DNA from: a virus
Direction: 5' to 3' (one strand)
Virus record (IMG/VR): IMGVR_UViG_3300045303_000182
Location: 32,001 to 96,000 of that record
Length of the DNA stretch: 64,000 bases
The notes below the pieces were generated by a model, which saw nothing but the letters and a program-made list of their open reading frames with translations, searched no databases and was not told the origin of the DNA. Every line of letters starts with the position of its first letter. Within the stretch, counting starts at the first letter, position 1. Positions 1 to 64,000 of the stretch are shown piece after piece. The translations under genes were made by a program, and so were the position numbers.

Positions 1-822
1 CATGCCCGACGTGATGTCCGAGGAGAACAGCAGCGAGCGCATGCCGAGCATCGCCTTGTGCGCTGCGTCGATGCGCTTGCGCTCGTTCACCGACATCGTG
101 CCATTCATGATCTTGGTGAGGTTCACGCCGGCGATCAGCGACAGGGTGCGGTCGGTCTGTTCGATGTTGCTCATCTCGAAACCGACGAACAGCGGACGGA
201 AGGCGCTCATGTGGATGCGGATCGCCATCGCCAGAGCGGTGGCTGACTTGAAGCTCTTCGGGATACCCATCAGCACCACGAAGTGCTCAGGCTGCAGCCC
301 ACCAGTGACATAGTCGATGCCCGAGAAGCCAGTGCTGATCCCGCGCAAATACCCTGGGTCGGCCTCGCGCTCGTTGAGGACGCGCTGCACCTCATCGAAG
401 TACTCCTGCGAGGTGAAGTCGATGTCGTAGGTGCGGTTGCCCTCGACAGCCGCAGCGGTCAGCGTCTCCTTGAGCATCTGCTCCATGAGATCGGTGGCGT
501 CGGGGTTGTCGGTGTCGTGGTAGTACTTCGCCGCCTCGTCCAGCCCAGCCACCAGGATCGAGAACTTGCGTCGCTGCAGCAGGGCGTTGATGAAGTACTC
601 CAGCGGCTGCGGGTGGTCGTCCCACACCATCGAGGGGAACGCGCGTTGCACCACGGTGATGTCCGGGCTGGTGCTGTACTCCTTCCAGTGCTTGAGGAGG
701 TAGCCGTAGACCCGCTTGTACTTGTCGTCGGTGAAGTGGTCCTCGGAGATGCGAGCGTTGACGGCCTGGCGCAGGTCTTGGTGGATGATCACCTTCGCCA
801 GGAACGCTCCTTGCACATCCAT
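1..822 (-). CDS. dnaB: DnaB-like replicative helicase (3' end runs off the window)
   Basis: Not in the ORF track; my translation from ATG 822: MDVQGAFLAKVII...GISTGFSGIDYVTGGLQPEHFVVLMGIPKSFKS...FVGFEMS, matching SF4 helicase H1/H1a motifs; TGATG overlap with the upstream gene. Confidence 0.9.
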   Translation of the reverse strand, partial: MDVQGAFLAKVIIHQDLRQAVNARISEDHFTDDKYKRVYGYLLKHWKEYSTSPDITVVQRAFPSMVWDDHPQPLEYFINALLQRRKFSILVAGLDEAAKYYHDTDNPDATDLMEQMLKETLTAAAVEGNRTYDIDFTSQEYFDEVQRVLNEREADPGYLRGISTGFSGIDYVTGGLQPEHFVVLMGIPKSFKSATALAMAIRIHMSAFRPLFVGFEMSNIEQTDRTLSLIAGVNLTKIMNGTMSVNERKRIDAAHKAMLGMRSLLFSSDITSGM

Positions 823-1241
823 CAGATGTCCTCTCCCGGTACGACGGCGTGCCCGAGTTGGCCGTACTGGTCGAGACGGGTGGGGTCTGAATCGTAGACC
901 CGCTGCACGTCGCGCTGGTACCTGAGGAGGGTGGCGAACTCCGAGAACGACCGGTATCGAATCTCGTCGTACTGCAGGCCCACCTCGTCCAGGAACTCGG
1001 CAGCCTGGTCAGCGAAGTCCTGGCTCACGAAGGTCACCAGATCCTGTGCCGTGTCGGGCCAGCGATCCTTCATGTACAGCATCCGCTTGAGCGGCACGTC
1101 GTACCAGGAGGCGTTGTAGCCGGTCACCTTGCTGCCGCGGAAGCGGCGCTCTGTCACGACAGGATCGACGCGGCAGAGCACCCCCTCCACGACCACGACG
1201 TAGCGCGGCCGAGTCCAAAGCTCGAGGTCACCGCGCTGCAT
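822..1241 (-). CDS. Hypothetical phage protein, possibly a degenerate HAD-like fold
   Basis: ORF 822..1295, likely start MQRGDL at 1241; coupled between loader and helicase. Confidence 0.6.
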   Translation of the reverse strand: MQRGDLELWTRPRYVVVVEGVLCRVDPVVTERRFRGSKVTGYNASWYDVPLKRMLYMKDRWPDTAQDLVTFVSQDFADQAAEFLDEVGLQYDEIRYRSFSEFATLLRYQRDVQRVYDSDPTRLDQYGQLGHAVVPGEDI

Positions 1242-1791
1242 CGCAGAGGGCGGTGATGAAGTGCGTGTCGATGACCCTGGCCGGGAGGAAGTCATGCACG
1301 GGCGGCAGTGTGGTGCTGACGACGGTGGGCATCCCGTGCTTCACGCGTCGCTCGATGAACGGCTGGACGTGCTTGCGCCAGATGTTCCAGTCGATGGTGT
1401 CGTGGTGCAGGTCATCGACCCACAGCAGGCGACACCGGTAGAACAGGTAGTCGAGGCGATCCTCGATGTCGCGTGACTCCAGGAACAGAGCGAGGTCGTC
1501 AGAGTGATCGCGCTGCTTGCTCGACGCTCCCCACGTCGCGCGCACCAGGGTCACCAGATCGACGGCCTCGGTGTGCTCGGACTCCAGCCAGCCCTCTTCG
1601 TCGTAGACCATGCGAGCGACGATGACCTGCGCTGCGTACGTCGTGCCCGAGCCGCGTGGGCCGAACAGCCACAGGCCCTGCTTGCCCTCGCCAGCGAGCA
1701 CGTTCTGCCGCCACTGCCGCACGGCGTCCTTCACAGGGTCGGACAGCTTCTTGATCGACACGCCGGCATAGTTCAGTTCACTCAGGCTCAT
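1228..1791 (-). CDS. DnaC/IstB-like helicase loader ATPase with degenerate Walker A
   Basis: GLWLFGPRGSGTT (Walker A lacking Lys), LLWVDD (Walker B), PTVVSTT; sits between initiator and helicase. Confidence 0.8.
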   Translation of the reverse strand: MSLSELNYAGVSIKKLSDPVKDAVRQWRQNVLAGEGKQGLWLFGPRGSGTTYAAQVIVARMVYDEEGWLESEHTEAVDLVTLVRATWGASSKQRDHSDDLALFLESRDIEDRLDYLFYRCRLLWVDDLHHDTIDWNIWRKHVQPFIERRVKHGMPTVVSTTLPPVHDFLPARVIDTHFITALCDAAR

Positions 1792-2738
1792 GGCTTCTCC
1801 CGGTAGGCGGCGTAGATGTCTCCCGTATCAACGTGGCGCTGCCGTCCCCACGCTCCGGTGAAGCACATCCACCCGGACTGCCCCTTCTTGAGTGTGATAT
1901 GGCCCTGCCGCACGGCGTGGACGAACTCTTCCATCATCGTGCGGATCTCGAGCTCAGTGCGTTCCTTGAAGTGAGCGTTGATGTACGTCGCCGCCTGGCC
2001 GAGGCTCTCCAGGCCGCGACGGTCCTTGTGCAGACCGGAGTCCACCTGCATCTGCTCCCAGCACACGGCGAAGTACTCAGCCATGCGGCGCTCCTTCGGC
2101 GGCGGCTTCGGAGCGCGCTTCTTGCGGCGGCGCTTCGAATCGATCTGGCTCACGATCTCATCAGGGTTCGCTCGCAACGGGCGCTTCGCTCGCCGCAGGG
2201 ATGGAGCCGCAGGAGCACCAACGTCGCGGCTGTGCTCGTCGGTCCACTCCCTCATCGACACCACGGTAGATCCTCTCGGCCGACCGGAGGGAGGGTTGCC
2301 CTCGGCCGCAGGCCGAGGTGACGACGGAACCCCTGACGAAGTCAGGGGAGACGGAGTCTCACTGAGTACTCCGTAGGAGTACGAAGTACATTCGCGCGCC
2401 AACTTGGCGGCATAGCATGCCGCCAGATCGAGGGTATAGAGGTTGGTCTTCGACCCCATGTAGCGCTTCGGCCCAGCCCCTGCGTCGGGGGTCACGACCA
2501 GCCATCCGGCGTCCACGGCCCTGTGGATGTAGCGCTGCAGCGATCGCATCGGGATGCCCGTCCGGGCGACCAAGGTCTGCTGGCTCGGGTACGCCTTCGG
2601 GTAGCAGCGAGCGATGGCGGTGAGCACACGGTGGACGCCCTCCCACGTAGCGCGCGACATGCCTTCTGGACGTGTCATTCCTGCTACAGCACGCTGTGCG
2701 GCTTGCCTGGATCTTGGTGGTGTGTTACTTTCGCGCAC
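1788..2738 (-). CDS. Replication initiator with N-terminal HTH (lambda O/DnaD-like layout)
   Basis: AYPSQQTLVARTGIPMRSLQRYIHRAVDAGWL..TNLYTL; AGGAGG 8 nt before GTG; followed by loader and helicase. Confidence 0.8.
   Translation of the reverse strand: MRESNTPPRSRQAAQRAVAGMTRPEGMSRATWEGVHRVLTAIARCYPKAYPSQQTLVARTGIPMRSLQRYIHRAVDAGWLVVTPDAGAGPKRYMGSKTNLYTLDLAACYAAKLARECTSYSYGVLSETPSPLTSSGVPSSPRPAAEGNPPSGRPRGSTVVSMREWTDEHSRDVGAPAAPSLRRAKRPLRANPDEIVSQIDSKRRRKKRAPKPPPKERRMAEYFAVCWEQMQVDSGLHKDRRGLESLGQAATYINAHFKERTELEIRTMMEEFVHAVRQGHITLKKGQSGWMCFTGAWGRQRHVDTGDIYAAYREKP
2300..2425 (+). repeat. Cluster of short inverted repeats with GNA loops (candidate replication origin)
   Basis: CCTCGGCC-GCA-GGCCGAGG, CCCCTGAC-GAA-GTCAGGGG, GAGAC-GGA-GTCTC, GTACTCC-GTA-GGAGTAC, GTAC-GAA-GTAC, TGGCGGCAT-AGC-ATGCCGCCA. 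Confidence 0.6.
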
Positions 2739-2775
2739 GTAGTGGACCTCCTGAGGCAGTTCAGTGGCAGGTCTT

Positions 2776-2807
2776 GAGAAGGCCCGAGTTCACGCTCGGG
2801 CCTTCTC
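2776..2807. terminator. Perfect 13-bp hairpin upstream of the replication operon (terminator or operator)
   Basis: GAGAAGGCCCGAG-ttcacg-CTCGGGCCTTCTC. Confidence 0.55.
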
Positions 2808-2878
2808 CGCGTCCCCAAGGGCGGATGGCGGGGCCTGGACCTCGGAACGTATCACATACCGGCAGTAGGGTCGCAAGG

Positions 2879-3142
2879 ATGACTTGGCTGCTCGCGGTAC
2901 TGGGTGTGTGGATCCTGTGGACAATCCTGGGGATGGTGTTCACGACCCCCGACTGGTTCGGCTACGTGTTCGCCATCGTCATCGGCCTCGGCTATGCCCT
3001 GCTGATCGACATCGACCAGTGGTACCTCGGCGTGGGTGTGGGTGGCGGCGCTGCATTCCTCACACGGGTGTCAGATGTGCTACTAGTAACTGCCGACGCG
3101 ATTCGTGCTGGAGTACTAGTTCGACTCGGTCGCAGAGGCTAA
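2879..3142 (+). CDS. Small multi-pass membrane protein (holin-like candidate)
   Basis: 87 aa, about 3 hydrophobic segments, basic C-terminus RLGRRG; leaderless promoter TAGGGT-7nt-ATG. Confidence 0.6.
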   Translation: MTWLLAVLGVWILWTILGMVFTTPDWFGYVFAIVIGLGYALLIDIDQWYLGVGVGGGAAFLTRVSDVLLVTADAIRAGVLVRLGRRG

Positions 3143-3179
3143 TCTGCCTCTCCCGGACAACCAGAAGGAGCACCGAAAC

Positions 3180-4118
3180 GTGACAATGCACGCAGTACTT
3201 GGCGACGGAGACATGACCCGTCGAGAACTCACAGAGACGCTTGCCGATCTGTGGAAGAGCGATGAAGCCGAGGGCCAGAGCTTCTGGTTCCTCGTTCAGG
3301 GCAAGAGCGAGCCGACCGACACCGACAAGGCGTTGGTGACGTGGCTGGAGAAGAACGAGATCTACTACGAGGTCGTCACCGACGACCCGGAGTCGATGAG
3401 CGAGATCTACACCGCGCCGCAGGAAGTCCACACGGCGAAGAAGCTGTCGCAGAAGGTCGTCGGCCTCATGCAGTCCAAGCCCGAGGAGGGCGAGACGGCT
3501 GAGGTGCTGGCGCTGTTCTTCGACACCAACGACGTGACCGCTGCCGAGGACCGCTGGCTCAACGGCGTGATCCAGGCGGCGTACGACGGCGGCTTCGCGA
3601 CGCGGGCACTCAACGACGGGCTGGTCGAGATCGATCTGTCCGAGGGTGCGGCTGAGCCTGAGCCTGAGGAGAAGCCCACGCCGACCAAGGCCGTGGCGAA
3701 GAAGGCGGTCGCCAAGAAGGCTGCTGCTCGGCCCGCCCCGAAGCCCGATACGGAAGAGGCCGATACCGAGGTACCAGCAGAAGTCGAGGCAGAGCTCGAG
3801 GAGCCGCCGGCAACGCCTGCCGCCTCGGTCCCGACCCGCGAGGAGTTGGAGGAGATGGAGCCGTCGGAGGTCAAGGAGGTCGCCGCTTCACTCGGCATCG
3901 TCCTGCCGCCGCGGACGCGCGCCACCACCTACATCGACCACATCCTGGGCGAGGCCAAGGCCCCGGCTCCGACCGCCGAGGTCAGCGAGGTGCCTGAGGT
4001 GGCCGAGGTGGACATCGTCTCGACCAACGGCCACCTTGATGCCGACGCCCTCGCTGAACGGGTTGCCGACATCCTGTGGGAGCGCTGGAGCGAGCGGCTC
4101 ACCAAGGCGCTCGCCTGA
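3180..4118 (+). CDS. Hypothetical protein: possible degenerate SLOG-like N-domain, PAKK/acidic linker, Rho-N/HeH-like domain
   Basis: 312 aa ORF with AAGGAG RBS; KAVAKKAVAKKAA; REELEEMEPSEVKEVAASLGI. Confidence 0.6.
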   Translation: MTMHAVLGDGDMTRRELTETLADLWKSDEAEGQSFWFLVQGKSEPTDTDKALVTWLEKNEIYYEVVTDDPESMSEIYTAPQEVHTAKKLSQKVVGLMQSKPEEGETAEVLALFFDTNDVTAAEDRWLNGVIQAAYDGGFATRALNDGLVEIDLSEGAAEPEPEEKPTPTKAVAKKAVAKKAAARPAPKPDTEEADTEVPAEVEAELEEPPATPAASVPTREELEEMEPSEVKEVAASLGIVLPPRTRATTYIDHILGEAKAPAPTAEVSEVPEVAEVDIVSTNGHLDADALAERVADILWERWSERLTKALA

Positions 4119-4217
4119 GTGCCCAAGGAGAAGCTCTCACCGAAGGGTGAAGTCATCCTCATGGCATCGATGGTGCTGCTGCTAGCAGTCATCATCTTGG
4201 GGTCACGTTGGATGTGA
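4119..4217 (+). CDS. Putative 32-aa single-pass membrane peptide
   Basis: GTG immediately after the previous stop; MPKEKLSPKGEVILMASMVLLLAVIILGSRWM. Confidence 0.4.
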   Translation: MPKEKLSPKGEVILMASMVLLLAVIILGSRWM

Positions 4218-4230
4218 TAGTCTCCCGTCC

Positions 4231-4479
4231 GTGACAGCGGCGGGCGCGGTGGTTGAGGGGCTGGCAGCGGGTGCGCTGGCTTCGTGGGTGGTGGTGGAAG
4301 CCACGATCCTCTGGAAGGGACGGGTACCAGTTACCTTCGACCACCGCACCCGCCGCTGGCGCTCAGTGCGAGCGATCAAGAAGGAAGCCGCCATGCGGAA
4401 CCCGCCTGCCGTCTACCCGATGAGTCACGTCAAGCCCGAGCCGACTCGGCTCCATGTCGTACGTGACATAGCCTCCTGA
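4231..4479 (+). CDS. Hypothetical membrane-associated protein
   Basis: 82 aa ORF; TAGTCT-7nt-GTG leaderless promoter. Confidence 0.55.
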   Translation: MTAAGAVVEGLAAGALASWVVVEATILWKGRVPVTFDHRTRRWRSVRAIKKEAAMRNPPAVYPMSHVKPEPTRLHVVRDIAS

Positions 4480-6495
4480 TCACCCCCAGGGGCTAACGAC
4501 TCCGTCCGGTGTTCCCGTTGACCAGTACGGCAGGATGCCTGCCGCCTTGGGAGGTAAGGGGTTCTGAGCGTCGAACGGATAGAAGATGTCGAGGTGCGGG
4601 ACCACGGTGATCCCCGCCGGCACCCAGCGGTAGACCAGACCCTGCTCTTCCATGTCCTCGTCGGTGACGTTCTGCGAGGGGTCGTTGGGATCGACGGTGC
4701 GAGCGAACAGACGGCCCGTCACAGCCTTGCGGTGGTTGTACCAGAGGCTGTAGGTCTGGCCCTGACGGTTGCTGCCGCCGTACCAGGAGAAGTCGTCGCG
4801 TGCCCCGTACTTCTCGTCGCCGTCGAAGTACAGCCAATCCTTGAGGTAGCCACGCTCGGCCAGCACACGGTCGATGGTGAGCAGGTCACCCTGTAGCTCG
4901 AGGCGCACCATCGCGATCGCTGCCTCGGGCGCGCGTCGGTGCGTGGCGACGTGGGTCCACGCACCTGCTGCCAGATCCCACGTCTCGTCGTCGCCCCAGT
5001 CCACGGCCGTCATGCGGTAGTCAGCGTCCCAGTAGACGAGTCCCACCTTGAGCTTGCCGCTGCCCTTCGCCATCAACTGCACGGTCCACTGCTCACTGTT
5101 GAGCTCGCCCAGCAGCGTCGGGAAGATGTTCGACTCCATGACGACGTACCCTGGCAAGGGACCGGTCTTCGGTGTGATAGCCGAGGCAGAACTGAGTGTC
5201 CAGGTACGGCCGCGGGGATCGATGTAGCTGGTGCCGGTGCCGGGGTAGTCGCTGGCATCGAACTTCCAGATCACCGTGCCCTTGGCGGGATCGAGGCCAG
5301 TGCGAAGCTCGACGGAGTAGATGCGCCCGTTCCAAGCGTTGACCCCGTCGTAGCCACCGATGCTGACGGGTGATGACGCATCGGCCAGTGCCATCGTTGG
5401 TGCTGACGCTGTCGCTACCTGCGTCCACACCCCTCCCACGGGATGGAAGGCCGTCAACTGCATCTGACCCGCACCGTCGTCCAGGTCGAGAGACATGGCC
5501 CACGTCTCATCGATCGACGTGGTTGCCCCGAGAGTGACACCGGATACTGCCGACGGGTAGGTGCCGACAGCAGTCGTCGCACCCAACTGGAGGGTTCCCG
5601 AGGGGAACCGTCGCTGCAGGAACCAGGATGCGTTCCCCGCAACCGTCTGAGCAGCGACAGTGTGATACCCACTCCGTGTGAACGGACCCTGTGTCTTGAA
5701 GACGAACGTGCATTCGCTGGGCAGTGGCCCTGGGTCGGGCGTCGTGACGGTGCCAACCGTCGGCGTCAGGTAGCCGGGAGAGTTCCCACCGCAGCTACCG
5801 GACCACGCACCCGAGCCAGGTGCGCCTCCCGAGACGCGCGCGAGCGCTGAGCTACTCGACCAGAAGTTGGTGCCCGGTGCTTCGAAGCTCGGGTTGGCGA
5901 TCATGTTGGCGCGCTGCGGGTAGAGCCAGGCGTGCTGCGACCCGCTGACTTCGAAGTCAGGAGAGCCGCGCGACAGGACGAGCGGTCCCTCGGTGGGGTC
6001 TGGTGCTGTCGTGGACCAGCCGAACAGCCAGCGGTTGGTGGCGTCGGGGAACGTGGAGTCCGGGCTAGCCGTGAGCGCGTCATCCGGTGCGAGGTTGGTG
6101 ACACCGTTGACCGGCGTGTTGGTCACGAAGATCAGCGGCTCGTTCACACCGCCAAGCGCTGCGACGCGCACGATGGCGATGGCACGGATCTCGGCCGATT
6201 CCAGAAGCTCGGTGAAGCGGTAGTCGGAGAACATCACGTAGCGCGACCCACCGAGAACGCGCGTTCCCACGTCCAGCAGGAGGTCCATCGGATATCCCGA
6301 TATGGAAGTGACCTCTACCCACCCCGGACTCGAGGCGATGAGTTCGGGCACGGTCTTGGCAGCAGTCCACGCCGAGTTGGGGTAGCCCATCGCCGGGGCG
6401 TAGCGGAAGAGCACGACCTTGATCTTCTGACCATCCATGATCCCCTGGTTGGCTTGCAGCGCCTGACGGAAGTTGTCAGTGAAGAAGTAACTCAT
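4480..6495 (-). CDS. Baseplate/tail receptor-binding protein with carbohydrate-binding and LamG-like domains
   Basis: 671 aa; NMIANPSFE (CBM-type start), SIGGYDGVNAWNGRIYSVEL (LamG-like), YFDG; last gene of the baseplate operon. Confidence 0.7.
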   Translation of the reverse strand: MSYFFTDNFRQALQANQGIMDGQKIKVVLFRYAPAMGYPNSAWTAAKTVPELIASSPGWVEVTSISGYPMDLLLDVGTRVLGGSRYVMFSDYRFTELLESAEIRAIAIVRVAALGGVNEPLIFVTNTPVNGVTNLAPDDALTASPDSTFPDATNRWLFGWSTTAPDPTEGPLVLSRGSPDFEVSGSQHAWLYPQRANMIANPSFEAPGTNFWSSSSALARVSGGAPGSGAWSGSCGGNSPGYLTPTVGTVTTPDPGPLPSECTFVFKTQGPFTRSGYHTVAAQTVAGNASWFLQRRFPSGTLQLGATTAVGTYPSAVSGVTLGATTSIDETWAMSLDLDDGAGQMQLTAFHPVGGVWTQVATASAPTMALADASSPVSIGGYDGVNAWNGRIYSVELRTGLDPAKGTVIWKFDASDYPGTGTSYIDPRGRTWTLSSASAITPKTGPLPGYVVMESNIFPTLLGELNSEQWTVQLMAKGSGKLKVGLVYWDADYRMTAVDWGDDETWDLAAGAWTHVATHRRAPEAAIAMVRLELQGDLLTIDRVLAERGYLKDWLYFDGDEKYGARDDFSWYGGSNRQGQTYSLWYNHRKAVTGRLFARTVDPNDPSQNVTDEDMEEQGLVYRWVPAGITVVPHLDIFYPFDAQNPLPPKAAGILPYWSTGTPDGVVSPWG

Positions 6496-8456
6496 GTGGA
6501 CCTCATGTCGCGCTGCGACGAGCCGATGACGAAGCCTTCGAAGCCTGCCTTCGGCTCACCCAGCTTCTCAGACGGGTCGCCCAAGGTGAGATAGCGATCA
6601 GGAGGCGTCACCGAGACAACCGAGTTCTCGTCACCGAGGGGGTAGACCATGGCCGCGGCCACGTCGATCGCTGCCGAACGCTGGACGGTGGTGTGCGCGA
6701 CGCGGTCGAAGATGTAGATGGCGGGGATCAGGTACCGGGCCTCAGGGAGGGTGCTGGTCTTCACCGGGGCGAGGCCCTGGCCGATGTACTGCTTCCACGC
6801 TGTGCCGCTGGAACCTTTGGGGATCCCGAGTGACACATCAATCACCTCGTCCACGTCACCGGACGGACCGATCCAGATGAGCACGGCCTGCACCGTGAAG
6901 TTCTTCTCGGGTGCCTGGACCCACACACTGAACCCGTAGGGCACGCCGGCGGTGATGGAGATGCCACCCGTCAACGGGATGGCATCGCGATACTCAGCCG
7001 TAGCTGGCGGCAGGATGTCGTCCCCTGGCCGAAGGATGGTGTCGGGGTCATCGCGGATCCGAGCGTCACCACAGGTGATCAACAGGTTGCTCAAGCCTTG
7101 GGCCTTCGTCGTGTACACACGCATGACGCCGCGGCCGGTTGGAGGAGCCACGTTCACGCGTCCAACGTAGATGCTGCTCCAGTCGAGCGAGGTCAACGAT
7201 GGCTCCTGGGCAAGTACCGGTGGCAGAGCCTGGGGGTGAACGCCGCCCCAGTTGCCGGTCGAGTTGAAGAAGTCGCTGTCGTCCGGGAACAGCACCAGCG
7301 TCTGACTGCCGGTGACCTGAGTCTCGTACTTCGACACGGCCTCGATCACCTGCCGCAGGCCGACGGCGGTACCTCGAGTGTGCTGAGCGTTGGGGGCGTT
7401 GGCTACCAGTCCGCGGTACCGGATGTCTCCGATGCCCGCCTCGTAGGGCAGCCCGTAGTTGGCACCCAGGCCCTTGAGCAACGGCATCGGCGTCTTGTCG
7501 ATCTGGTGCAGGTCGAGCACGCCCTCCACGAACTCGCGCGTGTTGTCCATCACGAAGCCGAAGACGTTGAGGAACTGGCGCAGGTGACCGGCACCGATGC
7601 GGTAGTTGTCATCGACCCACTGGTGATACGGAGGGACGCAGTCCCACATGCGCTCGCGGTGATGGAAGTCCCGCGGCAACAGGCATGAGTCACTCATCCC
7701 GACGATCCAGTCGATGGGCGTCGTGCGGAAGAAGAGCGTGTAGTAGAACGTGCGCCCGTTGGGGACGAAGCCGGTGTCCCAGCCATCCCCGACCGGGATC
7801 CGGGTGGGCAGCGGGTGGTCGTAGACGACAGGCGGTGGACCCAGCACTGGCTCGTCGTCCTCGGACATGAAGTCGGCGCGCAGCGATCGGAAGATCGTCG
7901 TGCCGTCTCGCGGTGTCGAGGGATGGCCGAACGTCGAGCGCACCAGTGCCACCTCGGCCCACTTGTCGGCGTACTGGACCGGCCAGCCCCACAGGATCTC
8001 GATCGTGTTGTAGTCGAAGGGCCGAGCGAAGAGGATCGCTGGCGCGATGTCAGGGTCGTATGGCTCAGCCGCCGTACTCGGATATCGAAGGGCGGTATGG
8101 GGCAGGTCTGTTCCCGGCCCGATGTTGACCCAGGCGGTGCCGTCCCAGCGGACGATGTGACCAGTCTTCGCGGTCACCACCGCTGGCATGATCGGGTTGC
8201 CGTTGCCGTCAAGCTGCGTAGGCGGCGGTTGCCACGACGGAGCGTTGCTGGGGATCGGAGTCCCCAGCAGCCATGACTCATTGGTGCGATTGAACGCATC
8301 CGCGGCGGGGATGACCGGCAGTGTCCCACCGTTGAGCGTGCCTTGGATCTGAGAGGTCGCGCGAACCCAGTCGCCTCCCACAGACGTGCTGTAGGACTGG
8401 CGCTTGACGCGGAACGCCGGGAGGTCGTACCCCTCAGGCCACCAAGTGTCGGTCAT
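6492..8456 (-). CDS. Baseplate wedge/tail protein (P2 gpI-like)
   Basis: LRQFLNVFGF...LLKGLGANYG...RGTAVGLRQVIEAVS; follows the baseplate J gene. Confidence 0.75.
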   Translation of the reverse strand: MTDTWWPEGYDLPAFRVKRQSYSTSVGGDWVRATSQIQGTLNGGTLPVIPAADAFNRTNESWLLGTPIPSNAPSWQPPPTQLDGNGNPIMPAVVTAKTGHIVRWDGTAWVNIGPGTDLPHTALRYPSTAAEPYDPDIAPAILFARPFDYNTIEILWGWPVQYADKWAEVALVRSTFGHPSTPRDGTTIFRSLRADFMSEDDEPVLGPPPVVYDHPLPTRIPVGDGWDTGFVPNGRTFYYTLFFRTTPIDWIVGMSDSCLLPRDFHHRERMWDCVPPYHQWVDDNYRIGAGHLRQFLNVFGFVMDNTREFVEGVLDLHQIDKTPMPLLKGLGANYGLPYEAGIGDIRYRGLVANAPNAQHTRGTAVGLRQVIEAVSKYETQVTGSQTLVLFPDDSDFFNSTGNWGGVHPQALPPVLAQEPSLTSLDWSSIYVGRVNVAPPTGRGVMRVYTTKAQGLSNLLITCGDARIRDDPDTILRPGDDILPPATAEYRDAIPLTGGISITAGVPYGFSVWVQAPEKNFTVQAVLIWIGPSGDVDEVIDVSLGIPKGSSGTAWKQYIGQGLAPVKTSTLPEARYLIPAIYIFDRVAHTTVQRSAAIDVAAAMVYPLGDENSVVSVTPPDRYLTLGDPSEKLGEPKAGFEGFVIGSSQRDMRST

Positions 8457-10681
8457 GTGCCCAGCAGCCCTCCGTCAGCGATCACCCACAACCCATCGTG
8501 CATGCGCTCATCCTCATCGATGTCGGGGTAGTCCACCTCGCTCTCGGGGAGGTTGACGGTGGCGACCTTGCCGGTCGGATCGAGCGTGACCTCAGTCAGG
8601 TTGCCGGCGGTCTTGGCGTAGGTCAACGTGGTCGCCAGTGGCGTGGCGACGATCACGTACTGTCCGTTGTACGTCGTCGGCGTCACAGCGGTCACCTCGA
8701 TCGTCTCACCAGGGAGCATGTTGTGAGCCGCCGTCGTCGTGAGCGTGACGACGTTGGCGGTCAACGACGCCTTGAGAACGTTGGCCGTCTTGATCGGTGG
8801 GTAGGGCGTGATGCGCGGGATCAGAAGCTCGTCCGTCTCAATGTCCTCCACCCCTCCGAGCGAGTCAGGTGACGGCGTGTAGCGCAGCACCGAGAAGGCC
8901 ACGTCCTTGTTGTTGCCCGGTGGATTGACGACGGCGGCCTGATCGATCTTGGCGACGGCCACCTGGAACCACGTCGTGTTGTTCACCGGAGCGGCGGTGA
9001 CCACGAAGCTCATCCAGGAGTTGGGGTCGCCTACCGGGCTGTAGACGATGTGGTCACCGACCTGGATGCCAGCGATGTTGGGCTGAGCACCCGTCTCGTC
9101 GGTGCGCGAGAAGGCGAAGGCCGTCGGGTTGGTGGTGTTGTTGCGCCGGTAGTCCCCGTTGCCAGGGTCAGCCATCGTGGTGTTGGTGTCGTCGCGATAG
9201 GTGGTGCGGGCAACGGTGATGGTGTCACCATTGGACGGGTCGGTGTCATCGACAGGCTCGGTGGTGCTGAGCCAGGTGAGCTCGCACCACTCCACGCCCT
9301 GCACGGCGAGTGCCGAACGATAGATCTGGCCGATCGATACGCGGGTACCGAAGTCCACGTTGTCGAAAGCGAGCACCTGGCGGATGGTGGCATCAACAGC
9401 CGAGCGCACAGCACCACGGTTGTAACCCTTGGAGACGTGGACCTGCACCTGGATGTACACGTCCTGCCAGAGATCGTCCATCGTCTCTGGCTCGGCGTAG
9501 ACCGTCGAGCCGATGATCACCTTGTCGGACATGTAGTCCTCGACATCGGCGCACAGCCTCACCATGTACTCATCGGTGCCCTGACCCCCGGTCGGTGCGA
9601 TCTTGACCCGCACAGCGGTGTACACGGTGCCGTGAGCGACGCTCTTGGCGACGCCCGGTACCTGCAGGGCCATGTCGGCGTAGTCGTGCAGCGTGATCGC
9701 CCGGTTCTTGATGCGCGCCGCGGCGCGAGGGATCGACTGGCGCATGGCGTCGATCGACTCCGGGTCAGTGCCACCGACAGGGTTGTTGGTGTTGGTCACC
9801 GAGACACCCCACCAGTCGTCACCGCTGTCGTTGACGACGGTGTTGATCGCTCCGGGACCGAGCAGGTTGGCCTCGGCCCCCACGCCGTAGCGATAGGTGA
9901 TGAAGATCTCGGCGTTGACCGGAGGGATGCGGCCCGAGGCGTTGTCACCGAAGACGATGTGCGTCAGATCCTGATCATCGCGGAACGTGGTGAACAACGG
10001 CTGCGTCGGCCGAGCCAGCGAGAGGTTGGCGATGTAGGTCCACTCCACCAACTGCCCACCCTCACGCGAGGTCACCGAGATGGAGCCGTACACGATGCCC
10101 TTGTCGGGGATCACGAACTCAGTGTTCGGTGAGCCAGAACAGATGCCAAGAAGCCGGTCGTGCTGCACGATGCCTTCGGTGGCGTAGCCGGTGACGACGA
10201 GGATCTGCGGGTCCACCGTCGGGTCGAGGGTGACCTCGAGGTCCGTCTCGAAGACGATCAGATCGTCAGCGTTGCTCGCAGCGTTGTGCAACCGCGTGCC
10301 CTTCGGGATCGTCACCTTCTCCGTGGCGTTGGCGTTGATCGAGAACTCCAGCGTGACGGACGCTGACTGCTGGCCGATCGGTGTATAGCCAAGCATGTTG
10401 GCGATGTACAGCACGCTCTGCTGACGCAGGGCCGAGCCGAGGAACGCCTCGCTGGCTGTGCGGTCGATGTAGAAGTGCATCACGTCGCCCATGTAGGCGA
10501 AGATCTCCAGCAGCAGGGTGCCCATGTCGCTGGCCTCACCTGCCGTCTCCCACTCGGGCATCAGACCCTTGGCGAGGCCGACCAACTGGCTGCGGATGGC
10601 GGTGAAGTCACGGCTGGTGTAGTCGAGGACGACGCGGGAATCGATGTCCTGGTCTTCCAGTTGAGCGAATGCGTCGGGCAT
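8453..10681 (-). CDS. Baseplate wedge J-like protein (T4 gp6-like)
   Basis: DYTSRDF, SDMGTLLLEIFAYMGD, IVFGDNASGRIP, GGTDPESID, RAITLHDY. Confidence 0.92.
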   Translation of the reverse strand: MPDAFAQLEDQDIDSRVVLDYTSRDFTAIRSQLVGLAKGLMPEWETAGEASDMGTLLLEIFAYMGDVMHFYIDRTASEAFLGSALRQQSVLYIANMLGYTPIGQQSASVTLEFSINANATEKVTIPKGTRLHNAASNADDLIVFETDLEVTLDPTVDPQILVVTGYATEGIVQHDRLLGICSGSPNTEFVIPDKGIVYGSISVTSREGGQLVEWTYIANLSLARPTQPLFTTFRDDQDLTHIVFGDNASGRIPPVNAEIFITYRYGVGAEANLLGPGAINTVVNDSGDDWWGVSVTNTNNPVGGTDPESIDAMRQSIPRAAARIKNRAITLHDYADMALQVPGVAKSVAHGTVYTAVRVKIAPTGGQGTDEYMVRLCADVEDYMSDKVIIGSTVYAEPETMDDLWQDVYIQVQVHVSKGYNRGAVRSAVDATIRQVLAFDNVDFGTRVSIGQIYRSALAVQGVEWCELTWLSTTEPVDDTDPSNGDTITVARTTYRDDTNTTMADPGNGDYRRNNTTNPTAFAFSRTDETGAQPNIAGIQVGDHIVYSPVGDPNSWMSFVVTAAPVNNTTWFQVAVAKIDQAAVVNPPGNNKDVAFSVLRYTPSPDSLGGVEDIETDELLIPRITPYPPIKTANVLKASLTANVVTLTTTAAHNMLPGETIEVTAVTPTTYNGQYVIVATPLATTLTYAKTAGNLTEVTLDPTGKVATVNLPESEVDYPDIDEDERMHDGLWVIADGGLLGT

Positions 10682-11091
10682 CAGATCTCTCCAATCGGAA
10701 TCGCGCGCTGCCGGTTGAAGAACTCAGAGGCGAGGGGCACAGCGATCTCAGCGTCAGTGGCGTACAGCGCCGGCCGATACACCACTTTGATAGTGACATA
10801 CGCCGGTTCGGGGTCGTCGGCGGTGAGCGTCACGCTACGAACGATGGCACGCGTGACCAGTTGCTCCAAGCGACGCTTGATCTGACCGGCAGCATCGCGA
10901 CGTACGAGCTCATCGGTCGGGTCGAACAGCGCAGCCTGGATGTCACATCCGTAGCGCGGACGCATCACCCGCTCACCGAGGTTGGTCATCAGGGCGTCGA
11001 TGACCTGGCCGCGCACGATCTGTGCGTAGTCGGTCGTCTCTGCGAGCTTGCCACCCGGAGCCAGCGAGAAGGGCCAGAGGAAAGCTCTCAT
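10681..11091 (-). CDS. gp25/GPW-like baseplate wedge (sheath initiator)
   Basis: Start MRAFLWPF at 11091 (ATGA overlap); LMTNLGERVMRPRYGC. Confidence 0.9.
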   Translation of the reverse strand: MRAFLWPFSLAPGGKLAETTDYAQIVRGQVIDALMTNLGERVMRPRYGCDIQAALFDPTDELVRRDAAGQIKRRLEQLVTRAIVRSVTLTADDPEPAYVTIKVVYRPALYATDAEIAVPLASEFFNRQRAIPIGEI

Positions 11092-12371
11092 GATGCGATG
11101 GTCCTGACCGTGGCGTTCGACCACGACGACACCCACACGTTGGTGCTGGCCGAGGGAGTGTCGATGATGGTCGGCCACTTCTCGATGGACGACGGCAAGA
11201 TACCGATCGAGTTGACCGGCTGCAGCATGTTCATCGTCTGGCTCAGGGTGAGGACGGGCTTCGACTTCCCCAGCGACTGCCAGAAGGGCACGTAGCCACC
11301 CGTGAAGACCTGGGTGGTGCCATCGGGCCGAGCGAGCGCCAGGTTCGACTGGTAGCTCTGGCGGTCCATCTTGTGCTGCACCGCACGGACCAGCCAGCGC
11401 CCGTTGAACTTGCCGGTGTAGTACTTCGCGTTGGTCGTCATCACCTCGACGGTCATGCCGGGGTAGAGCGCAGCGTTGCCCATGATCCGAGCCTTGGCCG
11501 TCTGCGCCCACCGAGACGAGTCACTGTCCTTGCTGTTGACGTAGAGGCTTGCCTCGCTGGCGTCACGGATCACGAAGTCGGTGAGGAAGCTGTAGTTGGA
11601 GTGGTCGCCCTTCTGCAGGGCCACCTGCATCTGGTCGTTGTTGAAGTAGGCGACCTTGTAGCCCTGCTGCTCGACGCTGCTCTCGGCCACCTCGGTCGGG
11701 TCGAACTCGAGGAGCACGCGCTCTTCGTCCATCGATGCCTTGGCGAGCGTGTACGTCTCGGAGATGAGCGTGGCGGCGCTGCCCTGGTCGCGGAACAACT
11801 GCAGCGGGTCGTAGAGCAGCACGATCCCGTAGCGGTTGAACACCGACCACCCGAGCCGCGTCGCCAGCTTCACCGCCATCTGCCAGTCGCTGCTGTCGGT
11901 CTGAGCCAGCGCAGGCCATAGGTGGGTATGGGCGTGCCCCGCGTAACCGAGGTACGAGACGTACGTCAACGTCTCGACGGCGCTGGGGATCGTGCGCTGG
12001 GTCCAGAAACGAGGGTTGCCCGTCTGCATCGACTTGGTCGGACCGGTCATGCTCATGGTCCACGTCAGCGTGCCCGACTCGTTCTGCTTCTCAGCGACCG
12101 CGATGACGTAACCGCAGAAGACCTCGGTCTTCGGGGCGAGGCCGAAGAGGAACGAGATCGGCTGCTCCAGCAGGCCCGCTGTGGTGGTGCGCTCGGTCGA
12201 GGACACCGTCATCTCCACGGTGTCGTGCATGTTCTCGCCCATCATGATGGAACAGTCCTGGACTGTGACATCCAGCGGCTCCCCGGCGAGCATGATGCGG
12301 TAGATCGGCGTGCGCCCTCGGGTGTTGCGCCCGCTCGTCTGCGGCGAGCCGAGCATGTCCATCATGCTCAT
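11088..12371 (-). CDS. Baseplate hub (late control D / gp27-like)
   Basis: QTDSSDWQMAVKLA, GNAALYPG, GRWLVRAVQH. Confidence 0.85.
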   Translation of the reverse strand: MSMMDMLGSPQTSGRNTRGRTPIYRIMLAGEPLDVTVQDCSIMMGENMHDTVEMTVSSTERTTTAGLLEQPISFLFGLAPKTEVFCGYVIAVAEKQNESGTLTWTMSMTGPTKSMQTGNPRFWTQRTIPSAVETLTYVSYLGYAGHAHTHLWPALAQTDSSDWQMAVKLATRLGWSVFNRYGIVLLYDPLQLFRDQGSAATLISETYTLAKASMDEERVLLEFDPTEVAESSVEQQGYKVAYFNNDQMQVALQKGDHSNYSFLTDFVIRDASEASLYVNSKDSDSSRWAQTAKARIMGNAALYPGMTVEVMTTNAKYYTGKFNGRWLVRAVQHKMDRQSYQSNLALARPDGTTQVFTGGYVPFWQSLGKSKPVLTLSQTMNMLQPVNSIGILPSSIEKWPTIIDTPSASTNVWVSSWSNATVRTIAS

Positions 12372-12703
12372 GACGGGATCCTGATGTAGCTGCCCGGAGG
12401 CAGGTCGAGCGGATACCAGACGGGGACGTTGACCTCAGCGATGCGCCACCACTGGGTCGAGTCCTCCATGAACTTGAACGCCAAGAACGGCATGTGCTCG
12501 CGGTCCTTGACGTAGTACTCCGCTGGCGGCGGTGGCGGCAGCGGCAGTGTGGTGACGCGGTACGTGGCCTCGCGGTTCCGCACTTCGAAGCGCAGCGTCG
12601 GAGGAGTCGCCTCCTCCAGACGGATGGTCTCGTACACGTCGTAGACGTGACACGACACCCAGCCACGGTCGGCTTCCTCGTATCGGGATCCAGGACTAAT
12701 CAC
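12368..12703 (-). CDS. LysM/tail X-like baseplate protein
   Basis: YYVKDREHMPFLAFKFMEDSTQWWRIAEVN..DLPPGSYIRIP. Confidence 0.85.
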   Translation of the reverse strand: MISPGSRYEEADRGWVSCHVYDVYETIRLEEATPPTLRFEVRNREATYRVTTLPLPPPPPAEYYVKDREHMPFLAFKFMEDSTQWWRIAEVNVPVWYPLDLPPGSYIRIPS

Positions 12704-14280
12704 CAGGCGCTACTTCCCCCGCCCCCGCCACCGTTGTAGCCCGACGCCTGGGCCGCAGAGCCGGTGGCACCGAGTGGTGTGGGTCGGATGAGATGAGTGA
12801 ACTTGCTGGTGCCAGTGACACCGCGCTCACCTACCTCGGGCTGCGAGGTGGTCGAGGCGGCATCGAACACGATGCACCCGCCCTCCTTGTAGCGCACGAA
12901 GAAGGCGGTGTGCCCAGGGCTACCGGGGCGGATGAAGATGTCGCCGGGGAGCAGGTCGGTCTGCCAGTTGATCGAGGACAGTGGGACGTAGATGCCGTTG
13001 TTCTTGTTGATGCTGCTGGGCATCGAGGCCGTGCCGGGGTTGCTGTTCCAGCCCATCGTGGTGCCGTGACCGATCGCCTTGTACGCCTGGGTGACGAGGC
13101 CCGAGCAGTCAGCCGACTTCGGCAGGTCGAAGCGCGCCGACCAGTAGTTGGGTGTGCTCGACGGGGCGTAGTTCGTCCACCCTGGGTCCATCACGTTCTT
13201 CGCACCGGGGCCACCCTGATGCGTGTTGTCGTAGGCCCACTGCAACGCCTGCAGCCTGATCTTGTGGTTGGCGTCGTTGGCCTGCCCAAGCTGGCCGGTG
13301 TACTGCACGTTGCCCGAGTCCACCCCGCCAGGGATGCCGGCGGCGTCGTCGGCCGCGCGCTCGACCTCTTCGAAGGTGATGTCATACACCGTCGCCTTGA
13401 AGTCATCGATCGGGATGGCCTCCTCAGCTATCAACTCCTCCTTCTTGTACTCGACCATGTCGCGCACGGGGCCGAAGTAGGAGGCGAGGATCTGCAACTG
13501 GATCCGCATGCGGATCGGCGTCATGCGGTGGGTGAACTTCTCGAAGACCACCTGAGCGTTGGTCGGCCGACCCTGCACCGTGATCATCGGTGAGAACACG
13601 ACGGTGATGTCGCGTGGGTTGACCATCATCACGCCGTTGTCGGGGAGTGTGTTATTCGACTGGGCCGGGTCGTTGGGGATGACGTTGCGGACCACCATGT
13701 CGAAGAACTGGTAGTCCACGAAGACGCCGGGGTGGTCGGGGTCGGCTGCTGCCTCCTCCTGCCGGTCGAAGAAGAGCTCGAAGGAGAAGTTGAGGATGGA
13801 GGGCGGGGCGATGGCGTTGCCGCTCTGGTACACGGTGTTGAACGGGTCGAGCGCCGACTGCTCCAGGTAGCTCACGTACTCCCGCGTGATGATCTCGGGG
13901 TTGTACATGAAGTAGAGACGGCACTTCGACAGGTCGTCCTTCACGTCGTACTCGGCACGACGGATGTAGCCGCGCAGGATCCGCGCTGGCCCCCCGTCAG
14001 GGCCGAGCAGCAGAGGGTGCAGCCGACCTGCTGCTCCACTCACGAAGGGAGGGTTGACCAGACCCTGTGCGCCTGTGAAGCCAGCGGAGCGATCGCCCGA
14101 CTGGAACCACTCGTAGGCGAACTGCTGACGCAGCGCGTCGGTCGAGATGTTGGTCTGGTGGTCCACCCACTGGCTCGGCACGTCGGCCGAGGAGTACGTC
14201 TGGCCGCGCGCCCACCCGTAGGCGTGCGGGGTCAGTTGCGCTGGCTTGTAGCTGTTCTTGATCCCGTATTGGTATGCCAT
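12700..14280 (-). CDS. Tail tube initiator fused to an NlpC/P60 peptidase
   Basis: FMYNPEII..FSFELFFDR tube-initiator motifs; C-terminal ADCSGLV...LLPGDIF...GHTAFF. Confidence 0.8.
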   Translation of the reverse strand: MAYQYGIKNSYKPAQLTPHAYGWARGQTYSSADVPSQWVDHQTNISTDALRQQFAYEWFQSGDRSAGFTGAQGLVNPPFVSGAAGRLHPLLLGPDGGPARILRGYIRRAEYDVKDDLSKCRLYFMYNPEIITREYVSYLEQSALDPFNTVYQSGNAIAPPSILNFSFELFFDRQEEAAADPDHPGVFVDYQFFDMVVRNVIPNDPAQSNNTLPDNGVMMVNPRDITVVFSPMITVQGRPTNAQVVFEKFTHRMTPIRMRIQLQILASYFGPVRDMVEYKKEELIAEEAIPIDDFKATVYDITFEEVERAADDAAGIPGGVDSGNVQYTGQLGQANDANHKIRLQALQWAYDNTHQGGPGAKNVMDPGWTNYAPSSTPNYWSARFDLPKSADCSGLVTQAYKAIGHGTTMGWNSNPGTASMPSSINKNNGIYVPLSSINWQTDLLPGDIFIRPGSPGHTAFFVRYKEGGCIVFDAASTTSQPEVGERGVTGTSKFTHLIRPTPLGATGSAAQASGYNGGGGGGSSAW

Positions 14281-17123
14281 CAGGCTGACCTCACCAGTCG
14301 TCGCTTCATCTCGTCCTCGAGGTGGTCCGCGATGAGGTTCACGGTGCGCCTTACGTCGATACCGCCATTCGCACCGCCCCCGTATCCCCCTACGGAGAGC
14401 TTGAAGTCGTTCTGGAAGACGATGTTGCCACCACCCTGGCGCGACGGGTAGTTGTACGCCATCGCCATCGCCTCGACATCACCGAGGCCCGCCTTCTTGA
14501 GCGCCTGGTCTGCGAGGCCCGCCGCCTCCGCTGGGATGCCACCGAAGGGGTTGCCGTTGATGTTCCACGGACGCATCGTGTTGGGACCGCCAGGCCCGTT
14601 CATCGGTGACACATTGCGGTACTGGTCCCAGGCGATGAACGCTGCCGCCTGCGGGTCCATGGCGTCGGCCTGGGTGAACGGCGACGGATTGCCCTTGTCC
14701 GTCCACGGCTTCTGGTTCGCCTGCAGGATGCCGCCGCTCTCATCGACGGGGCCAGAGTTCCAGGCGTTGGCTGTCCAGTGCGACTCACGGTAGGAGATCT
14801 TCAGGAAGTTCTTCAGCACGTCACCGCTGAAGCCAGCGTTGTGCAGAGCCTTGGCGACAGCAACACCACGCTCGATCGGGTCGCTCGACTGGATCCCCGC
14901 CACGATGTCGGGCGACGCCGTCTGGTTGTACTTGTCACCGCGGCCAGAGGCGCTGGTGCCCTTCCAGATCTTGCCGTTCGTGCCGCCCCAGCCAGTACCA
15001 GTGCCAGCGACCGACTCACCCTTGGCGGTCTGCGAGAAGGAGGACTGCACCTCGCCACCATTGAACACGCCACCCAGCACGCCACCGAACCCACCCACCT
15101 TGGGCGTCATGCCGAGCACGGTCTTGGATGACGAACCAGCGAGGCGCTTGTACATGTCGTCGGCGTCGGTGGCGAAGGCCGTCGTCTGCTCCGTACCGCC
15201 GATGAGCTTGCCCAGCGCGCCTGTCATCGTGGAGAGGATCTTGGTGATGAAGCCCGCCATGCCCTCCGGGCTGGAGGCCACGTCCTTGATGCTGTCCACG
15301 AACTTGTCGAAGTCGTTGTCCCCGATGTCCGCGTCACCGACGCCAGAGATGTCACCCGGCATCCCGACGTGCCACGGCTCACCGTGGTTCTTGCCCGAGG
15401 CCAGCCCGAACTTCTTGGCGTTCTTCATGATCCAGCCGTACTGGCTGCGCGGTCCGAGGTCGGCAGCCATGCCGCGCGTGTGGGCGCTGGGCTTGCCCGA
15501 GACGTTGGAGTAGCCCTTGGCCCGGAGCCGCTCCTGAATCCCGGTGTCGCGCAGACCGGAGGTCATGCGGAGCTTCGGGTTGGCCTTCATCATCGCGCCG
15601 ACCTTGGACTTCATGTCCGGGTGCAGACCGCTGAGGCCGTTGCCGCCAGTCGCTCCGTAGGCGTCCCCGATGTCGCCCATGCCGCCGAAGGCGTTGGGCA
15701 CGTCGCCGCCGCCGACGAGTTCGTTCATGCCCCGTTCGGCCCCGGTCATCATGAGGTCTTCCAGCGAGTCAGGCAGGTACTGGATCCAACGGAAGATCGA
15801 GTTGGAGAGGGCCGGGATGACCTTCTCCTGGATCGACCCCATCAACTCGTTGAACCAGCGGTTGCTGCCCTCACGCTGTGCGTACTGGCCTGACATCTTC
15901 CCGGCGAGGCTGAACTCGGTGCGGGTGAGCTCGGACCCGGCGCGCAGGCGCTGCCACGCGACGTTGTCCTTGTCCGCACCGATCTCAAAGCCCTTCTCCG
16001 TCGAGGAGGCTCCCTTGCTCGTCTTGCTGAGGGCGTACGTCCACCAGTAGTCGCGCATGTTCTGCGGCACGCCGGTCGTGTTGAACCAGGCGTCGATGTT
16101 GCTGCCAGGGAAGTACTGCGCCATCAACTCGCCGTAGCTGAACCCCTTGCCGCGGTTGGCTCCGGGCCGCAGACCTTCGAACCAACGCAGGATCGACTCG
16201 GCCCACTCGCTGAGGCTCTTCTGGCGACCGCCGGCAGCGATCATGCCCATCGTTCCGCCCGTGAACATCTGCGCCCGCTGCTGCGAGCCGGTGTCAGCGG
16301 CGTAGCCACCGATCTGGCTGACGAGGCCACCCTGCCCACCAACCTGAGCCAGGGGGTTGAGCATCTGCGCCTCGCGCACGCCCTTGAACAGACCAGCGGC
16401 GCGCACACCTTGGCCCTCAGGGTTGCCACCGAAGTTGTAGCTCGCACCAAGGCGGGCCGAGTCACCGAACATGCTGATCATGTCCTGCGGCGTGCCGTAG
16501 ATCGAGCCAGGGAACTTGGCGATCGTGGACATCATCGACGCCGTGTTGACGCCCTGCTGGTTGGCGGTCATGTTCAGCCCACCGGAGGCCATGATCGCTG
16601 TGTCACGGTTCGTGTTGATCCGCGACCGCAGGTAGCGCAACGGGGCGAGCGCCAAGTCCTTGGTCAGGTCGTCGCCGCTGGAGCCGACGAAGGCTCCGAG
16701 GCTGAGGCCACCCGGCAGCTTCTTGTCCACAACGTTCTGGATGGCTGCCGAGGCCGACGACGTTGCGCTGTACATCCAGCCGCTGTTGCCACCACCGCCA
16801 CTGCTCGATGACTGCGCTGCGGCAGCGGGGACGTTGCCGCCTCCGCTACCGCCGCCGCCGCCCGCACCTGCTGCGCTGAGCGCGCTACCCATCCCAGCGA
16901 GTTGCTGGGTGACCTTGGTCGCTGTGTCACCGATGGACTTGAGGTGACGGTTGATCTTGTCTGCGATGGCGTAGGCGTTGTTGCCGAAGTCGGAGAGAGC
17001 CTTCTCCAGGCCCTTCATGGCGGCAGCCATCTGCGAGATCGATGCTTGCGCGGCCTCAGTGTCGATCTTGAGGTTCGCGGCAGGCCCCATGTTGTAGGCC
17101 CGTGCAGCATCAGGCTCAGCCAC
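14280..17123 (-). CDS. Tape measure protein with M15-like peptidase and lytic transglycosylase domains
   Basis: 947 aa after the chaperones; TSGLRD...SAHTRGMAADL...EPWHV; ISYRESHW..GGILQAN..PW. Confidence 0.85.
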   Translation of the reverse strand: MAEPDAARAYNMGPAANLKIDTEAAQASISQMAAAMKGLEKALSDFGNNAYAIADKINRHLKSIGDTATKVTQQLAGMGSALSAAGAGGGGGSGGGNVPAAAAQSSSSGGGGNSGWMYSATSSASAAIQNVVDKKLPGGLSLGAFVGSSGDDLTKDLALAPLRYLRSRINTNRDTAIMASGGLNMTANQQGVNTASMMSTIAKFPGSIYGTPQDMISMFGDSARLGASYNFGGNPEGQGVRAAGLFKGVREAQMLNPLAQVGGQGGLVSQIGGYAADTGSQQRAQMFTGGTMGMIAAGGRQKSLSEWAESILRWFEGLRPGANRGKGFSYGELMAQYFPGSNIDAWFNTTGVPQNMRDYWWTYALSKTSKGASSTEKGFEIGADKDNVAWQRLRAGSELTRTEFSLAGKMSGQYAQREGSNRWFNELMGSIQEKVIPALSNSIFRWIQYLPDSLEDLMMTGAERGMNELVGGGDVPNAFGGMGDIGDAYGATGGNGLSGLHPDMKSKVGAMMKANPKLRMTSGLRDTGIQERLRAKGYSNVSGKPSAHTRGMAADLGPRSQYGWIMKNAKKFGLASGKNHGEPWHVGMPGDISGVGDADIGDNDFDKFVDSIKDVASSPEGMAGFITKILSTMTGALGKLIGGTEQTTAFATDADDMYKRLAGSSSKTVLGMTPKVGGFGGVLGGVFNGGEVQSSFSQTAKGESVAGTGTGWGGTNGKIWKGTSASGRGDKYNQTASPDIVAGIQSSDPIERGVAVAKALHNAGFSGDVLKNFLKISYRESHWTANAWNSGPVDESGGILQANQKPWTDKGNPSPFTQADAMDPQAAAFIAWDQYRNVSPMNGPGGPNTMRPWNINGNPFGGIPAEAAGLADQALKKAGLGDVEAMAMAYNYPSRQGGGNIVFQNDFKLSVGGYGGGANGGIDVRRTVNLIADHLEDEMKRRLVRSA

Positions 17124-17280
17124 GCGCCTTCTCCCTCTTCCAGGTAATCATCTTGAGCCAGTAGCTCCGCTGTCGTCCGGTCATCGCACGTATCTCACTC
17201 AGGGTCCATCCGCTGTAGTTGGAGGCGATCACGTCGTAGTTGACGTACAGCGCCTGATCGTTAGCTACGAAAGAAGTCAC
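17116..17280 (-). CDS. Tail assembly chaperone, second ORF (T4 gp51-like; possibly a frameshift extension)
   Basis: LYVNYDVIASNYSGWTLSEIRAMTGRQRSYW in the +1 frame overlapping the end of the chaperone; only a GTG with weak RBS. Confidence 0.65.
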   Translation of the reverse strand: MTSFVANDQALYVNYDVIASNYSGWTLSEIRAMTGRQRSYWLKMITWKREKARG

Positions 17281-18091
17281 CCCATCCCATGCCCAACGTC
17301 TGCGAGGCTCCACAGGAGGCGCAGGTCGTAGTGACGTTGAGGTCGATCTGCGGCTGGCGCTCGACCAGAAGCTCGAGGAACTTCTGGCGGTCGCGCATCG
17401 ACAGCGACCGTGCGAACCCCATCGGGTCGGTGACCAGATCGCCGTTGCGCTTGGTGACACAGCGGCTGATCATCAACGTGTTCTGCTCGGCCACGCTGAG
17501 GCCCTTCTTGTCCATCACCTCTTCCTGGTCCGAGCCGAGGGCAGCCCGGTAGGTGAGCACCTCGCCCTTGGAGGTGGTCCACTCCAAGGTCGTGGCGTCC
17601 ACGTTCTCCACCTTCGTCGGCGGGAAGTCCGTGTCGAGGAGGAGATGCACTTCCTGCGCTACCCCACACGACTGACAGGTGAAGCCGATGTCGCGCGAGT
17701 TGCCGAACGACACCTGCACCACCTTGAGGAAGATCTGCTCACGCTCCCCGATCAGCAGGTCGTTGAGGAAGTACTGACGCTCGGGGACCGAGTGCTTCGA
17801 CAGGTCGAAGGAACCGATCGATGTGACACCGAGAGCCAGCACCGTGTTGAAGTACTGGTATGGGGTGGTCGCCTTGGCGAGCGCCTCCTCGTCCACCCCG
17901 GTGAGCTCGCGGCAGACAGCTTCACGCTCCCATATGCCGCTATGGAACAGCCCTCTCGGCAGCTTAATCACGGGGTCCGGTGCGTCATCGATGAGAGGCA
18001 CCGGTCCCGCGATCGCTTCCTTCGCTTCGCGCAGCGTCTGCTGCTTGTCTTGCACCGCCTGTTCAGAGGCGAACACGTCAGTCGTTGTCAC
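17261..18091 (-). CDS. Tail/baseplate assembly chaperone with two CxxC motifs
   Basis: RELTGVDEE, CQSCG, CASCG, ends GDFFRS; lies between tube and tape measure. Confidence 0.85.
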   Translation of the reverse strand: MTTTDVFASEQAVQDKQQTLREAKEAIAGPVPLIDDAPDPVIKLPRGLFHSGIWEREAVCRELTGVDEEALAKATTPYQYFNTVLALGVTSIGSFDLSKHSVPERQYFLNDLLIGEREQIFLKVVQVSFGNSRDIGFTCQSCGVAQEVHLLLDTDFPPTKVENVDATTLEWTTSKGEVLTYRAALGSDQEEVMDKKGLSVAEQNTLMISRCVTKRNGDLVTDPMGFARSLSMRDRQKFLELLVERQPQIDLNVTTTCASCGASQTLGMGWGDFFRS

Positions 18092-18117
18092 GTCTAGTTC
18101 TCCGGTCGTTGGTTGAG

Positions 18118-18723
18118 TCAGCGCAGCGCTTGTGCAGAGTGCCGCAGGTTGGCCGCGTCCTGTGCTCCGTGGAACACGTCGAAGCCTTCGTGGTGGACCT
18201 GCATCTGATGCACCAGCACGGCGTTCTCCATCGCGCTCAGGTTGTTGAAGCCGATGCTGGCGGTCCAGCAGTTGTAGAAGGCGAACGCGAGGATCGCCCC
18301 CGAGGTGTCACCGGTCGAACCGGAGGCCGGTCCGTCGGTGACAGGGTGGTCGAGAACGCGGACCGCCATGTCATAGCGGAACTCCTCCCCGAGGCCGATG
18401 GTGCCAGCGCCCCACTGGACGCTGAACATCTGCTTGGCGAGGTTCCACATACCGGGCTTGGTGTAGAACACGCCGGCCGAGCAGGTGAGCGGAGCAAAGT
18501 CCGTCTGCCCCGGCAGCTTGTGCGGGTTGGTGTTCCAGCCGCCTTCGCGGTACTGGACCATGTCGGTGTTCATGGCGATGCCCTCGACCACCATGAACCC
18601 CATCTCAGCGATCTGCCGAGAGAGGGTGGCGTCCGAGTGGAACATCTGAACTTGGAACTTGAAGTTCCTGACGGGGTCGGCCCGAAGCCGGGTCCGATCC
18701 GCCAGGGATGGTGCGCTTGGCAT
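18118..18723 (-). CDS. Tail tube protein (T4 gp19-like)
   Basis: DPVRNFKF, YREGG..HKLPGQTDF, YNCW, VHHEGF. Confidence 0.93.
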   Translation of the reverse strand: MPSAPSLADRTRLRADPVRNFKFQVQMFHSDATLSRQIAEMGFMVVEGIAMNTDMVQYREGGWNTNPHKLPGQTDFAPLTCSAGVFYTKPGMWNLAKQMFSVQWGAGTIGLGEEFRYDMAVRVLDHPVTDGPASGSTGDTSGAILAFAFYNCWTASIGFNNLSAMENAVLVHQMQVHHEGFDVFHGAQDAANLRHSAQALR

Positions 18724-18739
18724 GTGTTACTCCTCTGGC

Positions 18740-20620
18740 CTATGCGACCGGCTGGACTTCGGTCGTGAAGGAGCCACGATCGAACTGGGTGATCTTGATG
18801 ACGACGAACTCAGCGGGGTACTCCAACGCCACGCCGATCTCCATGCGGACTTCGCCCGACTGGATGACGGCTGGGGTGTTGATCGTGTCGTCGCAGGTGA
18901 TGTAGTACGCCTGAGCGGTGTTGGCACCGCGCAGCCCCCCTGCTTCCCACAGAGGCCGCAGGATGCGTTCTGCGGACATCCGCAGGGCACTCCACAGCCG
19001 CTGATCGTTGTTCTCGAAGACGGCGAACTGGGTCGAGCGCTTCACCACCTCCTTGATGTAGATGAGCGTCCGACGAGCGGAGACGTAGCGGTCAGCGCCG
19101 TACGTCTTGCGGGTGCGGCCACCCATCACGCAGATCCCCGAGCCGACCACGGAGCGGACGACGTTGATGTTCTGCGAGTTGAGATCACCGAGCTCAGTGT
19201 CGGTGAACTTCGTCTGCACGCCCACGGCGTTGCTGAGTCCTGCGATCACACCAGCGGGCGCGCGGAACACGCCGACGGTGGCATCGACGCGCGCCATCAT
19301 CCCGGCGACCGCCCCGCCCGGAGGCACGTTGATCGTGGTCCCGACCCGAGCCGGGTTGGGGATGATCAGCCAGGGGCCGTAGGAAGCCGAGTAGCTGTCG
19401 CCCGTGTTGGCCCCGAGCGACGTGACGATCTGCGTCTTGTAGACCGACGACGACGTGCCGGGGTTCCGCGGAGGAGCCGAGTCGTTGATGATGAAGATGT
19501 CCTGCCGGTCCGAGAAGAAGGTCGAGGGGATGGTCGCACCCACCCACGACGAGGCGAACTCGGAGGTGTCGGCCTTCGATGCGTCAGCGAGGTAGCCGCA
19601 GATGTTGAGGGCGATCGGACCCTCCACCTTGGTGATCATCTCGGCGGCGTCCTGGAGGTCACCAGCGTCAGGGATCGACGGATCGATACCACCGGCCAGG
19701 ACCACAGGGTCGTCGGTCGCCATCGGCCGCGGCTGCTGCTCGTTGATGCCCGACACCGAGAGGTACAGCGAGCCTGAGGCCGAGTCGTTGATCACCGTGT
19801 CGATGCGCCGCGTGCCTGGGATCTCGCCCTTGATCGACAGCGACGGGAACGTCTCCACGACCTCGTCGTTGCCTTCGCTGTTGCGGATCAGCACTTGCAG
19901 GGCGAACACGTCCTCGGCCGTCGCGCCGGCACCGACAGTGCTCTGCGTGGTGAGGCCGTACTTGAGGCCGTTGCCCCACACGCCGGGAGAGCGAGCCTTC
20001 AGCGTGAAGCTGGTGAGGTTGCCCGACCCAGTGTTCTGGCCGTTGACAGCGATGGTCGAGGCGGTGCCCTTCTCAGGGGCCGCGGTCGGCGTGGCTCGGA
20101 TCACCCAGCACAGCCGCCCACCGTTCTGGAAGTACGAGTAGACGCTGAACGGAAGGTACGAGAGCACCTTGGGCGTGACCGGGATGGCTGCCGGCGTGCC
20201 GGGGAAGGCACCGGCCACCCACACACCCGCAGGGGAGTGCGGCGTGAAGTGGGCCTTGGATCCATCAGCGAGCTTGACGTACTGACCCGCCGTGAAAGCA
20301 GCACCGCCGAATGGCGTCTGGTACTTGCCGTCACCGTAGGTGGCATGGGCCTTGATGGCGGTGAGGTCAGCGGGGACCGGCGTCGTGACACGGCCGGTCA
20401 CATCGTTGGGATCAGCCAGCGCAGGCTGCGAGATCGGGTTGAGGCCACCGAAGACGGTGACATAGTCACTCCAGGACTCAACGAGGATCGGCTCGTTCAC
20501 CGGCCCCTTCTCGGCAGCCCCGACGAAGGCACCCACGGTGTAGGTGCCCGCCACGTCGGACGGGTTGACGAGTAGTGACTCCTCGAGGTAGACGCCTGGA
20601 CGGCGGTAGTACATGGGCAT
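18740..20620 (-). CDS. Contractile tail sheath protein
   Basis: RPGVYLEE, YFQNGG, PPGGAVAGMMAR, VFRAPAG, FENND, PAEFVVI. Confidence 0.95.
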   Translation of the reverse strand: MPMYYRRPGVYLEESLLVNPSDVAGTYTVGAFVGAAEKGPVNEPILVESWSDYVTVFGGLNPISQPALADPNDVTGRVTTPVPADLTAIKAHATYGDGKYQTPFGGAAFTAGQYVKLADGSKAHFTPHSPAGVWVAGAFPGTPAAIPVTPKVLSYLPFSVYSYFQNGGRLCWVIRATPTAAPEKGTASTIAVNGQNTGSGNLTSFTLKARSPGVWGNGLKYGLTTQSTVGAGATAEDVFALQVLIRNSEGNDEVVETFPSLSIKGEIPGTRRIDTVINDSASGSLYLSVSGINEQQPRPMATDDPVVLAGGIDPSIPDAGDLQDAAEMITKVEGPIALNICGYLADASKADTSEFASSWVGATIPSTFFSDRQDIFIINDSAPPRNPGTSSSVYKTQIVTSLGANTGDSYSASYGPWLIIPNPARVGTTINVPPGGAVAGMMARVDATVGVFRAPAGVIAGLSNAVGVQTKFTDTELGDLNSQNINVVRSVVGSGICVMGGRTRKTYGADRYVSARRTLIYIKEVVKRSTQFAVFENNDQRLWSALRMSAERILRPLWEAGGLRGANTAQAYYITCDDTINTPAVIQSGEVRMEIGVALEYPAEFVVIKITQFDRGSFTTEVQPVA

Positions 20621-20695
20621 AGTCGCTCCTGACGGAAGGTTGCTAGTTGGTGGATCCGATTAGTGCGACGACTGGTTGTACGAGCCTGATGGCGG

Positions 20696-21424
20696 TCACG
20701 GTTGAGGTGTCAGAACCTCTTGCCCTTCGTGGTCAATCTCGAAGAGCTTCTCCAGGCCATCTCGCGTGTAGGCGTCGAGGTGGACCCGGAAGACCTTGTA
20801 GAAGCTGGCGTCGAGGAACCGCGTCTGCGGCACCTCGGCAAGCAGTGAGACGGTGTACACCTTGCGGAAGATCCGCTTGGTGCCCGATTCCGATGTCTCG
20901 GACTGGTCGGTGTTGGCGTAACCGATGAGCTCAGTGCGCCGCCATGTCTGATCAGCGTCGCAGGCGATCCAGAAGGGTCGCTGGGGGAACACATCAGTGG
21001 CGAAGATCGACCGGAGGTAGCGGTCGTGGAGGTTGTGCCGCGCGAAGACGCTCACCTGATACACCAGCCGGAACGGGAGGTAGTTCAGGATCTGGTAGTC
21101 CTGCAGCGCCCAGCCATGCTCAGGCGGCGGCAACGTGGGCGAGACGCTCGGCCGGTACAGGCCCTGAGTGTTCTCGAGGTGGTTGCTGTGGAACAACTCG
21201 TAGGCAGGCTCGGCCGTGATGGCGTCGATCGTGATGAAGGGGTACTTCAACTGGCGCTCGGACTGCGGCCAGCGGAACCAGACGCCCACCTTCTCCCACG
21301 TCGAGTCGGGATCACGCCCTGGTACCTCGATACCAGTGAGGTAACTCTTGAGCGCCTCGTCCTCGGCCAGCAGGAACCCGACGTGTTCGTGGATGTCAGG
21401 CTGGTCGCGCAGCGGGCGTATCAC
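20696..21424 (-). CDS. Tail terminator/completion protein
   Basis: Immediately upstream of sheath; EDEALK..VWF..YPFITID..YQVS. Confidence 0.7.
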   Translation of the reverse strand: MIRPLRDQPDIHEHVGFLLAEDEALKSYLTGIEVPGRDPDSTWEKVGVWFRWPQSERQLKYPFITIDAITAEPAYELFHSNHLENTQGLYRPSVSPTLPPPEHGWALQDYQILNYLPFRLVYQVSVFARHNLHDRYLRSIFATDVFPQRPFWIACDADQTWRRTELIGYANTDQSETSESGTKRIFRKVYTVSLLAEVPQTRFLDASFYKVFRVHLDAYTRDGLEKLFEIDHEGQEVLTPQP

Positions 21425-21810
21425 AGCGGCTTCCCGACGATCCCGGACCCGTAGATGTAGCCGTGGGCTTCCATCTCGTCCTTCCAGCGCTTGTTCGCTT
21501 CGCGCACATCCTCTGAGAGGGAGCGGAACAGCGCCGAGGGAGGACGCACCTCGTCGCCGTACTCCAGGGCCATCGCCTCGGAGACGCGGTCCTGGTTGTT
21601 GACACCGAGGAACATGTAGCCGTCCTGCGACCAGACCGTGATGTCGTCAGCGAGGTCGGACCATTCGGGCGTCTCACGCGCACGCTCCACGACCCGGTCG
21701 TGGAGGAAGGAGACAGCAGAGGATGCGGCGGCTTCAGTGTCGGCCTGGAGCTTGTCCATGTAGCGAGACAAGCTCGCGAACCACTCCGCGCTGATGCTGA
21801 TCTGCGCCAT
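21421..21810 (-). CDS. Neck/tail completion protein (HK97 gp10-like)
   Basis: LEYGDEVRPPSALFR motif and position. Confidence 0.6.
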   Translation of the reverse strand: MAQISISAEWFASLSRYMDKLQADTEAAASSAVSFLHDRVVERARETPEWSDLADDITVWSQDGYMFLGVNNQDRVSEAMALEYGDEVRPPSALFRSLSEDVREANKRWKDEMEAHGYIYGSGIVGKPL

Positions 21811-21868
21811 GGACTCCTCGATGCTGTGCTATGGAGGTCATACCCGCTTGGTATGGCCTGGCCGGAGC

Positions 21869-22123
21869 CTAGCTCAGCACGTCGAGCGCAGCGAGTAATC
21901 GCATCACCGCGTCCACCTGATCCCCTCGCAGCGTGATCACCAGATCAGCGTGGCCCTCAGCGTCCTCACCCATCGCCCGCGTCCAGGAGTCGGGACGGAC
22001 CTCGTTGGCAACTTGACGGACGAACTCGACACCCGACTGCATGAGTGCCAACTGGCCGGTGAGGTTGGCGACATCGACACTGATCCGACGTATGGCCCCA
22101 AGGGCAACTGTGCTCTCCATCAC
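21869..22123 (-). CDS. Hypothetical protein
   Basis: 84 aa, coupled to the upstream ORF. Confidence 0.55.
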   Translation of the reverse strand: MMESTVALGAIRRISVDVANLTGQLALMQSGVEFVRQVANEVRPDSWTRAMGEDAEGHADLVITLRGDQVDAVMRLLAALDVLS

Positions 22124-23013
22124 CAGTAACTATTGCCGGCGTAGTTGCGGTCCACGTAGTACACGCTCACGTCGTAGTACTCCGTGCCGTCACACCACAT
22201 GTCCTCGCACCAGAGCATGTAGGTACCGTTGCCGGTCGTGCTCCAGCCAGAGCCTCGAGCTACGAAGCCGCAGGCTTGGCCGTTGCCCCACTCGTAGAGA
22301 GGGAAGTCCCACCAGGCATAGCTGCTGCCGCTGAGAATGGTATGGCCGATGTGGTCGTTGAGCGGACCCCGATCGACGGTCTGAGTGATCAGGTTGACCG
22401 TGCGCTGGTTGTAGGGGGTGACGACGCTCGACTGCGGCGTGGTCATGTTGCGCCAGTGCAAGCCGGTGAGGATGACGCTGCCTGGCACGCCGACCCAGAA
22501 CGGATCGTCCCTGTTGCGCGCGCTGCTGATGTGCTCCGAGCTCCAAGGACGCGACTGCTGCACGGTGCCGTAGTGCCCAAGCTCGGTATGGCCGATCTGC
22601 ACACGCACCGGACCGCACCAGCCACTCTCCAGACCAGCAGCGCTGACGGACTGCACGAAGAACTGGTAGCGCCCGTCCTGGCCGACGCCGAAGTTGCCCC
22701 ACGGTGAGCCACCGACGTTGACCGAGTTGAGCCAGTTGCCGTTGGCGTCGGTCTGAACGAGCCGGTAGTACGCGACAGGAGCGCCACCGGCCGGTGGGCC
22801 AGTGAAGCCGATCGCCACGTTGTTGAAGTCCCAAGCGTGGACCCAAATGCTCTGCGGTGCGAGGGGGAAGCCGCGGTAGCCCGAGTCCTGCCAAGCGCCG
22901 TTGACCTTCTCGTAGATGTAGCTGGCTGTCTGCCATGCCCCGCCCCACCTGATCTTGATCTGACCGTTGTTGCCGGCGCGCCAAGCTCCACCAGACTTGA
23001 TGTAGACGGTCAT
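22120..23013 (-). CDS. Fibre-associated protein with FN3-like domain
   Basis: N-terminal VYIKSGGAW..YEKVNGAW; GGAPVAYY..YQFFVQSVSAAGLES. Confidence 0.65.
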   Translation of the reverse strand: MTVYIKSGGAWRAGNNGQIKIRWGGAWQTASYIYEKVNGAWQDSGYRGFPLAPQSIWVHAWDFNNVAIGFTGPPAGGAPVAYYRLVQTDANGNWLNSVNVGGSPWGNFGVGQDGRYQFFVQSVSAAGLESGWCGPVRVQIGHTELGHYGTVQQSRPWSSEHISSARNRDDPFWVGVPGSVILTGLHWRNMTTPQSSVVTPYNQRTVNLITQTVDRGPLNDHIGHTILSGSSYAWWDFPLYEWGNGQACGFVARGSGWSTTGNGTYMLWCEDMWCDGTEYYDVSVYYVDRNYAGNSYW

Positions 23014-23942
23014 TGGATCATGATCGATCCCTCAGGACAGTTGCCCACGCCAGGGTCGCCCCAAAAGTGCGGAGCGAAGTAGCCAGTGTGAGCACCGTCG
23101 TAGCGGATGTACTGGATGGGGTTGGTGAAGATCCGAGCCTGGGTGTTCGCCAGGATGTCGAGGACTCCACCGCCACCGATGTTGATGCCACCAGTCGTGG
23201 TCTGCACATAGGGACCAGTGCGGTTGACGTGACGCATGATGGCGCTGCCGCTGTCGCCATAGAACGAACCGCTCTGCGAGTCGAACCCGGCCGAGGCCGT
23301 GGCCTTGTTGCCAGAGTGGGCGACACCGCCGATCGTGCCGCTGGTCCCGTTGATCACACCGCCCGTGAGCGTGCCCGACATCGTGATGTTCGGAGCCGTC
23401 AGGGTGCCGCTCATCGAGATGCTGCCCGCCGAGACTGTGCCGGTGGTGACGAAGCCTGCCGCTGATATCGGGATATCGGAGACGAGGTTGGCGGCGTCGG
23501 TGGTGAGCTTGGCCGCTCTGGCACCGGTCTTGATCGAGACCCCGGTGCCGTCCACGGTGAGCACGCCGCCCATCACCAGGATCGGGTTGTCGAGCACCGT
23601 CTGCGTCGGCTGGAACGTGATGCCCTTGCCGCCAGCGTTCTTGTGCGAGATGGCGACACCGGCAGCGGTGTCCTGCAACGAGACGAGGTTCACCCACTGC
23701 GGGATCTGCACCCAGGTGTTCTGCGTCTTGGAGAACGCCTCCAGCCTGTCGCTCGCCTCGTTGTAGGTCGTCATCCCGAACTTCGGGTTCGGGTACTGCG
23801 TCTGACGCGATGCAGTCGTAGCGAAGCGCAGGACCGCGCGCTCCATGATCCACTCGGCGTCGATCTCACGCCAGTAGTTGGAGTAGTCCACCCAGTCGGC
23901 CTTGCCATACCCACCAGCCGGAAGCGGTTCGATGATCGTCAT
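23010..23942 (-). CDS. Fibre protein (Gly/Ser/Thr beta-rich)
   Basis: VLRFATTASR..PKFGMTTY; repeated ISMSGTLT/ITMSGTLT. Confidence 0.6.
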   Translation of the reverse strand: MTIIEPLPAGGYGKADWVDYSNYWREIDAEWIMERAVLRFATTASRQTQYPNPKFGMTTYNEASDRLEAFSKTQNTWVQIPQWVNLVSLQDTAAGVAISHKNAGGKGITFQPTQTVLDNPILVMGGVLTVDGTGVSIKTGARAAKLTTDAANLVSDIPISAAGFVTTGTVSAGSISMSGTLTAPNITMSGTLTGGVINGTSGTIGGVAHSGNKATASAGFDSQSGSFYGDSGSAIMRHVNRTGPYVQTTTGGINIGGGGVLDILANTQARIFTNPIQYIRYDGAHTGYFAPHFWGDPGVGNCPEGSIMIQ

Positions 23943-24463
23943 GGTGTCACCACCTCAGGTGCGGTCCCCGGAGGGAAGTCGAAGTTCATGTCGTCGTCAG
24001 GGAAGCTCTCGATGGCGGTGATGCCGATGATCACGTCCTCGCCCTTGGCGCGGCCGCGGATCTGGTAGGCGCTGATCTCCCAGTAGCGGCCGTCGTAGTA
24101 ACACATGTCGTGCAGCCGGTCCCGCCGCCAGATCTCGCTGGGGCTGGTGTCGTAGACCCGGTTGCCGTGCGTCTCGGTGACGGAGAAGCCAGCCTCGTAC
24201 ATGTTCTTGGCCGAGACGGCGAGGCGCAGACGCTGCGTGGGCCGACGACCCTCAGGGGCGTAGTCCTCGGTGGCCTCCTGCTGATCGACCCACAGGATGG
24301 GGATGACCTTGCCCTTGTGGTACTGGCGGTAGCCCTCGTCGTAAACCCGGTCGTACCTCGAGGCGTCAGCGTCGAAGCGGAAGTAGATCAGCCCCTCACC
24401 GATGGTGCCGTAGTGGCGATCGAAGTGCTTCCAGATCTGGCGAACCTCACGGCGTGTGTCCAT
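23939..24463 (-). CDS. Head-tail stopper/closure protein
   Basis: IGEGLIYFRFD..YDRVYDEG..DMCYYDGRYWEI; follows the adaptor. Confidence 0.65.
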   Translation of the reverse strand: MDTRREVRQIWKHFDRHYGTIGEGLIYFRFDADASRYDRVYDEGYRQYHKGKVIPILWVDQQEATEDYAPEGRRPTQRLRLAVSAKNMYEAGFSVTETHGNRVYDTSPSEIWRRDRLHDMCYYDGRYWEISAYQIRGRAKGEDVIIGITAIESFPDDDMNFDFPPGTAPEVVTP

Positions 24464-24641
24464 CGGACACCCCTTGCCGATCGAGGAGCTCCGGGGCCAT
24501 CTGCATCTTCATCTCGACCTCGCGCTCCTCGGTGAGCGCCCCGCACTCTCCGCACCGCGTCACGTTGGTGTCCTCGTCCCACATGACGTTGGCGTCCTTG
24601 CCCTTGCACCACCCGGTGTGCTCGGTGTGCTGCTCCTTCAT
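24447..24641 (-). CDS. Small putative Zn-ribbon protein
   Basis: HTGWC...CGECG. Confidence 0.5.
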   Translation of the reverse strand: MKEQHTEHTGWCKGKDANVMWDEDTNVTRCGECGALTEEREVEMKMQMAPELLDRQGVSDGHTP

Positions 24642-25486
24642 CACGGCACCCCGAGCCAGCCAGGACCGACGGCCGGGTAGCCAGCGCCTGTGCTGCGGCG
24701 AGCGGATGAGCGGTCGTAGATCTCAACGCCATCGATCACTTCGACCGTGCCGTCATCGACCACGCCCATCGTGTAGTCGGGGATGGGCGGGTACAGCCGC
24801 TTGGGCCAGCGCGGATCATCGATCTCACGGTTCTGGTACATCGGCACGTAGCGACCTGTGGTGAGGGCGACGCGGCGCAGCTTGAAGACCTCCAGAGCGC
24901 CGTAGCCGAGGTTCAACGACTGAGCGCGCGTCTGGTACTCGTTCTCCCAGTACTGCATCATCTGCAGCACCTGGGCGTAGCGCTGGTGGGCCGGGATGAA
25001 CATGCCCTCGGGCGTTGACACATCGATGTCGAGCGCTAGCTCGATGCACAGCGACCACAGCAGACGGACGACCGCACCCATCTGAGCAACCTCGGACACA
25101 GCAGGATCGACCTCGCTGAGGTCTTGCCCCGGCGTGGTGTAGAGCACCTCGTCCGAGATGTTCTGGACCGCTCGAGCAACGTCGGAGTCTGAGAACCAGA
25201 TGTAGTGATATCCGGCTACCAGCACCCTCTGACCGATATATGACTCATCGGTCAGCTTGAGGATCCCGTTCCGTTCATCAAGCTGCCACTTGTCGGTGAG
25301 CGCCGGCGTAGTCGGGTCGGCGTCCGGGGTGACGTAGACCTGCAGCGAGCCAGGCGAGACGAGCGGGTGCGGGAGCCGGATCGTCAAGACCTGGACCGGC
25401 CCCTCCTCCACTTCGAAGTACTGCGGGAAGTCGCGGACCAGGGACCGGACCCCACTCGCCATCTCGACATCGACCGCTGTAGCCAT
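24641..25486 (-). CDS. Head-tail adaptor
   Basis: YIWFSDSD, DIDVSTPEGMFIPAHQRY, LRRVA; leaderless TAAGGT-6nt-ATG. Confidence 0.7.
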   Translation of the reverse strand: MATAVDVEMASGVRSLVRDFPQYFEVEEGPVQVLTIRLPHPLVSPGSLQVYVTPDADPTTPALTDKWQLDERNGILKLTDESYIGQRVLVAGYHYIWFSDSDVARAVQNISDEVLYTTPGQDLSEVDPAVSEVAQMGAVVRLLWSLCIELALDIDVSTPEGMFIPAHQRYAQVLQMMQYWENEYQTRAQSLNLGYGALEVFKLRRVALTTGRYVPMYQNREIDDPRWPKRLYPPIPDYTMGVVDDGTVEVIDGVEIYDRSSARRSTGAGYPAVGPGWLGVP

Positions 25487-25495
25487 GCCTCAACC

Positions 25496-25924
25496 TTACG
25501 CTGGGAGCCGCATCCACACCCCGATGGTGGGCGGCTTGTCGTCGGGCGGGACCGCCGGGAGCACAGGCCGGATGATCAGGGTGCCGGTGCGCGCGATGGT
25601 GATCGGAGAGTCATCGGCGTTGGTGTCGATGAAGGCCAGCACGTTGGGGTTGCCGTTGCCCACGTCCTGGGCCACCACGACCTGATACGGAGTGGCAGCA
25701 GACACCTTCTGGAAGGCGACCGGAAGACCCATCGCCTGCCCGTCTTCGAAGTACCGACCCATGATGGGCTGGACGCCACCGCGCTCGCCACCGAGGTCGG
25801 CCACCGTCTTGGCGACGGGGTCGAATGAGACATTGGTGCAGAGCAGAGCAAGGATCGAGTCGTACTGCCAGGTGAGCTTGCCCTGAGCGAAGAGCGCTGC
25901 GACCTGTTCGTAGTTCTGGTTCAT
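25496..25924 (-). CDS. Virion structural protein (hypothetical)
   Basis: 142 aa from MNQNYEQ within the fibre cluster. Confidence 0.55.
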   Translation of the reverse strand: MNQNYEQVAALFAQGKLTWQYDSILALLCTNVSFDPVAKTVADLGGERGGVQPIMGRYFEDGQAMGLPVAFQKVSAATPYQVVVAQDVGNGNPNVLAFIDTNADDSPITIARTGTLIIRPVLPAVPPDDKPPTIGVWMRLPA

Positions 25925-25944
25925 AGCTGGGTATCCCTTCCGAT

Positions 25945-28900
25945 CTACACAAGTTCCCACACCAGTTCGTCACCGCAGTACACCCGATCGACGGCCTCGT
26001 CTCCGAGGAATAGTACGTCAGCCTCGTTGAGCGTGGTCCCACGACCGGCAGCGACAGCGAACGCCCGCGCATCCCAGGTGTCCCAGCCCCCGTAGGCGAG
26101 AGCGAAGTGCTCGACGGTTCCGGTGGCGCTGAAGGTCGCCGCGTAGACCGTGAGGATCGACGCCTGGCGCTCGATGGTCGCCAGCGCCGTGGCGGTCCAG
26201 GTGCCCCAGTCCGCAGTGATGAGGCCGGGAACAGCGACGGAGACTTCCGCTGTAGCGATCCACCGGCCCCAGTTGGTGGTGATGGAAGCAGGGTGGTTGA
26301 TGTAGACGACACCGACGGCAGTAGCGCTCCACGCCCCCCAGTTGGTGCTGATCGACGCCGAGGTGGTGATGCCGTGCGCGTCGCCAACAGCGGTCGCCGT
26401 CCACGTCCCCCAGTCCGACGTGATCGTGGCAGCGGTTGCGCGCGTCGCGCTCGCCGTTGCCGTCCAGGCCCATGTCGTCGTGATCGACGCTGGGTGCTCA
26501 ACGGTGGCGCTCGACCCCAGGAACGTCGTGCCCCAGTTGGTGGTGGCAGACGCTGCTACCAGAGGGATGGCTACCGCAGTGGCGTCCCACAGCCCCCAGT
26601 TCGTCGTGATCGTGGCGTCGATCTCCTCGGCCACGACCTGCGCTGTAGCAACGGCCTGCCAGGTGCCCCACGATGTCTCGACGCTGGCGTAGACGGTGTG
26701 AATGGCCTCGGCGCTGGCCGTCCAGGTGCCCCACGACGTGGTGATGCTGGCGTTGCGCTGGATCGGCTGGGCCGTGGCTGTCGCTGTCCAGGTGCCCCAG
26801 TCGCTGACGCTCGTCGCTGGGTGCTCGACCTCGGCCGTGGCTGCCGCCGCCCACGCCCAAACCGTGTCAACGGTCCCATAGTGGGATATCGGCAAGGCGA
26901 CCGCGATCGCGGTCCAGCCTCCCCAGTTGGTGGTGATGAACCCAACCGCCTGGCCCTCTTGGGTGCCGATCGCTGTGGCGCTCCAAGCACCCCAGTTGGT
27001 GGAGATCGAGGCGATGTGCGCGATCGGGTCAGCGATCGCTGTCGCAGCCCACGTACCCCAAAGCGATGTGATAGTGGACGTGTGGCCGACGAGCGCCGTA
27101 GCGGTCGCTGCCCATCCACCCCACAGCGTGTCGATCGACGCCGAATCCTCGACAACGGCTACCGCTGTCGCCGCCCACGTTCCCCAATCGGCCGTACTCG
27201 AGGCTGCGGTCGTTCGGACCGCCGTCGCTGTTGCTGCCCACGACCAGACCTCTGTGGCAGTGGCTGAACGCTCGACAACAGCAATCGCCGTCGTCGTCCA
27301 CCCTCCCCACGGAGAATCAGAGGTAGCACTGGTCTCGCGGACAGCGACGGCATCGGCAACCCAGCCGCCCCAGTTGCTGATGGCCGTGCCGGAAATGACC
27401 GGGAACGCTTCGGCCGTACCGAGCCACCCACCCCAGTAGCTGACGATGGTGGCGGGATGCTCGACCTCAGCAGTCGCTGGCCCGGTCCACCCACCCCAGT
27501 TGGTGGCGACCGATGCGTTGCGCTGGATCGGATCAGCAGTCGCAGTAGCGGTCCAGGTGCCCCACGACGTGACGCTCGTCGCGATGTGCTCCGATATGGC
27601 AGCGGCAGTAGCGGTCCAGGCGTCCCATACCGATGTGACAGTGGCCGGGTGATCAGGAGCCGCGACAGCCGTTGCTGTCCAGGTGCCCCAAGAAGAAGAA
27701 ATGGCACCATCGGTCGATCGAACACTGGTTGCGGTGGCCGTCCATGTGCCCCAACTCGAGGCAGCGTTGGCCGGGTGACTGACCGTGGCAGTGGCGATCC
27801 AGAAGTCACCCCCGCCTGCCGGAACTCCTGCGCCGAGGTACTTGGCCCGCAGGTGATCCTCGACGCTCTTGCGCTGGGCACCCGACAACCGACGGTCGTA
27901 AAGGCACACCTCGGCCACTTCGGCGTCGCACGTCTCCGCAGTGCTCATGTCGTAGCCACTGATGGCGAACGTGTCCGACCAACCGGCAGAGGTCGCCGCC
28001 GTACCGAGGAGCAACCCGTCACCGAAGAAGCGGGTCAGTCCAGTGATCCCGTCAGCCGAGTACATCTTCCATGCGCCCGTCATGGGTGTCTGTGTGTTCG
28101 GGTTGGTGAACCCGGCGTCGTAACACACATCCTCAAAGCCGTTCCAGTACCCGACGAGAAGGTTGGCTGGTGGGTAGATGCCGCTGATGACGCGGCCGAT
28201 CGCACCGCCAGGGATGATCCGCCCGACGTAGACCAGCGTCCAGTCGATGTTGACGCCCGTCCCGCTGCTCATGCGGATCCGGCCCTCGTTGATCTTGAAG
28301 CGCACGCTCGACAGGCCGTTGAGGGTGTTGCCCTGGACAACAGGCTCCGGGGTGCCGATCACCGGGATATCGACGGCACTGCCCTGGTTGGACCACGATG
28401 TGAGCGGCCCGAGTGGAAGCGCGTTGGCTTCTAGCCAGACAGTCAGGCCCGGTATGTCACTGGGAGAGAACGATGGCGCAACGGCGTTCCACACCGTGGT
28501 AACCGACGCCGGGTGCTCGACCCCGGCTGTTGCCGTCGCGACCCAGGCACCCCAGTTGGTGAGGATGACGCTGGAGAGCTCCGGCGTCGCCATCGCTGTC
28601 GCCGTCCAACCTCCCCATGACGTAGCGATCGATGCTGGTGTCGCGCGAACGGCTGTGACAGTGGATGCCCAGGTTCCCCACGACGAGACAGCAGAGGCTG
28701 GGTGCTCGACGGATGCGCTCGCTGTAGCCGACCAGCCGCCCCAGTTCGATGTGATAGTGGCAGGCCAAATGGAAGAGGCTGTCCCCGTCGCTGTTGCTAC
28801 CCATGTGCCCCAGGAGGTAAGTGCTGTAGCCGGGTGCTCCAACGTCGCCGTCGCTGTTGCCGCCCAGGTGCCCCACGACTGAGCGGAGGTCGCTGCAGTA

Positions 28901-29223
28901 GCTCGGACAGCGGTCGCTGTTGCCGCCCACGTTCCCCAGGACTGAGACGAGGTGGCAGCAGTCGCGCGAACAGCCGTGGCTGTCGCCGTCCACGACCATC
29001 TCTCGGTGATGGTGCCAGCGACCGTCGGGATGGCGGCAGCGGTCCAGGGCAGGTATGTCCAGTTGGAAGCAATCGTCGCTGCTCGACCAACCGTGGCGGT
29101 GGCTGTACCAGACCAACCACCCCAGTTGGTGGTGATCGTGGCGACTACTTCAGGCTTCTCCAGAGTGCGCTGAGCGCCACTCTCAAGTGTCCGTTGAACT
29201 CCAGACTCTAGGAAGCGGCTCAC
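25945..29223 (-). CDS. Long W-G-x-W-T-A-T-A repeat fibre protein with inserted LamG-like domain
   Basis: 1092 aa; dozens of ~22-25 aa repeats; insert FSPSDIPGLTVWLEA...AEVCLYDRRLS..LRAKY. Confidence 0.8.
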   Translation of the reverse strand: MSRFLESGVQRTLESGAQRTLEKPEVVATITTNWGGWSGTATATVGRAATIASNWTYLPWTAAAIPTVAGTITERWSWTATATAVRATAATSSQSWGTWAATATAVRATAATSAQSWGTWAATATATLEHPATALTSWGTWVATATGTASSIWPATITSNWGGWSATASASVEHPASAVSSWGTWASTVTAVRATPASIATSWGGWTATAMATPELSSVILTNWGAWVATATAGVEHPASVTTVWNAVAPSFSPSDIPGLTVWLEANALPLGPLTSWSNQGSAVDIPVIGTPEPVVQGNTLNGLSSVRFKINEGRIRMSSGTGVNIDWTLVYVGRIIPGGAIGRVISGIYPPANLLVGYWNGFEDVCYDAGFTNPNTQTPMTGAWKMYSADGITGLTRFFGDGLLLGTAATSAGWSDTFAISGYDMSTAETCDAEVAEVCLYDRRLSGAQRKSVEDHLRAKYLGAGVPAGGGDFWIATATVSHPANAASSWGTWTATATSVRSTDGAISSSWGTWTATAVAAPDHPATVTSVWDAWTATAAAISEHIATSVTSWGTWTATATADPIQRNASVATNWGGWTGPATAEVEHPATIVSYWGGWLGTAEAFPVISGTAISNWGGWVADAVAVRETSATSDSPWGGWTTTAIAVVERSATATEVWSWAATATAVRTTAASSTADWGTWAATAVAVVEDSASIDTLWGGWAATATALVGHTSTITSLWGTWAATAIADPIAHIASISTNWGAWSATAIGTQEGQAVGFITTNWGGWTAIAVALPISHYGTVDTVWAWAAAATAEVEHPATSVSDWGTWTATATAQPIQRNASITTSWGTWTASAEAIHTVYASVETSWGTWQAVATAQVVAEEIDATITTNWGLWDATAVAIPLVAASATTNWGTTFLGSSATVEHPASITTTWAWTATASATRATAATITSDWGTWTATAVGDAHGITTSASISTNWGAWSATAVGVVYINHPASITTNWGRWIATAEVSVAVPGLITADWGTWTATALATIERQASILTVYAATFSATGTVEHFALAYGGWDTWDARAFAVAAGRGTTLNEADVLFLGDEAVDRVYCGDELVWELV

Positions 29224-29240
29224 GACACATCATCTCAGGT

Positions 29241-31154
29241 TCACGGCGCAGCGCCGGGTGCCCAGTAGCCCCTGGCCGCAGTCCAGTGCCAGTGAACGAC
29301 GTTCCCAGCGATCGTGGCCGACTGCCCGGATGTCCAGTGCGCTGAGGTGCTGGAGTAGTAGCCGAACAACGAGCAGGCGGTGACCTGTTCGTTGGCCGGG
29401 AGAGCCGAAATCGCAGCGTTGGTGACGACATCACTCGGGTTCACAAGCGTGCCCCCGTTGGAGGGGGCGGCACCGCTCACCCAGGCTGTGCCGTTCCAGT
29501 AGTACTGGTGGATCACTGCCCCGTTGAGCATGTTGTAGAAGCGGAAGTCGGAGTTGCAGACGGTCGTTGTACGGTTGACCCAGGCGCTTCTGAACAGCGG
29601 CACGTAGCCGTAGCCCAGCAGGGCGGCAGCGATGGTGGAGTTGGAAGCCGTCACTCGGGAGTCGATGAAGGTTTGGCCCGGTGTCACTGCATACGTCGCC
29701 GCCTCATGGATCGTCACGGGAGCCGCAAGGATCACCCAAGATGTGCCGTTCCACTGAATGATGGCGTTCCCCATCCAGACGTGCTGATCGGCGGTCCACG
29801 GCGACGACGGGCTTCCCACGAAGTAGCTGTTCATCACGGCGACCTGATCCGCAGCGGCGATCGCACCGCAGTTCGGGTTGGAGCTATTGGGGTTGTAGAG
29901 CGACAGGGTGGTCGGTGCCAGAGCCGTTGGGGTGCCGTACTGAATGTTGGCGCTCCAATGGGAACCATTCCAGAACTGGCTGGCACCCAGGTACTTCATC
30001 CTCTTGTAGGGGGCGGTGTTCGACCTCCAGGCCAGCTTCTCCGAAGCTGCTGCTCGATACCCAGCAGCGGTCAGCCACGTAGCGAAGGTGCCGTCCTGGT
30101 ACCCAATGCCCAGGGCAGGCAGGTCAGATTGATGAATGACATACTGATCATCAGGAAGCAGCGCCGTCTTGACCGGCGTCGGCGGGGCGGTACCGGGTGA
30201 CACACCGTTCATGAAGGTGCCTGTGGTCATCCCGTACATCTGCTGCCCACCGATCGTCGTGTATGACGTTGGTGACCAGACCTCGTAGTTGCCGCTAGCG
30301 CCGACAGTCGCGTACGCCTCAGCAGCCCAGGCCCGTTGTTCCGCTGGCAGCGCTGCAATGCCTGCGTGGGCGAGCGTCTGCGTCATGTAGGCGTAGTTCG
30401 TTGTCGATGCGTACGTCCACCCTCCTGCGCCGGTCCAGAAGAAGCTGTACGTAGTGTTTGCCGTGGGACTCGGGAATCTGACGGCACCAGTGGTGTTGGT
30501 GAACCCAGGCGCTCCAATAGCGGGGTTCATCGTGTAGCCGAGGCCCGTGAGCTTGGCGGCGTTGGTGGCATCACCAGCCGTGATGTTCGGGTCCATTACC
30601 ACCGCGCACCCTGGTGTGAGCGTCTTGTCCCAGGCGTTCCCCAGGTACTCCGGGCCGGTCGAGGCGAACTCCCAGGCGGTGCCGTTCCACCTGACGACGT
30701 GACCAAGAGTGTTGGAGGCGTGACTCACCACGGCGTACTGGCCTGCCGCCCACGCTGTCAGAGGGCTGGCGACGCACAGCTTGTCTAGGTTGGTGATCCT
30801 CCGAGCAAGCGACAGTCGATTCCAGTCGAGATACCAGACGTAGCTGCTACTCGCCCCGCCCGTCGGCGTGAGCGTGGTCCTGGTGTTGCTTGGGGTGAAC
30901 GGCCTCCACTCCGACCCCGACCAGAAGAACGTGCTCCCGGCGTAGGTCATCGTTGTTGTGCTACCGAACCACGCATCAACGAACTGAGGGTCGGGATAGA
31001 ACCCGCAGTAGGTCAGGTAGGGGGCCTGCTGTGACGAGTTGGTGGCGTGCGTCGGCATCAGCGGATCGGCAGCGAACACGTCCTTCGGCCAGACCGCTGC
31101 CTTGCTGGCGACGCGCGACACGATCGCTGATGCTGTGACACCAGCGATGGGCAT
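29241..31154 (-). CDS. Fibre/decoration protein with repeated WNG(T/S)xW modules
   Basis: 637 aa from MPIAG; several AW..GQ...WNGTAW units. Confidence 0.7.
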   Translation of the reverse strand: MPIAGVTASAIVSRVASKAAVWPKDVFAADPLMPTHATNSSQQAPYLTYCGFYPDPQFVDAWFGSTTTMTYAGSTFFWSGSEWRPFTPSNTRTTLTPTGGASSSYVWYLDWNRLSLARRITNLDKLCVASPLTAWAAGQYAVVSHASNTLGHVVRWNGTAWEFASTGPEYLGNAWDKTLTPGCAVVMDPNITAGDATNAAKLTGLGYTMNPAIGAPGFTNTTGAVRFPSPTANTTYSFFWTGAGGWTYASTTNYAYMTQTLAHAGIAALPAEQRAWAAEAYATVGASGNYEVWSPTSYTTIGGQQMYGMTTGTFMNGVSPGTAPPTPVKTALLPDDQYVIHQSDLPALGIGYQDGTFATWLTAAGYRAAASEKLAWRSNTAPYKRMKYLGASQFWNGSHWSANIQYGTPTALAPTTLSLYNPNSSNPNCGAIAAADQVAVMNSYFVGSPSSPWTADQHVWMGNAIIQWNGTSWVILAAPVTIHEAATYAVTPGQTFIDSRVTASNSTIAAALLGYGYVPLFRSAWVNRTTTVCNSDFRFYNMLNGAVIHQYYWNGTAWVSGAAPSNGGTLVNPSDVVTNAAISALPANEQVTACSLFGYYSSTSAHWTSGQSATIAGNVVHWHWTAARGYWAPGAAP

Positions 31155-33169
31155 CAGCCAAGATCCCCGAACACAACCCAACGAGTGCTGCTGATCAGCT
31201 TCGCTGTGACAACACCGTTCTGTGCCCGAATCGCGAGCTTGCCGTCAGCCGAGACGATCGTCGCGCCCGACCCTGCTGCGAACGTCACCGTCTGAGTCGT
31301 ATCACGCATGTAGTGGTACTCAGACCCGACCACGATGCTGGTGTTGGCAGCCGTGCCCAGCGTGATGGTGACCGCTGAAGCAGTGGTCAGGTAGCAGAAG
31401 TCCCCAGCACCCGATGGTAGAGGCGAGATCGAAGCGGAGACCGAGGTGGTGACGGGCGCTCCCCCACCACGCTTTGCCCACACCAAGGCGTAAGAGCCAA
31501 CCGCGGCTGGCGCATTGGATGTGCAGGTCCACTCGGTATCAGCTTGCGCTGTTCCCTCGGACACGAACACCGTGGCGTTGGTAGCAGTCGATGAGGTCGC
31601 CATATCAGTAGCGCGCGTCCATGCCCCGTTGGCGACCACGTAAATGCCGTTCTGAGTCTGAGTGGTCTGATCCTTCACCAGGACACGGTTGCCAGACACC
31701 GCACTGACACCGTCAATGGTCTGCGCTCCGCTCAGCGACGCGATGTTGGCTGTGCTGGCGCACCGCACCGCCGCCTTCCACGACAGAGTGAGAGGAACAG
31801 CATCGACGTACCCCTTGTTGGCAGCGTCGGTGTCGTTGTTCGGGCTGGAGACGTTCCTGACGTAGTACCCGCCGAACGACACGTTGCCTGTCGGTACAGC
31901 CAGGGCGTTGAGCGGGATGGTCGAGTGGGCCGCAGCGTTGTGGGAGGCAGGATCGAGCGCACCTAGTTGCTGCCAGCCCGTCCACCCACTCGGTCCATCG
32001 ACGTAGGTGTACGCCCGAAAGAAGACCAGGGGAAGGGCGGCTGGGATGTAGCCGTCGGTGGGGTGCGCTGTCCACTTCTGAGCGACTTGGACGGAGTCAC
32101 CGCGAACGACCTCGAGCGTCCCCGGATACGTGTTCGCCATCGCCGGCGCGTGCTGAGCCGTCGCGTTGTTCGTGTAGCTGGTCGTGTACTGCCCTCGGTT
32201 CGTGAAGGTGTCCCAGTCTTGAGTCGAACCGACGTTGCCAATGACGTTCGTTCCAAATGTGACCGTGGGGTCTTTCCAGTACCCGTCGTCACACAACACG
32301 TTGTAGCCAGAACCAGACGCGGGACCGGGAACCAGACCCTTCGTGTTCCACTGGAAGACGGGGAGCAGCGCGGCGGCTTGAGCAGCAGTCAGATCCTTCG
32401 GGTCAGCGGTCGAGCCAGTGTTGTTGCCCTTGAAGGTGTTGGCAGGCATGTTCGCCAACACACTGTTGGTGACGGAGTCAGCAGAGGACGCTGGCGTGAA
32501 CTCCCAAATGGATTCGTACCACGTAGCGCCGCCACCAGCGGCAAGCCCGATAACGACGGGCACCTGAACGTAGTCACCCAACAGGCCACTCACTCCAGTG
32601 GTCGTGAACAATGACCGCTCAGTGGGGTTGCCAACGATCGAGCCGAGGATTCGTGAGCCGGGTGGCAGCGTCAACAGGAACGCCGTGAGATCGGTGCTGT
32701 TCTTGTCGTAGATCGAGAACCGCAGCCATGTCGGGGAGTTGGTGTACGAGAAGTAGCCCGTACTGGTTGACACCTCTGACATCCCTGGCACTGCTCCAGG
32801 CGTGATGTTGCCATTCCACCTGTAGGGCAGTGGGACGTTCTGCCAGTAGGCGTCTCCATCAGAGTCGCTGTTCTTGGTCAACACCTGACTGGTTGTGCCG
32901 CCGTTGGGCGCTGGCGGGCTGTACCAGTCCCACATGTCAACGTCCGGTCCCCAACTCTTGAGCACTCGGTTGGCGCTTCCCGGCGCAGGGAGCGGTGGAG
33001 CACCGACGCCGTTGGCGTTGAGGAAGGTGACCATCTCCGACAGCGTGAGGCTCTTGTTGGTCCCCGTCGGAGCCATCGACTTGTCGGAGACATCGACCGT
33101 CTCGATCAGGTCGGCCCCGGTGGCGACATCCCCGGTCAACGCCGCCAGTTCAGTGATCTTGCCTGGCAT
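31154..33169 (-). CDS. Mosaic tail/neck fibre protein
   Basis: KITELAAL, GGTTSQVLTKNSDSDGDAYW, DAANKGYVD, RVLVKDQTTQTQNGIY, WVVFGDL. Confidence 0.8.
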   Translation of the reverse strand: MPGKITELAALTGDVATGADLIETVDVSDKSMAPTGTNKSLTLSEMVTFLNANGVGAPPLPAPGSANRVLKSWGPDVDMWDWYSPPAPNGGTTSQVLTKNSDSDGDAYWQNVPLPYRWNGNITPGAVPGMSEVSTSTGYFSYTNSPTWLRFSIYDKNSTDLTAFLLTLPPGSRILGSIVGNPTERSLFTTTGVSGLLGDYVQVPVVIGLAAGGGATWYESIWEFTPASSADSVTNSVLANMPANTFKGNNTGSTADPKDLTAAQAAALLPVFQWNTKGLVPGPASGSGYNVLCDDGYWKDPTVTFGTNVIGNVGSTQDWDTFTNRGQYTTSYTNNATAQHAPAMANTYPGTLEVVRGDSVQVAQKWTAHPTDGYIPAALPLVFFRAYTYVDGPSGWTGWQQLGALDPASHNAAAHSTIPLNALAVPTGNVSFGGYYVRNVSSPNNDTDAANKGYVDAVPLTLSWKAAVRCASTANIASLSGAQTIDGVSAVSGNRVLVKDQTTQTQNGIYVVANGAWTRATDMATSSTATNATVFVSEGTAQADTEWTCTSNAPAAVGSYALVWAKRGGGAPVTTSVSASISPLPSGAGDFCYLTTASAVTITLGTAANTSIVVGSEYHYMRDTTQTVTFAAGSGATIVSADGKLAIRAQNGVVTAKLISSTRWVVFGDLG

Positions 33170-33180
33170 CAGCCGACCAC

Positions 33181-33576
33181 CTACGCGGCGACGTTGAGGC
33201 CGATGGAGATGGCTCCGATCGCGAACGTCAGTGTGTCACCAGCGGTGTAGGCGTTGGCGGTGATGATCCCTGAGCCGAGGAAGTTGCCCGCCGAGGTGGC
33301 GTCCCACAGGGAGTAGTGAGAGGCGTCCTGCGAACCAGCGATGCCGGTGTACTGCACCTGCGCGTCGTTGAGGATCGAAGTGACGCCAGCAGCCGTCGAG
33401 ACGTTGCCCATGGAGACAGCCTTGCGGGCCGTTTCCGTCGCTGGCGCGGTCACGCCGGCAGCGCCGGGGTCAGCGATGTGGAGTTGGATGTATGTCTGGG
33501 CGACAGAGAACGACAGCGCGTTGAACGTAGCGTCGAGCCACTTGCCGACCAGATAGGAGCTTGGTCCTAGTGCCAT
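33181..33576 (-). CDS. Small virion fibre/decoration protein
   Basis: YIQLHIADPG..HYSLWDATSAGNFL..GDTLTF. Confidence 0.75.
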   Translation of the reverse strand: MALGPSSYLVGKWLDATFNALSFSVAQTYIQLHIADPGAAGVTAPATETARKAVSMGNVSTAAGVTSILNDAQVQYTGIAGSQDASHYSLWDATSAGNFLGSGIITANAYTAGDTLTFAIGAISIGLNVAA

Positions 33577-33597
33577 GTCTGGTTACCTTTCGTTGAG

Positions 33598-33864
33598 TCA
33601 CCCAATGATGACATAGAGCGTTTGTGAGTCTTTGACAATCAGTGCGTCGTACTGGGCCTGGGTCATGCGGACCCACTTGGCGTCAGCGCCTGGTGGGCCT
33701 GGTGGACCGGGAGGCCCTTGGTCACCCTTGGGACCGTGTTCGATGACTCCTATCTCGATATCGGCAGGCCGTACCGGGGTAACAACGACACCACTGCTGC
33801 CATTGCCCGTCCAGACATGGATCGGAGCTTCTTGGCCGGTGCGAACGAGAACGTCAGAACTCAT
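33598..33864 (-). CDS. Collagen-like short fibre protein
   Basis: GPKGDQGPPGPPGPPG; C-terminal MTQAQYDAL..TLYVI. Confidence 0.75.
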   Translation of the reverse strand: MSSDVLVRTGQEAPIHVWTGNGSSGVVVTPVRPADIEIGVIEHGPKGDQGPPGPPGPPGADAKWVRMTQAQYDALIVKDSQTLYVIIG

Positions 33865-34601
33865 GGCACCCTTCCGTTGGGACCGACGCACCAGCCGCCC
33901 GTGGTGATCACGGTGACAGTGGGAGGCGGTCCCGGCCAGGGAACGAGCGGGTACCCAGCGCCGCCACCGATGAGCACATCGGTCTCGGTGACGCGCGGCG
34001 CGATGTTGACGATGCCGTAGAGCCATGTGCGAAGAGCGTCAGGCGGGGGCCAGATCTCGTCCTCGGGCAGGTCGATGGGCATCGGGAAGCGCGAGAGATC
34101 AACGGCCGAGAGCGAGTACAGATCCCAGCGGTACTGGCCGTAGTGGCGGTTGTCGGCGCGCGGCAGGAACAACTCCACCTTGGTGTACTCGGTGTCCTCG
34201 TCAGCCCCTGGGTGGAACTCAGCGGCCGTGACGAAGTCAGCGACGAGCGTGGACTGGTAGCGGTGGAGCACCCTGATCTGAGCGAACCACTGCTGGTCGC
34301 TCATGTCGTCGCCAGCGATCGAGGGGTCGTTGAAGTAGAGCGGGATGACCACGTCGTCGCCCTGGTAGAAGAGCAGGTCGCAGCGCGACGGCGTGCGCTC
34401 CCACAGCTTGTGCCCGTCGGCGGTGGTTGCCGAGCTCGAGCCGTCCCCGTTCACGATGTTCGGCGGATAGAAGGGTACGACGGGCTGATACCACGGTAAG
34501 GACGGTGCGACCTCGCCAGGCTCCAGCACCAACTGGGCCGTCCCGGCGATCCGGGTGGGCATGTTCGGTCCGAAGACCTGGGCGACCTGTTGTCCTGCCA
34601 T
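33861..34601 (-). CDS. BppU-like virion adaptor protein
   Basis: DLLFYQGDD..AQIR..YRWDL..TWLYGIVNIAPRVT. Confidence 0.65.
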   Translation of the reverse strand: MAGQQVAQVFGPNMPTRIAGTAQLVLEPGEVAPSLPWYQPVVPFYPPNIVNGDGSSSATTADGHKLWERTPSRCDLLFYQGDDVVIPLYFNDPSIAGDDMSDQQWFAQIRVLHRYQSTLVADFVTAAEFHPGADEDTEYTKVELFLPRADNRHYGQYRWDLYSLSAVDLSRFPMPIDLPEDEIWPPPDALRTWLYGIVNIAPRVTETDVLIGGGAGYPLVPWPGPPPTVTVITTGGWCVGPNGRVP

Positions 34602-36163
34602 CACGACCTCACGTAGCTGTAGACGGTGAGATATTCCGGGGTGATGTCGAAGGCTGTGTCACCACCGACTTGGTCCTCAGCCATGACGTGCTCATGCTCA
34701 GGGATCGGGTCGATCCAAGCCGTGTGGGTGTGCTCACCGTTGGGGTCCACGTTGTGCCAGTGCTCGGAGCGAGCGGTGCTGACGCGGACGTTCGACAGGG
34801 CAGGCGAGGTCCACTGCAGAGCCTCGACCGAGTAGGTGTGGTTGCGGTCGTTGAAGAGGGCGTCGATCTTGTTCTGCCCACCCCACACCAGCGCCACGAC
34901 GGCGGTGCCACCGAGGCCCGCGTAGTCGAAGCCGTTGTGGGCGTGACCGTCATCGTTCACATCGTGTTCGTGGGTGCCGCCGTAGACGTTGTGTCCATGG
35001 TTGCCGGCGCGGCTGACGTTGACCTTCGCGTTGACTGCGCCAGCAGGCTGCGACCGCGGCCGGTGCCCGTGGCGAGGCATGTGGGCGACCTGGAGCGTGA
35101 TCAGGTTGTTGGCGTGGGTTGACACCTTCAGCCCCGGCTTGCGACCCCAGTCGCAGATCATCGCCAGCTTCTGAGCGTTGGGCAGTTGGATGTACCGCGG
35201 TGTGTCATTGACGATGAGGTGCTGCATGCCCTGGACATCGAACAGCAGCGGCGCATCCTCCTCGTAGACCTTGCGGCCGTCGATCGGGATCCAACCGAGC
35301 GGAGTCATCACGCTCGGCTGCTCCAGGCTGGTGATGATGGTGCCAGGAGGGTTGGCCGACTTGGTGGTCGCCAACTCTTCCCAGGCGTTGCCACGCCAGA
35401 CGAAGATCTTGCCCCTGGTCTTGTCCTGCCAGATCGTCCCCGGCTCCAACGGTGCTACTGGCTGCACGGTGTCCCAGTGCAGGTTGGCCCCGTAGACGTT
35501 GCCGACAGCGGTGATGTCGCCCTTGGCGAAGACGTTGCCGTCAGCGGTGAGCGTCCCCTCCAGCTTGAGGTTCTTGTGGATGCTCAGCGTCTCGGGAGCG
35601 CTGCGCCACATCCAGGTGTCGTTCTCCCACACCGTACGGCCGTCGCCGTTGAGGAGGAAGTGATTGCCGGTGCCGTTGAGGTTGCGGAGCAGCGCGTCGT
35701 CGGGCGAGATCTTCGTCAGCAGGTTCTTGCTGACGAACTTGCGCTTGTCGATGACGTTGTCCGACAGGCTCTGCACGCCGGTCGGGCAGAACACCGCTGC
35801 GAGCACGGTGACGCCCAACGGCGGGTCGGGGAACACCGGGTCCACGGCCGGCGTGCCCACAATGACCGTGAGGGTGCCTCCAGCGTCGGCCACGACGAGA
35901 ACGAAGCGATCCTGGGCGCTGGTGACGCCGAGGCCGACCGTACCCGGAGCAAGGGTGACGATGGCACCGTTGACGAGGAGCGTGCCTCCAGGAGTCGAAG
36001 CCGTGGTGCCAGCGACAGTGACTCCACAGCCCTCGATCACACCCCACAGAGGGTGCGCGAGGGTGTTGAAGTCCACCCGGTCTGGCTCGGCCATCCGAGG
36101 GTTGGTGACATCGCTTGCATTCGGGATCAGGAATCCGTCGTGCAAGACCTTCGGACGAGCCAT
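34601..36163 (-). CDS. Fibre with tail-collar domain and HxH metal-binding needle
   Basis: PPGTII..GWIPIDG collar; HGH/HEH/HAH/HWH/HTH repeats; DITPEYLTVYSYVR. Confidence 0.8.
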   Translation of the reverse strand: MARPKVLHDGFLIPNASDVTNPRMAEPDRVDFNTLAHPLWGVIEGCGVTVAGTTASTPGGTLLVNGAIVTLAPGTVGLGVTSAQDRFVLVVADAGGTLTVIVGTPAVDPVFPDPPLGVTVLAAVFCPTGVQSLSDNVIDKRKFVSKNLLTKISPDDALLRNLNGTGNHFLLNGDGRTVWENDTWMWRSAPETLSIHKNLKLEGTLTADGNVFAKGDITAVGNVYGANLHWDTVQPVAPLEPGTIWQDKTRGKIFVWRGNAWEELATTKSANPPGTIITSLEQPSVMTPLGWIPIDGRKVYEEDAPLLFDVQGMQHLIVNDTPRYIQLPNAQKLAMICDWGRKPGLKVSTHANNLITLQVAHMPRHGHRPRSQPAGAVNAKVNVSRAGNHGHNVYGGTHEHDVNDDGHAHNGFDYAGLGGTAVVALVWGGQNKIDALFNDRNHTYSVEALQWTSPALSNVRVSTARSEHWHNVDPNGEHTHTAWIDPIPEHEHVMAEDQVGGDTAFDITPEYLTVYSYVRS

Positions 36164-36175
36164 GGCCTCCCTCTC

Positions 36176-36508
36176 TCAGCTTCTCACGTAGATCTTCCCC
36201 AAGTCCCAAAGGTAGGCGGCGATGTGGCGGGGAACGCGGTAGCGCTTCCCGGCCTCGAGGCGGAAGGAGACGTGCGGGTTGCCGTACGTGAACTCCTCGA
36301 TCGTCTCAGCCATGCGGATCTCGACCATGCCATCGGGGTCCACCTTGGGGGGTGGATCGTTGATCTGCTCGACCTCGATCTCGCGCCTGCCCCCGAAACC
36401 GAGGTCGGATGGGCGAGTGACTTCACTGGTTGCCGGATCCATCTCTGGATCGATCTCGACTTCGGGAACTACTTCCTCATCGAGAGGCTGGGGCTGTCTG
36501 GTTGGCAC
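36176..36508 (-). CDS. Head-associated protein (hypothetical)
   Basis: FRLEAGKRYRVPRHIAAYL; downstream of the capsid gene. Confidence 0.6.
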   Translation of the reverse strand: MPTRQPQPLDEEVVPEVEIDPEMDPATSEVTRPSDLGFGGRREIEVEQINDPPPKVDPDGMVEIRMAETIEEFTYGNPHVSFRLEAGKRYRVPRHIAAYLWDLGKIYVRS

Positions 36509-36548
36509 GTCTGGTTCTCCTGCTGGTATCCCGGTATGGAAGCCGAGA

Positions 36549-37145
36549 CTACTCCCCGGCTACGACGCCCTCGAGGTAGGCGACGAGCGTCGTGCGGTTC
36601 TTGCCTGCCTTCTCGCTGGCGAGCACCGCTTCGGCTTCGTCGGGGTTGTCGTTGATGAAGTCCTCGATCTCGGCCACCGTGTAGTCGGCCGGGTCGAAGC
36701 CCAACTCGACCTCGTCGTCCTCGACAGGCACGTCGGGCACGTCTTCGCCCGTGTCGGCGTCGTAGATGACCGGCTCGTCATCCTCATCGACTCGACGCGG
36801 ACCAGCCGTGAGGGACTGGACGATGATCGGGTAGCTCCCACCGGCAGGCGGGCCTGCGCCGGCAGCGACGGTGAGCGTCGCCGTCTTGGCACCAGCCGAG
36901 GCGAAGGTGACCGAGATCGGCCCCTTGTTGTCGGTGGCCGTGGCGGGCACGCCATCGGGGGTGAAGGTCCAGTCGTAGTCGGCGGCGGCGCGCGACTTGT
37001 CCTTGGCTTCGAAGGTGAACTTGCGGCCGTTGGTCTGGTCGGCGGTGGCCTTGACATCAGCCGTCTCCACGACGTTGCCACTGCCTCCCCCACTTGCTCC
37101 AGTGCCGCCGTACATGTTGGGGCCGTGAACGGAAACGATGCTCAT
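36549..37145 (-). CDS. PKD/Ig-like capsid decoration protein
   Basis: YDWTF..VTFASAGAKTATLTV; C-terminal DPADYTVAEI..EKAGKNRTTL. Confidence 0.7.
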   Translation of the reverse strand: MSIVSVHGPNMYGGTGASGGGSGNVVETADVKATADQTNGRKFTFEAKDKSRAAADYDWTFTPDGVPATATDNKGPISVTFASAGAKTATLTVAAGAGPPAGGSYPIIVQSLTAGPRRVDEDDEPVIYDADTGEDVPDVPVEDDEVELGFDPADYTVAEIEDFINDNPDEAEAVLASEKAGKNRTTLVAYLEGVVAGE

Positions 37146-37174
37146 GCGATACCTCTTCCTCGGGATGCGCCAGA

Positions 37175-37215
37175 GCGCCAAGGAGCCGCCGCGGGCGGGG
37201 ACGACTCCCTGGCGC
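37175..37215 (-). terminator. Stem-loop directly after the major capsid gene
   Basis: Minus strand GCGCCAGGGAGUCGUC / GGCGGCUCCUUGGCGC: 16 pairs including 3 G-U, so strand-specific. Confidence 0.65.
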
Positions 37216-37221
37216 GGCTGG

Positions 37222-38583
37222 TCAGTTCGTGACGATCTTGCAGACCGAGGACTCGGTCACGACGCCCCAGCCCCAAATCGAGTACCACGCCAGCGCGTGC
37301 TCACGACCGAAGTCGAGCACCCCGCCGTCGCGAAGCTCCACCGGGAGGGAGATGGCATGACCGAAGGCGTTGTCGCCCAGGACGATGGCCTCGTACGCGC
37401 CACCCGACGGACCCCACGGCTGACCCCAGCCGGGGAGGCCAACGGAGCCGGTCGGGTTGTCGTCCAGCGCTGCCGGATCGGCAACGTCCGCGAACGGGTC
37501 GAGCGTCTCGTCGTAGTTGGTCATCGACAGGTCGCCACCGGCCTGCAGCGCGGCGCGCTGGGCCTCGGTGAGGCCGAGGGCCGTGCCACGCCAGTCCGGG
37601 TTGAACGGGTTCGCCGTGGCGACCGCCCCACCCGGCAGGTTCGGGTACGGATCCGACTCGGTGCCGGTGACCGGCGCACCGATCTGCGTCGTCTCGATGA
37701 AGACCACGTCGTCCAGACGGCCGATCTCGCCCAGCATGAAGTTGCCGGGAGCCGCGTACTTCGTGACCTCGATCCACTCCGGGGTGTCCCGGAGCCGACG
37801 GGACTGGTGCGGGTGGACGAAGCAAACGTACGTCTCACCGAGGCGAGGCACGTTCTTGCTCGACAGCACCTCGACGGCGTCCTTCACGCTGTGCGGCGTG
37901 AGGTAGTAGCCGTTGTCCACGCCACCCGCCGTCACAGCGGCGATGTTGGCGGCGACGGTCCCCGGCTCGTAGATGCCGTAGCCAGCGTTGATGGCGGCGG
38001 GCTTCTTGTAGCCGAACACGACGCTCGACGCGCGCTGGAGCGTGCTGCGAGCCTGGCCGTCCATGTAGAGCGCCATGTTGCGGCCCAGGAGACGCGAGGC
38101 CGAGGCCATCACGTCATCGAAGGACGCGTTGAGCAGGAGCTCGGAGACGGCGACCGCGAAGCCCTGCTCTGCGACGGTGATCGCGTACTGGTTCGCCGTG
38201 ATCGCGTGCGTCTTCATGCGGACGCCTTCGATCAGTGGCCCAGCGGGCATGGGGAGGTTGTTGTAGCGCATGAAGTTCACGGTCAGACCCGGCATCGTGC
38301 CGAGTTCCGTCTTCTTCACGGCGAACTGCTCGAACCGGAGCACGGGCATGCTCTGGAAGAGGATCTCCTTGGACCAGATGGTCTGGATCGCTGGACCCAT
38401 CATCGTGGTGCCGGATGCAACGGAGCCGGCGTAGCCGACCCCTGTGTTGTCCATCGTCGCGTTGCCGTAGTACCCCACAGGGGCCTCGTACTGCGAGTAG
38501 GGACCGCCCGTGGCGATACGCGTGGTACCGGTGATACCGGAAACTACGGGAAGCTCGCCACCGAGACCAGTACCTGCGGGCAT
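37222..38583 (-). CDS. Major capsid protein (N4-gp56 family, HK97 fold)
   Basis: LRFEQFA..PGLTVNFMRY, FVHPHQ, GEIGRLDDVVFIET, DFGREHALAWY; AAGGAG RBS. Confidence 0.95.
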   Translation of the reverse strand: MPAGTGLGGELPVVSGITGTTRIATGGPYSQYEAPVGYYGNATMDNTGVGYAGSVASGTTMMGPAIQTIWSKEILFQSMPVLRFEQFAVKKTELGTMPGLTVNFMRYNNLPMPAGPLIEGVRMKTHAITANQYAITVAEQGFAVAVSELLLNASFDDVMASASRLLGRNMALYMDGQARSTLQRASSVVFGYKKPAAINAGYGIYEPGTVAANIAAVTAGGVDNGYYLTPHSVKDAVEVLSSKNVPRLGETYVCFVHPHQSRRLRDTPEWIEVTKYAAPGNFMLGEIGRLDDVVFIETTQIGAPVTGTESDPYPNLPGGAVATANPFNPDWRGTALGLTEAQRAALQAGGDLSMTNYDETLDPFADVADPAALDDNPTGSVGLPGWGQPWGPSGGAYEAIVLGDNAFGHAISLPVELRDGGVLDFGREHALAWYSIWGWGVVTESSVCKIVTN

Positions 38584-38652
38584 GGTGGTTCTCCTTACGG
38601 ATGATGGAGGGCTAGGAAGCCCCCCGGTGCGGTTGTTGTGTTACCGCTGCGC

Positions 38653-39492
38653 TCAGCGGCCTCGTCTGTTGTTCGGTGAGGTCGCCTGGAGGAGTTGTGA
38701 CCGGTAGCGCTTGTAGGTCTCCATGTCCATGCCCTTGATGTCATCGGGCGTCAACGATTCGTACGACGGCAGTTGTTCCATCGGCCCGACAGGCGGTGAA
38801 GTCGGGGCCGCTCCTCTTGGGGGTGGGACGGAGTTGGCGGCTGCCAAGTTGGCGAAGATCTGCTCGCTGCGGGCCTTCATGACCTCGATCGACGCATCGA
38901 TCGCGGCCGGGGTGTCCCCACTGATCAGATCCCGAAGCTCGGGCAGGATGTACTCGGACTCCTGCTCGATGCGCTGGCGCTTGTACTCCATGATCTCGTT
39001 GAACTGTCGTTCCCGGTCGAACACGGCGCGGTCGGCGTCGTAGCGCTGCTCCAACTGTGATAGCTGCGTCTGCCATTCCACTTCCTTGCGGGCGAGGAGG
39101 TCACGGACCTCAAGCTCGCCCTCTTCCTTCGCCTTCGCGATGTCGGCAGCCTCTTGGGCCAACCTCTCCCGCTCGGCCGTCTCAGCGGCTCGCGCCGCCT
39201 GCAGTTCCTCTAGCTGCGACCCCATCGTCTCGATGCGGCCGTACAGCTTGTCCTTCTCCTCGCGTCGGATCTCAGCGACCTCCTGCTCCGTGAAGAAGCG
39301 GCCCTGGACCTGTTGCGGCTGTGTGATCCCGTTGCCCAAGTTGACAACCGGCTGACTGACCTGTTGGTCGGGTCTGCCGTTCTGTCCGTTCCAGTCCGCG
39401 GCGTTGCGCGGCTGTGCTGGTTCCACGCCGACAAGGTGACCCTGGCCGGTGTCTGTGATGTTGTTGGGCTGGTTGCCCTCTTGGACGGTCAT
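38653..39492 (-). CDS. Capsid scaffolding protein
   Basis: Coiled coil, REEKDKLY, C-terminal IKGMDMETYKRYRSQLL; between portal and capsid. Confidence 0.85.
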   Translation of the reverse strand: MTVQEGNQPNNITDTGQGHLVGVEPAQPRNAADWNGQNGRPDQQVSQPVVNLGNGITQPQQVQGRFFTEQEVAEIRREEKDKLYGRIETMGSQLEELQAARAAETAERERLAQEAADIAKAKEEGELEVRDLLARKEVEWQTQLSQLEQRYDADRAVFDRERQFNEIMEYKRQRIEQESEYILPELRDLISGDTPAAIDASIEVMKARSEQIFANLAAANSVPPPRGAAPTSPPVGPMEQLPSYESLTPDDIKGMDMETYKRYRSQLLQATSPNNRRGR

Positions 39493-39576
39493 GTTGCGCC
39501 TTCTCGTTGTCCTGGTTGGTGAAGTTAGCAGGTGGGTGAGCGATACCTGGATATCACACGTCCCCTAAGGGATGTA

Positions 39577-41232
39577 TCACTCGGTCTGTTCGTCAAAGTC
39601 TGACCGCTCCGGCGGGTGCGGTCCATAGGCCATCCACTGAAGCTCCTGAGCCATCGCCGGATCGACCTGCTGGAGCATCGGAACGGGGTTGCCCTCGGCG
39701 TCAGCGCCCATCATCGGCTGCCCGTCGGGTGTCATGCCCGTCGCCATCATGGTGAAGCTGTTGATCTGGCCGCGGATGAGGTCGAGCGCACCCTGCTGCT
39801 TCGTGTCCTCCAGCACCTCTTCGAAGATCTCGCGCATCTTCTGGTCCGGGAAGGCGTAGCCGAGGTCGCGCAGCGCTCCGCGTCGGGACTCGAGGTTCAT
39901 CGCCATCATCGCCTGGATCTCGTTGATCTTGATCAGCCGGTCCATCGGCATCGGGGCGGGCCAGTCCACGTAGGTGCGGTAGCTCGCCGGGTCGTTGGGG
40001 TTGAGCTCGGGGTACTGGTCGGGCTTCAACTCCGTCGAGGACAGCATCGGGTTGTACACGACGAGGTCCGGGGCGAAGAGGAAGGCGTGCCGGATGATCA
40101 ACTCGTTGATCTGCTGGAACAGCGGCGTGTACTGGGTCTTCTTGCGCTCGTACTTGAGCATCAGCGGCTGGTACTGGATCGACAGTGCGACGCCTGATGT
40201 GTTACTGATCGGCTGCATCGTGCCGAGCGCCTGAGCCGGGACGCCGGTCAGTTCGTGCATCGCCTGCTTGAGCAACTCCATGTAGCCGAGCGGACCGGTG
40301 AAGTTGGTCTGCAACTCCAACTGGCTGATCTTGGCGTCCTTGTTGTTGATGGCCCACACCTTGCGTGGACCCTTCTCCAGGTTCGACGCCTTGGCTCCGG
40401 TGATCACCGTGACGGGAGCGACGTGGTAGTTGATGATGTCGCTGATCTCCGTGGCCTTCTCGTTGTACTCACGGTTGAGCGAGACGAGGTCGGTGATGTC
40501 GGCCAGGCCCCACGGCGACGAGGCCACAGGGATGTTGGTGCAGAAGGCGATCGGGATCGTGCCCAGCGGGTTGGGGCGCGCGTCGATCAGTTCGTCGTTG
40601 ATGTACTCCTCGATCGTCTCCTCGGTCATGAGCTCGACGTATGTCATCACCATGCGCGAGCCGTCCGAGGCCGTGCCCCAGAACTTGTACTTGAGCTTGA
40701 AGCGGATGAGGCGCGATCGATCGTGCGGGTGGAACTCCGGGAAGCAGAAGGCGGGGTTCAGCGGGAGGATGCGGATCTTGCCGTTGTGCGGCACGCCGGC
40801 CGGGTCCACGTACGGGTCTTCGAAGGCGACCTTGACGAACACGTCACCCGAGACACCACCAAGCTGGCCGATCTCCTGGAGGATCCCCATCTTGTTGTTG
40901 TGGACCTCCCACACTTCCTTGAGCGAGTACGGCACGATGGCCGCGGTCGCCTCGGGGCTGTGGAAGTTGATGCCCTTGCCGAAGCAGAAGTTGCAGATGT
41001 AGTCCGCGAACGCGCGCACCCAGTTGAAGACCAACTGCGGCTCGCCTATCTCACGCTTGTATGCCCAGTGATGGCCGAGGTACCACGCCCAGTTGCTGGC
41101 GTACCGGTTCATCCGAGGTCCGTGGACTTCGAACTCCTCGTCGGCAAGCTCCACCAGACCCAGCGGTGAGATAGCAACGGTGAGGTCGCTGGCAGCGCCT
41201 CGGTAGCTGGGTGGGTAGAAGGTGGCTGCCAT
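39577..41232 (-). CDS. Portal protein (SPP1 gp6-like)
   Basis: 551 aa; GGVSGDVFVKV, NPLGTIP, SNTSGVAL. Confidence 0.92.
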   Translation of the reverse strand: MAATFYPPSYRGAASDLTVAISPLGLVELADEEFEVHGPRMNRYASNWAWYLGHHWAYKREIGEPQLVFNWVRAFADYICNFCFGKGINFHSPEATAAIVPYSLKEVWEVHNNKMGILQEIGQLGGVSGDVFVKVAFEDPYVDPAGVPHNGKIRILPLNPAFCFPEFHPHDRSRLIRFKLKYKFWGTASDGSRMVMTYVELMTEETIEEYINDELIDARPNPLGTIPIAFCTNIPVASSPWGLADITDLVSLNREYNEKATEISDIINYHVAPVTVITGAKASNLEKGPRKVWAINNKDAKISQLELQTNFTGPLGYMELLKQAMHELTGVPAQALGTMQPISNTSGVALSIQYQPLMLKYERKKTQYTPLFQQINELIIRHAFLFAPDLVVYNPMLSSTELKPDQYPELNPNDPASYRTYVDWPAPMPMDRLIKINEIQAMMAMNLESRRGALRDLGYAFPDQKMREIFEEVLEDTKQQGALDLIRGQINSFTMMATGMTPDGQPMMGADAEGNPVPMLQQVDPAMAQELQWMAYGPHPPERSDFDEQTE

Positions 41233-42071
41233 CAGAATCCTTCGAACTGCATCTGGTTGGCGACCCGACGGTGCGTCGGCTCAGGCTCAGGCTGTGATAC
41301 CGCAGTATGGCGCAGTTCGGACAGCAGCGGCTCATGCGCGCTCTCAGTGGAGGCTCCCCACTCGCCCAGGCCCGCCCCCTTGCCGATGCGCTCCACGTCG
41401 TTGGTGGAGAAGTCGATCGCCTCGCTGAGGCTGCCCATGCCGCCACGGATCAGGCCCCACTTGGGCGTGTAGCCGATCGTCTGCCCGCTGCGCTCGCCCT
41501 CGTTCGCCACGACCGGATCGAACAGCGCCTGCTGGATGTGCGGCAGCTTGCCTTGCTCCTGGTGGAGGCGGTTGGCCTCGGGCGTGCCCTGCACAGCGTG
41601 GTGAGCGAGGTCCACGTAGTCGAGGCTGCCTCGAGCTTCGATCGTCGGCTCGCGACCGGTAGGGGTGTAGTCATGCACCCCTTGGGGGGCTATGGCGTGG
41701 TCCCGTACCGTGGTACCAGGACGGAGACGTACCTCGGCCTCGTTGTCGAAGCCCCACTGCGACTTGCCGGTCTTGAACTCGCCGTTGTCGGTGTAGTGCG
41801 AGCGGATGTTGCCGCCCATCCACTCGCCCTGGCTGATGATCTGGTCAGGGTCCACGACCGCTCGATGCACGGTGCGCTCCTCGTCGCTCCCGCCGAGGCC
41901 GGTGTAGTGAGCCACGTTCTGGTCGGTGGTCCAGTGGACGCCAAGTGAGTCACCAGGCCCGCCCTGCATGCGGTAGATCGTCGTGTTCGGCGTCGGGTTC
42001 TTGGCGAGCTTCTGGAACTGCTCCTTGCGGAGCTTCATGGCAGCCCACTCTTCATCGCTCACACCCGCCAT
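41232..42071 (-). CDS. Putative ADP-ribosyltransferase-fold protein (R-S/T-E type)
   Basis: TIYR...LGVHWTTDQNVA...EAEVRL. Confidence 0.55.
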   Translation of the reverse strand: MAGVSDEEWAAMKLRKEQFQKLAKNPTPNTTIYRMQGGPGDSLGVHWTTDQNVAHYTGLGGSDEERTVHRAVVDPDQIISQGEWMGGNIRSHYTDNGEFKTGKSQWGFDNEAEVRLRPGTTVRDHAIAPQGVHDYTPTGREPTIEARGSLDYVDLAHHAVQGTPEANRLHQEQGKLPHIQQALFDPVVANEGERSGQTIGYTPKWGLIRGGMGSLSEAIDFSTNDVERIGKGAGLGEWGASTESAHEPLLSELRHTAVSQPEPEPTHRRVANQMQFEGF

Positions 42072-42286
42072 CAGGTCCACCGGCTCTTGGTCGGGGACTT
42101 CGCGCGCATGTAGCTGCGGTAGGCGTTCTTGATCGGGTTGCGGACGTAGAGCGCTGGGAACTGCTTGCTGCTCAGCGTCGGGAAGGGGTCACTGGGACTG
42201 CCCGTCTGGTGCGAGGCAGCGAACGTCTCGATGTGGTGCCGCGGCGGCTGCCGGCGTGGGCGTGTCTCGCCGCGGTATCCAGGCAT
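42071..42286 (-). CDS. Small basic protein
   Basis: 71 aa from MPGYRGE; contains LSSKQF. Confidence 0.55.
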   Translation of the reverse strand: MPGYRGETRPRRQPPRHHIETFAASHQTGSPSDPFPTLSSKQFPALYVRNPIKNAYRSYMRAKSPTKSRWT

Positions 42287-42290
42287 CTCG

Positions 42291-42434
42291 CTACTTCGTG
42301 TCCTTGCCGGTGTCTTGGCGCTCGCGCCCCTTGCTGGCCGCAGACGGCTTGGCCTTGGTCTGCTCCTTCTTGCCCTTCGTGAACGGCTCGGCCTTCTTGC
42401 CGCCGAAACTCGCTGGCTTCTTGTCACCAGGCAC
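42291..42434 (-). CDS. Small Lys-rich protein
   Basis: GGAGGAGGAGG RBS then GTG; VPGDKKPASFGGKKAEPF. Confidence 0.55.
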   Translation of the reverse strand: MPGDKKPASFGGKKAEPFTKGKKEQTKAKPSAASKGRERQDTGKDTK

Positions 42435-42885
42435 CTGCGCTACCTCCTCCTCCACCCCCGCCAGGGGTGTCGTACATGGGTGAGCGCTCGACCTTGCGGT
42501 TCGGATCGAACGCTGTGTTATTGCCATATGAGCCGTTGATCCCTCGCGACCCGTGAGATCCGCCGGGGCCGTACTCGGCCTGGGCGAGCGCGCGTTGGCC
42601 GGGAAGCGAGGAGTGCAGCCGCCAGTCCTGGGTGAACCCGCCGCCCTGGGGATGGGGCACGACGATCTCAGGCCCCTGCTTCTGCGGCGGGGTGTAGCTG
42701 CCGGTGATGCCGATCTGCGGCCCCGGCTCCTTCTTGGGATCAGCGAAGAGCTTGTACGGGATCGTGCTCTCCAGCACGCTGTCCTTGTCGTCGGAGAAGA
42801 ACGCACCGTGGATCGCGCCGATCGCACCACCGCTGACGAAGCCAGCAGCAGCCTTGAGCGGGTTGGGCCACCAGTCCTTCGGCAT
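42424..42885 (-). CDS. Gly/Pro-rich hypothetical protein
   Basis: 153 aa; contains DPNRKV. Confidence 0.6.
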   Translation of the reverse strand: MPKDWWPNPLKAAAGFVSGGAIGAIHGAFFSDDKDSVLESTIPYKLFADPKKEPGPQIGITGSYTPPQKQGPEIVVPHPQGGGFTQDWRLHSSLPGQRALAQAEYGPGGSHGSRGINGSYGNNTAFDPNRKVERSPMYDTPGGGGGGGSAGAW

Positions 42886-43064
42886 CAGCTACCTCCGTGA
42901 CCGAACTTCTCCGTCATCTCGCTCAAGAAGCGAGAGTCCTCGTCGTCGGGGTTGTTCATGGTGGCCTTCATCCGTGCGAAGCGATCCTCCATGGCATCGC
43001 GCGACACCTGCCGATCGGGATGCCCAGCCTTGTTGGGCTTGTCCACTCCATGTCCACTCGCCAT
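42885..43064 (-). CDS. Small protein sharing its N-terminus with the neighbour
   Basis: 59 aa, below the ORF track cut-off: MASGHGVDKPNKAGHPDRQVSRDAMEDRF...; TGATG overlaps at both ends. Confidence 0.7.
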   Translation of the reverse strand: MASGHGVDKPNKAGHPDRQVSRDAMEDRFARMKATMNNPDDEDSRFLSEMTEKFGHGGS

Positions 43065-43279
43065 CAGCGTGATCCTCCTTGCTCTTTCGGCAGTTGGTGA
43101 CCCATGCCGATGCTTCTCATGTACTCGGCGTAGTCACCCGTGCCGACGGCCTTGGCCGAAGCGTCCGAAGCCCTCCAGGCGTCAAGCTCCTGGGCGTATG
43201 GACCAACGTCCTCAGGCCCGACCTTGCGGCCGGGATGGTCTGCCTTGTTGGGCTTCGGGACGCCATGACCGCTTGCCAT
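43064..43279 (-). CDS. Small protein sharing its N-terminus with the neighbour
   Basis: MASGHGVPKPNKADHPGRKV. Confidence 0.7.
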   Translation of the reverse strand: MASGHGVPKPNKADHPGRKVGPEDVGPYAQELDAWRASDASAKAVGTGDYAEYMRSIGMGHQLPKEQGGSR

Positions 43280-43281
43280 GA

Positions 43282-43500
43282 CTAGGCCGGAAGCTGCGTG
43301 GCCTCGGGCGGCGTCTCGTTGTCGCCGCGCGACGCCTGGATCTCATCGATCGCCGCCTGGATCTCGTCCACCTTGGCGTTGATCTCCTGGCCGACCTCGG
43401 CAGCCTTGGCCGACAGCGCCTGGCGCAGTTCCTGCACCGCCGTGTGTGCCTTCTCGATGGCGGCGTCGAGGCGACCTCCGGGGGTTGCTGTGTCACTCAT
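43282..43500 (-). CDS. Small coiled-coil protein
   Basis: 72 aa; AAGGAG RBS. Confidence 0.65.
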   Translation of the reverse strand: MSDTATPGGRLDAAIEKAHTAVQELRQALSAKAAEVGQEINAKVDEIQAAIDEIQASRGDNETPPEATQLPA

Positions 43501-43511
43501 GTCGTATCTCC

Positions 43512-43823
43512 TTATGGGGTTGGTTGACCAAGTAGATGGTCAGCGAGTTGTCGATGGAAGCCCTTGACGAGGGTCTGCGGGGGATCACCAAGCTCGTAGG
43601 GGTTCATCCCGATGAGCTCGTCAACCCCGTCCTCCGCAGGCTCGTAGAGCGGTACGCCTTCTTGGTACTCGGAGAGGTCGGACTCGGTGTCACTCGTTGA
43701 CACATAGACGTAGAGCGCCTGGCGCTCCTCGTCCCACTGTGCGCCATGGACCTTGACCTTGCCGTTGCGCGGCAGGTTGATGTCATATGCCAGCTTCCAG
43801 TACACGTCTTGCTTCTCAGCCAT
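43512..43823 (-). CDS. Hypothetical protein
   Basis: 103 aa ORF in operon. Confidence 0.6.
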   Translation of the reverse strand: MAEKQDVYWKLAYDINLPRNGKVKVHGAQWDEERQALYVYVSTSDTESDLSEYQEGVPLYEPAEDGVDELIGMNPYELGDPPQTLVKGFHRQLADHLLGQPTP

Positions 43824-43826
43824 GTG

Positions 43827-45167
43827 TCAGTCGGGGAGGTACAGCGCCCCGGCCCCTCTCTTGGTCCGTCTGGTGAAAGTTGTCTCGGGCATCGCTGCCG
43901 CCTGCCAACCGTAAACCTTCTCAGGTGTGTACGACAGGGTGCGAGCGCCTGGCTCCGGGTGCAGCGTGCGGTGGATCTGCTCCTCGCCCCAGGCAGCGCC
44001 CTGCTGGTAGCGAATCTTGCCGAGGCCGCGCTCGCCCAGCACCTGCCGGAAGGCGAAGTCCATCGCAGCGTGAGCGTGAGGGATGCGGGCCATCGCCAAC
44101 TCCCGCTCCGACTTGGAGCCAGTGTCAGCGCCCGACGGGTTGATGTTCTGCCCCGACCCCTTGATCCCGGAGAGGTGCGGGAGGGCGATCCCGGCCATGT
44201 GGATGTCGCCCACGGTGAACGGCGCAGCCTCGTCAACGAACGAGCCAGCGAACGGAGAGGTCTTCGGGGCTGCTCCGAACAGCGGGTTGCCCTCGGGTGA
44301 GGTCTTCGACGGCAGGCCCATCCAGTCGGTGATGTCAGCGCCCTCGATGCCCTGCTTGAGGCCCCATCCAGCCTTGCGGACGTTGGTGAACATGCCGATG
44401 CCACCACTGCCGGGACCATGGGTCCGACCGATCTCCTTGAGATCCTCCCCGGAGATCTCGCGGAACTGCTCACCCGTCGTGTAGCGCCCGCTCTGAGCGA
44501 TGTGTCCCGCCACCGCAGCAGCGTTCACGTTCGACGTGTTCATCGCCCCACCAAGGGTCGGCTCAGCGAACTTGTTCTTGGCCGAGGTCATGGCGATCGC
44601 TGCTGCCTGCCACTCGCTTGGGGCACCAGGGATAGCGCGCTCCAGCGACTTGCGAGCGAACGACTCAGGCTCGTAGAAGTTGGCGGCGTACGGCGTCGCC
44701 CCCATCTGGCTGGAGCGGGTGTACGCGCGATCGAGGCCACGGCCGAGGTCAGCCGTCATGCGGCCCAGGCTGGTGCCGTGTTGCTCGAGGCCGGCGTGAG
44801 CGCGGGTTCGCTCGTCATCGGAGAGGTCTTCCCAGCGCGTCGGCAACGGGAAGGGGTTGTTGCCGTGCTCGGCCAGTTCGTTGAACTCGTACATCGACGG
44901 AGCAGCGCGGGCGTGCGTCTTCTCGATGTCGGTCCAGCCCATCTTCTCGTAGTGGGCAGCCATGTCGCCAACGCCGCGCAGCGGCGAGTCCATCTTCGAC
45001 CCGCTCTGCTCGTAGGAGCGACGACGCGTCGTCAGCGTGTTCCGCACGGCCACGTTCTCCGGGCGAGCCATGTCCTCGGGGGTGAAGCTGCGCTTGACGC
45101 CCTCGCTGACATCGGACGCCTCGCGGAGCGTCTGGAGCGGCCGACCTCTCTGTGGTGCTGTAGGCAT
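43827..45167 (-). CDS. Putative HhH-GPD/EndoIII-like DNA glycosylase-fold protein
   Basis: AAAIAMTSAKN..NVNAA, PKTSPF, FTVGDIHM, YQQGAAW. Confidence 0.5.
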   Translation of the reverse strand: MPTAPQRGRPLQTLREASDVSEGVKRSFTPEDMARPENVAVRNTLTTRRRSYEQSGSKMDSPLRGVGDMAAHYEKMGWTDIEKTHARAAPSMYEFNELAEHGNNPFPLPTRWEDLSDDERTRAHAGLEQHGTSLGRMTADLGRGLDRAYTRSSQMGATPYAANFYEPESFARKSLERAIPGAPSEWQAAAIAMTSAKNKFAEPTLGGAMNTSNVNAAAVAGHIAQSGRYTTGEQFREISGEDLKEIGRTHGPGSGGIGMFTNVRKAGWGLKQGIEGADITDWMGLPSKTSPEGNPLFGAAPKTSPFAGSFVDEAAPFTVGDIHMAGIALPHLSGIKGSGQNINPSGADTGSKSERELAMARIPHAHAAMDFAFRQVLGERGLGKIRYQQGAAWGEEQIHRTLHPEPGARTLSYTPEKVYGWQAAAMPETTFTRRTKRGAGALYLPD

Positions 45168-45200
45168 ACGAAATCAGTTTCCGTTCGCTAGCATAAACCC

Positions 45201-45398
45201 GTGGCTACCAACCAACTCACCGGAACCGGCTCGCTCATCGACCTCCTTGAGGCGCTGACTGACGAGCAGCTTGAGGAGCAGATCACGTACTGGCAGGAGC
45301 GCCGTTCCGAGGCGGTGGCGCGCGGCTACGCCTCCTGGCGCTACAGCCGCTCCATCGAGACGGCCTCCGGGATCCTGTCCAGCCGTCATTCCGCCTGA
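45201..45398 (+). CDS. Small hypothetical protein opposite to the surrounding operon
   Basis: 65 aa; TAGCAT-6nt-GTG leaderless promoter; fills the gap between two minus-strand genes. Confidence 0.6.
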   Translation: MATNQLTGTGSLIDLLEALTDEQLEEQITYWQERRSEAVARGYASWRYSRSIETASGILSSRHSA

Positions 45399-45997
45399 GC
45401 CGCCCTCCGAGCCTTGATCTTGGACTCCTTGGCTGCCTTGGCGTCACGCACCGGTTGATTGGCCCAACTGGCGATCTCCGGGTACTTCTCCGGGTCGAGC
45501 GCAGTGGCCGGGTTGTTCTTGATGACGTTGGCGAACTCGGGGAACGCCGCCGACAGCCGAGCCGGGGGAGTGTGCTCCGACCCGGTGAACCATGGGTTCG
45601 GCTCCTCGGCCATGTCGTGGAGGCTGAACGACGCTTCCTGGCCGCGCAGAATCTGCGCTCGGCGTGAGTTGCTATGTCCCTGCGGCGTGGCCGGATAGAC
45701 CTTCGGGATGTCGAGCACGCTGGCGTCGTCGGACTGCCAGCCGCCGATCATCTCCTGGCCGCGACCCTTGGCCTTCTGCTGCTGCCAGAGCGGAGCCGAC
45801 CCGGCAACGTAGCCAGCGAGGTGTGCCTCGTCGGCGGTCCCGCCAACACGAAGCTCAGCAGCGGGGTGCGCTGCCACCGAATAGCCCTCGGTGACGAAGT
45901 CGCGCTTGCGGGGGTCGTACGTGAAGCCACCCTCCGTCGCGAGACGGTTCTTCATCTCACCGAACTGGTGATCGCTGGTAACTCCACTCCCACTCAT
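45386..45997 (-). CDS. Hypothetical phage protein (GGFT..GY.V..G.W..LD..Q.A motif set)
   Basis: 203 aa from MSGSGVTSDHQF. Confidence 0.6.
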   Translation of the reverse strand: MSGSGVTSDHQFGEMKNRLATEGGFTYDPRKRDFVTEGYSVAAHPAAELRVGGTADEAHLAGYVAGSAPLWQQQKAKGRGQEMIGGWQSDDASVLDIPKVYPATPQGHSNSRRAQILRGQEASFSLHDMAEEPNPWFTGSEHTPPARLSAAFPEFANVIKNNPATALDPEKYPEIASWANQPVRDAKAAKESKIKARRAAQAE

Positions 45998-46296
45998 CCC
46001 TGCGGACTCCTTGGCTTGACCCACCCCTTGCTGATCTGCTTGGCCCGCTGACGGGCCTGGATCTCGGGTTCCCGGATGTACTGCGGCTGGAGCGCCGGCG
46101 GAAGCTCATGCTTCTTGAGGTAGTTCTCCTTGGCCGCTGTGATCGCTGCTGGCGTGTTCTCCAGCATCTCAAAGCCGGTCTTCGACCGACTCGGCCCGAC
46201 GGGCTTGATGAGATACTTGCCCAGGTTGGACTTGGGACGACCAGGAGCCGCCTTGGTCCAATCGACCAACACCGTGCCCTTCTTGAGGGCGGGCAC
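45994..46296 (-). CDS. Basic hypothetical protein
   Basis: 100 aa ORF in operon. Confidence 0.6.
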   Translation of the reverse strand: MPALKKGTVLVDWTKAAPGRPKSNLGKYLIKPVGPSRSKTGFEMLENTPAAITAAKENYLKKHELPPALQPQYIREPEIQARQRAKQISKGWVKPRSPQG

Positions 46297-46299
46297 GGG

Positions 46300-46662
46300 T
46301 CAGTCCTGGACGTTCGCCGGGTTGATGCGGATCAGCCGTCGCTCGGAGCCAAGCTCCATCTCGAACTGCGGCGGCAACTGGCCGACCGAAGCGCCGATGA
46401 CGAAGTCCTGGAGCATGGTCGGTGCCTCGATCCAGGTTGCGCTGCCGACGTGAGCTCGCTCACGCATGGTCTGCATCGGATCCTTGACGCAGACGAAGGG
46501 ACGGCCACGACCGTCACCGCCCGGATCACCGTAGGCACCCTGGCCGAAGTCGGCGGGGATGTCGGTGTCGGTGGCGACGCCCTCTTCGAAGCGAAGGGGA
46601 CCACGCCGCGCGGTGTTGATCGCGATGGCGTGCTCGTAGCCCGATTCTGGACGGTATGACAT
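46300..46662 (-). CDS. Conserved phage protein, probably head-associated
   Basis: RRGPLRFEEGVATDTD..MRERAHVGSATWIEAP; AGGAGG RBS. Confidence 0.65.
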   Translation of the reverse strand: MSYRPESGYEHAIAINTARRGPLRFEEGVATDTDIPADFGQGAYGDPGGDGRGRPFVCVKDPMQTMRERAHVGSATWIEAPTMLQDFVIGASVGQLPPQFEMELGSERRLIRINPANVQD

Positions 46663-46725
46663 ACGGGCCTCCTGTTAGCTGGCTATGGACGGAGCATAGC
46701 CCTATACCACGACCTGGCTGAGGTA

Positions 46726-47754
46726 TCAGGACTCGGGCTTCCGCAGCTTCCACTTCTCTTCGTCCCGACGGGGAGTCCCAAGCCGAACGTCGGCGGGTGT
46801 CTCACCTTCGAATGGCAACCCCAACTGCGTACCGACACCGCCCGGACGCATGTCTTCCTTCACCTTGATCGACGGGTCGTAGCCAGCCTCGGCCAGATGG
46901 ACCAACGCCGGATGCGGCTTGTTGCGGAACGCGTGCTCGTCGCCGGTCCAGCCGTACTTCTCGCTGGCGGGTCGCCCGTTGAGCGGGTTCCGCGCCTGCA
47001 TCACATCCTCCGACCACGTCCTTGCCGTCTCGGGTAGTGCCCGATACGAGGTAGAGCCGACAGCCTCCACGTCGTTGCGATAGGCGAGCGTCTTGCCTTG
47101 CTCAACCAGATCGGTGGCCTTCTCGGCGTAGTTGGCAGCAGAATCAGACCAACGGGTGTCCTTGGTTCGCTCACCTGTCTCCCGGTTGACAATGTCGTTG
47201 TTGGATCGGTACGGACCGCCAGCGATCGACCCACCGGGCCTCTCCGTCATGAACGTTCCTCGAGGCGGGTCTGCCAACGTCTCAGCAGGGATGCGCGCTG
47301 GGTGCATGAACGGACGCGGCGCGCGTGACGCAGCGGCCTCCAGGTCACCGAAGTGCATGCCCACCGCCGAGCCGTAGTTGGTCATCGGGCGCTCTTGGGA
47401 GTCCACCGACCAGTCCCGGTAGTCCTCGTTCTCCTCGCCCTCGTCGTCGTAGTAGGCGTTGCCCCAGTCAGCACCTTCGAAGTCGGACGGGTCACTCGCT
47501 CGGTGCTCGTACTCGTCCGAGCGCGCAAGTTGCGAGTCCTCGGAGCCGTGCCAGGAGATCACGTCGTCGTGTGCCGGCGTGTCGCTCTGGCGCATCCAGT
47601 TCGACGGGTGGAGCCGCATCGGGTCACCCGTGTAGCCGCCAGTGGGAGCGAACAGTCGGCCCTGGGGGTGCTTCTCGGTGCCCTCGTAGGGCCGCGACTT
47701 GTCAGCAAGCCACAGGTGCCGCGTCTGTTGCGACAGGTGCTCGCCGTCAGCCAC
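46726..47754 (-). CDS. Putative ADP-ribosyltransferase (ART-PolyVal-like)
   Basis: WHGS...GMHFGDLEAAASR...YRNDVEAVGSTSY. Confidence 0.55.
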   Translation of the reverse strand: MADGEHLSQQTRHLWLADKSRPYEGTEKHPQGRLFAPTGGYTGDPMRLHPSNWMRQSDTPAHDDVISWHGSEDSQLARSDEYEHRASDPSDFEGADWGNAYYDDEGEENEDYRDWSVDSQERPMTNYGSAVGMHFGDLEAAASRAPRPFMHPARIPAETLADPPRGTFMTERPGGSIAGGPYRSNNDIVNRETGERTKDTRWSDSAANYAEKATDLVEQGKTLAYRNDVEAVGSTSYRALPETARTWSEDVMQARNPLNGRPASEKYGWTGDEHAFRNKPHPALVHLAEAGYDPSIKVKEDMRPGGVGTQLGLPFEGETPADVRLGTPRRDEEKWKLRKPES

Positions 47755-48013
47755 GACTACTCAGCCCACGGCCGAAGTCCTTGGCACGACCTCGCTCCGT
47801 GGCTTCGAACGCCTCATCCTCGATGCGGTCAGCGTGCTCAGCAGTGCCACCAACGGAGTGGAAGTCCTGACGAGCCTGCGTCCAGGCTTCATCCAGGTTG
47901 GCGCTCGCGTTGAGGATGTCGGGGTGCCGATAGTCAGCGTTGGGATACGCGGCTCGGTGAGCGGCAGCGGCAGAGACAGCCTCACGAAGCCTTTGGTCAG
48001 GCGAGAGAGCCAT
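47747..48013 (-). CDS. Hypothetical protein
   Basis: 88 aa; TAGCGT-6nt-ATG. Confidence 0.6.
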   Translation of the reverse strand: MALSPDQRLREAVSAAAAHRAAYPNADYRHPDILNASANLDEAWTQARQDFHSVGGTAEHADRIEDEAFEATERGRAKDFGRGLSSRG

Positions 48014-48025
48014 GACCGGACGCTA

Positions 48026-49627
48026 CTACCGGAAGAAGGGCGAATCGATGACTTCGACCAGCGGCACCGAGTCACCGATCGTGCAAGCGCAGGCCAGCGC
48101 AGCCGAGTCCACGTAGTCGTCGTGGGCCTCTCGCTCGCTGGGAGCCTCGATGAGGAGGTACTGGCCCTTCATCACCTTCTCAGCGTCGGACATCTGCTGG
48201 CGGAAGCGCCGCCAGACGCGCGTACGCCGCGCCTTGCTGTGGCCGGGGTAGATCAGCATCTGGCGCTGTGTCAGTTGGATGAGGTGCTTCCACCGCTCCG
48301 ACTGCGTCTTGGCGTCGCTGTTCATCGGGATGACCTCGCAGCGCGATCCCATCAGCCGCTGGATGCGATCGGCCACGGCGGAACCCATGCCCTGGGCGTC
48401 CACGGCGATGTGGGAGATGACATACGGGTCGAGGAACTCCATGATCTGGAAGTACTGCTCCTCCCACGCGGTGTTGTGGATCTCCAGCCAGTTGAGGATG
48501 CGGTGCTCGCGGTACCCGGCAGCGTCGGGGTGGTCCCAGTCCACCCAGCACACCGTCACGACGGTCGAGTCCTTCACACGGGCCGGGTCGATGCCCACGA
48601 CGCACGGCGTGCGGTGCCACGCCTTCATCAGCGGCATGCTCTTGTCGGCCAGCATGTCCAACTCGTCCTCGGTGATGAGCATGCCTCGGTCGAGCATCCA
48701 CTTGAGGCAGTAGCTCATCTGGAACTCTTCGGAGTCCTCCCCGAGGCGGTACTTCTCCTTCTCCACGAACTTGCGGTACGCCTCGTTGTACTTCGACACG
48801 ACGCGGTAGTCGTATTCGAAGTGGTTCGTGCGCCGGCCGCGCGCCCGACGCTTGTTGAGGTTGATGGCCTTGTAGAAGTCACCCTTGTGGTAGCCGGGGG
48901 TGCCGATCTTGACCATCGAGCCACCGGTCGAGGCGAGCATGGGGTGGATCGACTTGCGGATCACCTGCTCGTCAGCGTCCTGGCACTCGTCCACGACGAG
49001 GATGTGATACGTCGAACCTTCGATCTTCGCCCGAGGGTTGGCGGTGTGCCGACGGCAGCGGGAGCCGTTGGAGAGCTTCAACTCCCGGCTCTTGGCGTCG
49101 AGCTTGGTGGCGATCTCGGGATCCTGAAGGAAGTGACCGGCGCGGTCGCTGCTGAGGCGGTCGATCAGGCGGCGGTAGACGATCTCGCTCTGCTCATCGA
49201 CCGGGGCGAACAGACCCACCCACACGCCGTTCTTGAAGCGCTCCAGGATGGGATACGTCTTCGCCAGGATCGGGAAGAGGATCATCACCCCGGCCAGGGT
49301 GGTCGCCACGACCTCGCTCTTGCCTGACTGGCGGGCCAGGAGGCCGGTCATCTCCTCAGCGTCCTGGAGGACCAGGGACTCGATCATCCGGTACGACATC
49401 GCCCGCTGGTACGGGTAGAAGTCCTCGCCCCACAGTTCCTCGCAGAACAGGATCGTGCGCTTGACGAGCTCATCCACGAACCCGGCCATCTCGGGGTCGA
49501 GCAGGACGAAGGACTCATCCTCGGCCTGGATGTTCTCGCCCTCGTCGTCCTCAGCCTCCGCAGCGAGTTGCTCCTCAAGCTCTTCGTCGCTGGGGCCGTA
49601 GCCAAGGTCTTCGATGGTGACAGCCAC
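48026..49627 (-). CDS. terL: Terminase large subunit
   Basis: ARQSGKS (Walker A), VVDECQ (Walker B), IGTP, GIDPA, HDDYVDS nuclease motif. Confidence 0.95.
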   Translation of the reverse strand: MAVTIEDLGYGPSDEELEEQLAAEAEDDEGENIQAEDESFVLLDPEMAGFVDELVKRTILFCEELWGEDFYPYQRAMSYRMIESLVLQDAEEMTGLLARQSGKSEVVATTLAGVMILFPILAKTYPILERFKNGVWVGLFAPVDEQSEIVYRRLIDRLSSDRAGHFLQDPEIATKLDAKSRELKLSNGSRCRRHTANPRAKIEGSTYHILVVDECQDADEQVIRKSIHPMLASTGGSMVKIGTPGYHKGDFYKAINLNKRRARGRRTNHFEYDYRVVSKYNEAYRKFVEKEKYRLGEDSEEFQMSYCLKWMLDRGMLITEDELDMLADKSMPLMKAWHRTPCVVGIDPARVKDSTVVTVCWVDWDHPDAAGYREHRILNWLEIHNTAWEEQYFQIMEFLDPYVISHIAVDAQGMGSAVADRIQRLMGSRCEVIPMNSDAKTQSERWKHLIQLTQRQMLIYPGHSKARRTRVWRRFRQQMSDAEKVMKGQYLLIEAPSEREAHDDYVDSAALACACTIGDSVPLVEVIDSPFFR

Positions 49628-49634
49628 GCTGGGA

Positions 49635-49692
49635 ACTCTAGGCCGTATCCCGATACCAGGAGAAGACGCTCGCTCGGAGCGCCTCGAGCTCG
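49635..49692 (-). promoter_or_regulatory. Leaderless terL promoter with adjacent palindromic site
   Basis: TAGAGT-7nt-GTG; GTATC-CC-GATAC at 49645-49656. Confidence 0.6.
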
Positions 49693-49810
49693 AGGCCCCC
49701 TTGGTTGTCGCGGTTGTAGGGAGGAACGAAAGCGGATCCTCGCGTGACGTTGGTCACACTGGCGGGCACCGAGGGCAGAAGCTGCGTTCAGGCGTGTCCT
49801 GATCCGCGCT

Positions 49811-50044
49811 TCACTCCGTATCGAGGTACGAGGCGTCGCGAGGTATCACACGCTTGCGTGGTGGCTCTGGCTCTACGACCGGCTCTTCCACGTCGAGCTT
49901 CTTCGGCTTGCCGAGGCCGCGGTGGTAACCGGGGCACGCTGCCAGATGGTTCGCTACTGCCTGCTGCAGGGACACTCGCCTCATGTCAGGTGATGAGGTC
50001 CAGCCTCCGCAGTACTCGCAGAGGTGCCTCGCCTTGCGCGGCAC
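49811..50044 (-). CDS. Small Zn-finger-like protein
   Basis: CEYC...HLAAC. Confidence 0.55.
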   Translation of the reverse strand: MPRKARHLCEYCGGWTSSPDMRRVSLQQAVANHLAACPGYHRGLGKPKKLDVEEPVVEPEPPRKRVIPRDASYLDTE

Positions 50045-50512
50045 CTATTGGTCTGTTCGGCCGTCGTCCAGCAGCCAGAGCACGCACGACGCCAGGTCGA
50101 ACACGTCGCATGGGTGGCGAGTGTAGTGACACACAGCGCAGCGCTCGTAGCCGTTATCCGGCTGCTGGGAAGGGTCGTGAGCGCTCTGCAGGTCGAGGGC
50201 GAAGCGGCGCAGGTCGTCTCGACCCCAGCCGTTGACATCGTCGCGCGGCTTGGGGTGATCGTCCTTGCACTCGTCGCACGGCTTCATGATCGGTGCCGGC
50301 GCTTGGCCGGGGGCCAGGGTGAAGCCCATCGGTAGGTGGCAGGTGCAGTGGCACACGAAGACCTTGGGCGGCTTCGCGGCCACCTGGGTCATCGCATCGA
50401 CCAGCACCTGGCGCTGCTGGTGCGGCTCAAGCTCTTCGATCTGAGCGAGCACAGCACCCACCACGAACCGAGGGTCGGAGAAGTCCTGGTCGTCAGTCAC
50501 GGATGACGCCAT
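50045..50512 (-). CDS. Cys/His-rich hypothetical protein
   Basis: CHCTCH, CDEC, CAVC..HPC. Confidence 0.6.
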   Translation of the reverse strand: MASSVTDDQDFSDPRFVVGAVLAQIEELEPHQQRQVLVDAMTQVAAKPPKVFVCHCTCHLPMGFTLAPGQAPAPIMKPCDECKDDHPKPRDDVNGWGRDDLRRFALDLQSAHDPSQQPDNGYERCAVCHYTRHPCDVFDLASCVLWLLDDGRTDQ

Positions 50513-50762
50513 TCTCGTCCATGAACATGATGTCCATGCGCTTGCCGTTGGCCCGGAAGATGGCCTTGAGGTGCATCAGCAGATCGACCATCGGCTCGGT
50601 GTCGTCCTCGTAGCCGTGGCACTCGATGCCGCCGCGCTTGCCGTCGTCCAGGAAGACGATGCACTTGTCGCCCTCTCGGTGCTCGGGGTGCGAGTCGAAG
50701 ACCTCCGTCATCGCCTCGCACATCCGAGTCAGCCGGTCCGTCGGCTCTCGGTCAATCGCCAT
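50493..50762 (-). CDS. Hypothetical protein
   Basis: Start MAIDREP after AAGGAG. Confidence 0.55.
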   Translation of the reverse strand: MAIDREPTDRLTRMCEAMTEVFDSHPEHREGDKCIVFLDDGKRGGIECHGYEDDTEPMVDLLMHLKAIFRANGKRMDIMFMDENGVIRD

Positions 50763-51057
50763 TGGTGTTGCGCTCCTTGTAGTACTCCGATGAGGCCCGA
50801 GCGCATGCGATGCCCTGGCAGCCCTGACGCCTCCGGTAGAGCGAGGCGTCGGGGCATGTTGATGAGTCACGGTCGGGATCGACGCCACAGACGCCCTCGA
50901 CGTGAACCGTGATCTTCTTGGCGGGTCGCCCGCCCTTGCGTTGGCTCTCCAGTTGGGTGACGCGGGCAGTCAGTAGTCCCACCTGGAAGATGAGATAGTC
51001 GATCTGCTCCTGGGGAGTGCGGCGACGCAGGACGACCTCGCGGTCGTCAGTGCTCAT
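50752..51057 (-). CDS. Hypothetical protein with Cys cluster
   Basis: C..C..YRRRQGCQGIAC. Confidence 0.55.
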   Translation of the reverse strand: MSTDDREVVLRRRTPQEQIDYLIFQVGLLTARVTQLESQRKGGRPAKKITVHVEGVCGVDPDRDSSTCPDASLYRRRQGCQGIACARASSEYYKERNTNGD

Positions 51058-51398
51058 GAGATACGCACTGCCAATCCGCAATCAGCGCACCGCACAGGCG
51101 AGGGGATCTGAGGCTCCCACACAGCCGAGCGGCCGTCCTCGGAGCGGCTGTTGTGCATCGGGATGCGAATCTCCCGCCCGTGCGGACACGGCTCGTCGTC
51201 ACCCGGACCAGCACACGGTGTGAGCGGGTCCGAGGCGAGGAGCCGGAACATCTTCGAATAGAAGTCCGGTCGTCCGCGAAGCGCATCGGTCAGGGCGTCA
51301 GCCACTTGCTCACGCACGACCTGATCGATGTCGAGTCGCGCGATGGCGTCGGCCAGCGGCAGGTACTTCCTGTCGAAGCGCCGTTGGGAGGGGTTCAT
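51054..51398 (-). CDS. Hypothetical protein with Zn ribbon
   Basis: CAG..CPHG..CADCG. Confidence 0.55.
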   Translation of the reverse strand: MNPSQRRFDRKYLPLADAIARLDIDQVVREQVADALTDALRGRPDFYSKMFRLLASDPLTPCAGPGDDEPCPHGREIRIPMHNSRSEDGRSAVWEPQIPSPVRCADCGLAVRIS

Positions 51399-51709
51399 GA
51401 CGCCGTGAGCGGCTCGTTCAGCGACGGCACTACGGAGATCTCAAAGACGATGCCTCCGGGGGCCAGACCGAACAGGAGGCCACGCTCGTCCACCTCTTCG
51501 TGCTGCCACTGGACCGTGTCGCGGTTGGCGGCGGTGTCGCGCAGCCCCTCGATGAGGTTGATGGCGTCGTCGGTCGTCTTGGCGTCGAAGGTGCGGAGGA
51601 CTTCCATGTCCCCGACAGCGCCCTTGGAGAGCTTGACGGTGTAGTGGTCGTAGGTGGCGAACTCGAGGTCGAGCACGCCCTGGTTGGGATCAGGTGTAGG
51701 TGAGGTCAT
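51395..51709 (-). CDS. Hypothetical protein
   Basis: TATCGT-7nt-ATG. Confidence 0.6.
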   Translation of the reverse strand: MTSPTPDPNQGVLDLEFATYDHYTVKLSKGAVGDMEVLRTFDAKTTDDAINLIEGLRDTAANRDTVQWQHEEVDERGLLFGLAPGGIVFEISVVPSLNEPLTAS

Positions 51710-51724
51710 GCCGCAAACGATATC

Positions 51725-51967
51725 TCAAATCGTTTGCAGATTCAACTTCCGCTGCAAGGCCCGTATGGCACCCAGTTGCTGCTCGGTCAGCACCTCAAGC
51801 TGAGACAGCACCCACTCCTGGTCCAGTTCCGAGTGACTCAGCCCCCGGAACATCTCCCCGTTCCTCATCATCGCCGCTTCCAGCATGTCGATCAGGTCTG
51901 CCCTCGCGAAGCGATCGAACTTGCTCGGGGGTGGGAAACTCTTCTGCTGCTTCTTCCTCAGGGCCAT
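51725..51967 (-). CDS. Hypothetical helical protein
   Basis: 80 aa with GGAAGGAAG upstream. Confidence 0.6.
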   Translation of the reverse strand: MALRKKQQKSFPPPSKFDRFARADLIDMLEAAMMRNGEMFRGLSHSELDQEWVLSQLEVLTEQQLGAIRALQRKLNLQTI

Positions 51968-52214
51968 CGCTCTTCCTTCCCCACGCTCCGATCTGATTCG
52001 GATCGACCTCCAGGCCCCATGGTGTCACAGTGCTCTTGTACCGGCAGGTGCCGATGTGCAGCCAATGCTTATGTGATACCCGGATACGGAATGCGAAGGT
52101 CGAGTAGCGATAGGGGGGTAACGCCTCCTCCATCGTCGCCTTGGTCAGGAAGGACCGGTCCTGGGCGTCGCGCTCGACACCCCAGTAGATCGGCACGCCG
52201 CGTATCAGGATCAA
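51795..52214 (-). CDS. Hypothetical protein (3' end overlaps the next gene by 173 nt)
   Basis: TTGA overlap with the GNAT stop; EEALPPYRYS. Confidence 0.5.
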   Translation of the reverse strand: MILIRGVPIYWGVERDAQDRSFLTKATMEEALPPYRYSTFAFRIRVSHKHWLHIGTCRYKSTVTPWGLEVDPNQIGAWGRKSDGPEEEAAEEFPTPEQVRSLREGRPDRHAGSGDDEERGDVPGAESLGTGPGVGAVSA

Positions 52215-52627
52215 GACTGGTTCCTCTTCGGTAGGCGACCTCCGACCGAGCGTGCCCAGGGATCACCTGAGTTGGTGCGGAAGGACGAGTGTCGTGGCAA
52301 CGGTACTCCGCGCGTCTCGCCGGCAATCTCCTGAGCCTTCGCGTGCAGCGCCGAGGCGATGCCCTGCCGCTGGAACTCCGGGTCGGTGTAGACGCCCTTG
52401 ATCTCGCCGGTCTTGTGGTGCCACGACATCGAGGAGATCGGCCGAGTGCCGGGATCGACACTGGATCCTGCGTACTGGTTGCGCTCGGTGGGGTGCGCCT
52501 TCGCCCACGGTGTGTCAACGTCCTCGGGTGCCCACGCTTCGACGGTGTGCGTCGAGACGCCGCCCATCTCCTTCGGGTTGGCCGGGTGGAAGACCGTGTC
52601 GAACTGGGTCTCGCCTTTGGTCTTCAT
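52211..52627 (-). CDS. GNAT-family acetyltransferase
   Basis: VYTDPEFQRQGIASAL acetyl-CoA motif A; HSSFRTNSGDPW; start MKTKGE. Confidence 0.8.
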   Translation of the reverse strand: MKTKGETQFDTVFHPANPKEMGGVSTHTVEAWAPEDVDTPWAKAHPTERNQYAGSSVDPGTRPISSMSWHHKTGEIKGVYTDPEFQRQGIASALHAKAQEIAGETRGVPLPRHSSFRTNSGDPWARSVGGRLPKRNQS

Positions 52628-53019
52628 CGCACCCTCGAGGTGAGCGCTCTGCGCTCGGCATTGGAGGGAGCACTCTCCTCCTCGGGCGTCATCTTGCGGT
52701 AGCCGAAGTTGTCGAGCGAGGCGTTGATGTGTCTCCCCTTGGACGCCGCGCGAGCCATCGAGCGGTAGCCCTCGTAGGGCACTTCCAGGTAGATGTACGC
52801 CGGTCCACCGTTGCGCCAGGTGACCTGGATGGCGTTGTTGAGATAGTCGTAGCGGAAGGCATCGACCCGGCTGGACTTCGGCGTCTCGACCCAGGGACCG
52901 AGGTCGTGAGCAGCTTCGTTGAAGGCTTCGTCCAACGAGTAAGCGCCGGCGTGGACCTTCTTGCGCTGCCCAGCCTGCTGGCCTGGGACTCGGGCGACCT
53001 TCGGCTTCGCAGCGGCCAT
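52624..53019 (-). CDS. KTSC-domain protein
   Basis: SSRVDAFRYD..VTWRNGG..YIYLEVP..Y..AASKGRHIN. Confidence 0.8.
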   Translation of the reverse strand: MAAAKPKVARVPGQQAGQRKKVHAGAYSLDEAFNEAAHDLGPWVETPKSSRVDAFRYDYLNNAIQVTWRNGGPAYIYLEVPYEGYRSMARAASKGRHINASLDNFGYRKMTPEEESAPSNAERRALTSRVR

Positions 53020-53036
53020 GTGCGTACGCTAGCCGG
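53020..53036. promoter_or_regulatory. Bidirectional leaderless promoter
   Basis: + strand TACGCT (53025-30)-6nt-ATG; - strand TAGCGT (53031-26)-6nt-ATG. Confidence 0.65.
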
Positions 53037-53303
53037 ATGGACCTGGAGCAGGGAGTCTCAGCAGCCCTCGGAATCACAGTCGATCCCGACGGCGATGCCG
53101 TGGTGCTCGTCGTCATTGGGACGGAGCGCCATCAGGTGGCTGTGCCGATGACTCCCGAGGTGGCGATCGCCTACGGGAGGGCGATGAGGGAGATGGCTCG
53201 GGAGGCGCAGACCCTCCAGGACGAGCTTGACGATCTCAGCCCGGAGGAACTGCAGGACCGGCTGATCGCCATCCAGAAGCGGTACGCCGCTCAGACGAAC
53301 TGA
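53037..53303 (+). CDS. Hypothetical protein
   Basis: 88 aa, fits the gap. Confidence 0.65.
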   Translation: MDLEQGVSAALGITVDPDGDAVVLVVIGTERHQVAVPMTPEVAIAYGRAMREMAREAQTLQDELDDLSPEELQDRLIAIQKRYAAQTN

Positions 53304-53307
53304 TGTG

Positions 53308-54321
53308 TCATTTCCAGCGCTTGATCATCCGCTTGACGGCAGCGCTCATGCGAGTGCGCTCGACCTCAGCCGTCTCCTTGGTCGTCTCCAAGACCGCCAT
53401 GTCGGTGTAGCGCTCGAAAGCGTCGCGGACCCAGCCGACCACGGTGGCCGGGGGAACGGCCTCCAGTTCGAACTTTCCCGCCTTGCCGGCGACAGCAGGG
53501 TTGCCGTTCTCGTCCAGCAGGCCGAGGTCCACCGCCTGGTCTGCCGTGAGGCCCAGCCACTCGCTCTGGAGCACGTAGTCCACGATGGCTGACACCGGGT
53601 AGTCCTCGCCATCCAGATCCCTGGTCGCCTCGTTGCCGCCCATGGCGTCGATGAAGAACTGGCGGATGTCGGAGTCGCTGCGATCGATGCGCGTCATGCC
53701 CGAGGGGTCGCAGTCACCGAGGAAGATGAGGATCGTGCGCTGATGGGTGGTGACGAAGCGCTCCCTGGCGTCGATGGCCGACTGGCGGATGCGCTTGACC
53801 GGGTTGAAGCCCGAGCCAGTGATGAGGACCGCCCCGAACTCACCGGCCACGCGCTCCAGGACGGGAAGGTAGCCCGCTGACTCCACCCACAGTTCGATGA
53901 ACCAGTCCTGGTTCTGGCGCAGCGCACGACGGTAGGCGTGCTCGATGTCGCTCACCGTGGAGCGCCAGTAGTCGGCCGGGTCGTCGTAGCCGCCGATGTC
54001 GATGACGACGCTGCGGCCGTCATCGATGTCGTCCCAGTCGATGTAGCCGCTGCGACGAGCCGAGGTGATGAGGTCGGTGAGACGGCTGTCGTCAGCCTTC
54101 GTCGCCAGCCGCTGGCCCATCAAGCGGTAGAGGATGGCGCGCGGTCGCAGCGGGAGATAGGCGGCGTTGGTCGTGAGGATCTTCTTGATCTCGGTCAGCG
54201 TGGTGTCCTGCCAGGAGCCGGGGTTCGGCTCCCACTGGTACTCACCCAGCCCTCGGGCGCTGGGGTACTCGCGACCTGTGAGGCGACCGACGTAGCCCCG
54301 TTCCTTCTTCTTTCTCGGCAT
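53308..54321 (-). CDS. Toprim-domain protein (topoisomerase VI A/JetD-like)
   Basis: RAILYRL winged-helix Tyr, ELWVES, FLGDCDPSG, FELEAVP; TACAAT-6nt-ATG. Confidence 0.75.
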   Translation of the reverse strand: MPRKKKERGYVGRLTGREYPSARGLGEYQWEPNPGSWQDTTLTEIKKILTTNAAYLPLRPRAILYRLMGQRLATKADDSRLTDLITSARRSGYIDWDDIDDGRSVVIDIGGYDDPADYWRSTVSDIEHAYRRALRQNQDWFIELWVESAGYLPVLERVAGEFGAVLITGSGFNPVKRIRQSAIDARERFVTTHQRTILIFLGDCDPSGMTRIDRSDSDIRQFFIDAMGGNEATRDLDGEDYPVSAIVDYVLQSEWLGLTADQAVDLGLLDENGNPAVAGKAGKFELEAVPPATVVGWVRDAFERYTDMAVLETTKETAEVERTRMSAAVKRMIKRWK

Positions 54322-54342
54322 GCCGAGATTGTAGCAGGAAAC

Positions 54343-54363
54343 CCGCTAGCTCTGAGCTAGCGG
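54343..54363. promoter_or_regulatory. Operator-like inverted repeat
   Basis: CCGCTAGCTC-t-GAGCTAGCGG over the -35 zone of the Toprim gene promoter. Confidence 0.5.
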
Positions 54364-54439
54364 CTGTGTCACGATCATCCTGGCCGGGAGAACCGGGTGC
54401 CTCGCTGTCATCCACGGACGAGGCAGGCTTCTCCCGGCC

Positions 54440-54847
54440 CTACCGACCGGAGGCACCACGTTTGAACGCACGAACATTCGATGTCGCAGCCTTCTTCGGC
54501 GCGGTCTTCCTGACCGGTGCTGCCTTCTTCGGAGCGGCCGTCTTGCGCGGCGCTGCTGCCTTCCGCGGCGCTGCCTTCTTCACCGGCCCCGACGCCTTGC
54601 GGGTCCGCGCCCTCTGAGCGCGGACCTGTTCGGCGCGCTGGTACGCGATCAGGGCCTGACGAAGCTGCCAGTTCTCAGCCTGTAGCCGCTGCACGAAGAT
54701 CAGGTGGTTGTAGAACTTCGGCTCGGTCATGACGAGCACGACGGAGCGCGCGACAAGCTCGGTGACCACCTGCTCCAGGTTGGGTGGCACGCGGCCGTGG
54801 ACGAACGCCTGGACGTGCCTCATGAGGTCGTCGCTCTCTTCGCTCAC
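54440..54847 (-). CDS. Protein with histone H1-like PKKAA tail
   Basis: KKAAPRKAAAPRKTAAPKKAAP. Confidence 0.65.
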   Translation of the reverse strand: MSEESDDLMRHVQAFVHGRVPPNLEQVVTELVARSVVLVMTEPKFYNHLIFVQRLQAENWQLRQALIAYQRAEQVRAQRARTRKASGPVKKAAPRKAAAPRKTAAPKKAAPVRKTAPKKAATSNVRAFKRGASGR

Positions 54848-55746
54848 GGCTTGGTCACGTACTCCTGCTCCACGACACCGAACGAATCATCGCCGCGAAG
54901 GTGCTGTGGAATCCAGAAGCGGCCCTCGATCTTGCCGAACAGGAGTCCTTTGCCGTACTTCGGTCCGTACTCGGAGAAGTGCCCCCGGACTGAGCTCAGA
55001 GGACTCGAGGGCACCTGAGAGAGCGGAACGCCCATACCCCGATACGAGCGTGATACGGGCTTGATGTGGATCTCGTTCACTGTCACACCCGTGCGCGACA
55101 ATCGCCGTGCGACGGGTCTGCTCCGGGTCGGCTCGGCCACCTGGACGTTGACGCAGTTGCACATGTTGAAGGTGTCGAGCATGACCATCATCGCCGTGTC
55201 CCACAGCGTCGCGTCGAGGTCCGGGCGCACCTGGATCCAGTTGAGGTCCGCTATCTCACCGTCGGGGTAGATGGCGACACGCCACAGGTGCAGCGGCCCC
55301 TGGGTCCGCACGTACTCGCCGCCACCGCGCCCGCCCATGTACACGACGACGTGCATCACCCAGCGCACGCGGTCCCACTCGATGACGTGGGTGTCAGCCA
55401 GCGAGTCCCAGTACTCGATGACCTTCGGGTCGATCCGGTCGTTCTCCTCCTTGCTGGTGAGGTCGATCGTGCGCGCGCTCATCACGGTGACGTTCTCGAA
55501 ACCGTTGACGTAGCAGATGAGGGCGTTCTGCCACGGCGGGCAGATGCGGTGGTCCTCGTAGATCTGCCCGCCCTGCTCGCTGCTCATCCAGCGGTCCCAA
55601 ATGGCCGTGGAGTCCACCACGGTGGCCCACTTCGTCAGAAGGGCTGTGTCCTTGTTCAGGGTGTCACCGGGAGCGTCGTCACGCGGGTCGTAGACGTTCC
55701 CCATCCTGAGGTCACGCACGACCTTGGCGATCGCCTCCGCGCTCAT
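54844..55746 (-). CDS. Hypothetical phage protein (VRGH motif)
   Basis: 300 aa; SVRGHF..LFGK..FWIPQHLRG. Confidence 0.7.
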   Translation of the reverse strand: MSAEAIAKVVRDLRMGNVYDPRDDAPGDTLNKDTALLTKWATVVDSTAIWDRWMSSEQGGQIYEDHRICPPWQNALICYVNGFENVTVMSARTIDLTSKEENDRIDPKVIEYWDSLADTHVIEWDRVRWVMHVVVYMGGRGGGEYVRTQGPLHLWRVAIYPDGEIADLNWIQVRPDLDATLWDTAMMVMLDTFNMCNCVNVQVAEPTRSRPVARRLSRTGVTVNEIHIKPVSRSYRGMGVPLSQVPSSPLSSVRGHFSEYGPKYGKGLLFGKIEGRFWIPQHLRGDDSFGVVEQEYVTKP

Positions 55747-55943
55747 TCCGGCTTCGGTGCAGCCCGCACCTCGAGGATCACGTCCCTGGGCTGGGTGTCA
55801 CCCACGTCCAACCGCATGCGGATGACGGGGATGTAGTCACCGTTGTTGTCCACCACCGGGTAGGCCGATATCCCAGCCCTCATCAGCGTGCCGACGACGA
55901 AACCGGTCACCAGTGCGTGGTCGTTGTCTACGAAGTTGCCCAT
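55743..55943 (-). CDS. Hypothetical protein
   Basis: GGAGG RBS; TATCAT directly upstream. Confidence 0.6.
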   Translation of the reverse strand: MGNFVDNDHALVTGFVVGTLMRAGISAYPVVDNNGDYIPVIRMRLDVGDTQPRDVILEVRAAPKPE

Positions 55944-56047
55944 ATCTCCTCCATGATAGCTGATTCCAGCAAGCTAGCGGTTGACAACGTTACGGTTGTG
56001 TGACGCTAGGGTGGTGCGACCCTCCCTTACCTACCAAGGAGATAAGC

Positions 56048-56641
56048 GTGATACCTCGACTACTGCTCATTGCTTCACTGTGCCTCTGCGGAGGTGGTGG
56101 CATCCAGATCGACACCTCGGCCCCAGCGGCGCTCGCTGCACCCGCCCAGGTGGTGGTGGAGCCGCCTCCCGCGCCGCCGAGCTCAACGGTAGTGGTCGAA
56201 GCGATCAACGACCCCGCAGTGGCACCCATCGCTGAACCGTTCGTGCCTGCTGTGCGCCTTTCTCCACCGATCCAGGTCGCTCCGACGCTGCCGCCGCCGC
56301 CCTCCGGGATATGGGGCCTGCCGTTCGCTCCCGAGGGCCTGAGCAACTGCGACGAGATGTCGTTCTACCGGCAGCAGTTCGGCCTGCCGGCGCGCTTCGA
56401 CGGCATCGGCTGGCGTGAGTCAAACTGCAGGAACGAGGACGGCGTCCACACGTCGTGCTGCTGGGGCTACTGGCAGCTTCACCAGATGCACCTGGGCGGC
56501 GAGGTCTACGCGCGCAACTGCGATGTCCACTCGTACCGCGACGTGAACAGCGACAACCCGCTGGAGAAGCAGAAGCAGGCGTGCGCCGCCAAGCAGTTGT
56601 ACGACGCTGCAGGCACCTCGCCCTGGGCAGCCACGCGGTAG
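56048..56641 (+). CDS. Secreted lytic transglycosylase (SLT/Rpf-like)
   Basis: Signal peptide, Pro-rich linker, IGWRESNC..GYWQL..AAKQLY..PW; AAGGAG RBS. Confidence 0.75.
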   Translation: MIPRLLLIASLCLCGGGGIQIDTSAPAALAAPAQVVVEPPPAPPSSTVVVEAINDPAVAPIAEPFVPAVRLSPPIQVAPTLPPPPSGIWGLPFAPEGLSNCDEMSFYRQQFGLPARFDGIGWRESNCRNEDGVHTSCCWGYWQLHQMHLGGEVYARNCDVHSYRDVNSDNPLEKQKQACAAKQLYDAAGTSPWAATR

Positions 56642-56714
56642 TCTCTCCCGTGGTCGGCCGTTCCCGTGGAAGCCCGCAGCCATTCGATGACTCACCTATC
56701 CGAATGGAGCTTCC

Positions 56715-56951
56715 ATGGTCAGAGCAATGTTCTACGTCAACCACGTCGGCAAGAACGCCAGCGGCATCGGCGTCGTCAAGCTGAACGCGACCACCAAGGG
56801 CGACTACGCCGCCTGGTCCAAGTACACGCCCTCGGGACAGCTTGAGATCAGCAGCCTCAATGAGAAGGCGACAGCCTGGTTTGAGGAGAGGCTGGGCAAG
56901 GACGTGGCGCTCACGTTCGATGACCCCACCGAGGCTGATCAGGCTGTCTGA
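56715..56951 (+). CDS. Small hypothetical protein
   Basis: VRAMF..WSKYTPSGQLEI. Confidence 0.7.
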   Translation: MVRAMFYVNHVGKNASGIGVVKLNATTKGDYAAWSKYTPSGQLEISSLNEKATAWFEERLGKDVALTFDDPTEADQAV

Positions 56952-57057
56952 CCCGTATCGGGATACCAGCAGAAGTGCGTGACTAGCGCTCGAGCTCTCT
57001 GGGGGGCCTGTGACCAGGGGCGATGCGTTAACGGCCCAGATAACGGGTTTCGCGGAA

Positions 57058-57109
57058 GAGGGCCTCGACAGCCCGTAGGGCGGTATGCCCACAAGCTGTC
57101 GAGGCCCTC
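57058..57109. terminator. 15-bp perfect hairpin between convergent units
   Basis: GAGGGCCTCGACAGC-22nt-GCTGTCGAGGCCCTC. Confidence 0.6.
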
Positions 57110-57134
57110 GCCTCGAGGTCCAAGTTTCCTTTCG

Positions 57135-57308
57135 TTATGAACCGAAGGGGTTGCGCTGACCGGGGGTGACGTGGTCGCGCTCCTCGGTCCAGGTGTGCCC
57201 GATCTCGTTGTCAACGAGGTGGTCGCGCATCATCGTGAGCGCGTCGCACAGCCCAGCCAGGCGCTCGTCGGCCTGGCCGATCTCGATGTCGATGTGCCAG
57301 CGGATCAT
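57135..57308 (-). CDS. Small hypothetical protein
   Basis: 57 aa MIRWHIDIEIG...; ATGA overlap. Confidence 0.5.
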   Translation of the reverse strand: MIRWHIDIEIGQADERLAGLCDALTMMRDHLVDNEIGHTWTEERDHVTPGQRNPFGS

Positions 57309-57676
57309 CGCTTCACCCCGGCTTCCTTGAGCACGGACGCCGGCACACCCTCTTCACGCCAGTCGGCGTAGATCAGGCCGTGGCGCTCGCTGTAGGAGGC
57401 GCAGTGCTCGATGAACGCGCGGACGAGGGACGAGTTGTCGCTCGACTCTTCCGCCTGGGCCTCGCGAAGCAACGGACGGAGCTTGAGACGCTCGATCGGA
57501 TCCGTGGCCTCAACGAGGGCCTGCTGGAGGTCTTCGGCGGTCCTGCGGCGGGGACCGCGGCGCGGGACGGGGACTGCCTGGATCGACTCCAGGTACAGAC
57601 GCACTGCTCGGGACTGAACCATGGCGATCGACATCGCACTCGGTTCTTTGGGGGTGTCAGCCTTGGGTTTGGTCAT
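57305..57676 (-). CDS. Putative DNA-binding protein resembling a conserved Acidimicrobiia protein
   Basis: AVRLYLE..RRGPRRRT..DPIERLKL..YSERHGLIYADWREEGVPASVLKEAGV. Confidence 0.6.
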   Translation of the reverse strand: MTKPKADTPKEPSAMSIAMVQSRAVRLYLESIQAVPVPRRGPRRRTAEDLQQALVEATDPIERLKLRPLLREAQAEESSDNSSLVRAFIEHCASYSERHGLIYADWREEGVPASVLKEAGVKR

Positions 57677-57707
57677 GCAACTATGCTAGTTGCTAGCAAC
57701 CACTATG

Positions 57708-57926
57708 TCACTCTCGCTCGACGGGGCACCAGTTCTTGTCGCCGGTCGTGTGGTTGATCGATCCGCAGTTGACGCAGCCGTAGTTCGCGTTCTCCGGGAA
57801 CGCCACAGCGCTCACCGACATGACGACGCGCGCTCCGAGCGGAGGGTACGACTCGGTGTCCCGGTCGATGACGATGGTGATGACGCCGCCCCCAGCATCC
57901 CGGACGTAGCCCCTGATGTCAGCCAT
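57708..57926 (-). CDS. Small protein with Zn-knuckle-like end
   Basis: CVNCGSINH..WCP. Confidence 0.55.
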   Translation of the reverse strand: MADIRGYVRDAGGGVITIVIDRDTESYPPLGARVVMSVSAVAFPENANYGCVNCGSINHTTGDKNWCPVERE

Positions 57927-58137
57927 GGCTCTCATTCTGCAGCGCCTCGAGTTCGCGGCGCAGACGCAGGCGAGCTTCCTCAGCGCTCTCAAAGTCGCCG
58001 TCAGGAGCGTTCGTCGCCATCCACTGGCTCTGGAAGGCGTCGCACTGGCAGCGGTGGTCGCCGTCGTGGCCTTCCAGCTTGTGGCAGACGTGCTCGGGGG
58101 ACCAGCCATCGGCCCACTCGTACCCGCACGCTGTCAT
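57919..58137 (-). CDS. Small Cys/His protein
   Basis: CG..HVC..GHDGDHRCQC. Confidence 0.55.
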   Translation of the reverse strand: MTACGYEWADGWSPEHVCHKLEGHDGDHRCQCDAFQSQWMATNAPDGDFESAEEARLRLRRELEALQNESHG

Positions 58138-58517
58138 GTCTGGAGCCTTGGGTACTTGCGGAGGAGTCGGTCCACAGTCTCAAGCGCCGCAGCGCTCGGT
58201 TCCTCGATCTCCTCTTGCCCATGGTCTGCTGCCTCGTTGCCGGAAGCGAACAACGGTACGGTCGCCTCGGGGATATCGGGATACCCCACGACGCGTAGCG
58301 AGATGAGGTCGAACTCGTTGCCGCGGGAGGTATGCACGACGGCCCAGCCGTGACAGAAGTGCTCCGGGGTCGCGTGGCAGGCGAAGTACGCGAAGGGCTG
58401 CTCGGGCGTGATGTTGTCGTACTCGCGCAGCTTCTCGTACTCATGGTGCGCCCACAGGCCGCTGGGAACGTCACAGCGGTACGGGCAGGCACTACAGGGC
58501 TGTGAGCGGACCTCCAT
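58134..58517 (-). CDS. DUF6283-like Cys-rich protein
   Basis: PCSACPYR..W..EY..FACH..CHGW. Confidence 0.7.
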   Translation of the reverse strand: MEVRSQPCSACPYRCDVPSGLWAHHEYEKLREYDNITPEQPFAYFACHATPEHFCHGWAVVHTSRGNEFDLISLRVVGYPDIPEATVPLFASGNEAADHGQEEIEEPSAAALETVDRLLRKYPRLQT

Positions 58518-58777
58518 CAGCGGTACCGGTCCTCTTCGGCCTGGCGCACCTGGCGCAGGATCTCCGTGACCGCCGGCCCGACGCACTCGGTCGAGCACGC
58601 GTTGTAGGCGTAGGCGGGGCCACAGCCGATGAGCCAGCCCTCGCCCTGGTGCCAGCCGTACGGCCCCATGACCTTCTGGCCGCGCTTCTTCGGCCCCTCG
58701 CGGCCAGGCACGAACTCAGGCTCCCCGACGCTCTTGCACTTCGGGTTGTCGCACACGATCATCAGTCGCTCAGCCAT
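58517..58777 (-). CDS. Small Cys-containing protein
   Basis: CDNPKC..ACSTEC. Confidence 0.6.
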   Translation of the reverse strand: MAERLMIVCDNPKCKSVGEPEFVPGREGPKKRGQKVMGPYGWHQGEGWLIGCGPAYAYNACSTECVGPAVTEILRQVRQAEEDRYR

Positions 58778-58946
58778 CGGACTCCTCCTTGTCTCCGATC
58801 CAGAAGTCGATGTCTTCCTCGGTCTCCAGGGCGTCAGCCGCCTCGGCCATCAACGTCGCCCAGGCGGTCAGCGGCGGCGGCTCCGTGAGGGGCCACTCTT
58901 CGCACGCGGTGGCCGCGCGACGCAGGCGCTCGATCAGCCCGCCCAT
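58770..58946 (-). CDS. Small hypothetical protein
   Basis: LIERLR..LMAEAADALE. Confidence 0.55.
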   Translation of the reverse strand: MGGLIERLRRAATACEEWPLTEPPPLTAWATLMAEAADALETEEDIDFWIGDKEESDG

Positions 58947-59590
58947 CAGATATGCACGTCCACGACAGCGACGAATGCATCGTCGTTCAGGCCGGTCCAG
59001 AACTGATCGAACCACTTGGAGAAGGCGTCCTGCTCGGTCTCGCCCTCGGTGCTCATGCCGAACCAGCCCATGCGGCCGGGAGCCTTCCAGACGCCCTCAG
59101 CGAGCACGGCGTAGGTCTGCACGCGCTCGTCCTCGGTGACGATGTCGCCCTTGCGAGCCACGTTGGCCTTGAAGCCGTCGGTCTTGGTGTAGAAGCCGTC
59201 CCAGCGGCCACCGATGACCCACCAGTCCCACTTGCTCTGCGGGTTGTAGTTGCTCATCTGATAGAGGCCCTTCTCGTCAACGAAGTACTTCTCGTCGTCG
59301 CCCCACTTGGCGTTGGCGAGGGCAGCTACGGCCGCGGGGTCACCGAGGTCAACCTCGGGATCCTCCTCACGGAGAGAGGAGTAGGGCCAGCCAAGCTCGC
59401 GCGTCGGCATGGAGCGCCAGTTCTCGGGGACCGGGTCTGTGTAGCTCTTGTACGGCTCGACCTCGATGTTCTCATCGAACGGCTCAAGGGCCGCGCTGAC
59501 CATCTCTTCGATATGAGCCATGTCGAGGTTCCCACCTGGGTGGGTGCGGGGCGTCTCGGCCAGCACGACGGTGACGGTGTAGTGACTCAC
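58946..59590 (-). CDS. Hypothetical phage protein
   Basis: SHYTVTV..LEPFDEN..YNPQSKWDWWVIGGRW..MGWFG..VVDVHI; AGGAG RBS before GTG 59590. Confidence 0.75.
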   Translation of the reverse strand: MSHYTVTVVLAETPRTHPGGNLDMAHIEEMVSAALEPFDENIEVEPYKSYTDPVPENWRSMPTRELGWPYSSLREEDPEVDLGDPAAVAALANAKWGDDEKYFVDEKGLYQMSNYNPQSKWDWWVIGGRWDGFYTKTDGFKANVARKGDIVTEDERVQTYAVLAEGVWKAPGRMGWFGMSTEGETEQDAFSKWFDQFWTGLNDDAFVAVVDVHI

Positions 59591-59644
59591 TGGGGTACTC
59601 CTGGGGTAGGTGGTTACTGCTAGCAACTATGCTAGCTGATTCCA

Positions 59645-60121
59645 TCAGGAATCCTCCTCAGCCTGAGCCTCTTCCAGCGCGCGTCGCAGAGCGAGCCGCT
59701 CCTCCTCCTCTTCGTGCTCGGCCATCCAGTCCTTGAGCCTCTGGAGGTTCGCCGGGGTCAGCGGGCCTGCTGGGAAAGCGAGATCAAGCTGATCGAAGGC
59801 GAGCACAGGGAACCACGCCCAATCTCTCCCTTCCCATACCCCGATACGGTGCGCGGCCTGGTCGTACTTGAGCGTGCCCACCTCGAGGAGCTCAAAGATC
59901 CGCAGTGCCTCCTGGATCTCGCGCGACCGATGAGGCTTCATCTCGATGTAGTACTTGCCGTCCACGAAGTGGACCGGGAAGCCCTCGGGTTGGCCGAGGG
60001 CACCACCGAACTGCTGGGGACTCAGGTGGGGGCTGCGGTGGAGCGCGGCGCGGTCGCCGCGCTCCCGTAGCTCATCCATCGTCGCCTTGGGGATCTCAAC
60101 CCAGGACGGATCAACGGTCAT
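59645..60121 (-). CDS. Hypothetical protein
   Basis: 158 aa; contains HLSPQQF. Confidence 0.6.
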   Translation of the reverse strand: MTVDPSWVEIPKATMDELRERGDRAALHRSPHLSPQQFGGALGQPEGFPVHFVDGKYYIEMKPHRSREIQEALRIFELLEVGTLKYDQAAHRIGVWEGRDWAWFPVLAFDQLDLAFPAGPLTPANLQRLKDWMAEHEEEEERLALRRALEEAQAEEDS

Positions 60122-61590
60122 GCCCGCCGGCGCTTCCTCCCTACCGAGAAGAGGGCGAGGCCCGAGCCGAGGGCGAGGGCAGCAATAGCGAGGTAGGTGC
60201 CGCTGTTGCTTCCGGTGGGTGGCAGTCCCTCGGGCGGGGGCGTGACCCCTGGCGGGAACGGCCCGTTCGGATTAGCGCAAGTTGCGCTCTCCGGTGGGTA
60301 GGTGACGAAGGCCGTAGCCGTCGGGTTGACCGTGTAGGTCAGGTTGATGCCGGCGCGGAGGAACTCGTCGCTGGGGTCGCGGATCCAGAAACCATCGCTG
60401 GTGAGGATCCAGCCAGGCACGTCAGCGATGGTTCCATCGCTGTTCACGGTGGTACCTGGGTACAGCAAGTCCACGGTCGTGCCGGGGGCGTAGACCAGCG
60501 GTTGGGTCGAGACGACGTTGCCGTTGATGTCCGACATCGTCAGCGTCCCAGTGCGACCGGCCAACTCGGGGAACGTGTTCTGGAAGACGATCCTGATCGT
60601 CGGAACCTCAGCCACGCAGACTGTCGCCGCGGCTCCGAACGTGAACGGTGGGGCTGGCACCGTCGTGGTAGTGGTCCCAGGGATCGTAGGCCCAGTCGTG
60701 GTGGTCCCAGGGATGGTGGTGGTGGTCGTTGTGGATGGCGAGGTCGTCGTCGTCGGCCCAGTCGTAGACGTGGGTGGCACCGTCGTCGTCGTCGGCGGGA
60801 GCGTCGTGGTCGTCGGCGGGAGCGTGGTCGTCGTCGTCGTTGATGTCGTCACCGCCGTGGTCGTAGTGGTAGGTGGGCAGTTCGGTGGGAAGGTCACGGA
60901 GGCCGTTGCTGTCTCCGGGCCGAGCGAGTAGATCAGGTTCACGTTCTGCGTCGTGTTGGGGTAGGCGATCGTCACCGTCTGGTTCGACTGGAAGGTCAGG
61001 AACACCGACCCGCCCGTGCTGAACGACAGCACTCCGACCTGACCGTTGAGGTCAGGCCGATCACCGAAGGTGATCGAGATCTCGGGCAGGAAGTCGGGAC
61101 CGCAGAAGGCGAACACGTTGACCGCGAACAGGCTCGGCTTCGGAGGCTGGGTCGTGCTCGTCGTGCTTGTGGATGACGTTGTGGAAGTTGTGGATGACGT
61201 ACTGGTCGAGGTTGTGGAACTCGAGGTCGTCGTCGTCGGCTTCATCGTGGTCGTCGTGGTCGGGTACGGCTTGTGGGTCGTCGTGGTCGCTGGCAACGTC
61301 GTCGTCGGAGCAACGGTCGTGGTCGTCGTCGGGTAGGTGTGCGGCGGCTTCTCCGTCGTGGTCGTGTCGTGCTTGTACGTCGTCGTCGTCTCGTACGGCT
61401 TGTGGGTGGTGGTCGTCACCTCCCGCGGCTCCGTCGTGGCAGTGGTCGTCGTGTAGTTCTGCGTCTCGACCTGCACGACTTGCTCGACCGGGGCTTCATC
61501 GGGCGGCTGCGGCGACTCTTCGGCCATCACTGCAGGCACTCCACATGCCGCTAACACCAGGAGGCCCAGTAGCCCCAGTCGCCTGATCAT
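60118..61590 (-). CDS. Sortase-anchored (LPxTG) Thr-rich surface protein
   Basis: Signal peptide; poly-Thr stalks; two related domains; LPPTG + TM + RKRRRA. Confidence 0.85.
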   Translation of the reverse strand: MIRRLGLLGLLVLAACGVPAVMAEESPQPPDEAPVEQVVQVETQNYTTTTATTEPREVTTTTHKPYETTTTYKHDTTTTEKPPHTYPTTTTTVAPTTTLPATTTTHKPYPTTTTTMKPTTTTSSSTTSTSTSSTTSTTSSTSTTSTTQPPKPSLFAVNVFAFCGPDFLPEISITFGDRPDLNGQVGVLSFSTGGSVFLTFQSNQTVTIAYPNTTQNVNLIYSLGPETATASVTFPPNCPPTTTTTAVTTSTTTTTTLPPTTTTLPPTTTTVPPTSTTGPTTTTSPSTTTTTTIPGTTTTGPTIPGTTTTTVPAPPFTFGAAATVCVAEVPTIRIVFQNTFPELAGRTGTLTMSDINGNVVSTQPLVYAPGTTVDLLYPGTTVNSDGTIADVPGWILTSDGFWIRDPSDEFLRAGINLTYTVNPTATAFVTYPPESATCANPNGPFPPGVTPPPEGLPPTGSNSGTYLAIAALALGSGLALFSVGRKRRRA

Positions 61591-61593
61591 GTG

Positions 61594-61923
61594 CTACTCC
61601 CCTACGTGGACCGTCACCTTGCGAACTGTGTCAGTGAGAGCCTGGAACGCTTCCACACTCCGCGCTGGCACTTCGGGGCCGACTGTAGCCGTAAGAGACA
61701 CACCGGACTGATTCTTGATCTCGACGGTGTCACCCTCGTAGAAGGCGTCAGCCTCAAGTAGCTCGTTGAGGACGTGGGCCATGAAGTCAGCCCCCATCCG
61801 GCTGCCGTCATCGCAGAGCGCTCCGACCCACAAGTTGATAGGAGCGTCCACGGAGTAGACCCACGCCTCCTGCTTGCCCTCGGGGTCGAACACGCCAATC
61901 AGCACTACCTCGTTGTGGTTCAT
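61594..61923 (-). CDS. Hypothetical protein
   Basis: Start MNHNEVV, ATGA overlap. Confidence 0.55.
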   Translation of the reverse strand: MNHNEVVLIGVFDPEGKQEAWVYSVDAPINLWVGALCDDGSRMGADFMAHVLNELLEADAFYEGDTVEIKNQSGVSLTATVGPEVPARSVEAFQALTDTVRKVTVHVGE

Positions 61924-62324
61924 CGGTACACCACCCGCGTGATCCCTGCGCCCTGGATCAGCACCGAGCAACCGTGGCACGGCTCCCCGGTCACGTAGAT
62001 CGTCTTGCCACGCGTCTCACGGCCCGCTCGCATGATCGCGTTGGCCTCGGCGTGGACAGCGTCACAGCGGCCCGGACCATGGCTGTAGGGAGCCAGCGAC
62101 GGCACCTCCTCCTTGGAGAGCAGGCCGCGCGAGCAGTCACCGGCCAGGCACGACCCGGCGTTGGACGCCAACCCGTTGTAGCCGAGGGAGACGATGTCCT
62201 TCGTCTCCTCATCGAAGATGATCGCAGCGTGCCTCGCACGACGGCAGTCGGACCGTGAGTCAGCCAACAGCCGCGCCATCGCCAGCAGCGTCTCGTCCCA
62301 GGAAGCGCGAACGTGCTCAGTCAC
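61920..62324 (-). CDS. dCMP deaminase (cytidine/deoxycytidylate deaminase family)
   Basis: GYNG, HAEANA, PCHGC, AGITRVVY. Confidence 0.92.
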   Translation of the reverse strand: MTEHVRASWDETLLAMARLLADSRSDCRRARHAAIIFDEETKDIVSLGYNGLASNAGSCLAGDCSRGLLSKEEVPSLAPYSHGPGRCDAVHAEANAIMRAGRETRGKTIYVTGEPCHGCSVLIQGAGITRVVYR

Positions 62325-62578
62325 TCGATGCCTTCCAGGACAGCGACGCGCTCGATCAGGTTCTCGCTGTGGGCCACGTACAGCGTCACCGTGGGGTCGA
62401 TGCGCTCCATGAAGTCAGCCAGCAGGCCAGCGATGAGCGCGATGTCGGCTCGTAGCTGCCCCTGCTGACCGATGTCACCGTGGGAGATGTCCTCGTCCAG
62501 GACTTCCATCTCCAGTTCGGACGCTTTGGCACGCAACAGGCGCACCGCGCGCTCGGGATCCAGCTTCTCAGTTGTCAT
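62321..62578 (-). CDS. Hypothetical protein
   Basis: TAGCTT-7nt-ATG. Confidence 0.6.
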   Translation of the reverse strand: MTTEKLDPERAVRLLRAKASELEMEVLDEDISHGDIGQQGQLRADIALIAGLLADFMERIDPTVTLYVAHSENLIERVAVLEGIE

Positions 62579-62588
62579 GTGATAGAAG

Positions 62589-63182
62589 CTAGCAGGAGCA
62601 GGAGAAGTAGGACGGCCTCCGTCCGCGTGGAAACGAGGCCCCTGCGTAGATCTCCATGTGGTCCCACATCAGGTCGGGGATCGAGCCGCTGGCGTCCTCG
62701 CCGTGGATGACGACGTACTCGTCGCCATCGTTGCCCTGGCTGACACAGTCGCGAACCAACTGTTCGAACTCGATGTCCATGTCGCGGGCGAAGTTCCGCA
62801 GCCAATCCTCGCTGGCCCGCACGTTGGGGCCGATCAGGAGGTCGGTCGTCTCTCCCGAGGGCGGGAAGGCCGGGTGCTCCCACACATGGCGCAGGCTGGT
62901 GATCTCGCGGGGGTAGACGATCAGCCAGAAGCGCGCGTCGGGCTGCACCGGCTGCCGCAGGAACGGATCCACGATGCCCACGCTGTTGACCCCGACAGCG
63001 CCGCGGTAGGCCAGACCGTCATCAGGGTCCAACTGGACGTGCTGACCGGGCTGCAGGAGCTCACCAGCCTCGATCGGGTACACGGCGAGGTGGATTGCGT
63101 CCCGCTTCTCCTCCGGGCCGATGATCGAGCCGAGGGTGTCGAGGGCGTCTGTGTGGACAGTTGGTCGGGCGTCTTGCGTCAT
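62589..63182 (-). CDS. Hypothetical phage protein
   Basis: RDAIHLAV..GIVDPFL..ITSLRHVWEHPAF..FSCSC; TAGCTT-7nt-ATG. Confidence 0.7.
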   Translation of the reverse strand: MTQDARPTVHTDALDTLGSIIGPEEKRDAIHLAVYPIEAGELLQPGQHVQLDPDDGLAYRGAVGVNSVGIVDPFLRQPVQPDARFWLIVYPREITSLRHVWEHPAFPPSGETTDLLIGPNVRASEDWLRNFARDMDIEFEQLVRDCVSQGNDGDEYVVIHGEDASGSIPDLMWDHMEIYAGASFPRGRRPSYFSCSC

Positions 63183-63358
63183 GACTCAGAAGCTAGCGAA
63201 ATCCCTAAGCGATCCGAGCAGCATTTGCCGGCGCTCGAGGGATCCGCCGGCGTGGGATCCCCCTTCTGCCCATATCGCCATATCAGCCGCACCTCCAACA
63301 CGGCTCCCCCGCCTACATGCCGCCTCAACTACCCGCGTTGGGGTGGTGACGCGAAGAA

Positions 63359-63378
63359 GCCCCCGCCGTAGCGGGGGC
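63359..63378 (-). terminator. Rho-independent terminator
   Basis: GCCCCCGC-4nt-GCGGGGGC followed on the minus strand by TTCTTC, 17 nt after a stop codon. Confidence 0.7.
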
Positions 63379-63395
63379 CTCTCGCCTGAGGACGG

Positions 63396-63839
63396 TCAGG
63401 CCGGTGTGGCGACGTGGCGCGTCGGCGCTGTCCGCGTCGCCCGATGAAGAGCCGTCTTGCCCTTCCCCGAGCGCTTGTTCGAACCCGGCTTCACGCCCGC
63501 ACGCGCTCCCAGCTTGCGCGAGGCCGGTGGCGGCGTCAACTTCACCTTGTACCCGCACGGGAACGCCCCCTGCACGTCGAACTCCTTGATCAGCGCACGG
63601 TCGTTCTTGCTCAGGTCGTAACGCACCACCGTGTCGGGATCGTTGGAGAAGGTGACGTACACCTTCGACGCTCCGACCGACACCGTGGCGACGCCCTTGC
63701 TGCGCCGCATCGACTCAGCAATGGCGCAGTGCGCCGGATCCGTGGGGATCGCCCTGCTCACGTCGGCCGCCGTGATCTCCGTGGACAGGTTGCGGGTGGC
63801 GTCCTTGACGGTCACCCCGTTCATCTTGATGGCTGGCAT
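63396..63839 (-). CDS. Basic hypothetical protein
   Basis: Start MPAIKMNG after AGGAG; DPAHCAIA. Confidence 0.65.
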   Translation of the reverse strand: MPAIKMNGVTVKDATRNLSTEITAADVSRAIPTDPAHCAIAESMRRSKGVATVSVGASKVYVTFSNDPDTVVRYDLSKNDRALIKEFDVQGAFPCGYKVKLTPPPASRKLGARAGVKPGSNKRSGKGKTALHRATRTAPTRHVATPA

Positions 63840-64000
63840 GCTTGCTCCTACTCGTTGTAGTGGACTCCGAGAGCGCACCCTACATGATGTGTCACGTCGA
63901 GCGCAACGCCTGCTCAGAGGAGCCATCCATGGCCTCCACGCACGGATACGCGGATACCCGCTTATCACTGCTTCATAGGTCCGTATGGGACTCGCTACTA

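Follow-up and report, generated by a model that had tools for sequence, protein, structure and literature searches.

We show that the genome of an uncultured phage from soil (109,846 bp) carries about 55 copies of a palindromic site, i.e., about one per 2 kb, with 29-30 of these located in the window, the 64,000-nt stretch of this genome under study (Table 1). Our preferred explanation, which we hold with moderate confidence, is that this array provides docking sites for a predicted, probably dimeric, phage-encoded protein, for which a protein with a MerR fold is our candidate, and which would have a role in transcription or in chromosome organization. Dispersed palindromic arrays are a kind already known in other phages, where they are unexplained.

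Our counts confirm the motif RTAYC-NN-GRTAY described in an earlier note on this DNA, and all 15 coordinates that it gave for exact copies. These 15 copies of RTAYCNNGRTAY in the window compare with 0.15 on average, and never more than 2, in dinucleotide shuffles, and the whole genome contains 24, of which 14 are wholly intragenic. The earlier note had named enrichment over codon-preserving shuffles as the test of its motif, and in our whole-genome run the 14 intragenic copies stand against 0.44 (maximum 3) after within-gene codon permutation and 1.91 (maximum 5) in protein-preserving synonymous shuffles, demonstrating that codon choice is bent toward keeping the site. The codon readings at 6292 (ATA TCG GGA TAT) and 23465 (GAT ATC CCG ATA) and the 16 identical bases common to 55031 and 59833 are likewise correct, and the one-mismatch copies at 8074, 9337, 41297, 63272 and 63946 are real, with 13 more present in the window; GC content, estimated previously at ~66%, is 64-65%. 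As written, however, the motif was too narrow and strict. The true site is wider and looser, and is described by the 16-mer Y-S-R-T-A-B-C-N-N-G-V-T-A-Y-S-R, for which we count 28 exact copies (0.2 expected) and 32 one-mismatch copies (5.2 expected). This palindrome ranks first among the gapped palindromes of the genome (z = 31).

Table 1. Palindromic sites and associated features in the window
Feature	Position	Strand	Context
Winged-helix replication-initiator-like gene	1788..2738	-	Rival candidate binder
Variant site	3740..3751	.	One mismatch to 16-mer; pairs with 3763, 23 bp apart
Exact site	3763..3774	.	Within + strand gene 3180..4118
Exact site	6292..6303	.	Within gene 4480..6495(-)
Variant site	8074..8085	.	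Gene 6492..8456(-); G002 near-site at same codons
Variant site	9337..9348	.	Baseplate J-like gene 8453..10681(-)
Variant site	11918..11929	.	Gene 11088..12371(-); same codons in G001 hold identical 12-mer
Variant site	14382..14393	.	Close to 3′ end of gene 14280..17123(-)
Variant site	17932..17943	.	Gene 17261..18091(-)
Exact site	21322..21333	.	Gene 20696..21424(-), 91 nt from gene start
Exact site	23465..23476	.	Middle of gene 23010..23942(-)
Variant site (RTAGC half)	25208..25219	.	Gene 24641..25486(-); G001 and G003 sites at same codons
Variant site	25923..25934	.	Overlaps ribosome-binding site and ATG of gene 25496..25924(-)
Variant site	26878..26889	.	Last before 6.9-kb site-free stretch of genes with few or no counterparts in relatives
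Variant non-coding site	33750..33761	.	Paired with 33771, 21 bp apart
Variant non-coding site	33771..33782	.	Partner of 33750
Variant site	34488..34499	.	Gene 33861..34604(-); G002 site at same codons
Exact intergenic site	36526..36537	.	17 nt before GTG at 36508, just upstream of AGGAG ribosome-binding site
Exact intergenic site	39543..39554	.	Between portal gene and next gene; gap also holds site in G001 (11017) and G002 (44815)
Variant site	41297..41308	.	Close to 3′ end of gene 41232..42080(-)
Exact site	41705..41716	.	Gene 41232..42080(-)
Variant intergenic site	46675..46686	.	13 nt upstream of start of gene 46300..46662(-)
Terminase large subunit gene	48026..49627	-	Downstream of conserved site 49645
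-10-like hexamer TAGAGT	49635..49640	-	Read from sequence; putative leaderless terminase promoter
Exact site	49645..49656	.	Immediately upstream of terminase large subunit gene
Exact site	49818..49829	.	8 nt past RKRVIPR-coding end of upstream ORF; these codons contain additional GATACC half-site
139-aa gene	51795..52214	-	Carrier of positionally conserved in-gene site
Exact site	52076..52087	.	Within 139-aa gene 51795..52214(-)
135-aa basic protein	54440..54847	-	pI 11.6, PKKA/PRKA histone-like tail; rival candidate
Exact site	55034..55045	.	Gene 54844..55746(-), 187 nt before start of next gene
Exact non-coding site	56955..56966	.	Flank CTTCTGCTG
Exact 12-mer	58273..58284	.	Outer flanks misfit 16-mer; ~50 nt upstream of ATG
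Exact site	59836..59847	.	Gene 59645..60121(-), frame 1; 16 bases in common with 55034 copy
Exact site	60452..60463	.	490-aa gene 60118..61590(-)
Variant non-coding site	63272..63283	.	+ strand flank CTTCTGCC
Weak one-mismatch copy of 12-mer	63946..63957	.	

The two half-sites, whose centers are ~10 bp apart, vary independently. Watson-Crick complementarity at the variable pairs equals the value for independent halves (observed/expected 27/28.6, 25/29.4, 28/27.7 and 22/21.1), and this lack of covariation shows that the site is not a hairpin. It also already largely refutes a structural element, i.e., an RNA or cruciform hairpin, which, together with a restriction-modification or methylation target, we find scarcely credible, even though the motif is palindromic, the phage (G000) encodes a C5 cytosine methyltransferase, and some copies in its relative G001 have a GGAG Shine-Dalgarno sequence within them, immediately ahead of an ATG. 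The 2-nt center is too small for a loop, relatives sharing the motif lack a homologue of the methyltransferase, and phage genomes normally avoid the targets of restriction and modification enzymes, whereas this palindrome is enriched 100-fold.

Six tandem pairs with sites 21-23 bp apart are present where 0.22 would be expected, and this separation of two helical turns suggests cooperative binding of two dimers. Spacing along the genome is more even than chance (CV 0.65 vs 0.97 for random placement, P = 0.0004), and counting with a looser motif pattern gives the same trend in the relatives G001 and G002. Of 60 sites, 28 lie wholly or partly outside genes although only 11% of the DNA is non-coding, i.e., a ~4-fold non-coding enrichment. 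Even spacing, and a density kept despite turnover of individual sites, would also suit a DNA-handling role (condensation, partition, packaging or nuclease protection) of the parS/ParB, Noc or RacA type, with RacA organizing DNA via dispersed palindromes (PMC4914108), and the reader might then be one of two basic phage proteins with AKKA/PRKA histone-like tails. We regard this as quite unlikely: the non-coding enrichment and the promoter-fixed positions favor transcription, the 135-aa tailed protein is found only in G000-G002 and is missing in G003, which retains sites, and a six-frame scan of the phage record, which is 93% complete, found no ParB_N domain. The parS-like function proposed in the earlier note fails on this last result, and nothing connects the palindromes with packaging, another of its proposals.

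Our examination of the sites next to promoters suggests how a bound protein could act on transcription. Upstream of the terminase gene, the order is site (49645), 4 nt, TAGAGT, 7 nt and GTG, and with this GTG as +1 the 16-mer occupies -31..-16, centered near -23.5, which would place it between the -35 and -10 positions of a putative, leaderless-looking promoter. In 7 related contigs, the arrangement upstream of TerL is likewise site, 4 nt, TAnnnT. A strong promoter is present in 5 copies at the right end of the genome, and 4 of these have a site immediately upstream of their -35 element. Positions relative to promoter elements vary (~-46, ~-23, over a -10 element, in 5′ leaders and mid-gene), which argues against a single transcriptional mechanism for all copies. 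A sigma-70 consensus scan found promoters near sites to be no commoner than chance, so these promoters are assigned by visual reading of the sequence.

Relatives with a TerL at least 69% identical retain a TAY-N4-RTA core. SRTAY-N4-RTAYS occurs 37, 21 and 14 times in G001, G002 and G003 (controls 3, 2 and 1), compared to 4 and 0 times in G004 and G005 (controls 4 and 2). The more distant G005 contains 25 dispersed copies of another palindrome, GYTRT-N-AYARC (control 1), and in G004, which encodes a MerR-like protein, a search for a palindrome of its own gave none that was clear. Letter preferences also shift, with inner C/G preferred in G000 and outer G/C in G001 and G002, and this retuning along the lineage fits the site of a dimeric protein. 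Positional conservation, which the earlier note had proposed to look for, is partial: intergenic sites occupy syntenic gaps and conserved places, ~10 in-gene sites are retained among relatives, and the other in-gene copies turn over while density stays the same. The codons CGT ATC CGG GTA TCA at the 52076 site of the 139-aa gene, for example, recur at nt 127 of its orthologues in G001 and G002, despite the proteins being only 45-46% identical.

The earlier note had seen no clear cognate protein in the window, and we agree; our best candidate for the binder is located ~5 kb to the left (genome 26662-27108, minus strand). This 148-aa winged-helix protein, the single MerR-fold protein of the phage, matches Pfam MerR and MerR_1 and is the sole MerR_1 match in a six-frame scan of the genome. 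The top Foldseek matches of its AF2 model (pLDDT 77) are all MerR-family proteins, and the C-terminal helix in this model falls short of the coiled-coil length of canonical MerR dimers. Among 57 distinct relatives, those with the recognition-helix class Y-S-x-x-S have 1.3-5.8 sites per 10 kb, and those with the class K/R-x-x-V-T are at control level. This association, which includes loci of equal overall identity (L160 vs L157 and L159), is confounded by phylogeny and may reflect one split. G000, G001 and G003 share one and the same recognition helix, yet site density in G003 is about one-third, and G000 and G001 prefer different flanking letters with the same helix. A host protein recruited by the phage through its accumulated sites, either a global regulator or a nucleoid-associated protein from a soil actinobacterium, is a doubtful alternative, under which the motif would differ among relatives since their hosts differ. 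The lineage-dependent motif could indeed reflect different hosts, the phage-encoded binder is still a candidate, and few of the phage proteins have a recognizable family. However, retuning is fine-grained among close relatives, G005 has a wholly different palindrome, and motif presence follows a phage protein's recognition helix; fine retuning and helix tracking together fit a co-evolving phage factor better than a host protein.

Other candidates named in the earlier note fared less well. The products of 57305..57676 and 3180..4118 have no Pfam match, the former also having no homologue among the relatives, and the 135-aa tailed protein and the initiator at 1788..2738 are possible binders that nothing specifically supports. 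If the initiator were the binder, the sites would be iteron-like, as for lambda O with dyad repeats inside its own gene, and replication would be tied to gene control through the dispersed copies, as secondary sites for the initiator. This gene encodes an HTH_36/MarR_2/RP-C-like winged helix and is confined to the site-rich G000-G002, and in the G001 and G002 orthologues the part encoding the linker contains one or two overlapping sites, beside hairpins. We nevertheless consider this unlikely, since the linker-coding region of the G000 gene itself has no canonical site, only GTAC units with different spacing, G003 has 14 sites and no detectable homologue, and 55 evenly spread copies are unlike origins.

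A dimeric-protein site spread along the chromosome, as the earlier note had proposed, fits all of our tests, although the array does not qualify as a member of any of the three functional classes it named. In the mechanism that we favor, the double-stranded palindrome would dock a two-fold symmetric protein, most likely the phage's own, with each half-site (Y-S-R-T-A-B-C) read independently, and tandem pairs would allow two dimers to bind cooperatively. At the promoter-fixed sites (terminase and right end) this protein may switch transcription on or off, and the many in-gene copies may be roadblocks or nucleation points distributed along the DNA, through which a single protein could control or organize the whole chromosome. 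That a protein binds, which protein it is and how it affects transcription are what we infer here.

Among known systems, the Cluster A stoperators (L5 gp71 and the TipsyTheTRex repressor) are similar in that dozens of sites, ~1 per 2 kb, are present in genes and gaps, with one protein acting genome-wide and the site co-evolving with it (PMC9283540, PMC6550527). A stoperator-like immunity network, in which a prophage repressor bound to all sites silences the genome of a lysogen or carrier, would be in keeping with this density, but we view it as very unlikely. In temperate phages with an immunity repressor, a stoperator is an asymmetric 13-14-mer that a monomer reads and whose orientation follows transcription (PMC9283540, PMC6550527), whereas our site is symmetric and the phage is a ~110-kb myovirus whose relatives have direct terminal repeats. 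The six-frame scan of the 93% complete record found no lysogeny genes, including no tyrosine integrase and no serine recombinase/resolvase, and with ParB also absent, both stoperator and parS memberships fail.

Systems with MerR-like proteins offer further parallels to our preferred reading. The Tn501/Tn21 mer operator, TCCGTAC-N4-GTACGGA at -32..-15 (PMC11049809), has the same arm-N4-arm geometry as the phage palindrome, the same arm letters Y-S-R-T-A-Y and the same -35/-10 placement as the TerL site, and the phage has one MerR-fold protein. A MerR regulator, however, normally has one or few operators, not 55, no promoter with a 19-bp spacer and a good -35 is visible in the phage, most copies are located away from promoters, and the phage candidate has neither a long coiled coil nor a sensor domain. 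RacA of Bacillus subtilis is a DNA organizer that binds 25 dispersed, GC-rich palindromes (ram) via a MerR-superfamily-like domain, although it is a cellular protein with ram sites clustered near the origin (PMC4914108). D29 Gp36, a MerR-family repressor that modulates genes in both arms of the genome, is a phage-encoded regulator acting in a lytic mycobacteriophage, although it binds GC-rich direct repeats, with the mapped site being one repeat pair in one region (PMC12266134). Neither RacA nor Gp36 has detectable sequence similarity to the phage candidate beyond the fold.

The closest precedent for the palindrome array is the repeat of the Cluster O mycobacteriophages, Corndog and its relatives. 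Corndog and the phage studied here both encode Ku. The Cluster O repeat differs from our palindrome in sequence and spacing, and its arms are invariant, in siphoviruses of Mycobacterium, whereas our half-sites are degenerate; its copies are not reported to be evenly spaced, paired in tandem or retuned along the lineage (PMC4351075). With no known function or binder, it offers no mechanism to borrow. The likeness is in the arrangement: a 17-bp dyad, TGTTCGG-NNN-CCGAACA, is dispersed in more than 30 copies through short gaps and genes of an actinobacteriophage genome, in places mostly conserved among relatives, and with a dimeric protein proposed as its binder (PMC4351075).

Fifteen exact matches to the palindromic 12-mer RTAYC-NN-GRTAY are present in the window, all at positions that the earlier note had listed, against a mean of 0.15 in dinucleotide shuffles, and the five one-mismatch copies it named exist alongside 13 further ones in the window. 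Across the whole genome we count 24 exact copies, with 14 of these fully within genes. The view that the word is kept even inside genes held against both codon-preserving controls: permuting codons within genes leaves 0.44 such copies, and a synonymous shuffle that keeps every protein unchanged leaves 1.91 (maximum 5), so codon choice is bent to preserve the word. A blind search of all gapped degenerate palindromes in the whole genome ranked RTAYC-N2-GRTAY first (z = 31). Using flanks and near-misses, we defined the full site as the 16-mer Y-S-R-T-A-B-C-N-N-G-V-T-A-Y-S-R, which has 28 exact copies (0.2 expected) and 32 one-mismatch copies (5.2 expected); about 55 sites are real, i.e., one per 2 kb. 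The enrichment itself is solid.

The window spans bases 32001-96000 of a virus record of 109,846 bp. This record (64.8% GC, CheckV completeness 93%) is of a contractile-tailed phage with a tail sheath, a baseplate J protein, an SPP1-type portal and a T4-type terminase large subunit (TerL), and with nearly all genes oriented for leftward transcription. The closest named phages are those of the Streptomyces BRock/LuckySocke group (TerL identity 46%); BRock and LuckySocke themselves contain 0 and 3 copies of the motif, respectively, and are of no use for conservation. IMG/VR contains hundreds of closer uncultured relatives, and several soil metagenomes contain near-identical DNA; in soil RNA runs the phage share is too small for transcript-start mapping. 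Our comparisons used complete or large related genomes, including G001 and G002, with TerL identities of 79% and 76% to the genome under study (G000). The phage also encodes a C5 cytosine DNA methyltransferase, a Ku homologue and a dCMP deaminase. A methyltransferase could in principle have made the motif a methylation target, an explanation we rejected because this gene is private to G000.

Coordinates of genes, sites and other elements discussed in the text
Feature	Coordinates	Strand	Remarks
MerR-type protein, 148 aa	genome 26662-27108	-	Pfam MerR and MerR_1; L100:8662-9108
P0001	genome 102763-103107		HTH_38/HTH_7/Mor-like
RHH protein, 71 aa	genome 27946-28161		
Basic protein, 135 aa	window 54440-54847	-	pI 11.6
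Second basic protein	genome 2008-2484	+	pI 10.5
123-aa protein	window 57305..57676		
139-aa gene	window 51795..52214		
TerL	window 48026..49627	-	T4-type
C5 cytosine DNA methyltransferase	L101:3449-4660	+	
Ku homologue	L101:9313-10194	-	
dCMP deaminase	window 61920-62324	-	
Winged-helix initiator	window 1788..2738	-	
Initiator, linker-coding part	window 2300-2425		
Site-free stretch	window 26900-33700		three large ORFs, coding scores low
CTTCT[GC]C flank	window 49657-49665	-	
CTTCT[GC]C flank	window 56967-56975	-	
CTTCT[GC]C flank	window 3775-3783	-	
CTTCT[GC]C flank	window 63263-63271	+	
Right-end promoter-like element, five copies	L101:6590-12320		genome 100.6-106.3 kb, right of window
RKRxIPR tag, resolvase C-terminus	genome 18150-18173		L099
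RKRxIPR tag, upstream of terminase	window 49830-49860		
GATACGGAGGTATC sites, G001	13422, 24285, 51765		L083-L085
TGTGA-N6-TCACA copies, G003	24873-29162 and 38613		L090

Examination of the four variable pairs of the palindrome showed arm complementarity at the level expected of independent arms (observed/expected 27/28.6, 25/29.4, 28/27.7 and 22/21.1). A two-fold symmetric word might also act as an RNA structure, a REP-like hairpin or a cruciform, but since the arms vary independently, with no compensatory covariation between them at these pairs, we ruled this out. Independent degenerate arms are, as read from the sequence, the pattern expected of a protein reading two half-sites. CG and GC are disfavoured as the central dinucleotide (10 vs. 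21 expected), and six tandem pairs, one of them at window 3740/3763, are 21 or 23 bp apart, i.e., two helical turns, where 0.22 would be expected. Once pairs are collapsed, the sites are spaced more evenly than random placement would give (CV 0.65 vs. 0.97 by chance, P = 0.0004), and G000, G001 and G002 follow this trend too when a looser pattern is used (CV 0.74-0.81). Non-coding DNA makes up 11% of the genome, and 28 of 60 sites are not fully contained in genes. In the sole long site-free stretch (6.9 kb), the genes rarely or never have counterparts in relatives and three large ORFs have low coding scores, a combination that suggests recently acquired DNA. That the sites are bound by a dimeric protein, as the earlier note had proposed, is well supported indirectly, in that symmetry, independent half-sites and spacing all fit; the binding itself is a prediction. 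We infer that the sites serve to control transcription genome-wide, to organise the chromosome, or both.

A subset of sites has a CTTCT[GC]C flank directly 5′ of the palindrome, and in three of these a GAGCTCGAG-like palindrome lies another 20-30 nt outward. Of the variants in 44-64 kb from four soil metagenome runs, none of the 40 listed (469 more exist) falls in a site; with only about 0.3 expected, this says nothing either way.

Positional conservation in related phages, which the earlier note had set as a check, is present but partial: intergenic copies are largely syntenic, and about a third of the in-gene sites (approximately 10 of 33) are kept, the remainder having turned over. For example, the 139-aa gene carries identical codons, CGT ATC CGG GTA TCA, at nt 127 in G000, G001 and G002, where the proteins are only 45% identical, and sites recur in the syntenic gaps behind the portal gene, before the terminase gene and in several others. 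Site density is near one per 2 kb in each of the three site-rich genomes. Because key positions are kept and density is stable, selection seems to act on both. The top palindrome of G001 and G002 is GATAY-N4-RTATC; it shares the TAY-N4-RTA core with G000 in the same register, with the emphasis on the outer G/C and not on the inner C/G. Counts of SRTAY-N4-RTAYS are 37 in G001, 21 in G002 and 14 in G003 (controls 3, 2 and 1), and 4 in G004 and 0 in G005 (controls 4 and 2). G005 (L108-L113, 118 kb) is without the motif and instead contains 25 dispersed copies of GYTRT-N-AYARC, mostly GTTGT-N-ACAAC (control 1), a word nearly absent from the other genomes compared. An ACCGG-N5-CCGGT signal in G003 was rejected as a binding site, as it reflects collagen-like repeat coding. 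G003 also contains seven copies of TGTGA-N6-TCACA, the consensus of CRP-family regulators, and four of these lie within 90 bp in its early-gene region.

Some sites lie at what look like promoters. Ahead of the terminase gene, the site is followed after 4 nt by TAGAGT and, 7 nt later, by the GTG; no Shine-Dalgarno sequence intervenes, and on sequence this looks like a leaderless promoter. With GTG taken as +1 and TAGAGT as the -10 element, the 16-mer occupies -31 to -16. No convincing -35 element is visible at this promoter, and most other sites are placed differently. The arrangement, with one or two letters of the site changed, recurs in seven related contigs whose flanks are otherwise unalignable. 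A long, conserved promoter-like element, GCGTGTTGGTTTCTGCTAGCAC, 5-6 nt and TAnnnT, followed by CACCTACCAC about 20-30 nt beyond TAnnnT, occurs five times at the genome's right end, preceding the SNF2 helicase, DUF6011, Ku, AAA_5 and 777-aa genes, and four of these five copies have the palindrome, or a one-base-longer variant, 0, 1 or 6 nt upstream. Other sites overlap a possible -10 element or lie in a 5′ leader, across a start codon or mid-gene. In a generic scan of 44-64 kb for sigma-70 promoters and for terminators, matches stayed at chance level, and with placements this varied no one promoter geometry fits all copies.

Three sites in G001 read GATACGGAGGTATC with an ATG within 2-3 nt after, so that the free 4-bp centre holds the Shine-Dalgarno sequence. 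An RKRxIPR terminal peptide tag overlaps the DNA site in two places: at the C-terminus of the resolvase, ATA-CCT-CGA-TAC encodes I-P-R-Y, and a GATACC half-site falls within the tag that precedes the terminase gene. The gene before TerL in relatives ends with the same tag.

DNA-binding proteins are few among the approximately 120 ORFs that we scanned with Pfam and PHROG. A six-frame scan gave a single MerR_1 match, the MerR-type protein, whose gene belongs to the core set of the lineage (306 homologues). The AF2 model of the protein (pLDDT 77) has a winged helix-turn-helix and a C-terminal helix, and its best Foldseek matches are all MerR-family, with weak E-values of 6e-3 to 0.2; the homodimer prediction (score 0.24, mark 0.42) is evidence neither way. 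We compared recognition-helix class with motif density in 57 distinct relatives, by genome pieces. Every piece with a helix start of [G/D/E]-Y-[S/T]-x-x-[S/A] has the motif at 1.3-5.8 per 10 kb (controls near 0.1), and every piece with [G/N/S]-[K/R]-x-x-V-T is at control level. At equal identity to the query, pieces still split by class: L160 (52%, Y class) carries 8 in its 13.7 kb, and L157 and L159 (53%, R class) have 0 and 1. This association follows the phylogeny, and a single split may account for it, so it is a lead rather than proof. We hold it quite possible, if short of probable, that the MerR-type protein binds the sites.

Other candidates were considered. P0001 is a real helix-turn-helix protein with an orthologue in none of the relatives, and is an unlikely binder; the RHH protein, found in G000 only, was rejected. 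The winged-helix initiator and the basic histone-tailed protein are restricted to G000-G002. Among proteins present in G000-G003 and absent from G004-G005, none has a Pfam match, and a 100-aa one has no Atlas match. The basic 135-aa protein gave no lead in PDB or Atlas, and the 123-aa protein none in PDB or Pfam. Two otherwise unrelated basic proteins end in Ala/Lys/Pro-rich tails with PKKA and AKKA repeats, which we take to resemble the tails of histone H1 and mycobacterial HupB. In the G000 initiator gene, GTAC-type units and hairpins crowd the stretch that encodes the linker; in the orthologues from G001 and G002, that stretch contains canonical sites along with hairpins. By analogy, an origin likely lies inside the initiator gene; the lambda ori lies within gene O.

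Genome-blanketing dispersed palindromes were known before from Cluster O mycobacteriophages, so the kind is already described and not unique to this phage; to our knowledge, no binder or function is established for it. What this phage contributes is the synonymous-site constraint, the independent half-sites, the two-turn pairs, the even spacing and the density kept despite turnover, together with evidence of a word retuned or replaced within one lineage and a concrete, clonable candidate, the MerR-fold protein of 148 aa, which has a recognition helix that varies in line with the motif and which makes the reader of the sites cheaply testable without culturing the phage. A fuller reading, which we consider rather unlikely, would be that in this apparently lytic phage a MerR-fold protein has been converted from a single-operator switch to a genome-wide reader, loading about 55 evenly spaced palindromes, sometimes as paired dimers, and timing or organising expression of the whole 110-kb chromosome. 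Site and recognition helix would then have been retuned in step across a large lineage of uncultured soil phages. Were this true, unexplained dispersed palindromes such as those of Cluster O would gain a named binder, their first, and with it a mechanism that can be tested.

The earlier note had also considered a stoperator-like repressor network and parS-like sites. Our sites resemble Cluster A stoperators in having dozens of copies genome-wide, in genes and gaps alike (about 55, with 28 of 60 not fully in genes). Cluster A stoperators, however, are asymmetric 13-14-bp sites oriented with transcription, in temperate phages that carry an immunity repressor together with a module for integration or partition, whereas the sites here are two-fold symmetric over 16 bp, so that an orientation cannot be defined, and six-frame scans of the G000 genome (93% complete) gave no Phage_integrase, Resolvase or ParB_N match. 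With a symmetric site, neither a tyrosine integrase nor a serine recombinase, and direct terminal repeats in related genomes, the stoperator reading fails on its defining features, and with no ParB_N (CTPase) protein in six frames the sites do not belong with parS/ParB or Noc-like systems. Among described systems, the 17-bp dyad repeat of Cluster O mycobacteriophages comes closest; it is present in 34 copies, some within genes, and a dimeric regulator is proposed to bind it (PMC4351075). Both are palindromes with more than 30 copies across the genome, intergenic and coding, at similar positions in related genomes, although the Cluster O word, TGTTCGG-NNN-CCGAACA, is different and our genome is not Cluster O. 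A MerR-type dyad has two 6-7-bp arms around a 4-bp centre, and the consensus Y-S-R-T-A-Y-N4-R-T-A-Y-S-R fits the Tn501/Tn21 mer operator, TCCGTAC-N4-GTACGGA, at -32 to -15, which the terminase site matches in arm letters and 4-bp centre and, if the GTG is +1, would also match in promoter position (PMC11049809). The MerR-fold protein encoded here would, by analogy, be predicted to bind such a dyad as a dimer. Gp36 of the lytic mycobacteriophage D29 is a MerR-family repressor affecting both genome arms (PMC12266134), and RacA, with a MerR-like DNA-binding domain, organises DNA from dispersed palindromes (PMC4914108); the MerR fold is therefore capable of such jobs.

Follow-up and report, generated by a model that had tools for sequence, protein, structure and literature searches.

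The interval between the large terminase gene (terL) and the portal gene of this phage is best explained as a variable accessory cassette in the late structural operon. It encodes two unrelated proteins with an ADP-ribosyltransferase (ART) fold, A and C, and a DUF7178-related protein, B, and conserved peptides resembling clamp-binding motifs would target them to the sliding clamp of the host. We give this explanation as a whole a probability of about 0.5. A, B and C are probably directed at the host replication machinery or DNA, because the peptides match the sliding-clamp motif.

The window analysed here is a stretch of 64,000 nucleotides (positions 32,001 to 96,000 of IMG/VR record IMGVR_UViG_3300045303_000182). 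The phage is an uncultured soil myovirus of about 110 kb, in which cassette and head genes share an operon. Its replication genes include PolA, a family-A polymerase, and neither DnaN nor Pol III alpha. The host is probably an actinobacterium. The one hint about the host is a Lysinibacter MAG contig.

Gene content of the terL-portal interval

The original prediction described about 7 kb with some 14 co-oriented ORFs between terL and portal. This layout was recovered as a 6.8 kb gap with 14 co-oriented ORFs on the minus strand, anchored on both sides by Pfam and PHROG matches. The terL product is 47% identical to the terminase of Streptomyces phages LuckySocke/BRock. Reading frames were judged by G+C at the third codon position (GC3), and the ORF list was revised at two places. 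A single ORF at 42071-42427 was rejected, as a GC3 frame switch indicated two ORFs (s47 and s71), and the minus-strand ORF at 45174-45389 was rejected as non-coding. On the opposite strand at this place, the 65-aa ORF has tblastn matches at the same location in three related loci (L006, L010 and L022).

Features of the terL-portal interval and its boundaries, with positions in the window (L numbers, loci of related phages)
Feature	Position	Strand	Remarks
Large terminase (terL)	48026..49627	-	Pfam Terminase_6N/6C and PHROG 2; upstream boundary of the cassette
g88, 88 aa	47747..48013	-	function not assigned; follows terL in L004, L007, L009 with ~43% identity
Protein C, 342 aa	46726..47754	-	ART-fold domain ~44-310, flanked by two clamp-binding-like peptides
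C residues 31-35, QGRLF	47650..47664	-	N-terminal pentameric motif; disordered tail, pLDDT < 50
C residues 310-315, QLGLPF	46810..46827	-	hexameric motif; disordered C-terminal region, pLDDT < 50 for 308-331
g120	46300..46662	-	most conserved gene of the interval
g100	45994..46296	-	conserved small ORF; 42-81% identical in relatives, always preceded by g120
g212	45386..46024	-	conserved; ~68% identical in L004, L006, L007, L008
65-aa ORF	45201..45398	+	GC3 0.85 (0.61 for the rejected minus-strand ORF 45174-45389)
Protein B, 446 aa	43827..45167	-	DUF7178-related phage family; candidate HhH-GPD-like DNA glycosylase/lyase
B K302 to D321-I-H323	44199..44264	-	Lys/Asp pair proposed as catalytic, with a spacing of 19 residues; invariant in 53 sequences
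B C-terminal tail, GAGALYLPD	43830..43856	-	Gln-less variant of the Q..LF tag of the family
g103	43512..43823	-	small; accompanies B; immediately follows the B homologue in L021, L022 (50-61% identity)
g72, p71, p59, g153	42424..43500	-	four lineage-specific small ORFs; GC3 0.69-0.86
s47	42291..42434	-	Lys-rich; GC3 frame switch; 73% identical in L008
s71	42071..42286	-	GC3 frame switch; 68% identical, preceding the A homologue, in L023-L025
Protein A, 279 aa	41232..42071	-	ART fold, helical C-terminal domain and disordered tail
A residues 180-184, QQALF	41520..41534	-	internal motif; H178 and Q180 invariant
A C-terminal tail, NQMQFEGF	41235..41258	-	pLDDT < 50 for residues 257-279
Portal, SPP1-type	39577..41232	-	Pfam SPP1_portal 9.9e-23 and PHROG 64; downstream boundary of the cassette

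None of the 14 ORFs had a match in Pfam, PHROG or PDB sequences, and no match to a cultured phage was reported, though g120 is 45% identical to LuckySocke gp71, which adjoins the terminase of that phage. The g120 product is 74-88% identical in close relatives and 50% in L021/L022; Pfam, PHROG and Atlas gave no lead for it. Searches were also negative for g212 (Pfam and PHROG) and g88 (Pfam). Among the lineage-specific ORFs, which have no homologues in the fetched loci of relatives, g72 is a coiled coil, p71 and p59 share their N-terminal 20 residues, and g153 has a hydrophobic N-terminus and a Gly-rich tail. No promoter-like or terminator-like site in the interval exceeded chance, which fits one operon across it. 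Cassette content differs between close relatives, in which A, B or C may be missing; the comparison suggested in the original prediction thus did show turnover of the interval.

Two ART-fold proteins

A and C were modelled by AlphaFold (AF2) from real homologue alignments. The model of A (pLDDT 82) displays an N-terminal ART-fold domain of the R-S-E type at residues ~21-143. VIA structural matches included TreX (Z 5.6) and cholera toxin A1 (Z 4.8 over 112 residues), then LT, TreTu, Scabin, PltA and pertussis S1; every listed match covering this domain is an ART-fold protein. Foldseek retrieved cholera toxin with a probability of 0.82. R34, S42, G44, H46, W47, E111 and E113 are invariant in 20 sequences, with R34 located in strand 30-36 and E113 at the opening of strand 113-116. 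At the level of fold, A is therefore supported as a cholera/pertussis/Tre-like ART with an intact R-S-ExE set, and may use NAD+.

C (pLDDT 83, pTM 0.77) matched RES toxin (Z 4.8-4.9), diphtheria toxin (Z 4.6), ExoA, NatT and PARPs in VIA, all listed matches being ART-fold proteins. BFVD matches included an uncharacterised protein of phage origin (E 4e-4) and, weakly, ART-PolyVal entries. Across the structural searches for A and C, weak fold matches to a cyanophage pre-ejectosome protein were also recorded (Z 3.5 and 2.9). C has 44 homologues. In 38 sequences of 31-75% identity, the invariant residues are H69, G132, H134, G136, Y225, N227, E230, S236 and R238. The alignment with diphtheria toxin starts at model residue 62 and toxin residue 14; if this stretch is ungapped, H69 corresponds to toxin H21. 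In the second strand, C has His instead of the usual Tyr, and either N227 or E230 may be the key catalytic residue. The model thus supports, at fold level, a diphtheria-toxin/RES/PARP-like ART of H-Y-E-like type, with NAD+ as its presumed substrate.

The two ART-like proteins of the original prediction were therefore upheld by the AlphaFold models and structural searches, as a fold-level assignment in which all structural Z scores for A and C are below 6. By sequence-profile methods, A, B and C could not be linked to ART or HhH-GPD families. The motifs named in that prediction are real: they are invariant across 20 (A), 38 (C) and 53 (B) sequences, and so lie far beyond chance.

Protein B

B belongs to a family of 97 representative clusters. 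In 53 sequences, down to 21% identity, S195, N262, K302, D321, H323, H331, D370 and W393 are invariant. Atlas features assigned B to DUF7178 (0.95), and hhalign gave 91% for B against a marginal DUF7178 protein that occupies the corresponding position in L008. Neither sequence nor profile searches matched B significantly to PF00730, PDB or PF23802. From these comparisons, B appears remotely related to DUF7178.

The glycosylase-like nature proposed for B fared less evenly. The Lys...Asp-x-His spacing is present, and the ESM Atlas structure matched an AlkA-type HhH-GPD protein (TM 0.58 by target). On the other hand, Pfam HhH-GPD and the PDB profile search were negative, and hhalign against E. 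coli Nth, which placed the PKT of B on the RKT of Nth (K120), was not significant. B is thus, tentatively, a candidate HhH-GPD-like DNA glycosylase/lyase.

Clamp-binding-like peptides

Although A, C and the wider family of B are unrelated, conserved peptides of the form Qxx[LM]F or Qxx[LM]x[FL] recur in each, mostly in disordered ends. Such peptides also occur in a ParB-like protein found in relatives either in place of A or together with it. These peptides, which the original prediction did not mention, resemble in sequence the beta-clamp-binding motifs of bacteria, as defined in a review that gives disordered termini as their typical site (PMC11139829); the clamp motif of mycobacterial DinB1 is QESLF (PMC9346131).

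The N-terminal motif of C occurs in 37 of 38 homologues (0.7 expected), with Q31, G32, R33, L34, F35 and P37 invariant or nearly so. At its second motif, 26/38 homologues have Q[LM]SLP[FL] or Q.SLF, so that two canonical forms interchange. The internal motif of A, Q..[LM][FL], is found at the same place in 20/20 homologues, where the model is partly ordered (pLDDT 73-89), and is the only stretch that hhalign paired with the N-terminal motif of C. A homologues end in QGTLF, QGSLL, ERLF or ESLF, whereas A of the window ends in QMQFEGF, not Q..LF. In the wider B family, Q..[LM]F lies at the extreme C-terminus of 23 of 53 members (0.2 expected), including QLSLF and QESLF; in the close clade of B, G438, G440, L444 and P445 are invariant. 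Enrichment over internal controls was 50- to 100-fold in three unrelated families. The whole 110-kb genome contains three strict Q..LF, two in A and C and one in a ParB-like protein with three such motifs N-terminally, whose gene is distant from the head module.

A motif of five residues might also bind a different partner, for example a component of the capsid. Judged from their sequences, the shared terminal peptides, the strongest clue to mechanism here, nevertheless seem to point to host DnaN more than to mere capsid loading.

Proposed mechanism and alternatives

In the mechanism that we infer, the peptides would dock A, B and C on the host DnaN clamp on DNA, and a protein with two motifs could occupy both pockets of a single clamp dimer. 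Once docked, the enzymes would ADP-ribosylate DNA, cut it, or modify replisome proteins bound to the clamp, acting perhaps late in the cell, perhaps after carriage in the virion. Docking would direct them at host rather than phage DNA, because the phage encodes its own PolA and lacks a clamp.

Alternatively, A, B and C might be head-loaded and injected like T4 Alt or P1 Dar/DdrB, with Q..LF as a label for capsid, scaffold or portal loading. Injection and clamp binding are compatible, and the rivalry concerns the role of the tag. The genes lie in a myovirus late operon between terL and portal; phage ARTs are reported to be commonly encoded next to terminase and portal genes, and head packaging was inferred for them (Iyer et al. 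2022, PMC9503650); DdrB-like ParB domains adjoin virion genes, and P1 DdrB is found in the head (PMC5512222). The pre-ejectosome matches and the occurrence of the tag mainly in proteins of this interval also favor loading. Nevertheless, neither MuF nor any fusion to a head protein is present, no signal for capsid targeting was found, a scan of ORFs downstream of portal gave no Pfam/PHROG match to a head protease, and a tagged ParB-like protein is encoded away from the head genes. Pentamer and hexamer interchange, as in known clamp ligands. Moreover, the tag is present in very divergent B-family members (21-30% identity), presumably from different phages, so a universal host partner fits better than a lineage-specific capsid partner. 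We regard loading as the role of the tag as doubtful.

It is improbable that the enzymes act late on the phage's own DNA, like Mu Mom, riding clamps or replication intermediates to give progeny DNA an ADP-ribose-derived or base-exchange mark against restriction before packaging. Co-transcription with packaging genes, clamp-type tags, which suit post-replication enzymes, and the DNA-glycosylase-like residues of B would agree with this, and DarT, pierisin and Scabin, the last among the matches of A, are DNA-modifying ART clades (PMC9503650). However, with PolA and neither clamp nor Pol III, phage DNA may bear few clamps; the absence of A, B or C in some close relatives is odd for an essential modification, and no Macro eraser or sugar-nucleotide genes were found. 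Very improbable, finally, is a cassette of fast-evolving filler, with ART-fold proteins as dead binding or structural modules and a coincidental motif likeness. Low Z scores, the lack of Pfam matches, the missing canonical Tyr of C and the many tiny lineage-specific neighbours would suit it, but at the positions expected to be catalytic, polar residues do not vary at all across 20-53 homologues, and the motif enrichment recurs in three unrelated families.

Comparison with known systems

Like the phage ARTs beside terminase/portal, with T4 Alt as prototype (Iyer, Burroughs, Anantharaman, Aravind 2022, Viruses 14:1977, PMC9503650), A and C are ART-fold proteins whose genes stand alone within the packaging/head module of a phage with a contractile tail, and A is an R-S-E-type member. 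At sequence level, however, A and C are not members of Alt/VIP2 or of the Pfam ART families, and two unrelated ARTs share one cassette without MuF fusion. Terminal clamp-binding-like peptides are not part of the published description, in which the word 'clamp' does not occur.

Polyvalent proteins (Iyer et al. 2017, PMC5512222) similarly combine ART, ParB-like and uncharacterised domains beside late genes. The polyvalent link proposed earlier holds for C, whose weak viral fold neighbours include ART-PolyVal (H-Y-D) domains and large polyvalent proteins; the PF18760 HMM found nothing in the genome. The polyvalent/MuF form itself was not retained: the domains lie on separate small ORFs, with no zincin peptidase and no MuF.

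B shares with HhH-GPD proteins (EndoIII/Nth, OGG1, AlkA; PF00730) a Lys and an Asp-x-His 19 residues apart, in a motif order collinear with Nth. The same spacing separates K249 and D268 of OGG1, and nearly the same K120 and D138 of Nth. Unlike Nth, B is twice the size and is missing the Fe-S cluster motif.

The peptides resemble beta-clamp ligands with QL[SD]LF or QLxLxL (Pol II, Pol IV, Hda, mycobacterial DinB1 QESLF) in motif pattern, placement (the extreme C-terminus, a disordered N-terminus or a loop), and five-/six-residue interchange (PMC11139829). Phage examples of such ligands are the partners of T4 gp45 and Mu MuC (PMC12867686). Unlike known clamp ligands, the carriers here are ART-fold, DUF7178-like and ParB-like phage proteins rather than replication or repair factors, and position 2 of most motifs is Gly, where the best binders have an aliphatic residue.

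Organization of the terminase-portal interval

The source record (109,846 bp, judged 93% complete, the window being its bases 32001-96000) carries on its minus strand one long late operon that includes the terminase gene terL. Since this operon includes a tail sheath and baseplate J, the virus is a contractile-tailed phage. Its closest cultured relatives by terminase are the Streptomyces phages LuckySocke and BRock (47% identity), and the terminase of Bacillus phage BCD7 is 39% identical. One distant homologue of protein C, one of the three large proteins (A, B and C) of the interval between terL and portal, comes from a contig assigned to a Lysinibacter MAG. Together with a G+C content of 64%, this suggests that the host is an actinobacterium. 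Among replication genes, the phage has a family-A polymerase of its own; DnaN and Pol III alpha were not found in its genome.

Position of the features discussed. Coordinates are those of the window.
Feature	Position	Strand	Remark
77-aa ORF	49811-50044	-	just upstream of terL
terL	48026-49627	-	late operon, before interval
Protein C	46726-47754	-
Cpl-7-like segment of C	46855-46941	-	residues 272-300
g120	46300-46662	-	small ORF
Antisense ORF	45201-45398	+	65 aa
Protein B	43827-45167	-
Two adjacent microproteins	42885-43279	-	59 and 71 aa
Protein A	41232-42071	-
Portal, SPP1-type	39577-41232	-	after interval in late operon
Scaffold-like ORF		-	late operon, after portal
Major head protein	37222-38583	-	late operon
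Tail-fibre-like protein		-	late operon, after major head protein
Tail sheath	18740-20620	-	late operon
Baseplate J	8453-10681	-	late operon

The gap of about 7 kb with co-oriented ORFs noted in the original prediction is real: it measures 6.8 kb and most of its ORFs are backed by high GC3. Two details had to be corrected. The region 42071-42427, read as a single ORF, contains two small ORFs in different frames, and 45174-45389 on the minus strand is non-coding, its space being filled by the antisense ORF. The latter has a coding-type GC3 of 0.85 in the middle of the late operon, and has opposite-strand matches (36-43% identity) at the same position in three related loci (L006, L010 and L022). 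A regulatory role is possible, as is inhibition of a neighboring enzyme. In another relative, L008, an unrelated Cys-rich antisense ORF of 54 aa was observed at the matching spot. The two microproteins share their first ~20 residues (MASGHGV.KPNKA.HP.R.V), then diverge; they have no homologues among the fetched loci. Scanning the interval for promoters and terminators returned no candidate site exceeding chance.

A, B and C, searched together with two distant B relatives, gave no match in 50,697 phage records (megablast, tblastn). Their homologues (20 for A; 10 close ones for B; 44 for C) are all metagenomic, several lying on contigs of 105-122 kb. The motifs that had been named in the three proteins are invariant columns in the alignments of these homologues, and are thus far beyond chance. 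Apart from one weak match of C, no Pfam, PHROGs or PDB-sequence match was found for the larger interval ORFs.

Proteins A and C are predicted to adopt an ADP-ribosyltransferase fold

AlphaFold models of A (20 sequences; pLDDT 82) and C (38 sequences; pLDDT 83, pTM 0.77) were compared with 48,161 representative PDB chains without Foldseek, followed by a second look over Foldseek's top 1000 chains. Residues 21-143 of A best matched TreX (Z 5.6, rmsd 3.4, 88 aligned), and the top 21 rows of the 48,161-chain search were all ADP-ribosyltransferases (ARTs), including heat-labile enterotoxin, TreTu, Scabin, CARDS toxin, PltA, RhsP2 toxin, pertussis S1, Tne2, Arr and ParT. All 24 matches listed in the second look were ART toxins, with cholera toxin A1 first (Z 4.8, 112 residues). 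For C, just 49 of the 48,161 chains reached Z>=2, all 49 of them ART-fold proteins, as were 50 of 50 rows in the second look. The best match was a RES toxin (Z 4.9, rmsd 3.7, 120 aligned), with another RES toxin at Z 4.8. Further matches were ParT, exotoxin A, cholix, diphtheria toxin, NatT, MbcT, an anti-CRISPR protein, PARPs, tankyrases, Scabin, Arr and a cyanophage pre-ejectosome protein. Since the Z scores are modest (all below 6), the assignment of A and C rests on the uniformity of these match lists. As judged from the models, the ART-like character proposed for both proteins holds at the level of fold, placing them in the ART superfamily.

Candidate active-site residues were located on the models. 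In A, R34 is within strand 30-36, H46-W47-T48-T49 is at strand 46-48 and, in E111-x-E113, E113 starts strand 113-116; these residues are invariant or nearly so in the 20 homologues. As modeled, A has the layout of the R-S-E clade (cholera/pertussis/Tre/Alt type), namely a strand-1 Arg, a strand-2 Ser/Thr motif and an ExE before or at strand 5. In C, H69 (WH.S) is on strand 65-71. The alignment of C with diphtheria toxin begins at model residue 62, facing toxin residue 14; if the first strand is ungapped, H69 (WHGS) coincides with the NAD-binding His21 of the toxin. Thus, H69 of C probably corresponds to H21 of the toxin. The strand-2 site of C reads G-M-H134-F-G, with an invariant His in place of the usual Tyr of the H-Y-E clade (diphtheria toxin/PARP/ART-PolyVal type, with a strand-1 His, a strand-2 Tyr and a strand-5 Glu or Asp), and N227 and E230, between strands 222-226 and 235-239, are the acidic/amide candidates.

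Neither protein matched a Pfam family at E<=0.1 (hmmscan) or a PHROGs entry, and the ART-PolyVal HMM (PF18760) had no match in the genome at E<=1. By these searches, A and C match no curated ART sequence family (such as ADPrib_exo_Tox, ART-PolyVal or RES). In a viral structure library, the best match of C was an uncharacterized phage protein (E 4e-4), and its weak rows included several ART-PolyVal domains and large polyvalent proteins. A 29-residue segment of C, with the conserved stretch PHPALVHLA..GYNP, showed a weak profile match (E 0.005) to the cell-wall-binding repeat of Cpl-7 lysozyme (5i8l).

Protein B belongs to a sizeable phage family

By profile search, the family of B comprises 97 representative clusters at 50% identity. 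Across 53 diverse members, twelve alignment columns do not vary; these include S195 (T-S-P), N262, K302, D321, H323, H331, D370 and W393. B is likely to be remotely related to DUF7178: in L008 the protein at the same position (470 aa) scores 24.8 bits on this Pfam family (cut-off 27) and aligns with the B profile at 91% probability (hhalign), and B adjoins DUF7178 clusters in ESM Atlas features (score 0.95). The DUF7178 HMM (PF23802) itself had no match in B, the phage genome, LuckySocke or BCD7, and matched just one of the 53 family members (0.0044). Our literature search found no paper using the term DUF7178.

B had been proposed to be glycosylase-like. HhH-GPD DNA glycosylases combine a helix-hairpin-helix and a Gly/Pro-rich loop with a catalytic Asp some 20 residues beyond the HhH Lys. 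In B, K302 lies 19 residues from D321-x-H323; K249 and D268 of OGG1 are likewise 19 residues apart, and K120 and D138 of Nth 18. For the low-confidence Atlas model of B, the nearest structure is an AlkA-type HhH-GPD protein, with TM 0.58 by target but 0.31 by query over 173 residues. However, no significant HhH-GPD sequence or profile match was obtained: B has no PF00730 match, its profile finds nothing in the PDB, and hhalign of the family with E. coli Nth is non-significant (E 0.83), although N..KA and PKT of B face NSKA and RKT of Nth in that alignment. We consider the odds of an HhH-GPD-like fold slightly better than even, and the glycosylase proposal plausible. In one B homologue, on a 91-kb ENA contig, the two ends align properly with the family but the middle is shifted in register, which looks like frameshifts in that assembly.

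Clamp-binding-like peptides recur in the interval proteins

Known clamp-binding motifs are of the form Q-phi-x-[LM]-[FL] or Q-phi-x-[LM]-x-[FL] and occur in C-terminal tails, disordered N-termini and loops (PMC11139829); mycobacterial DinB1 has QESLF as its clamp motif (PMC9346131). Peptides resembling this pattern were found in all three families. The best-conserved part of the disordered N-terminus of C is P-Q-G-R-L-F-x-P, and Q..[LM]F is present within the first 50 residues in 37 of 38 members, against 0.7 expected on the basis of internal segments. In 26 of 38, another such motif lies near residue 300-318 and takes either the form Q[LM]SLP[FL] or the form Q.SLF, depending on the member; both regions have pLDDT <50. 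The A family has Q-Q-x-[ML]-[FL] near residue 180 in 20 of 20 members, and several homologues end in QGTLF, QGSLL, ERLF or ESLF. In the wider B family, Q..[LM]F is found in the last 12 residues of 23 of 53 members (0.2 expected), with tails such as QLSLF, QESLF, QGSLF and QGRLF, and 20 of 53 terminate exactly with the looser Q..[LM][FL]. The window's own tails are QMQFEGF for A and, for B, the Gln-less variant G-A-L-Y-L-P-D. When A and C were compared by hhalign, the alignment was non-significant and the sole stretch paired was this common motif.

Strict Q..LF occurs three times in the ~33,000 residues of the whole genome, only in A, C and the ParB-like protein P0170. A small protein just upstream of portal in three relatives (L008, L023 and L025), which from its GGHHR motif we guess to be ParB-like, starts H-L-Q-G-K-L-F or H-Q-L-S-M-F. 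Its paralogue in this phage, P0170 (300 aa), lies outside the window at 9970-10872 of the genome (minus strand; L020:971-1873). Its first 55 residues contain QQRLPF, QPQLF and QFQMF, and it has no Pfam match; its C-terminal GGHHR...NPD...P.QH segment resembles ParB/Srx. Altogether, the tags fit the sequence pattern of beta-clamp ligands placed in a disordered terminus or loop, with motif position 2 often Gly instead of aliphatic.

Other termini were also observed. In L022, a more distant relative, a 153-aa ORF just before portal (L022:16773-17234) starts EHLGKQF...YHGT, like the N-terminus of C and H-Y-E strand 1, and a 74-aa ORF just before terL (L022:5861-6085) ends in DPRQGQLFDPAGY. The 77-aa ORF has PRKRVIPR near its C-terminus, and the L025 ORF upstream of terL has PRKRTIPR at its C-terminal end; from these sequences, the phage clade has another terminal tag, distinct from the Q-type one.

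Interval content varies among relatives

Synteny was based on 19 shorter loci. The order terL - (g88) - C - g120 - g100 - g212, in which the g numbers denote small ORFs, is repeated in close relatives, and gene content otherwise varies between loci, as the turnover check proposed at the outset confirmed. L008 is without A and B and has the DUF7178-like protein, a DUF7218 peptide and a ParB-like protein. L025 (terL 76% identical) is without C and B and has a 707-aa uncharacterized protein, A and a ParB-like protein. L022 (terL 45% identical) has g120, B and another small ORF, g103, and its 9.9-kb interval is rich in uncharacterized ORFs. The terminase-portal gap of LuckySocke holds five small hypothetical genes in 1.8 kb (gp71-75), with no enzymes and no Q motifs found, and BCD7 has no genes there. 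This variation marks the interval as a hot spot for the exchange of tagged enzymes. The sole interval gene reaching cultured Streptomyces phages is g120 (LuckySocke gp71, 45% identity), which always directly follows terL or C. An Atlas search with g120 gave nothing beyond noise; it may belong to the packaging or head machinery proper and not to the cargo.

Possible function of the tagged enzymes

In our preferred model, the tags would dock A, B and C onto the host DnaN. Since the phage has its own polymerase and is without a clamp, the docked enzymes would be aimed at host DNA or replisomes. In a more far-reaching reading, the phage would locate the host chromosome through the host clamp. An interchangeable set of tagged enzymes, namely the two ARTs, the glycosylase-like protein and a ParB-like nuclease, would assemble where clamps are loaded on host DNA or replisomes and, through ADP-ribosylation and cleavage, put these out of action, sparing the clamp-free PolA replication of the phage. 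We give this reading a probability of about 0.3; clamp binding is predicted from the motifs, and ART catalysis by A and C from fold and residues.

The tags might alternatively address a lineage-specific capsid partner, in line with surveys that already infer head packaging for ARTs adjoining terminase and portal genes (PMC9503650, PMC5512222). A universal host partner fits better, because five- and six-residue forms interchange at one site, because the tags sit at the extreme terminus and because families with no relation to each other share them in highly divergent phages. Docking on the clamp does not conflict with injection from the virion. Late modification of the phage's own DNA, in the manner of Mom, is a weaker explanation for these late-operon enzymes, and the Macro HMM had no match in the phage genome.

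Docking on the host clamp, if real, would let a phage distinguish its own DNA from that of the host with no need for base modification, and would be a source of natural high-avidity clamp ligands. If the whole reading is true, clamp-directed phage effectors would be a new class, perhaps one that includes DNA-modifying ARTs. Two ART-fold families and a DUF7178-like family of about 100 clusters also join the part of phage 'dark matter' that has a predicted function. A common tag that matches the clamp-binding motif in three unrelated enzyme families makes DnaN a concrete and cheaply testable target hypothesis.

Our literature search found no paper joining a clamp-binding motif, a phage and an ADP-ribosyltransferase, and the two Aravind-group surveys (PMC9503650, PMC5512222) do not mention clamps. 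The original prediction of a split polyvalent arsenal agrees with these surveys in its general theme. However, polyvalent proteins carry at least two unrelated effector domains per polypeptide, whereas A, B and C each have a start and a stop of their own; Phage_Mu_F had no HMM match in the genome, and neither a fusion to head proteins nor a cleavage signal was seen. ARTs beside phage packaging genes are an already known theme, and the new element is the clamp-type tag.
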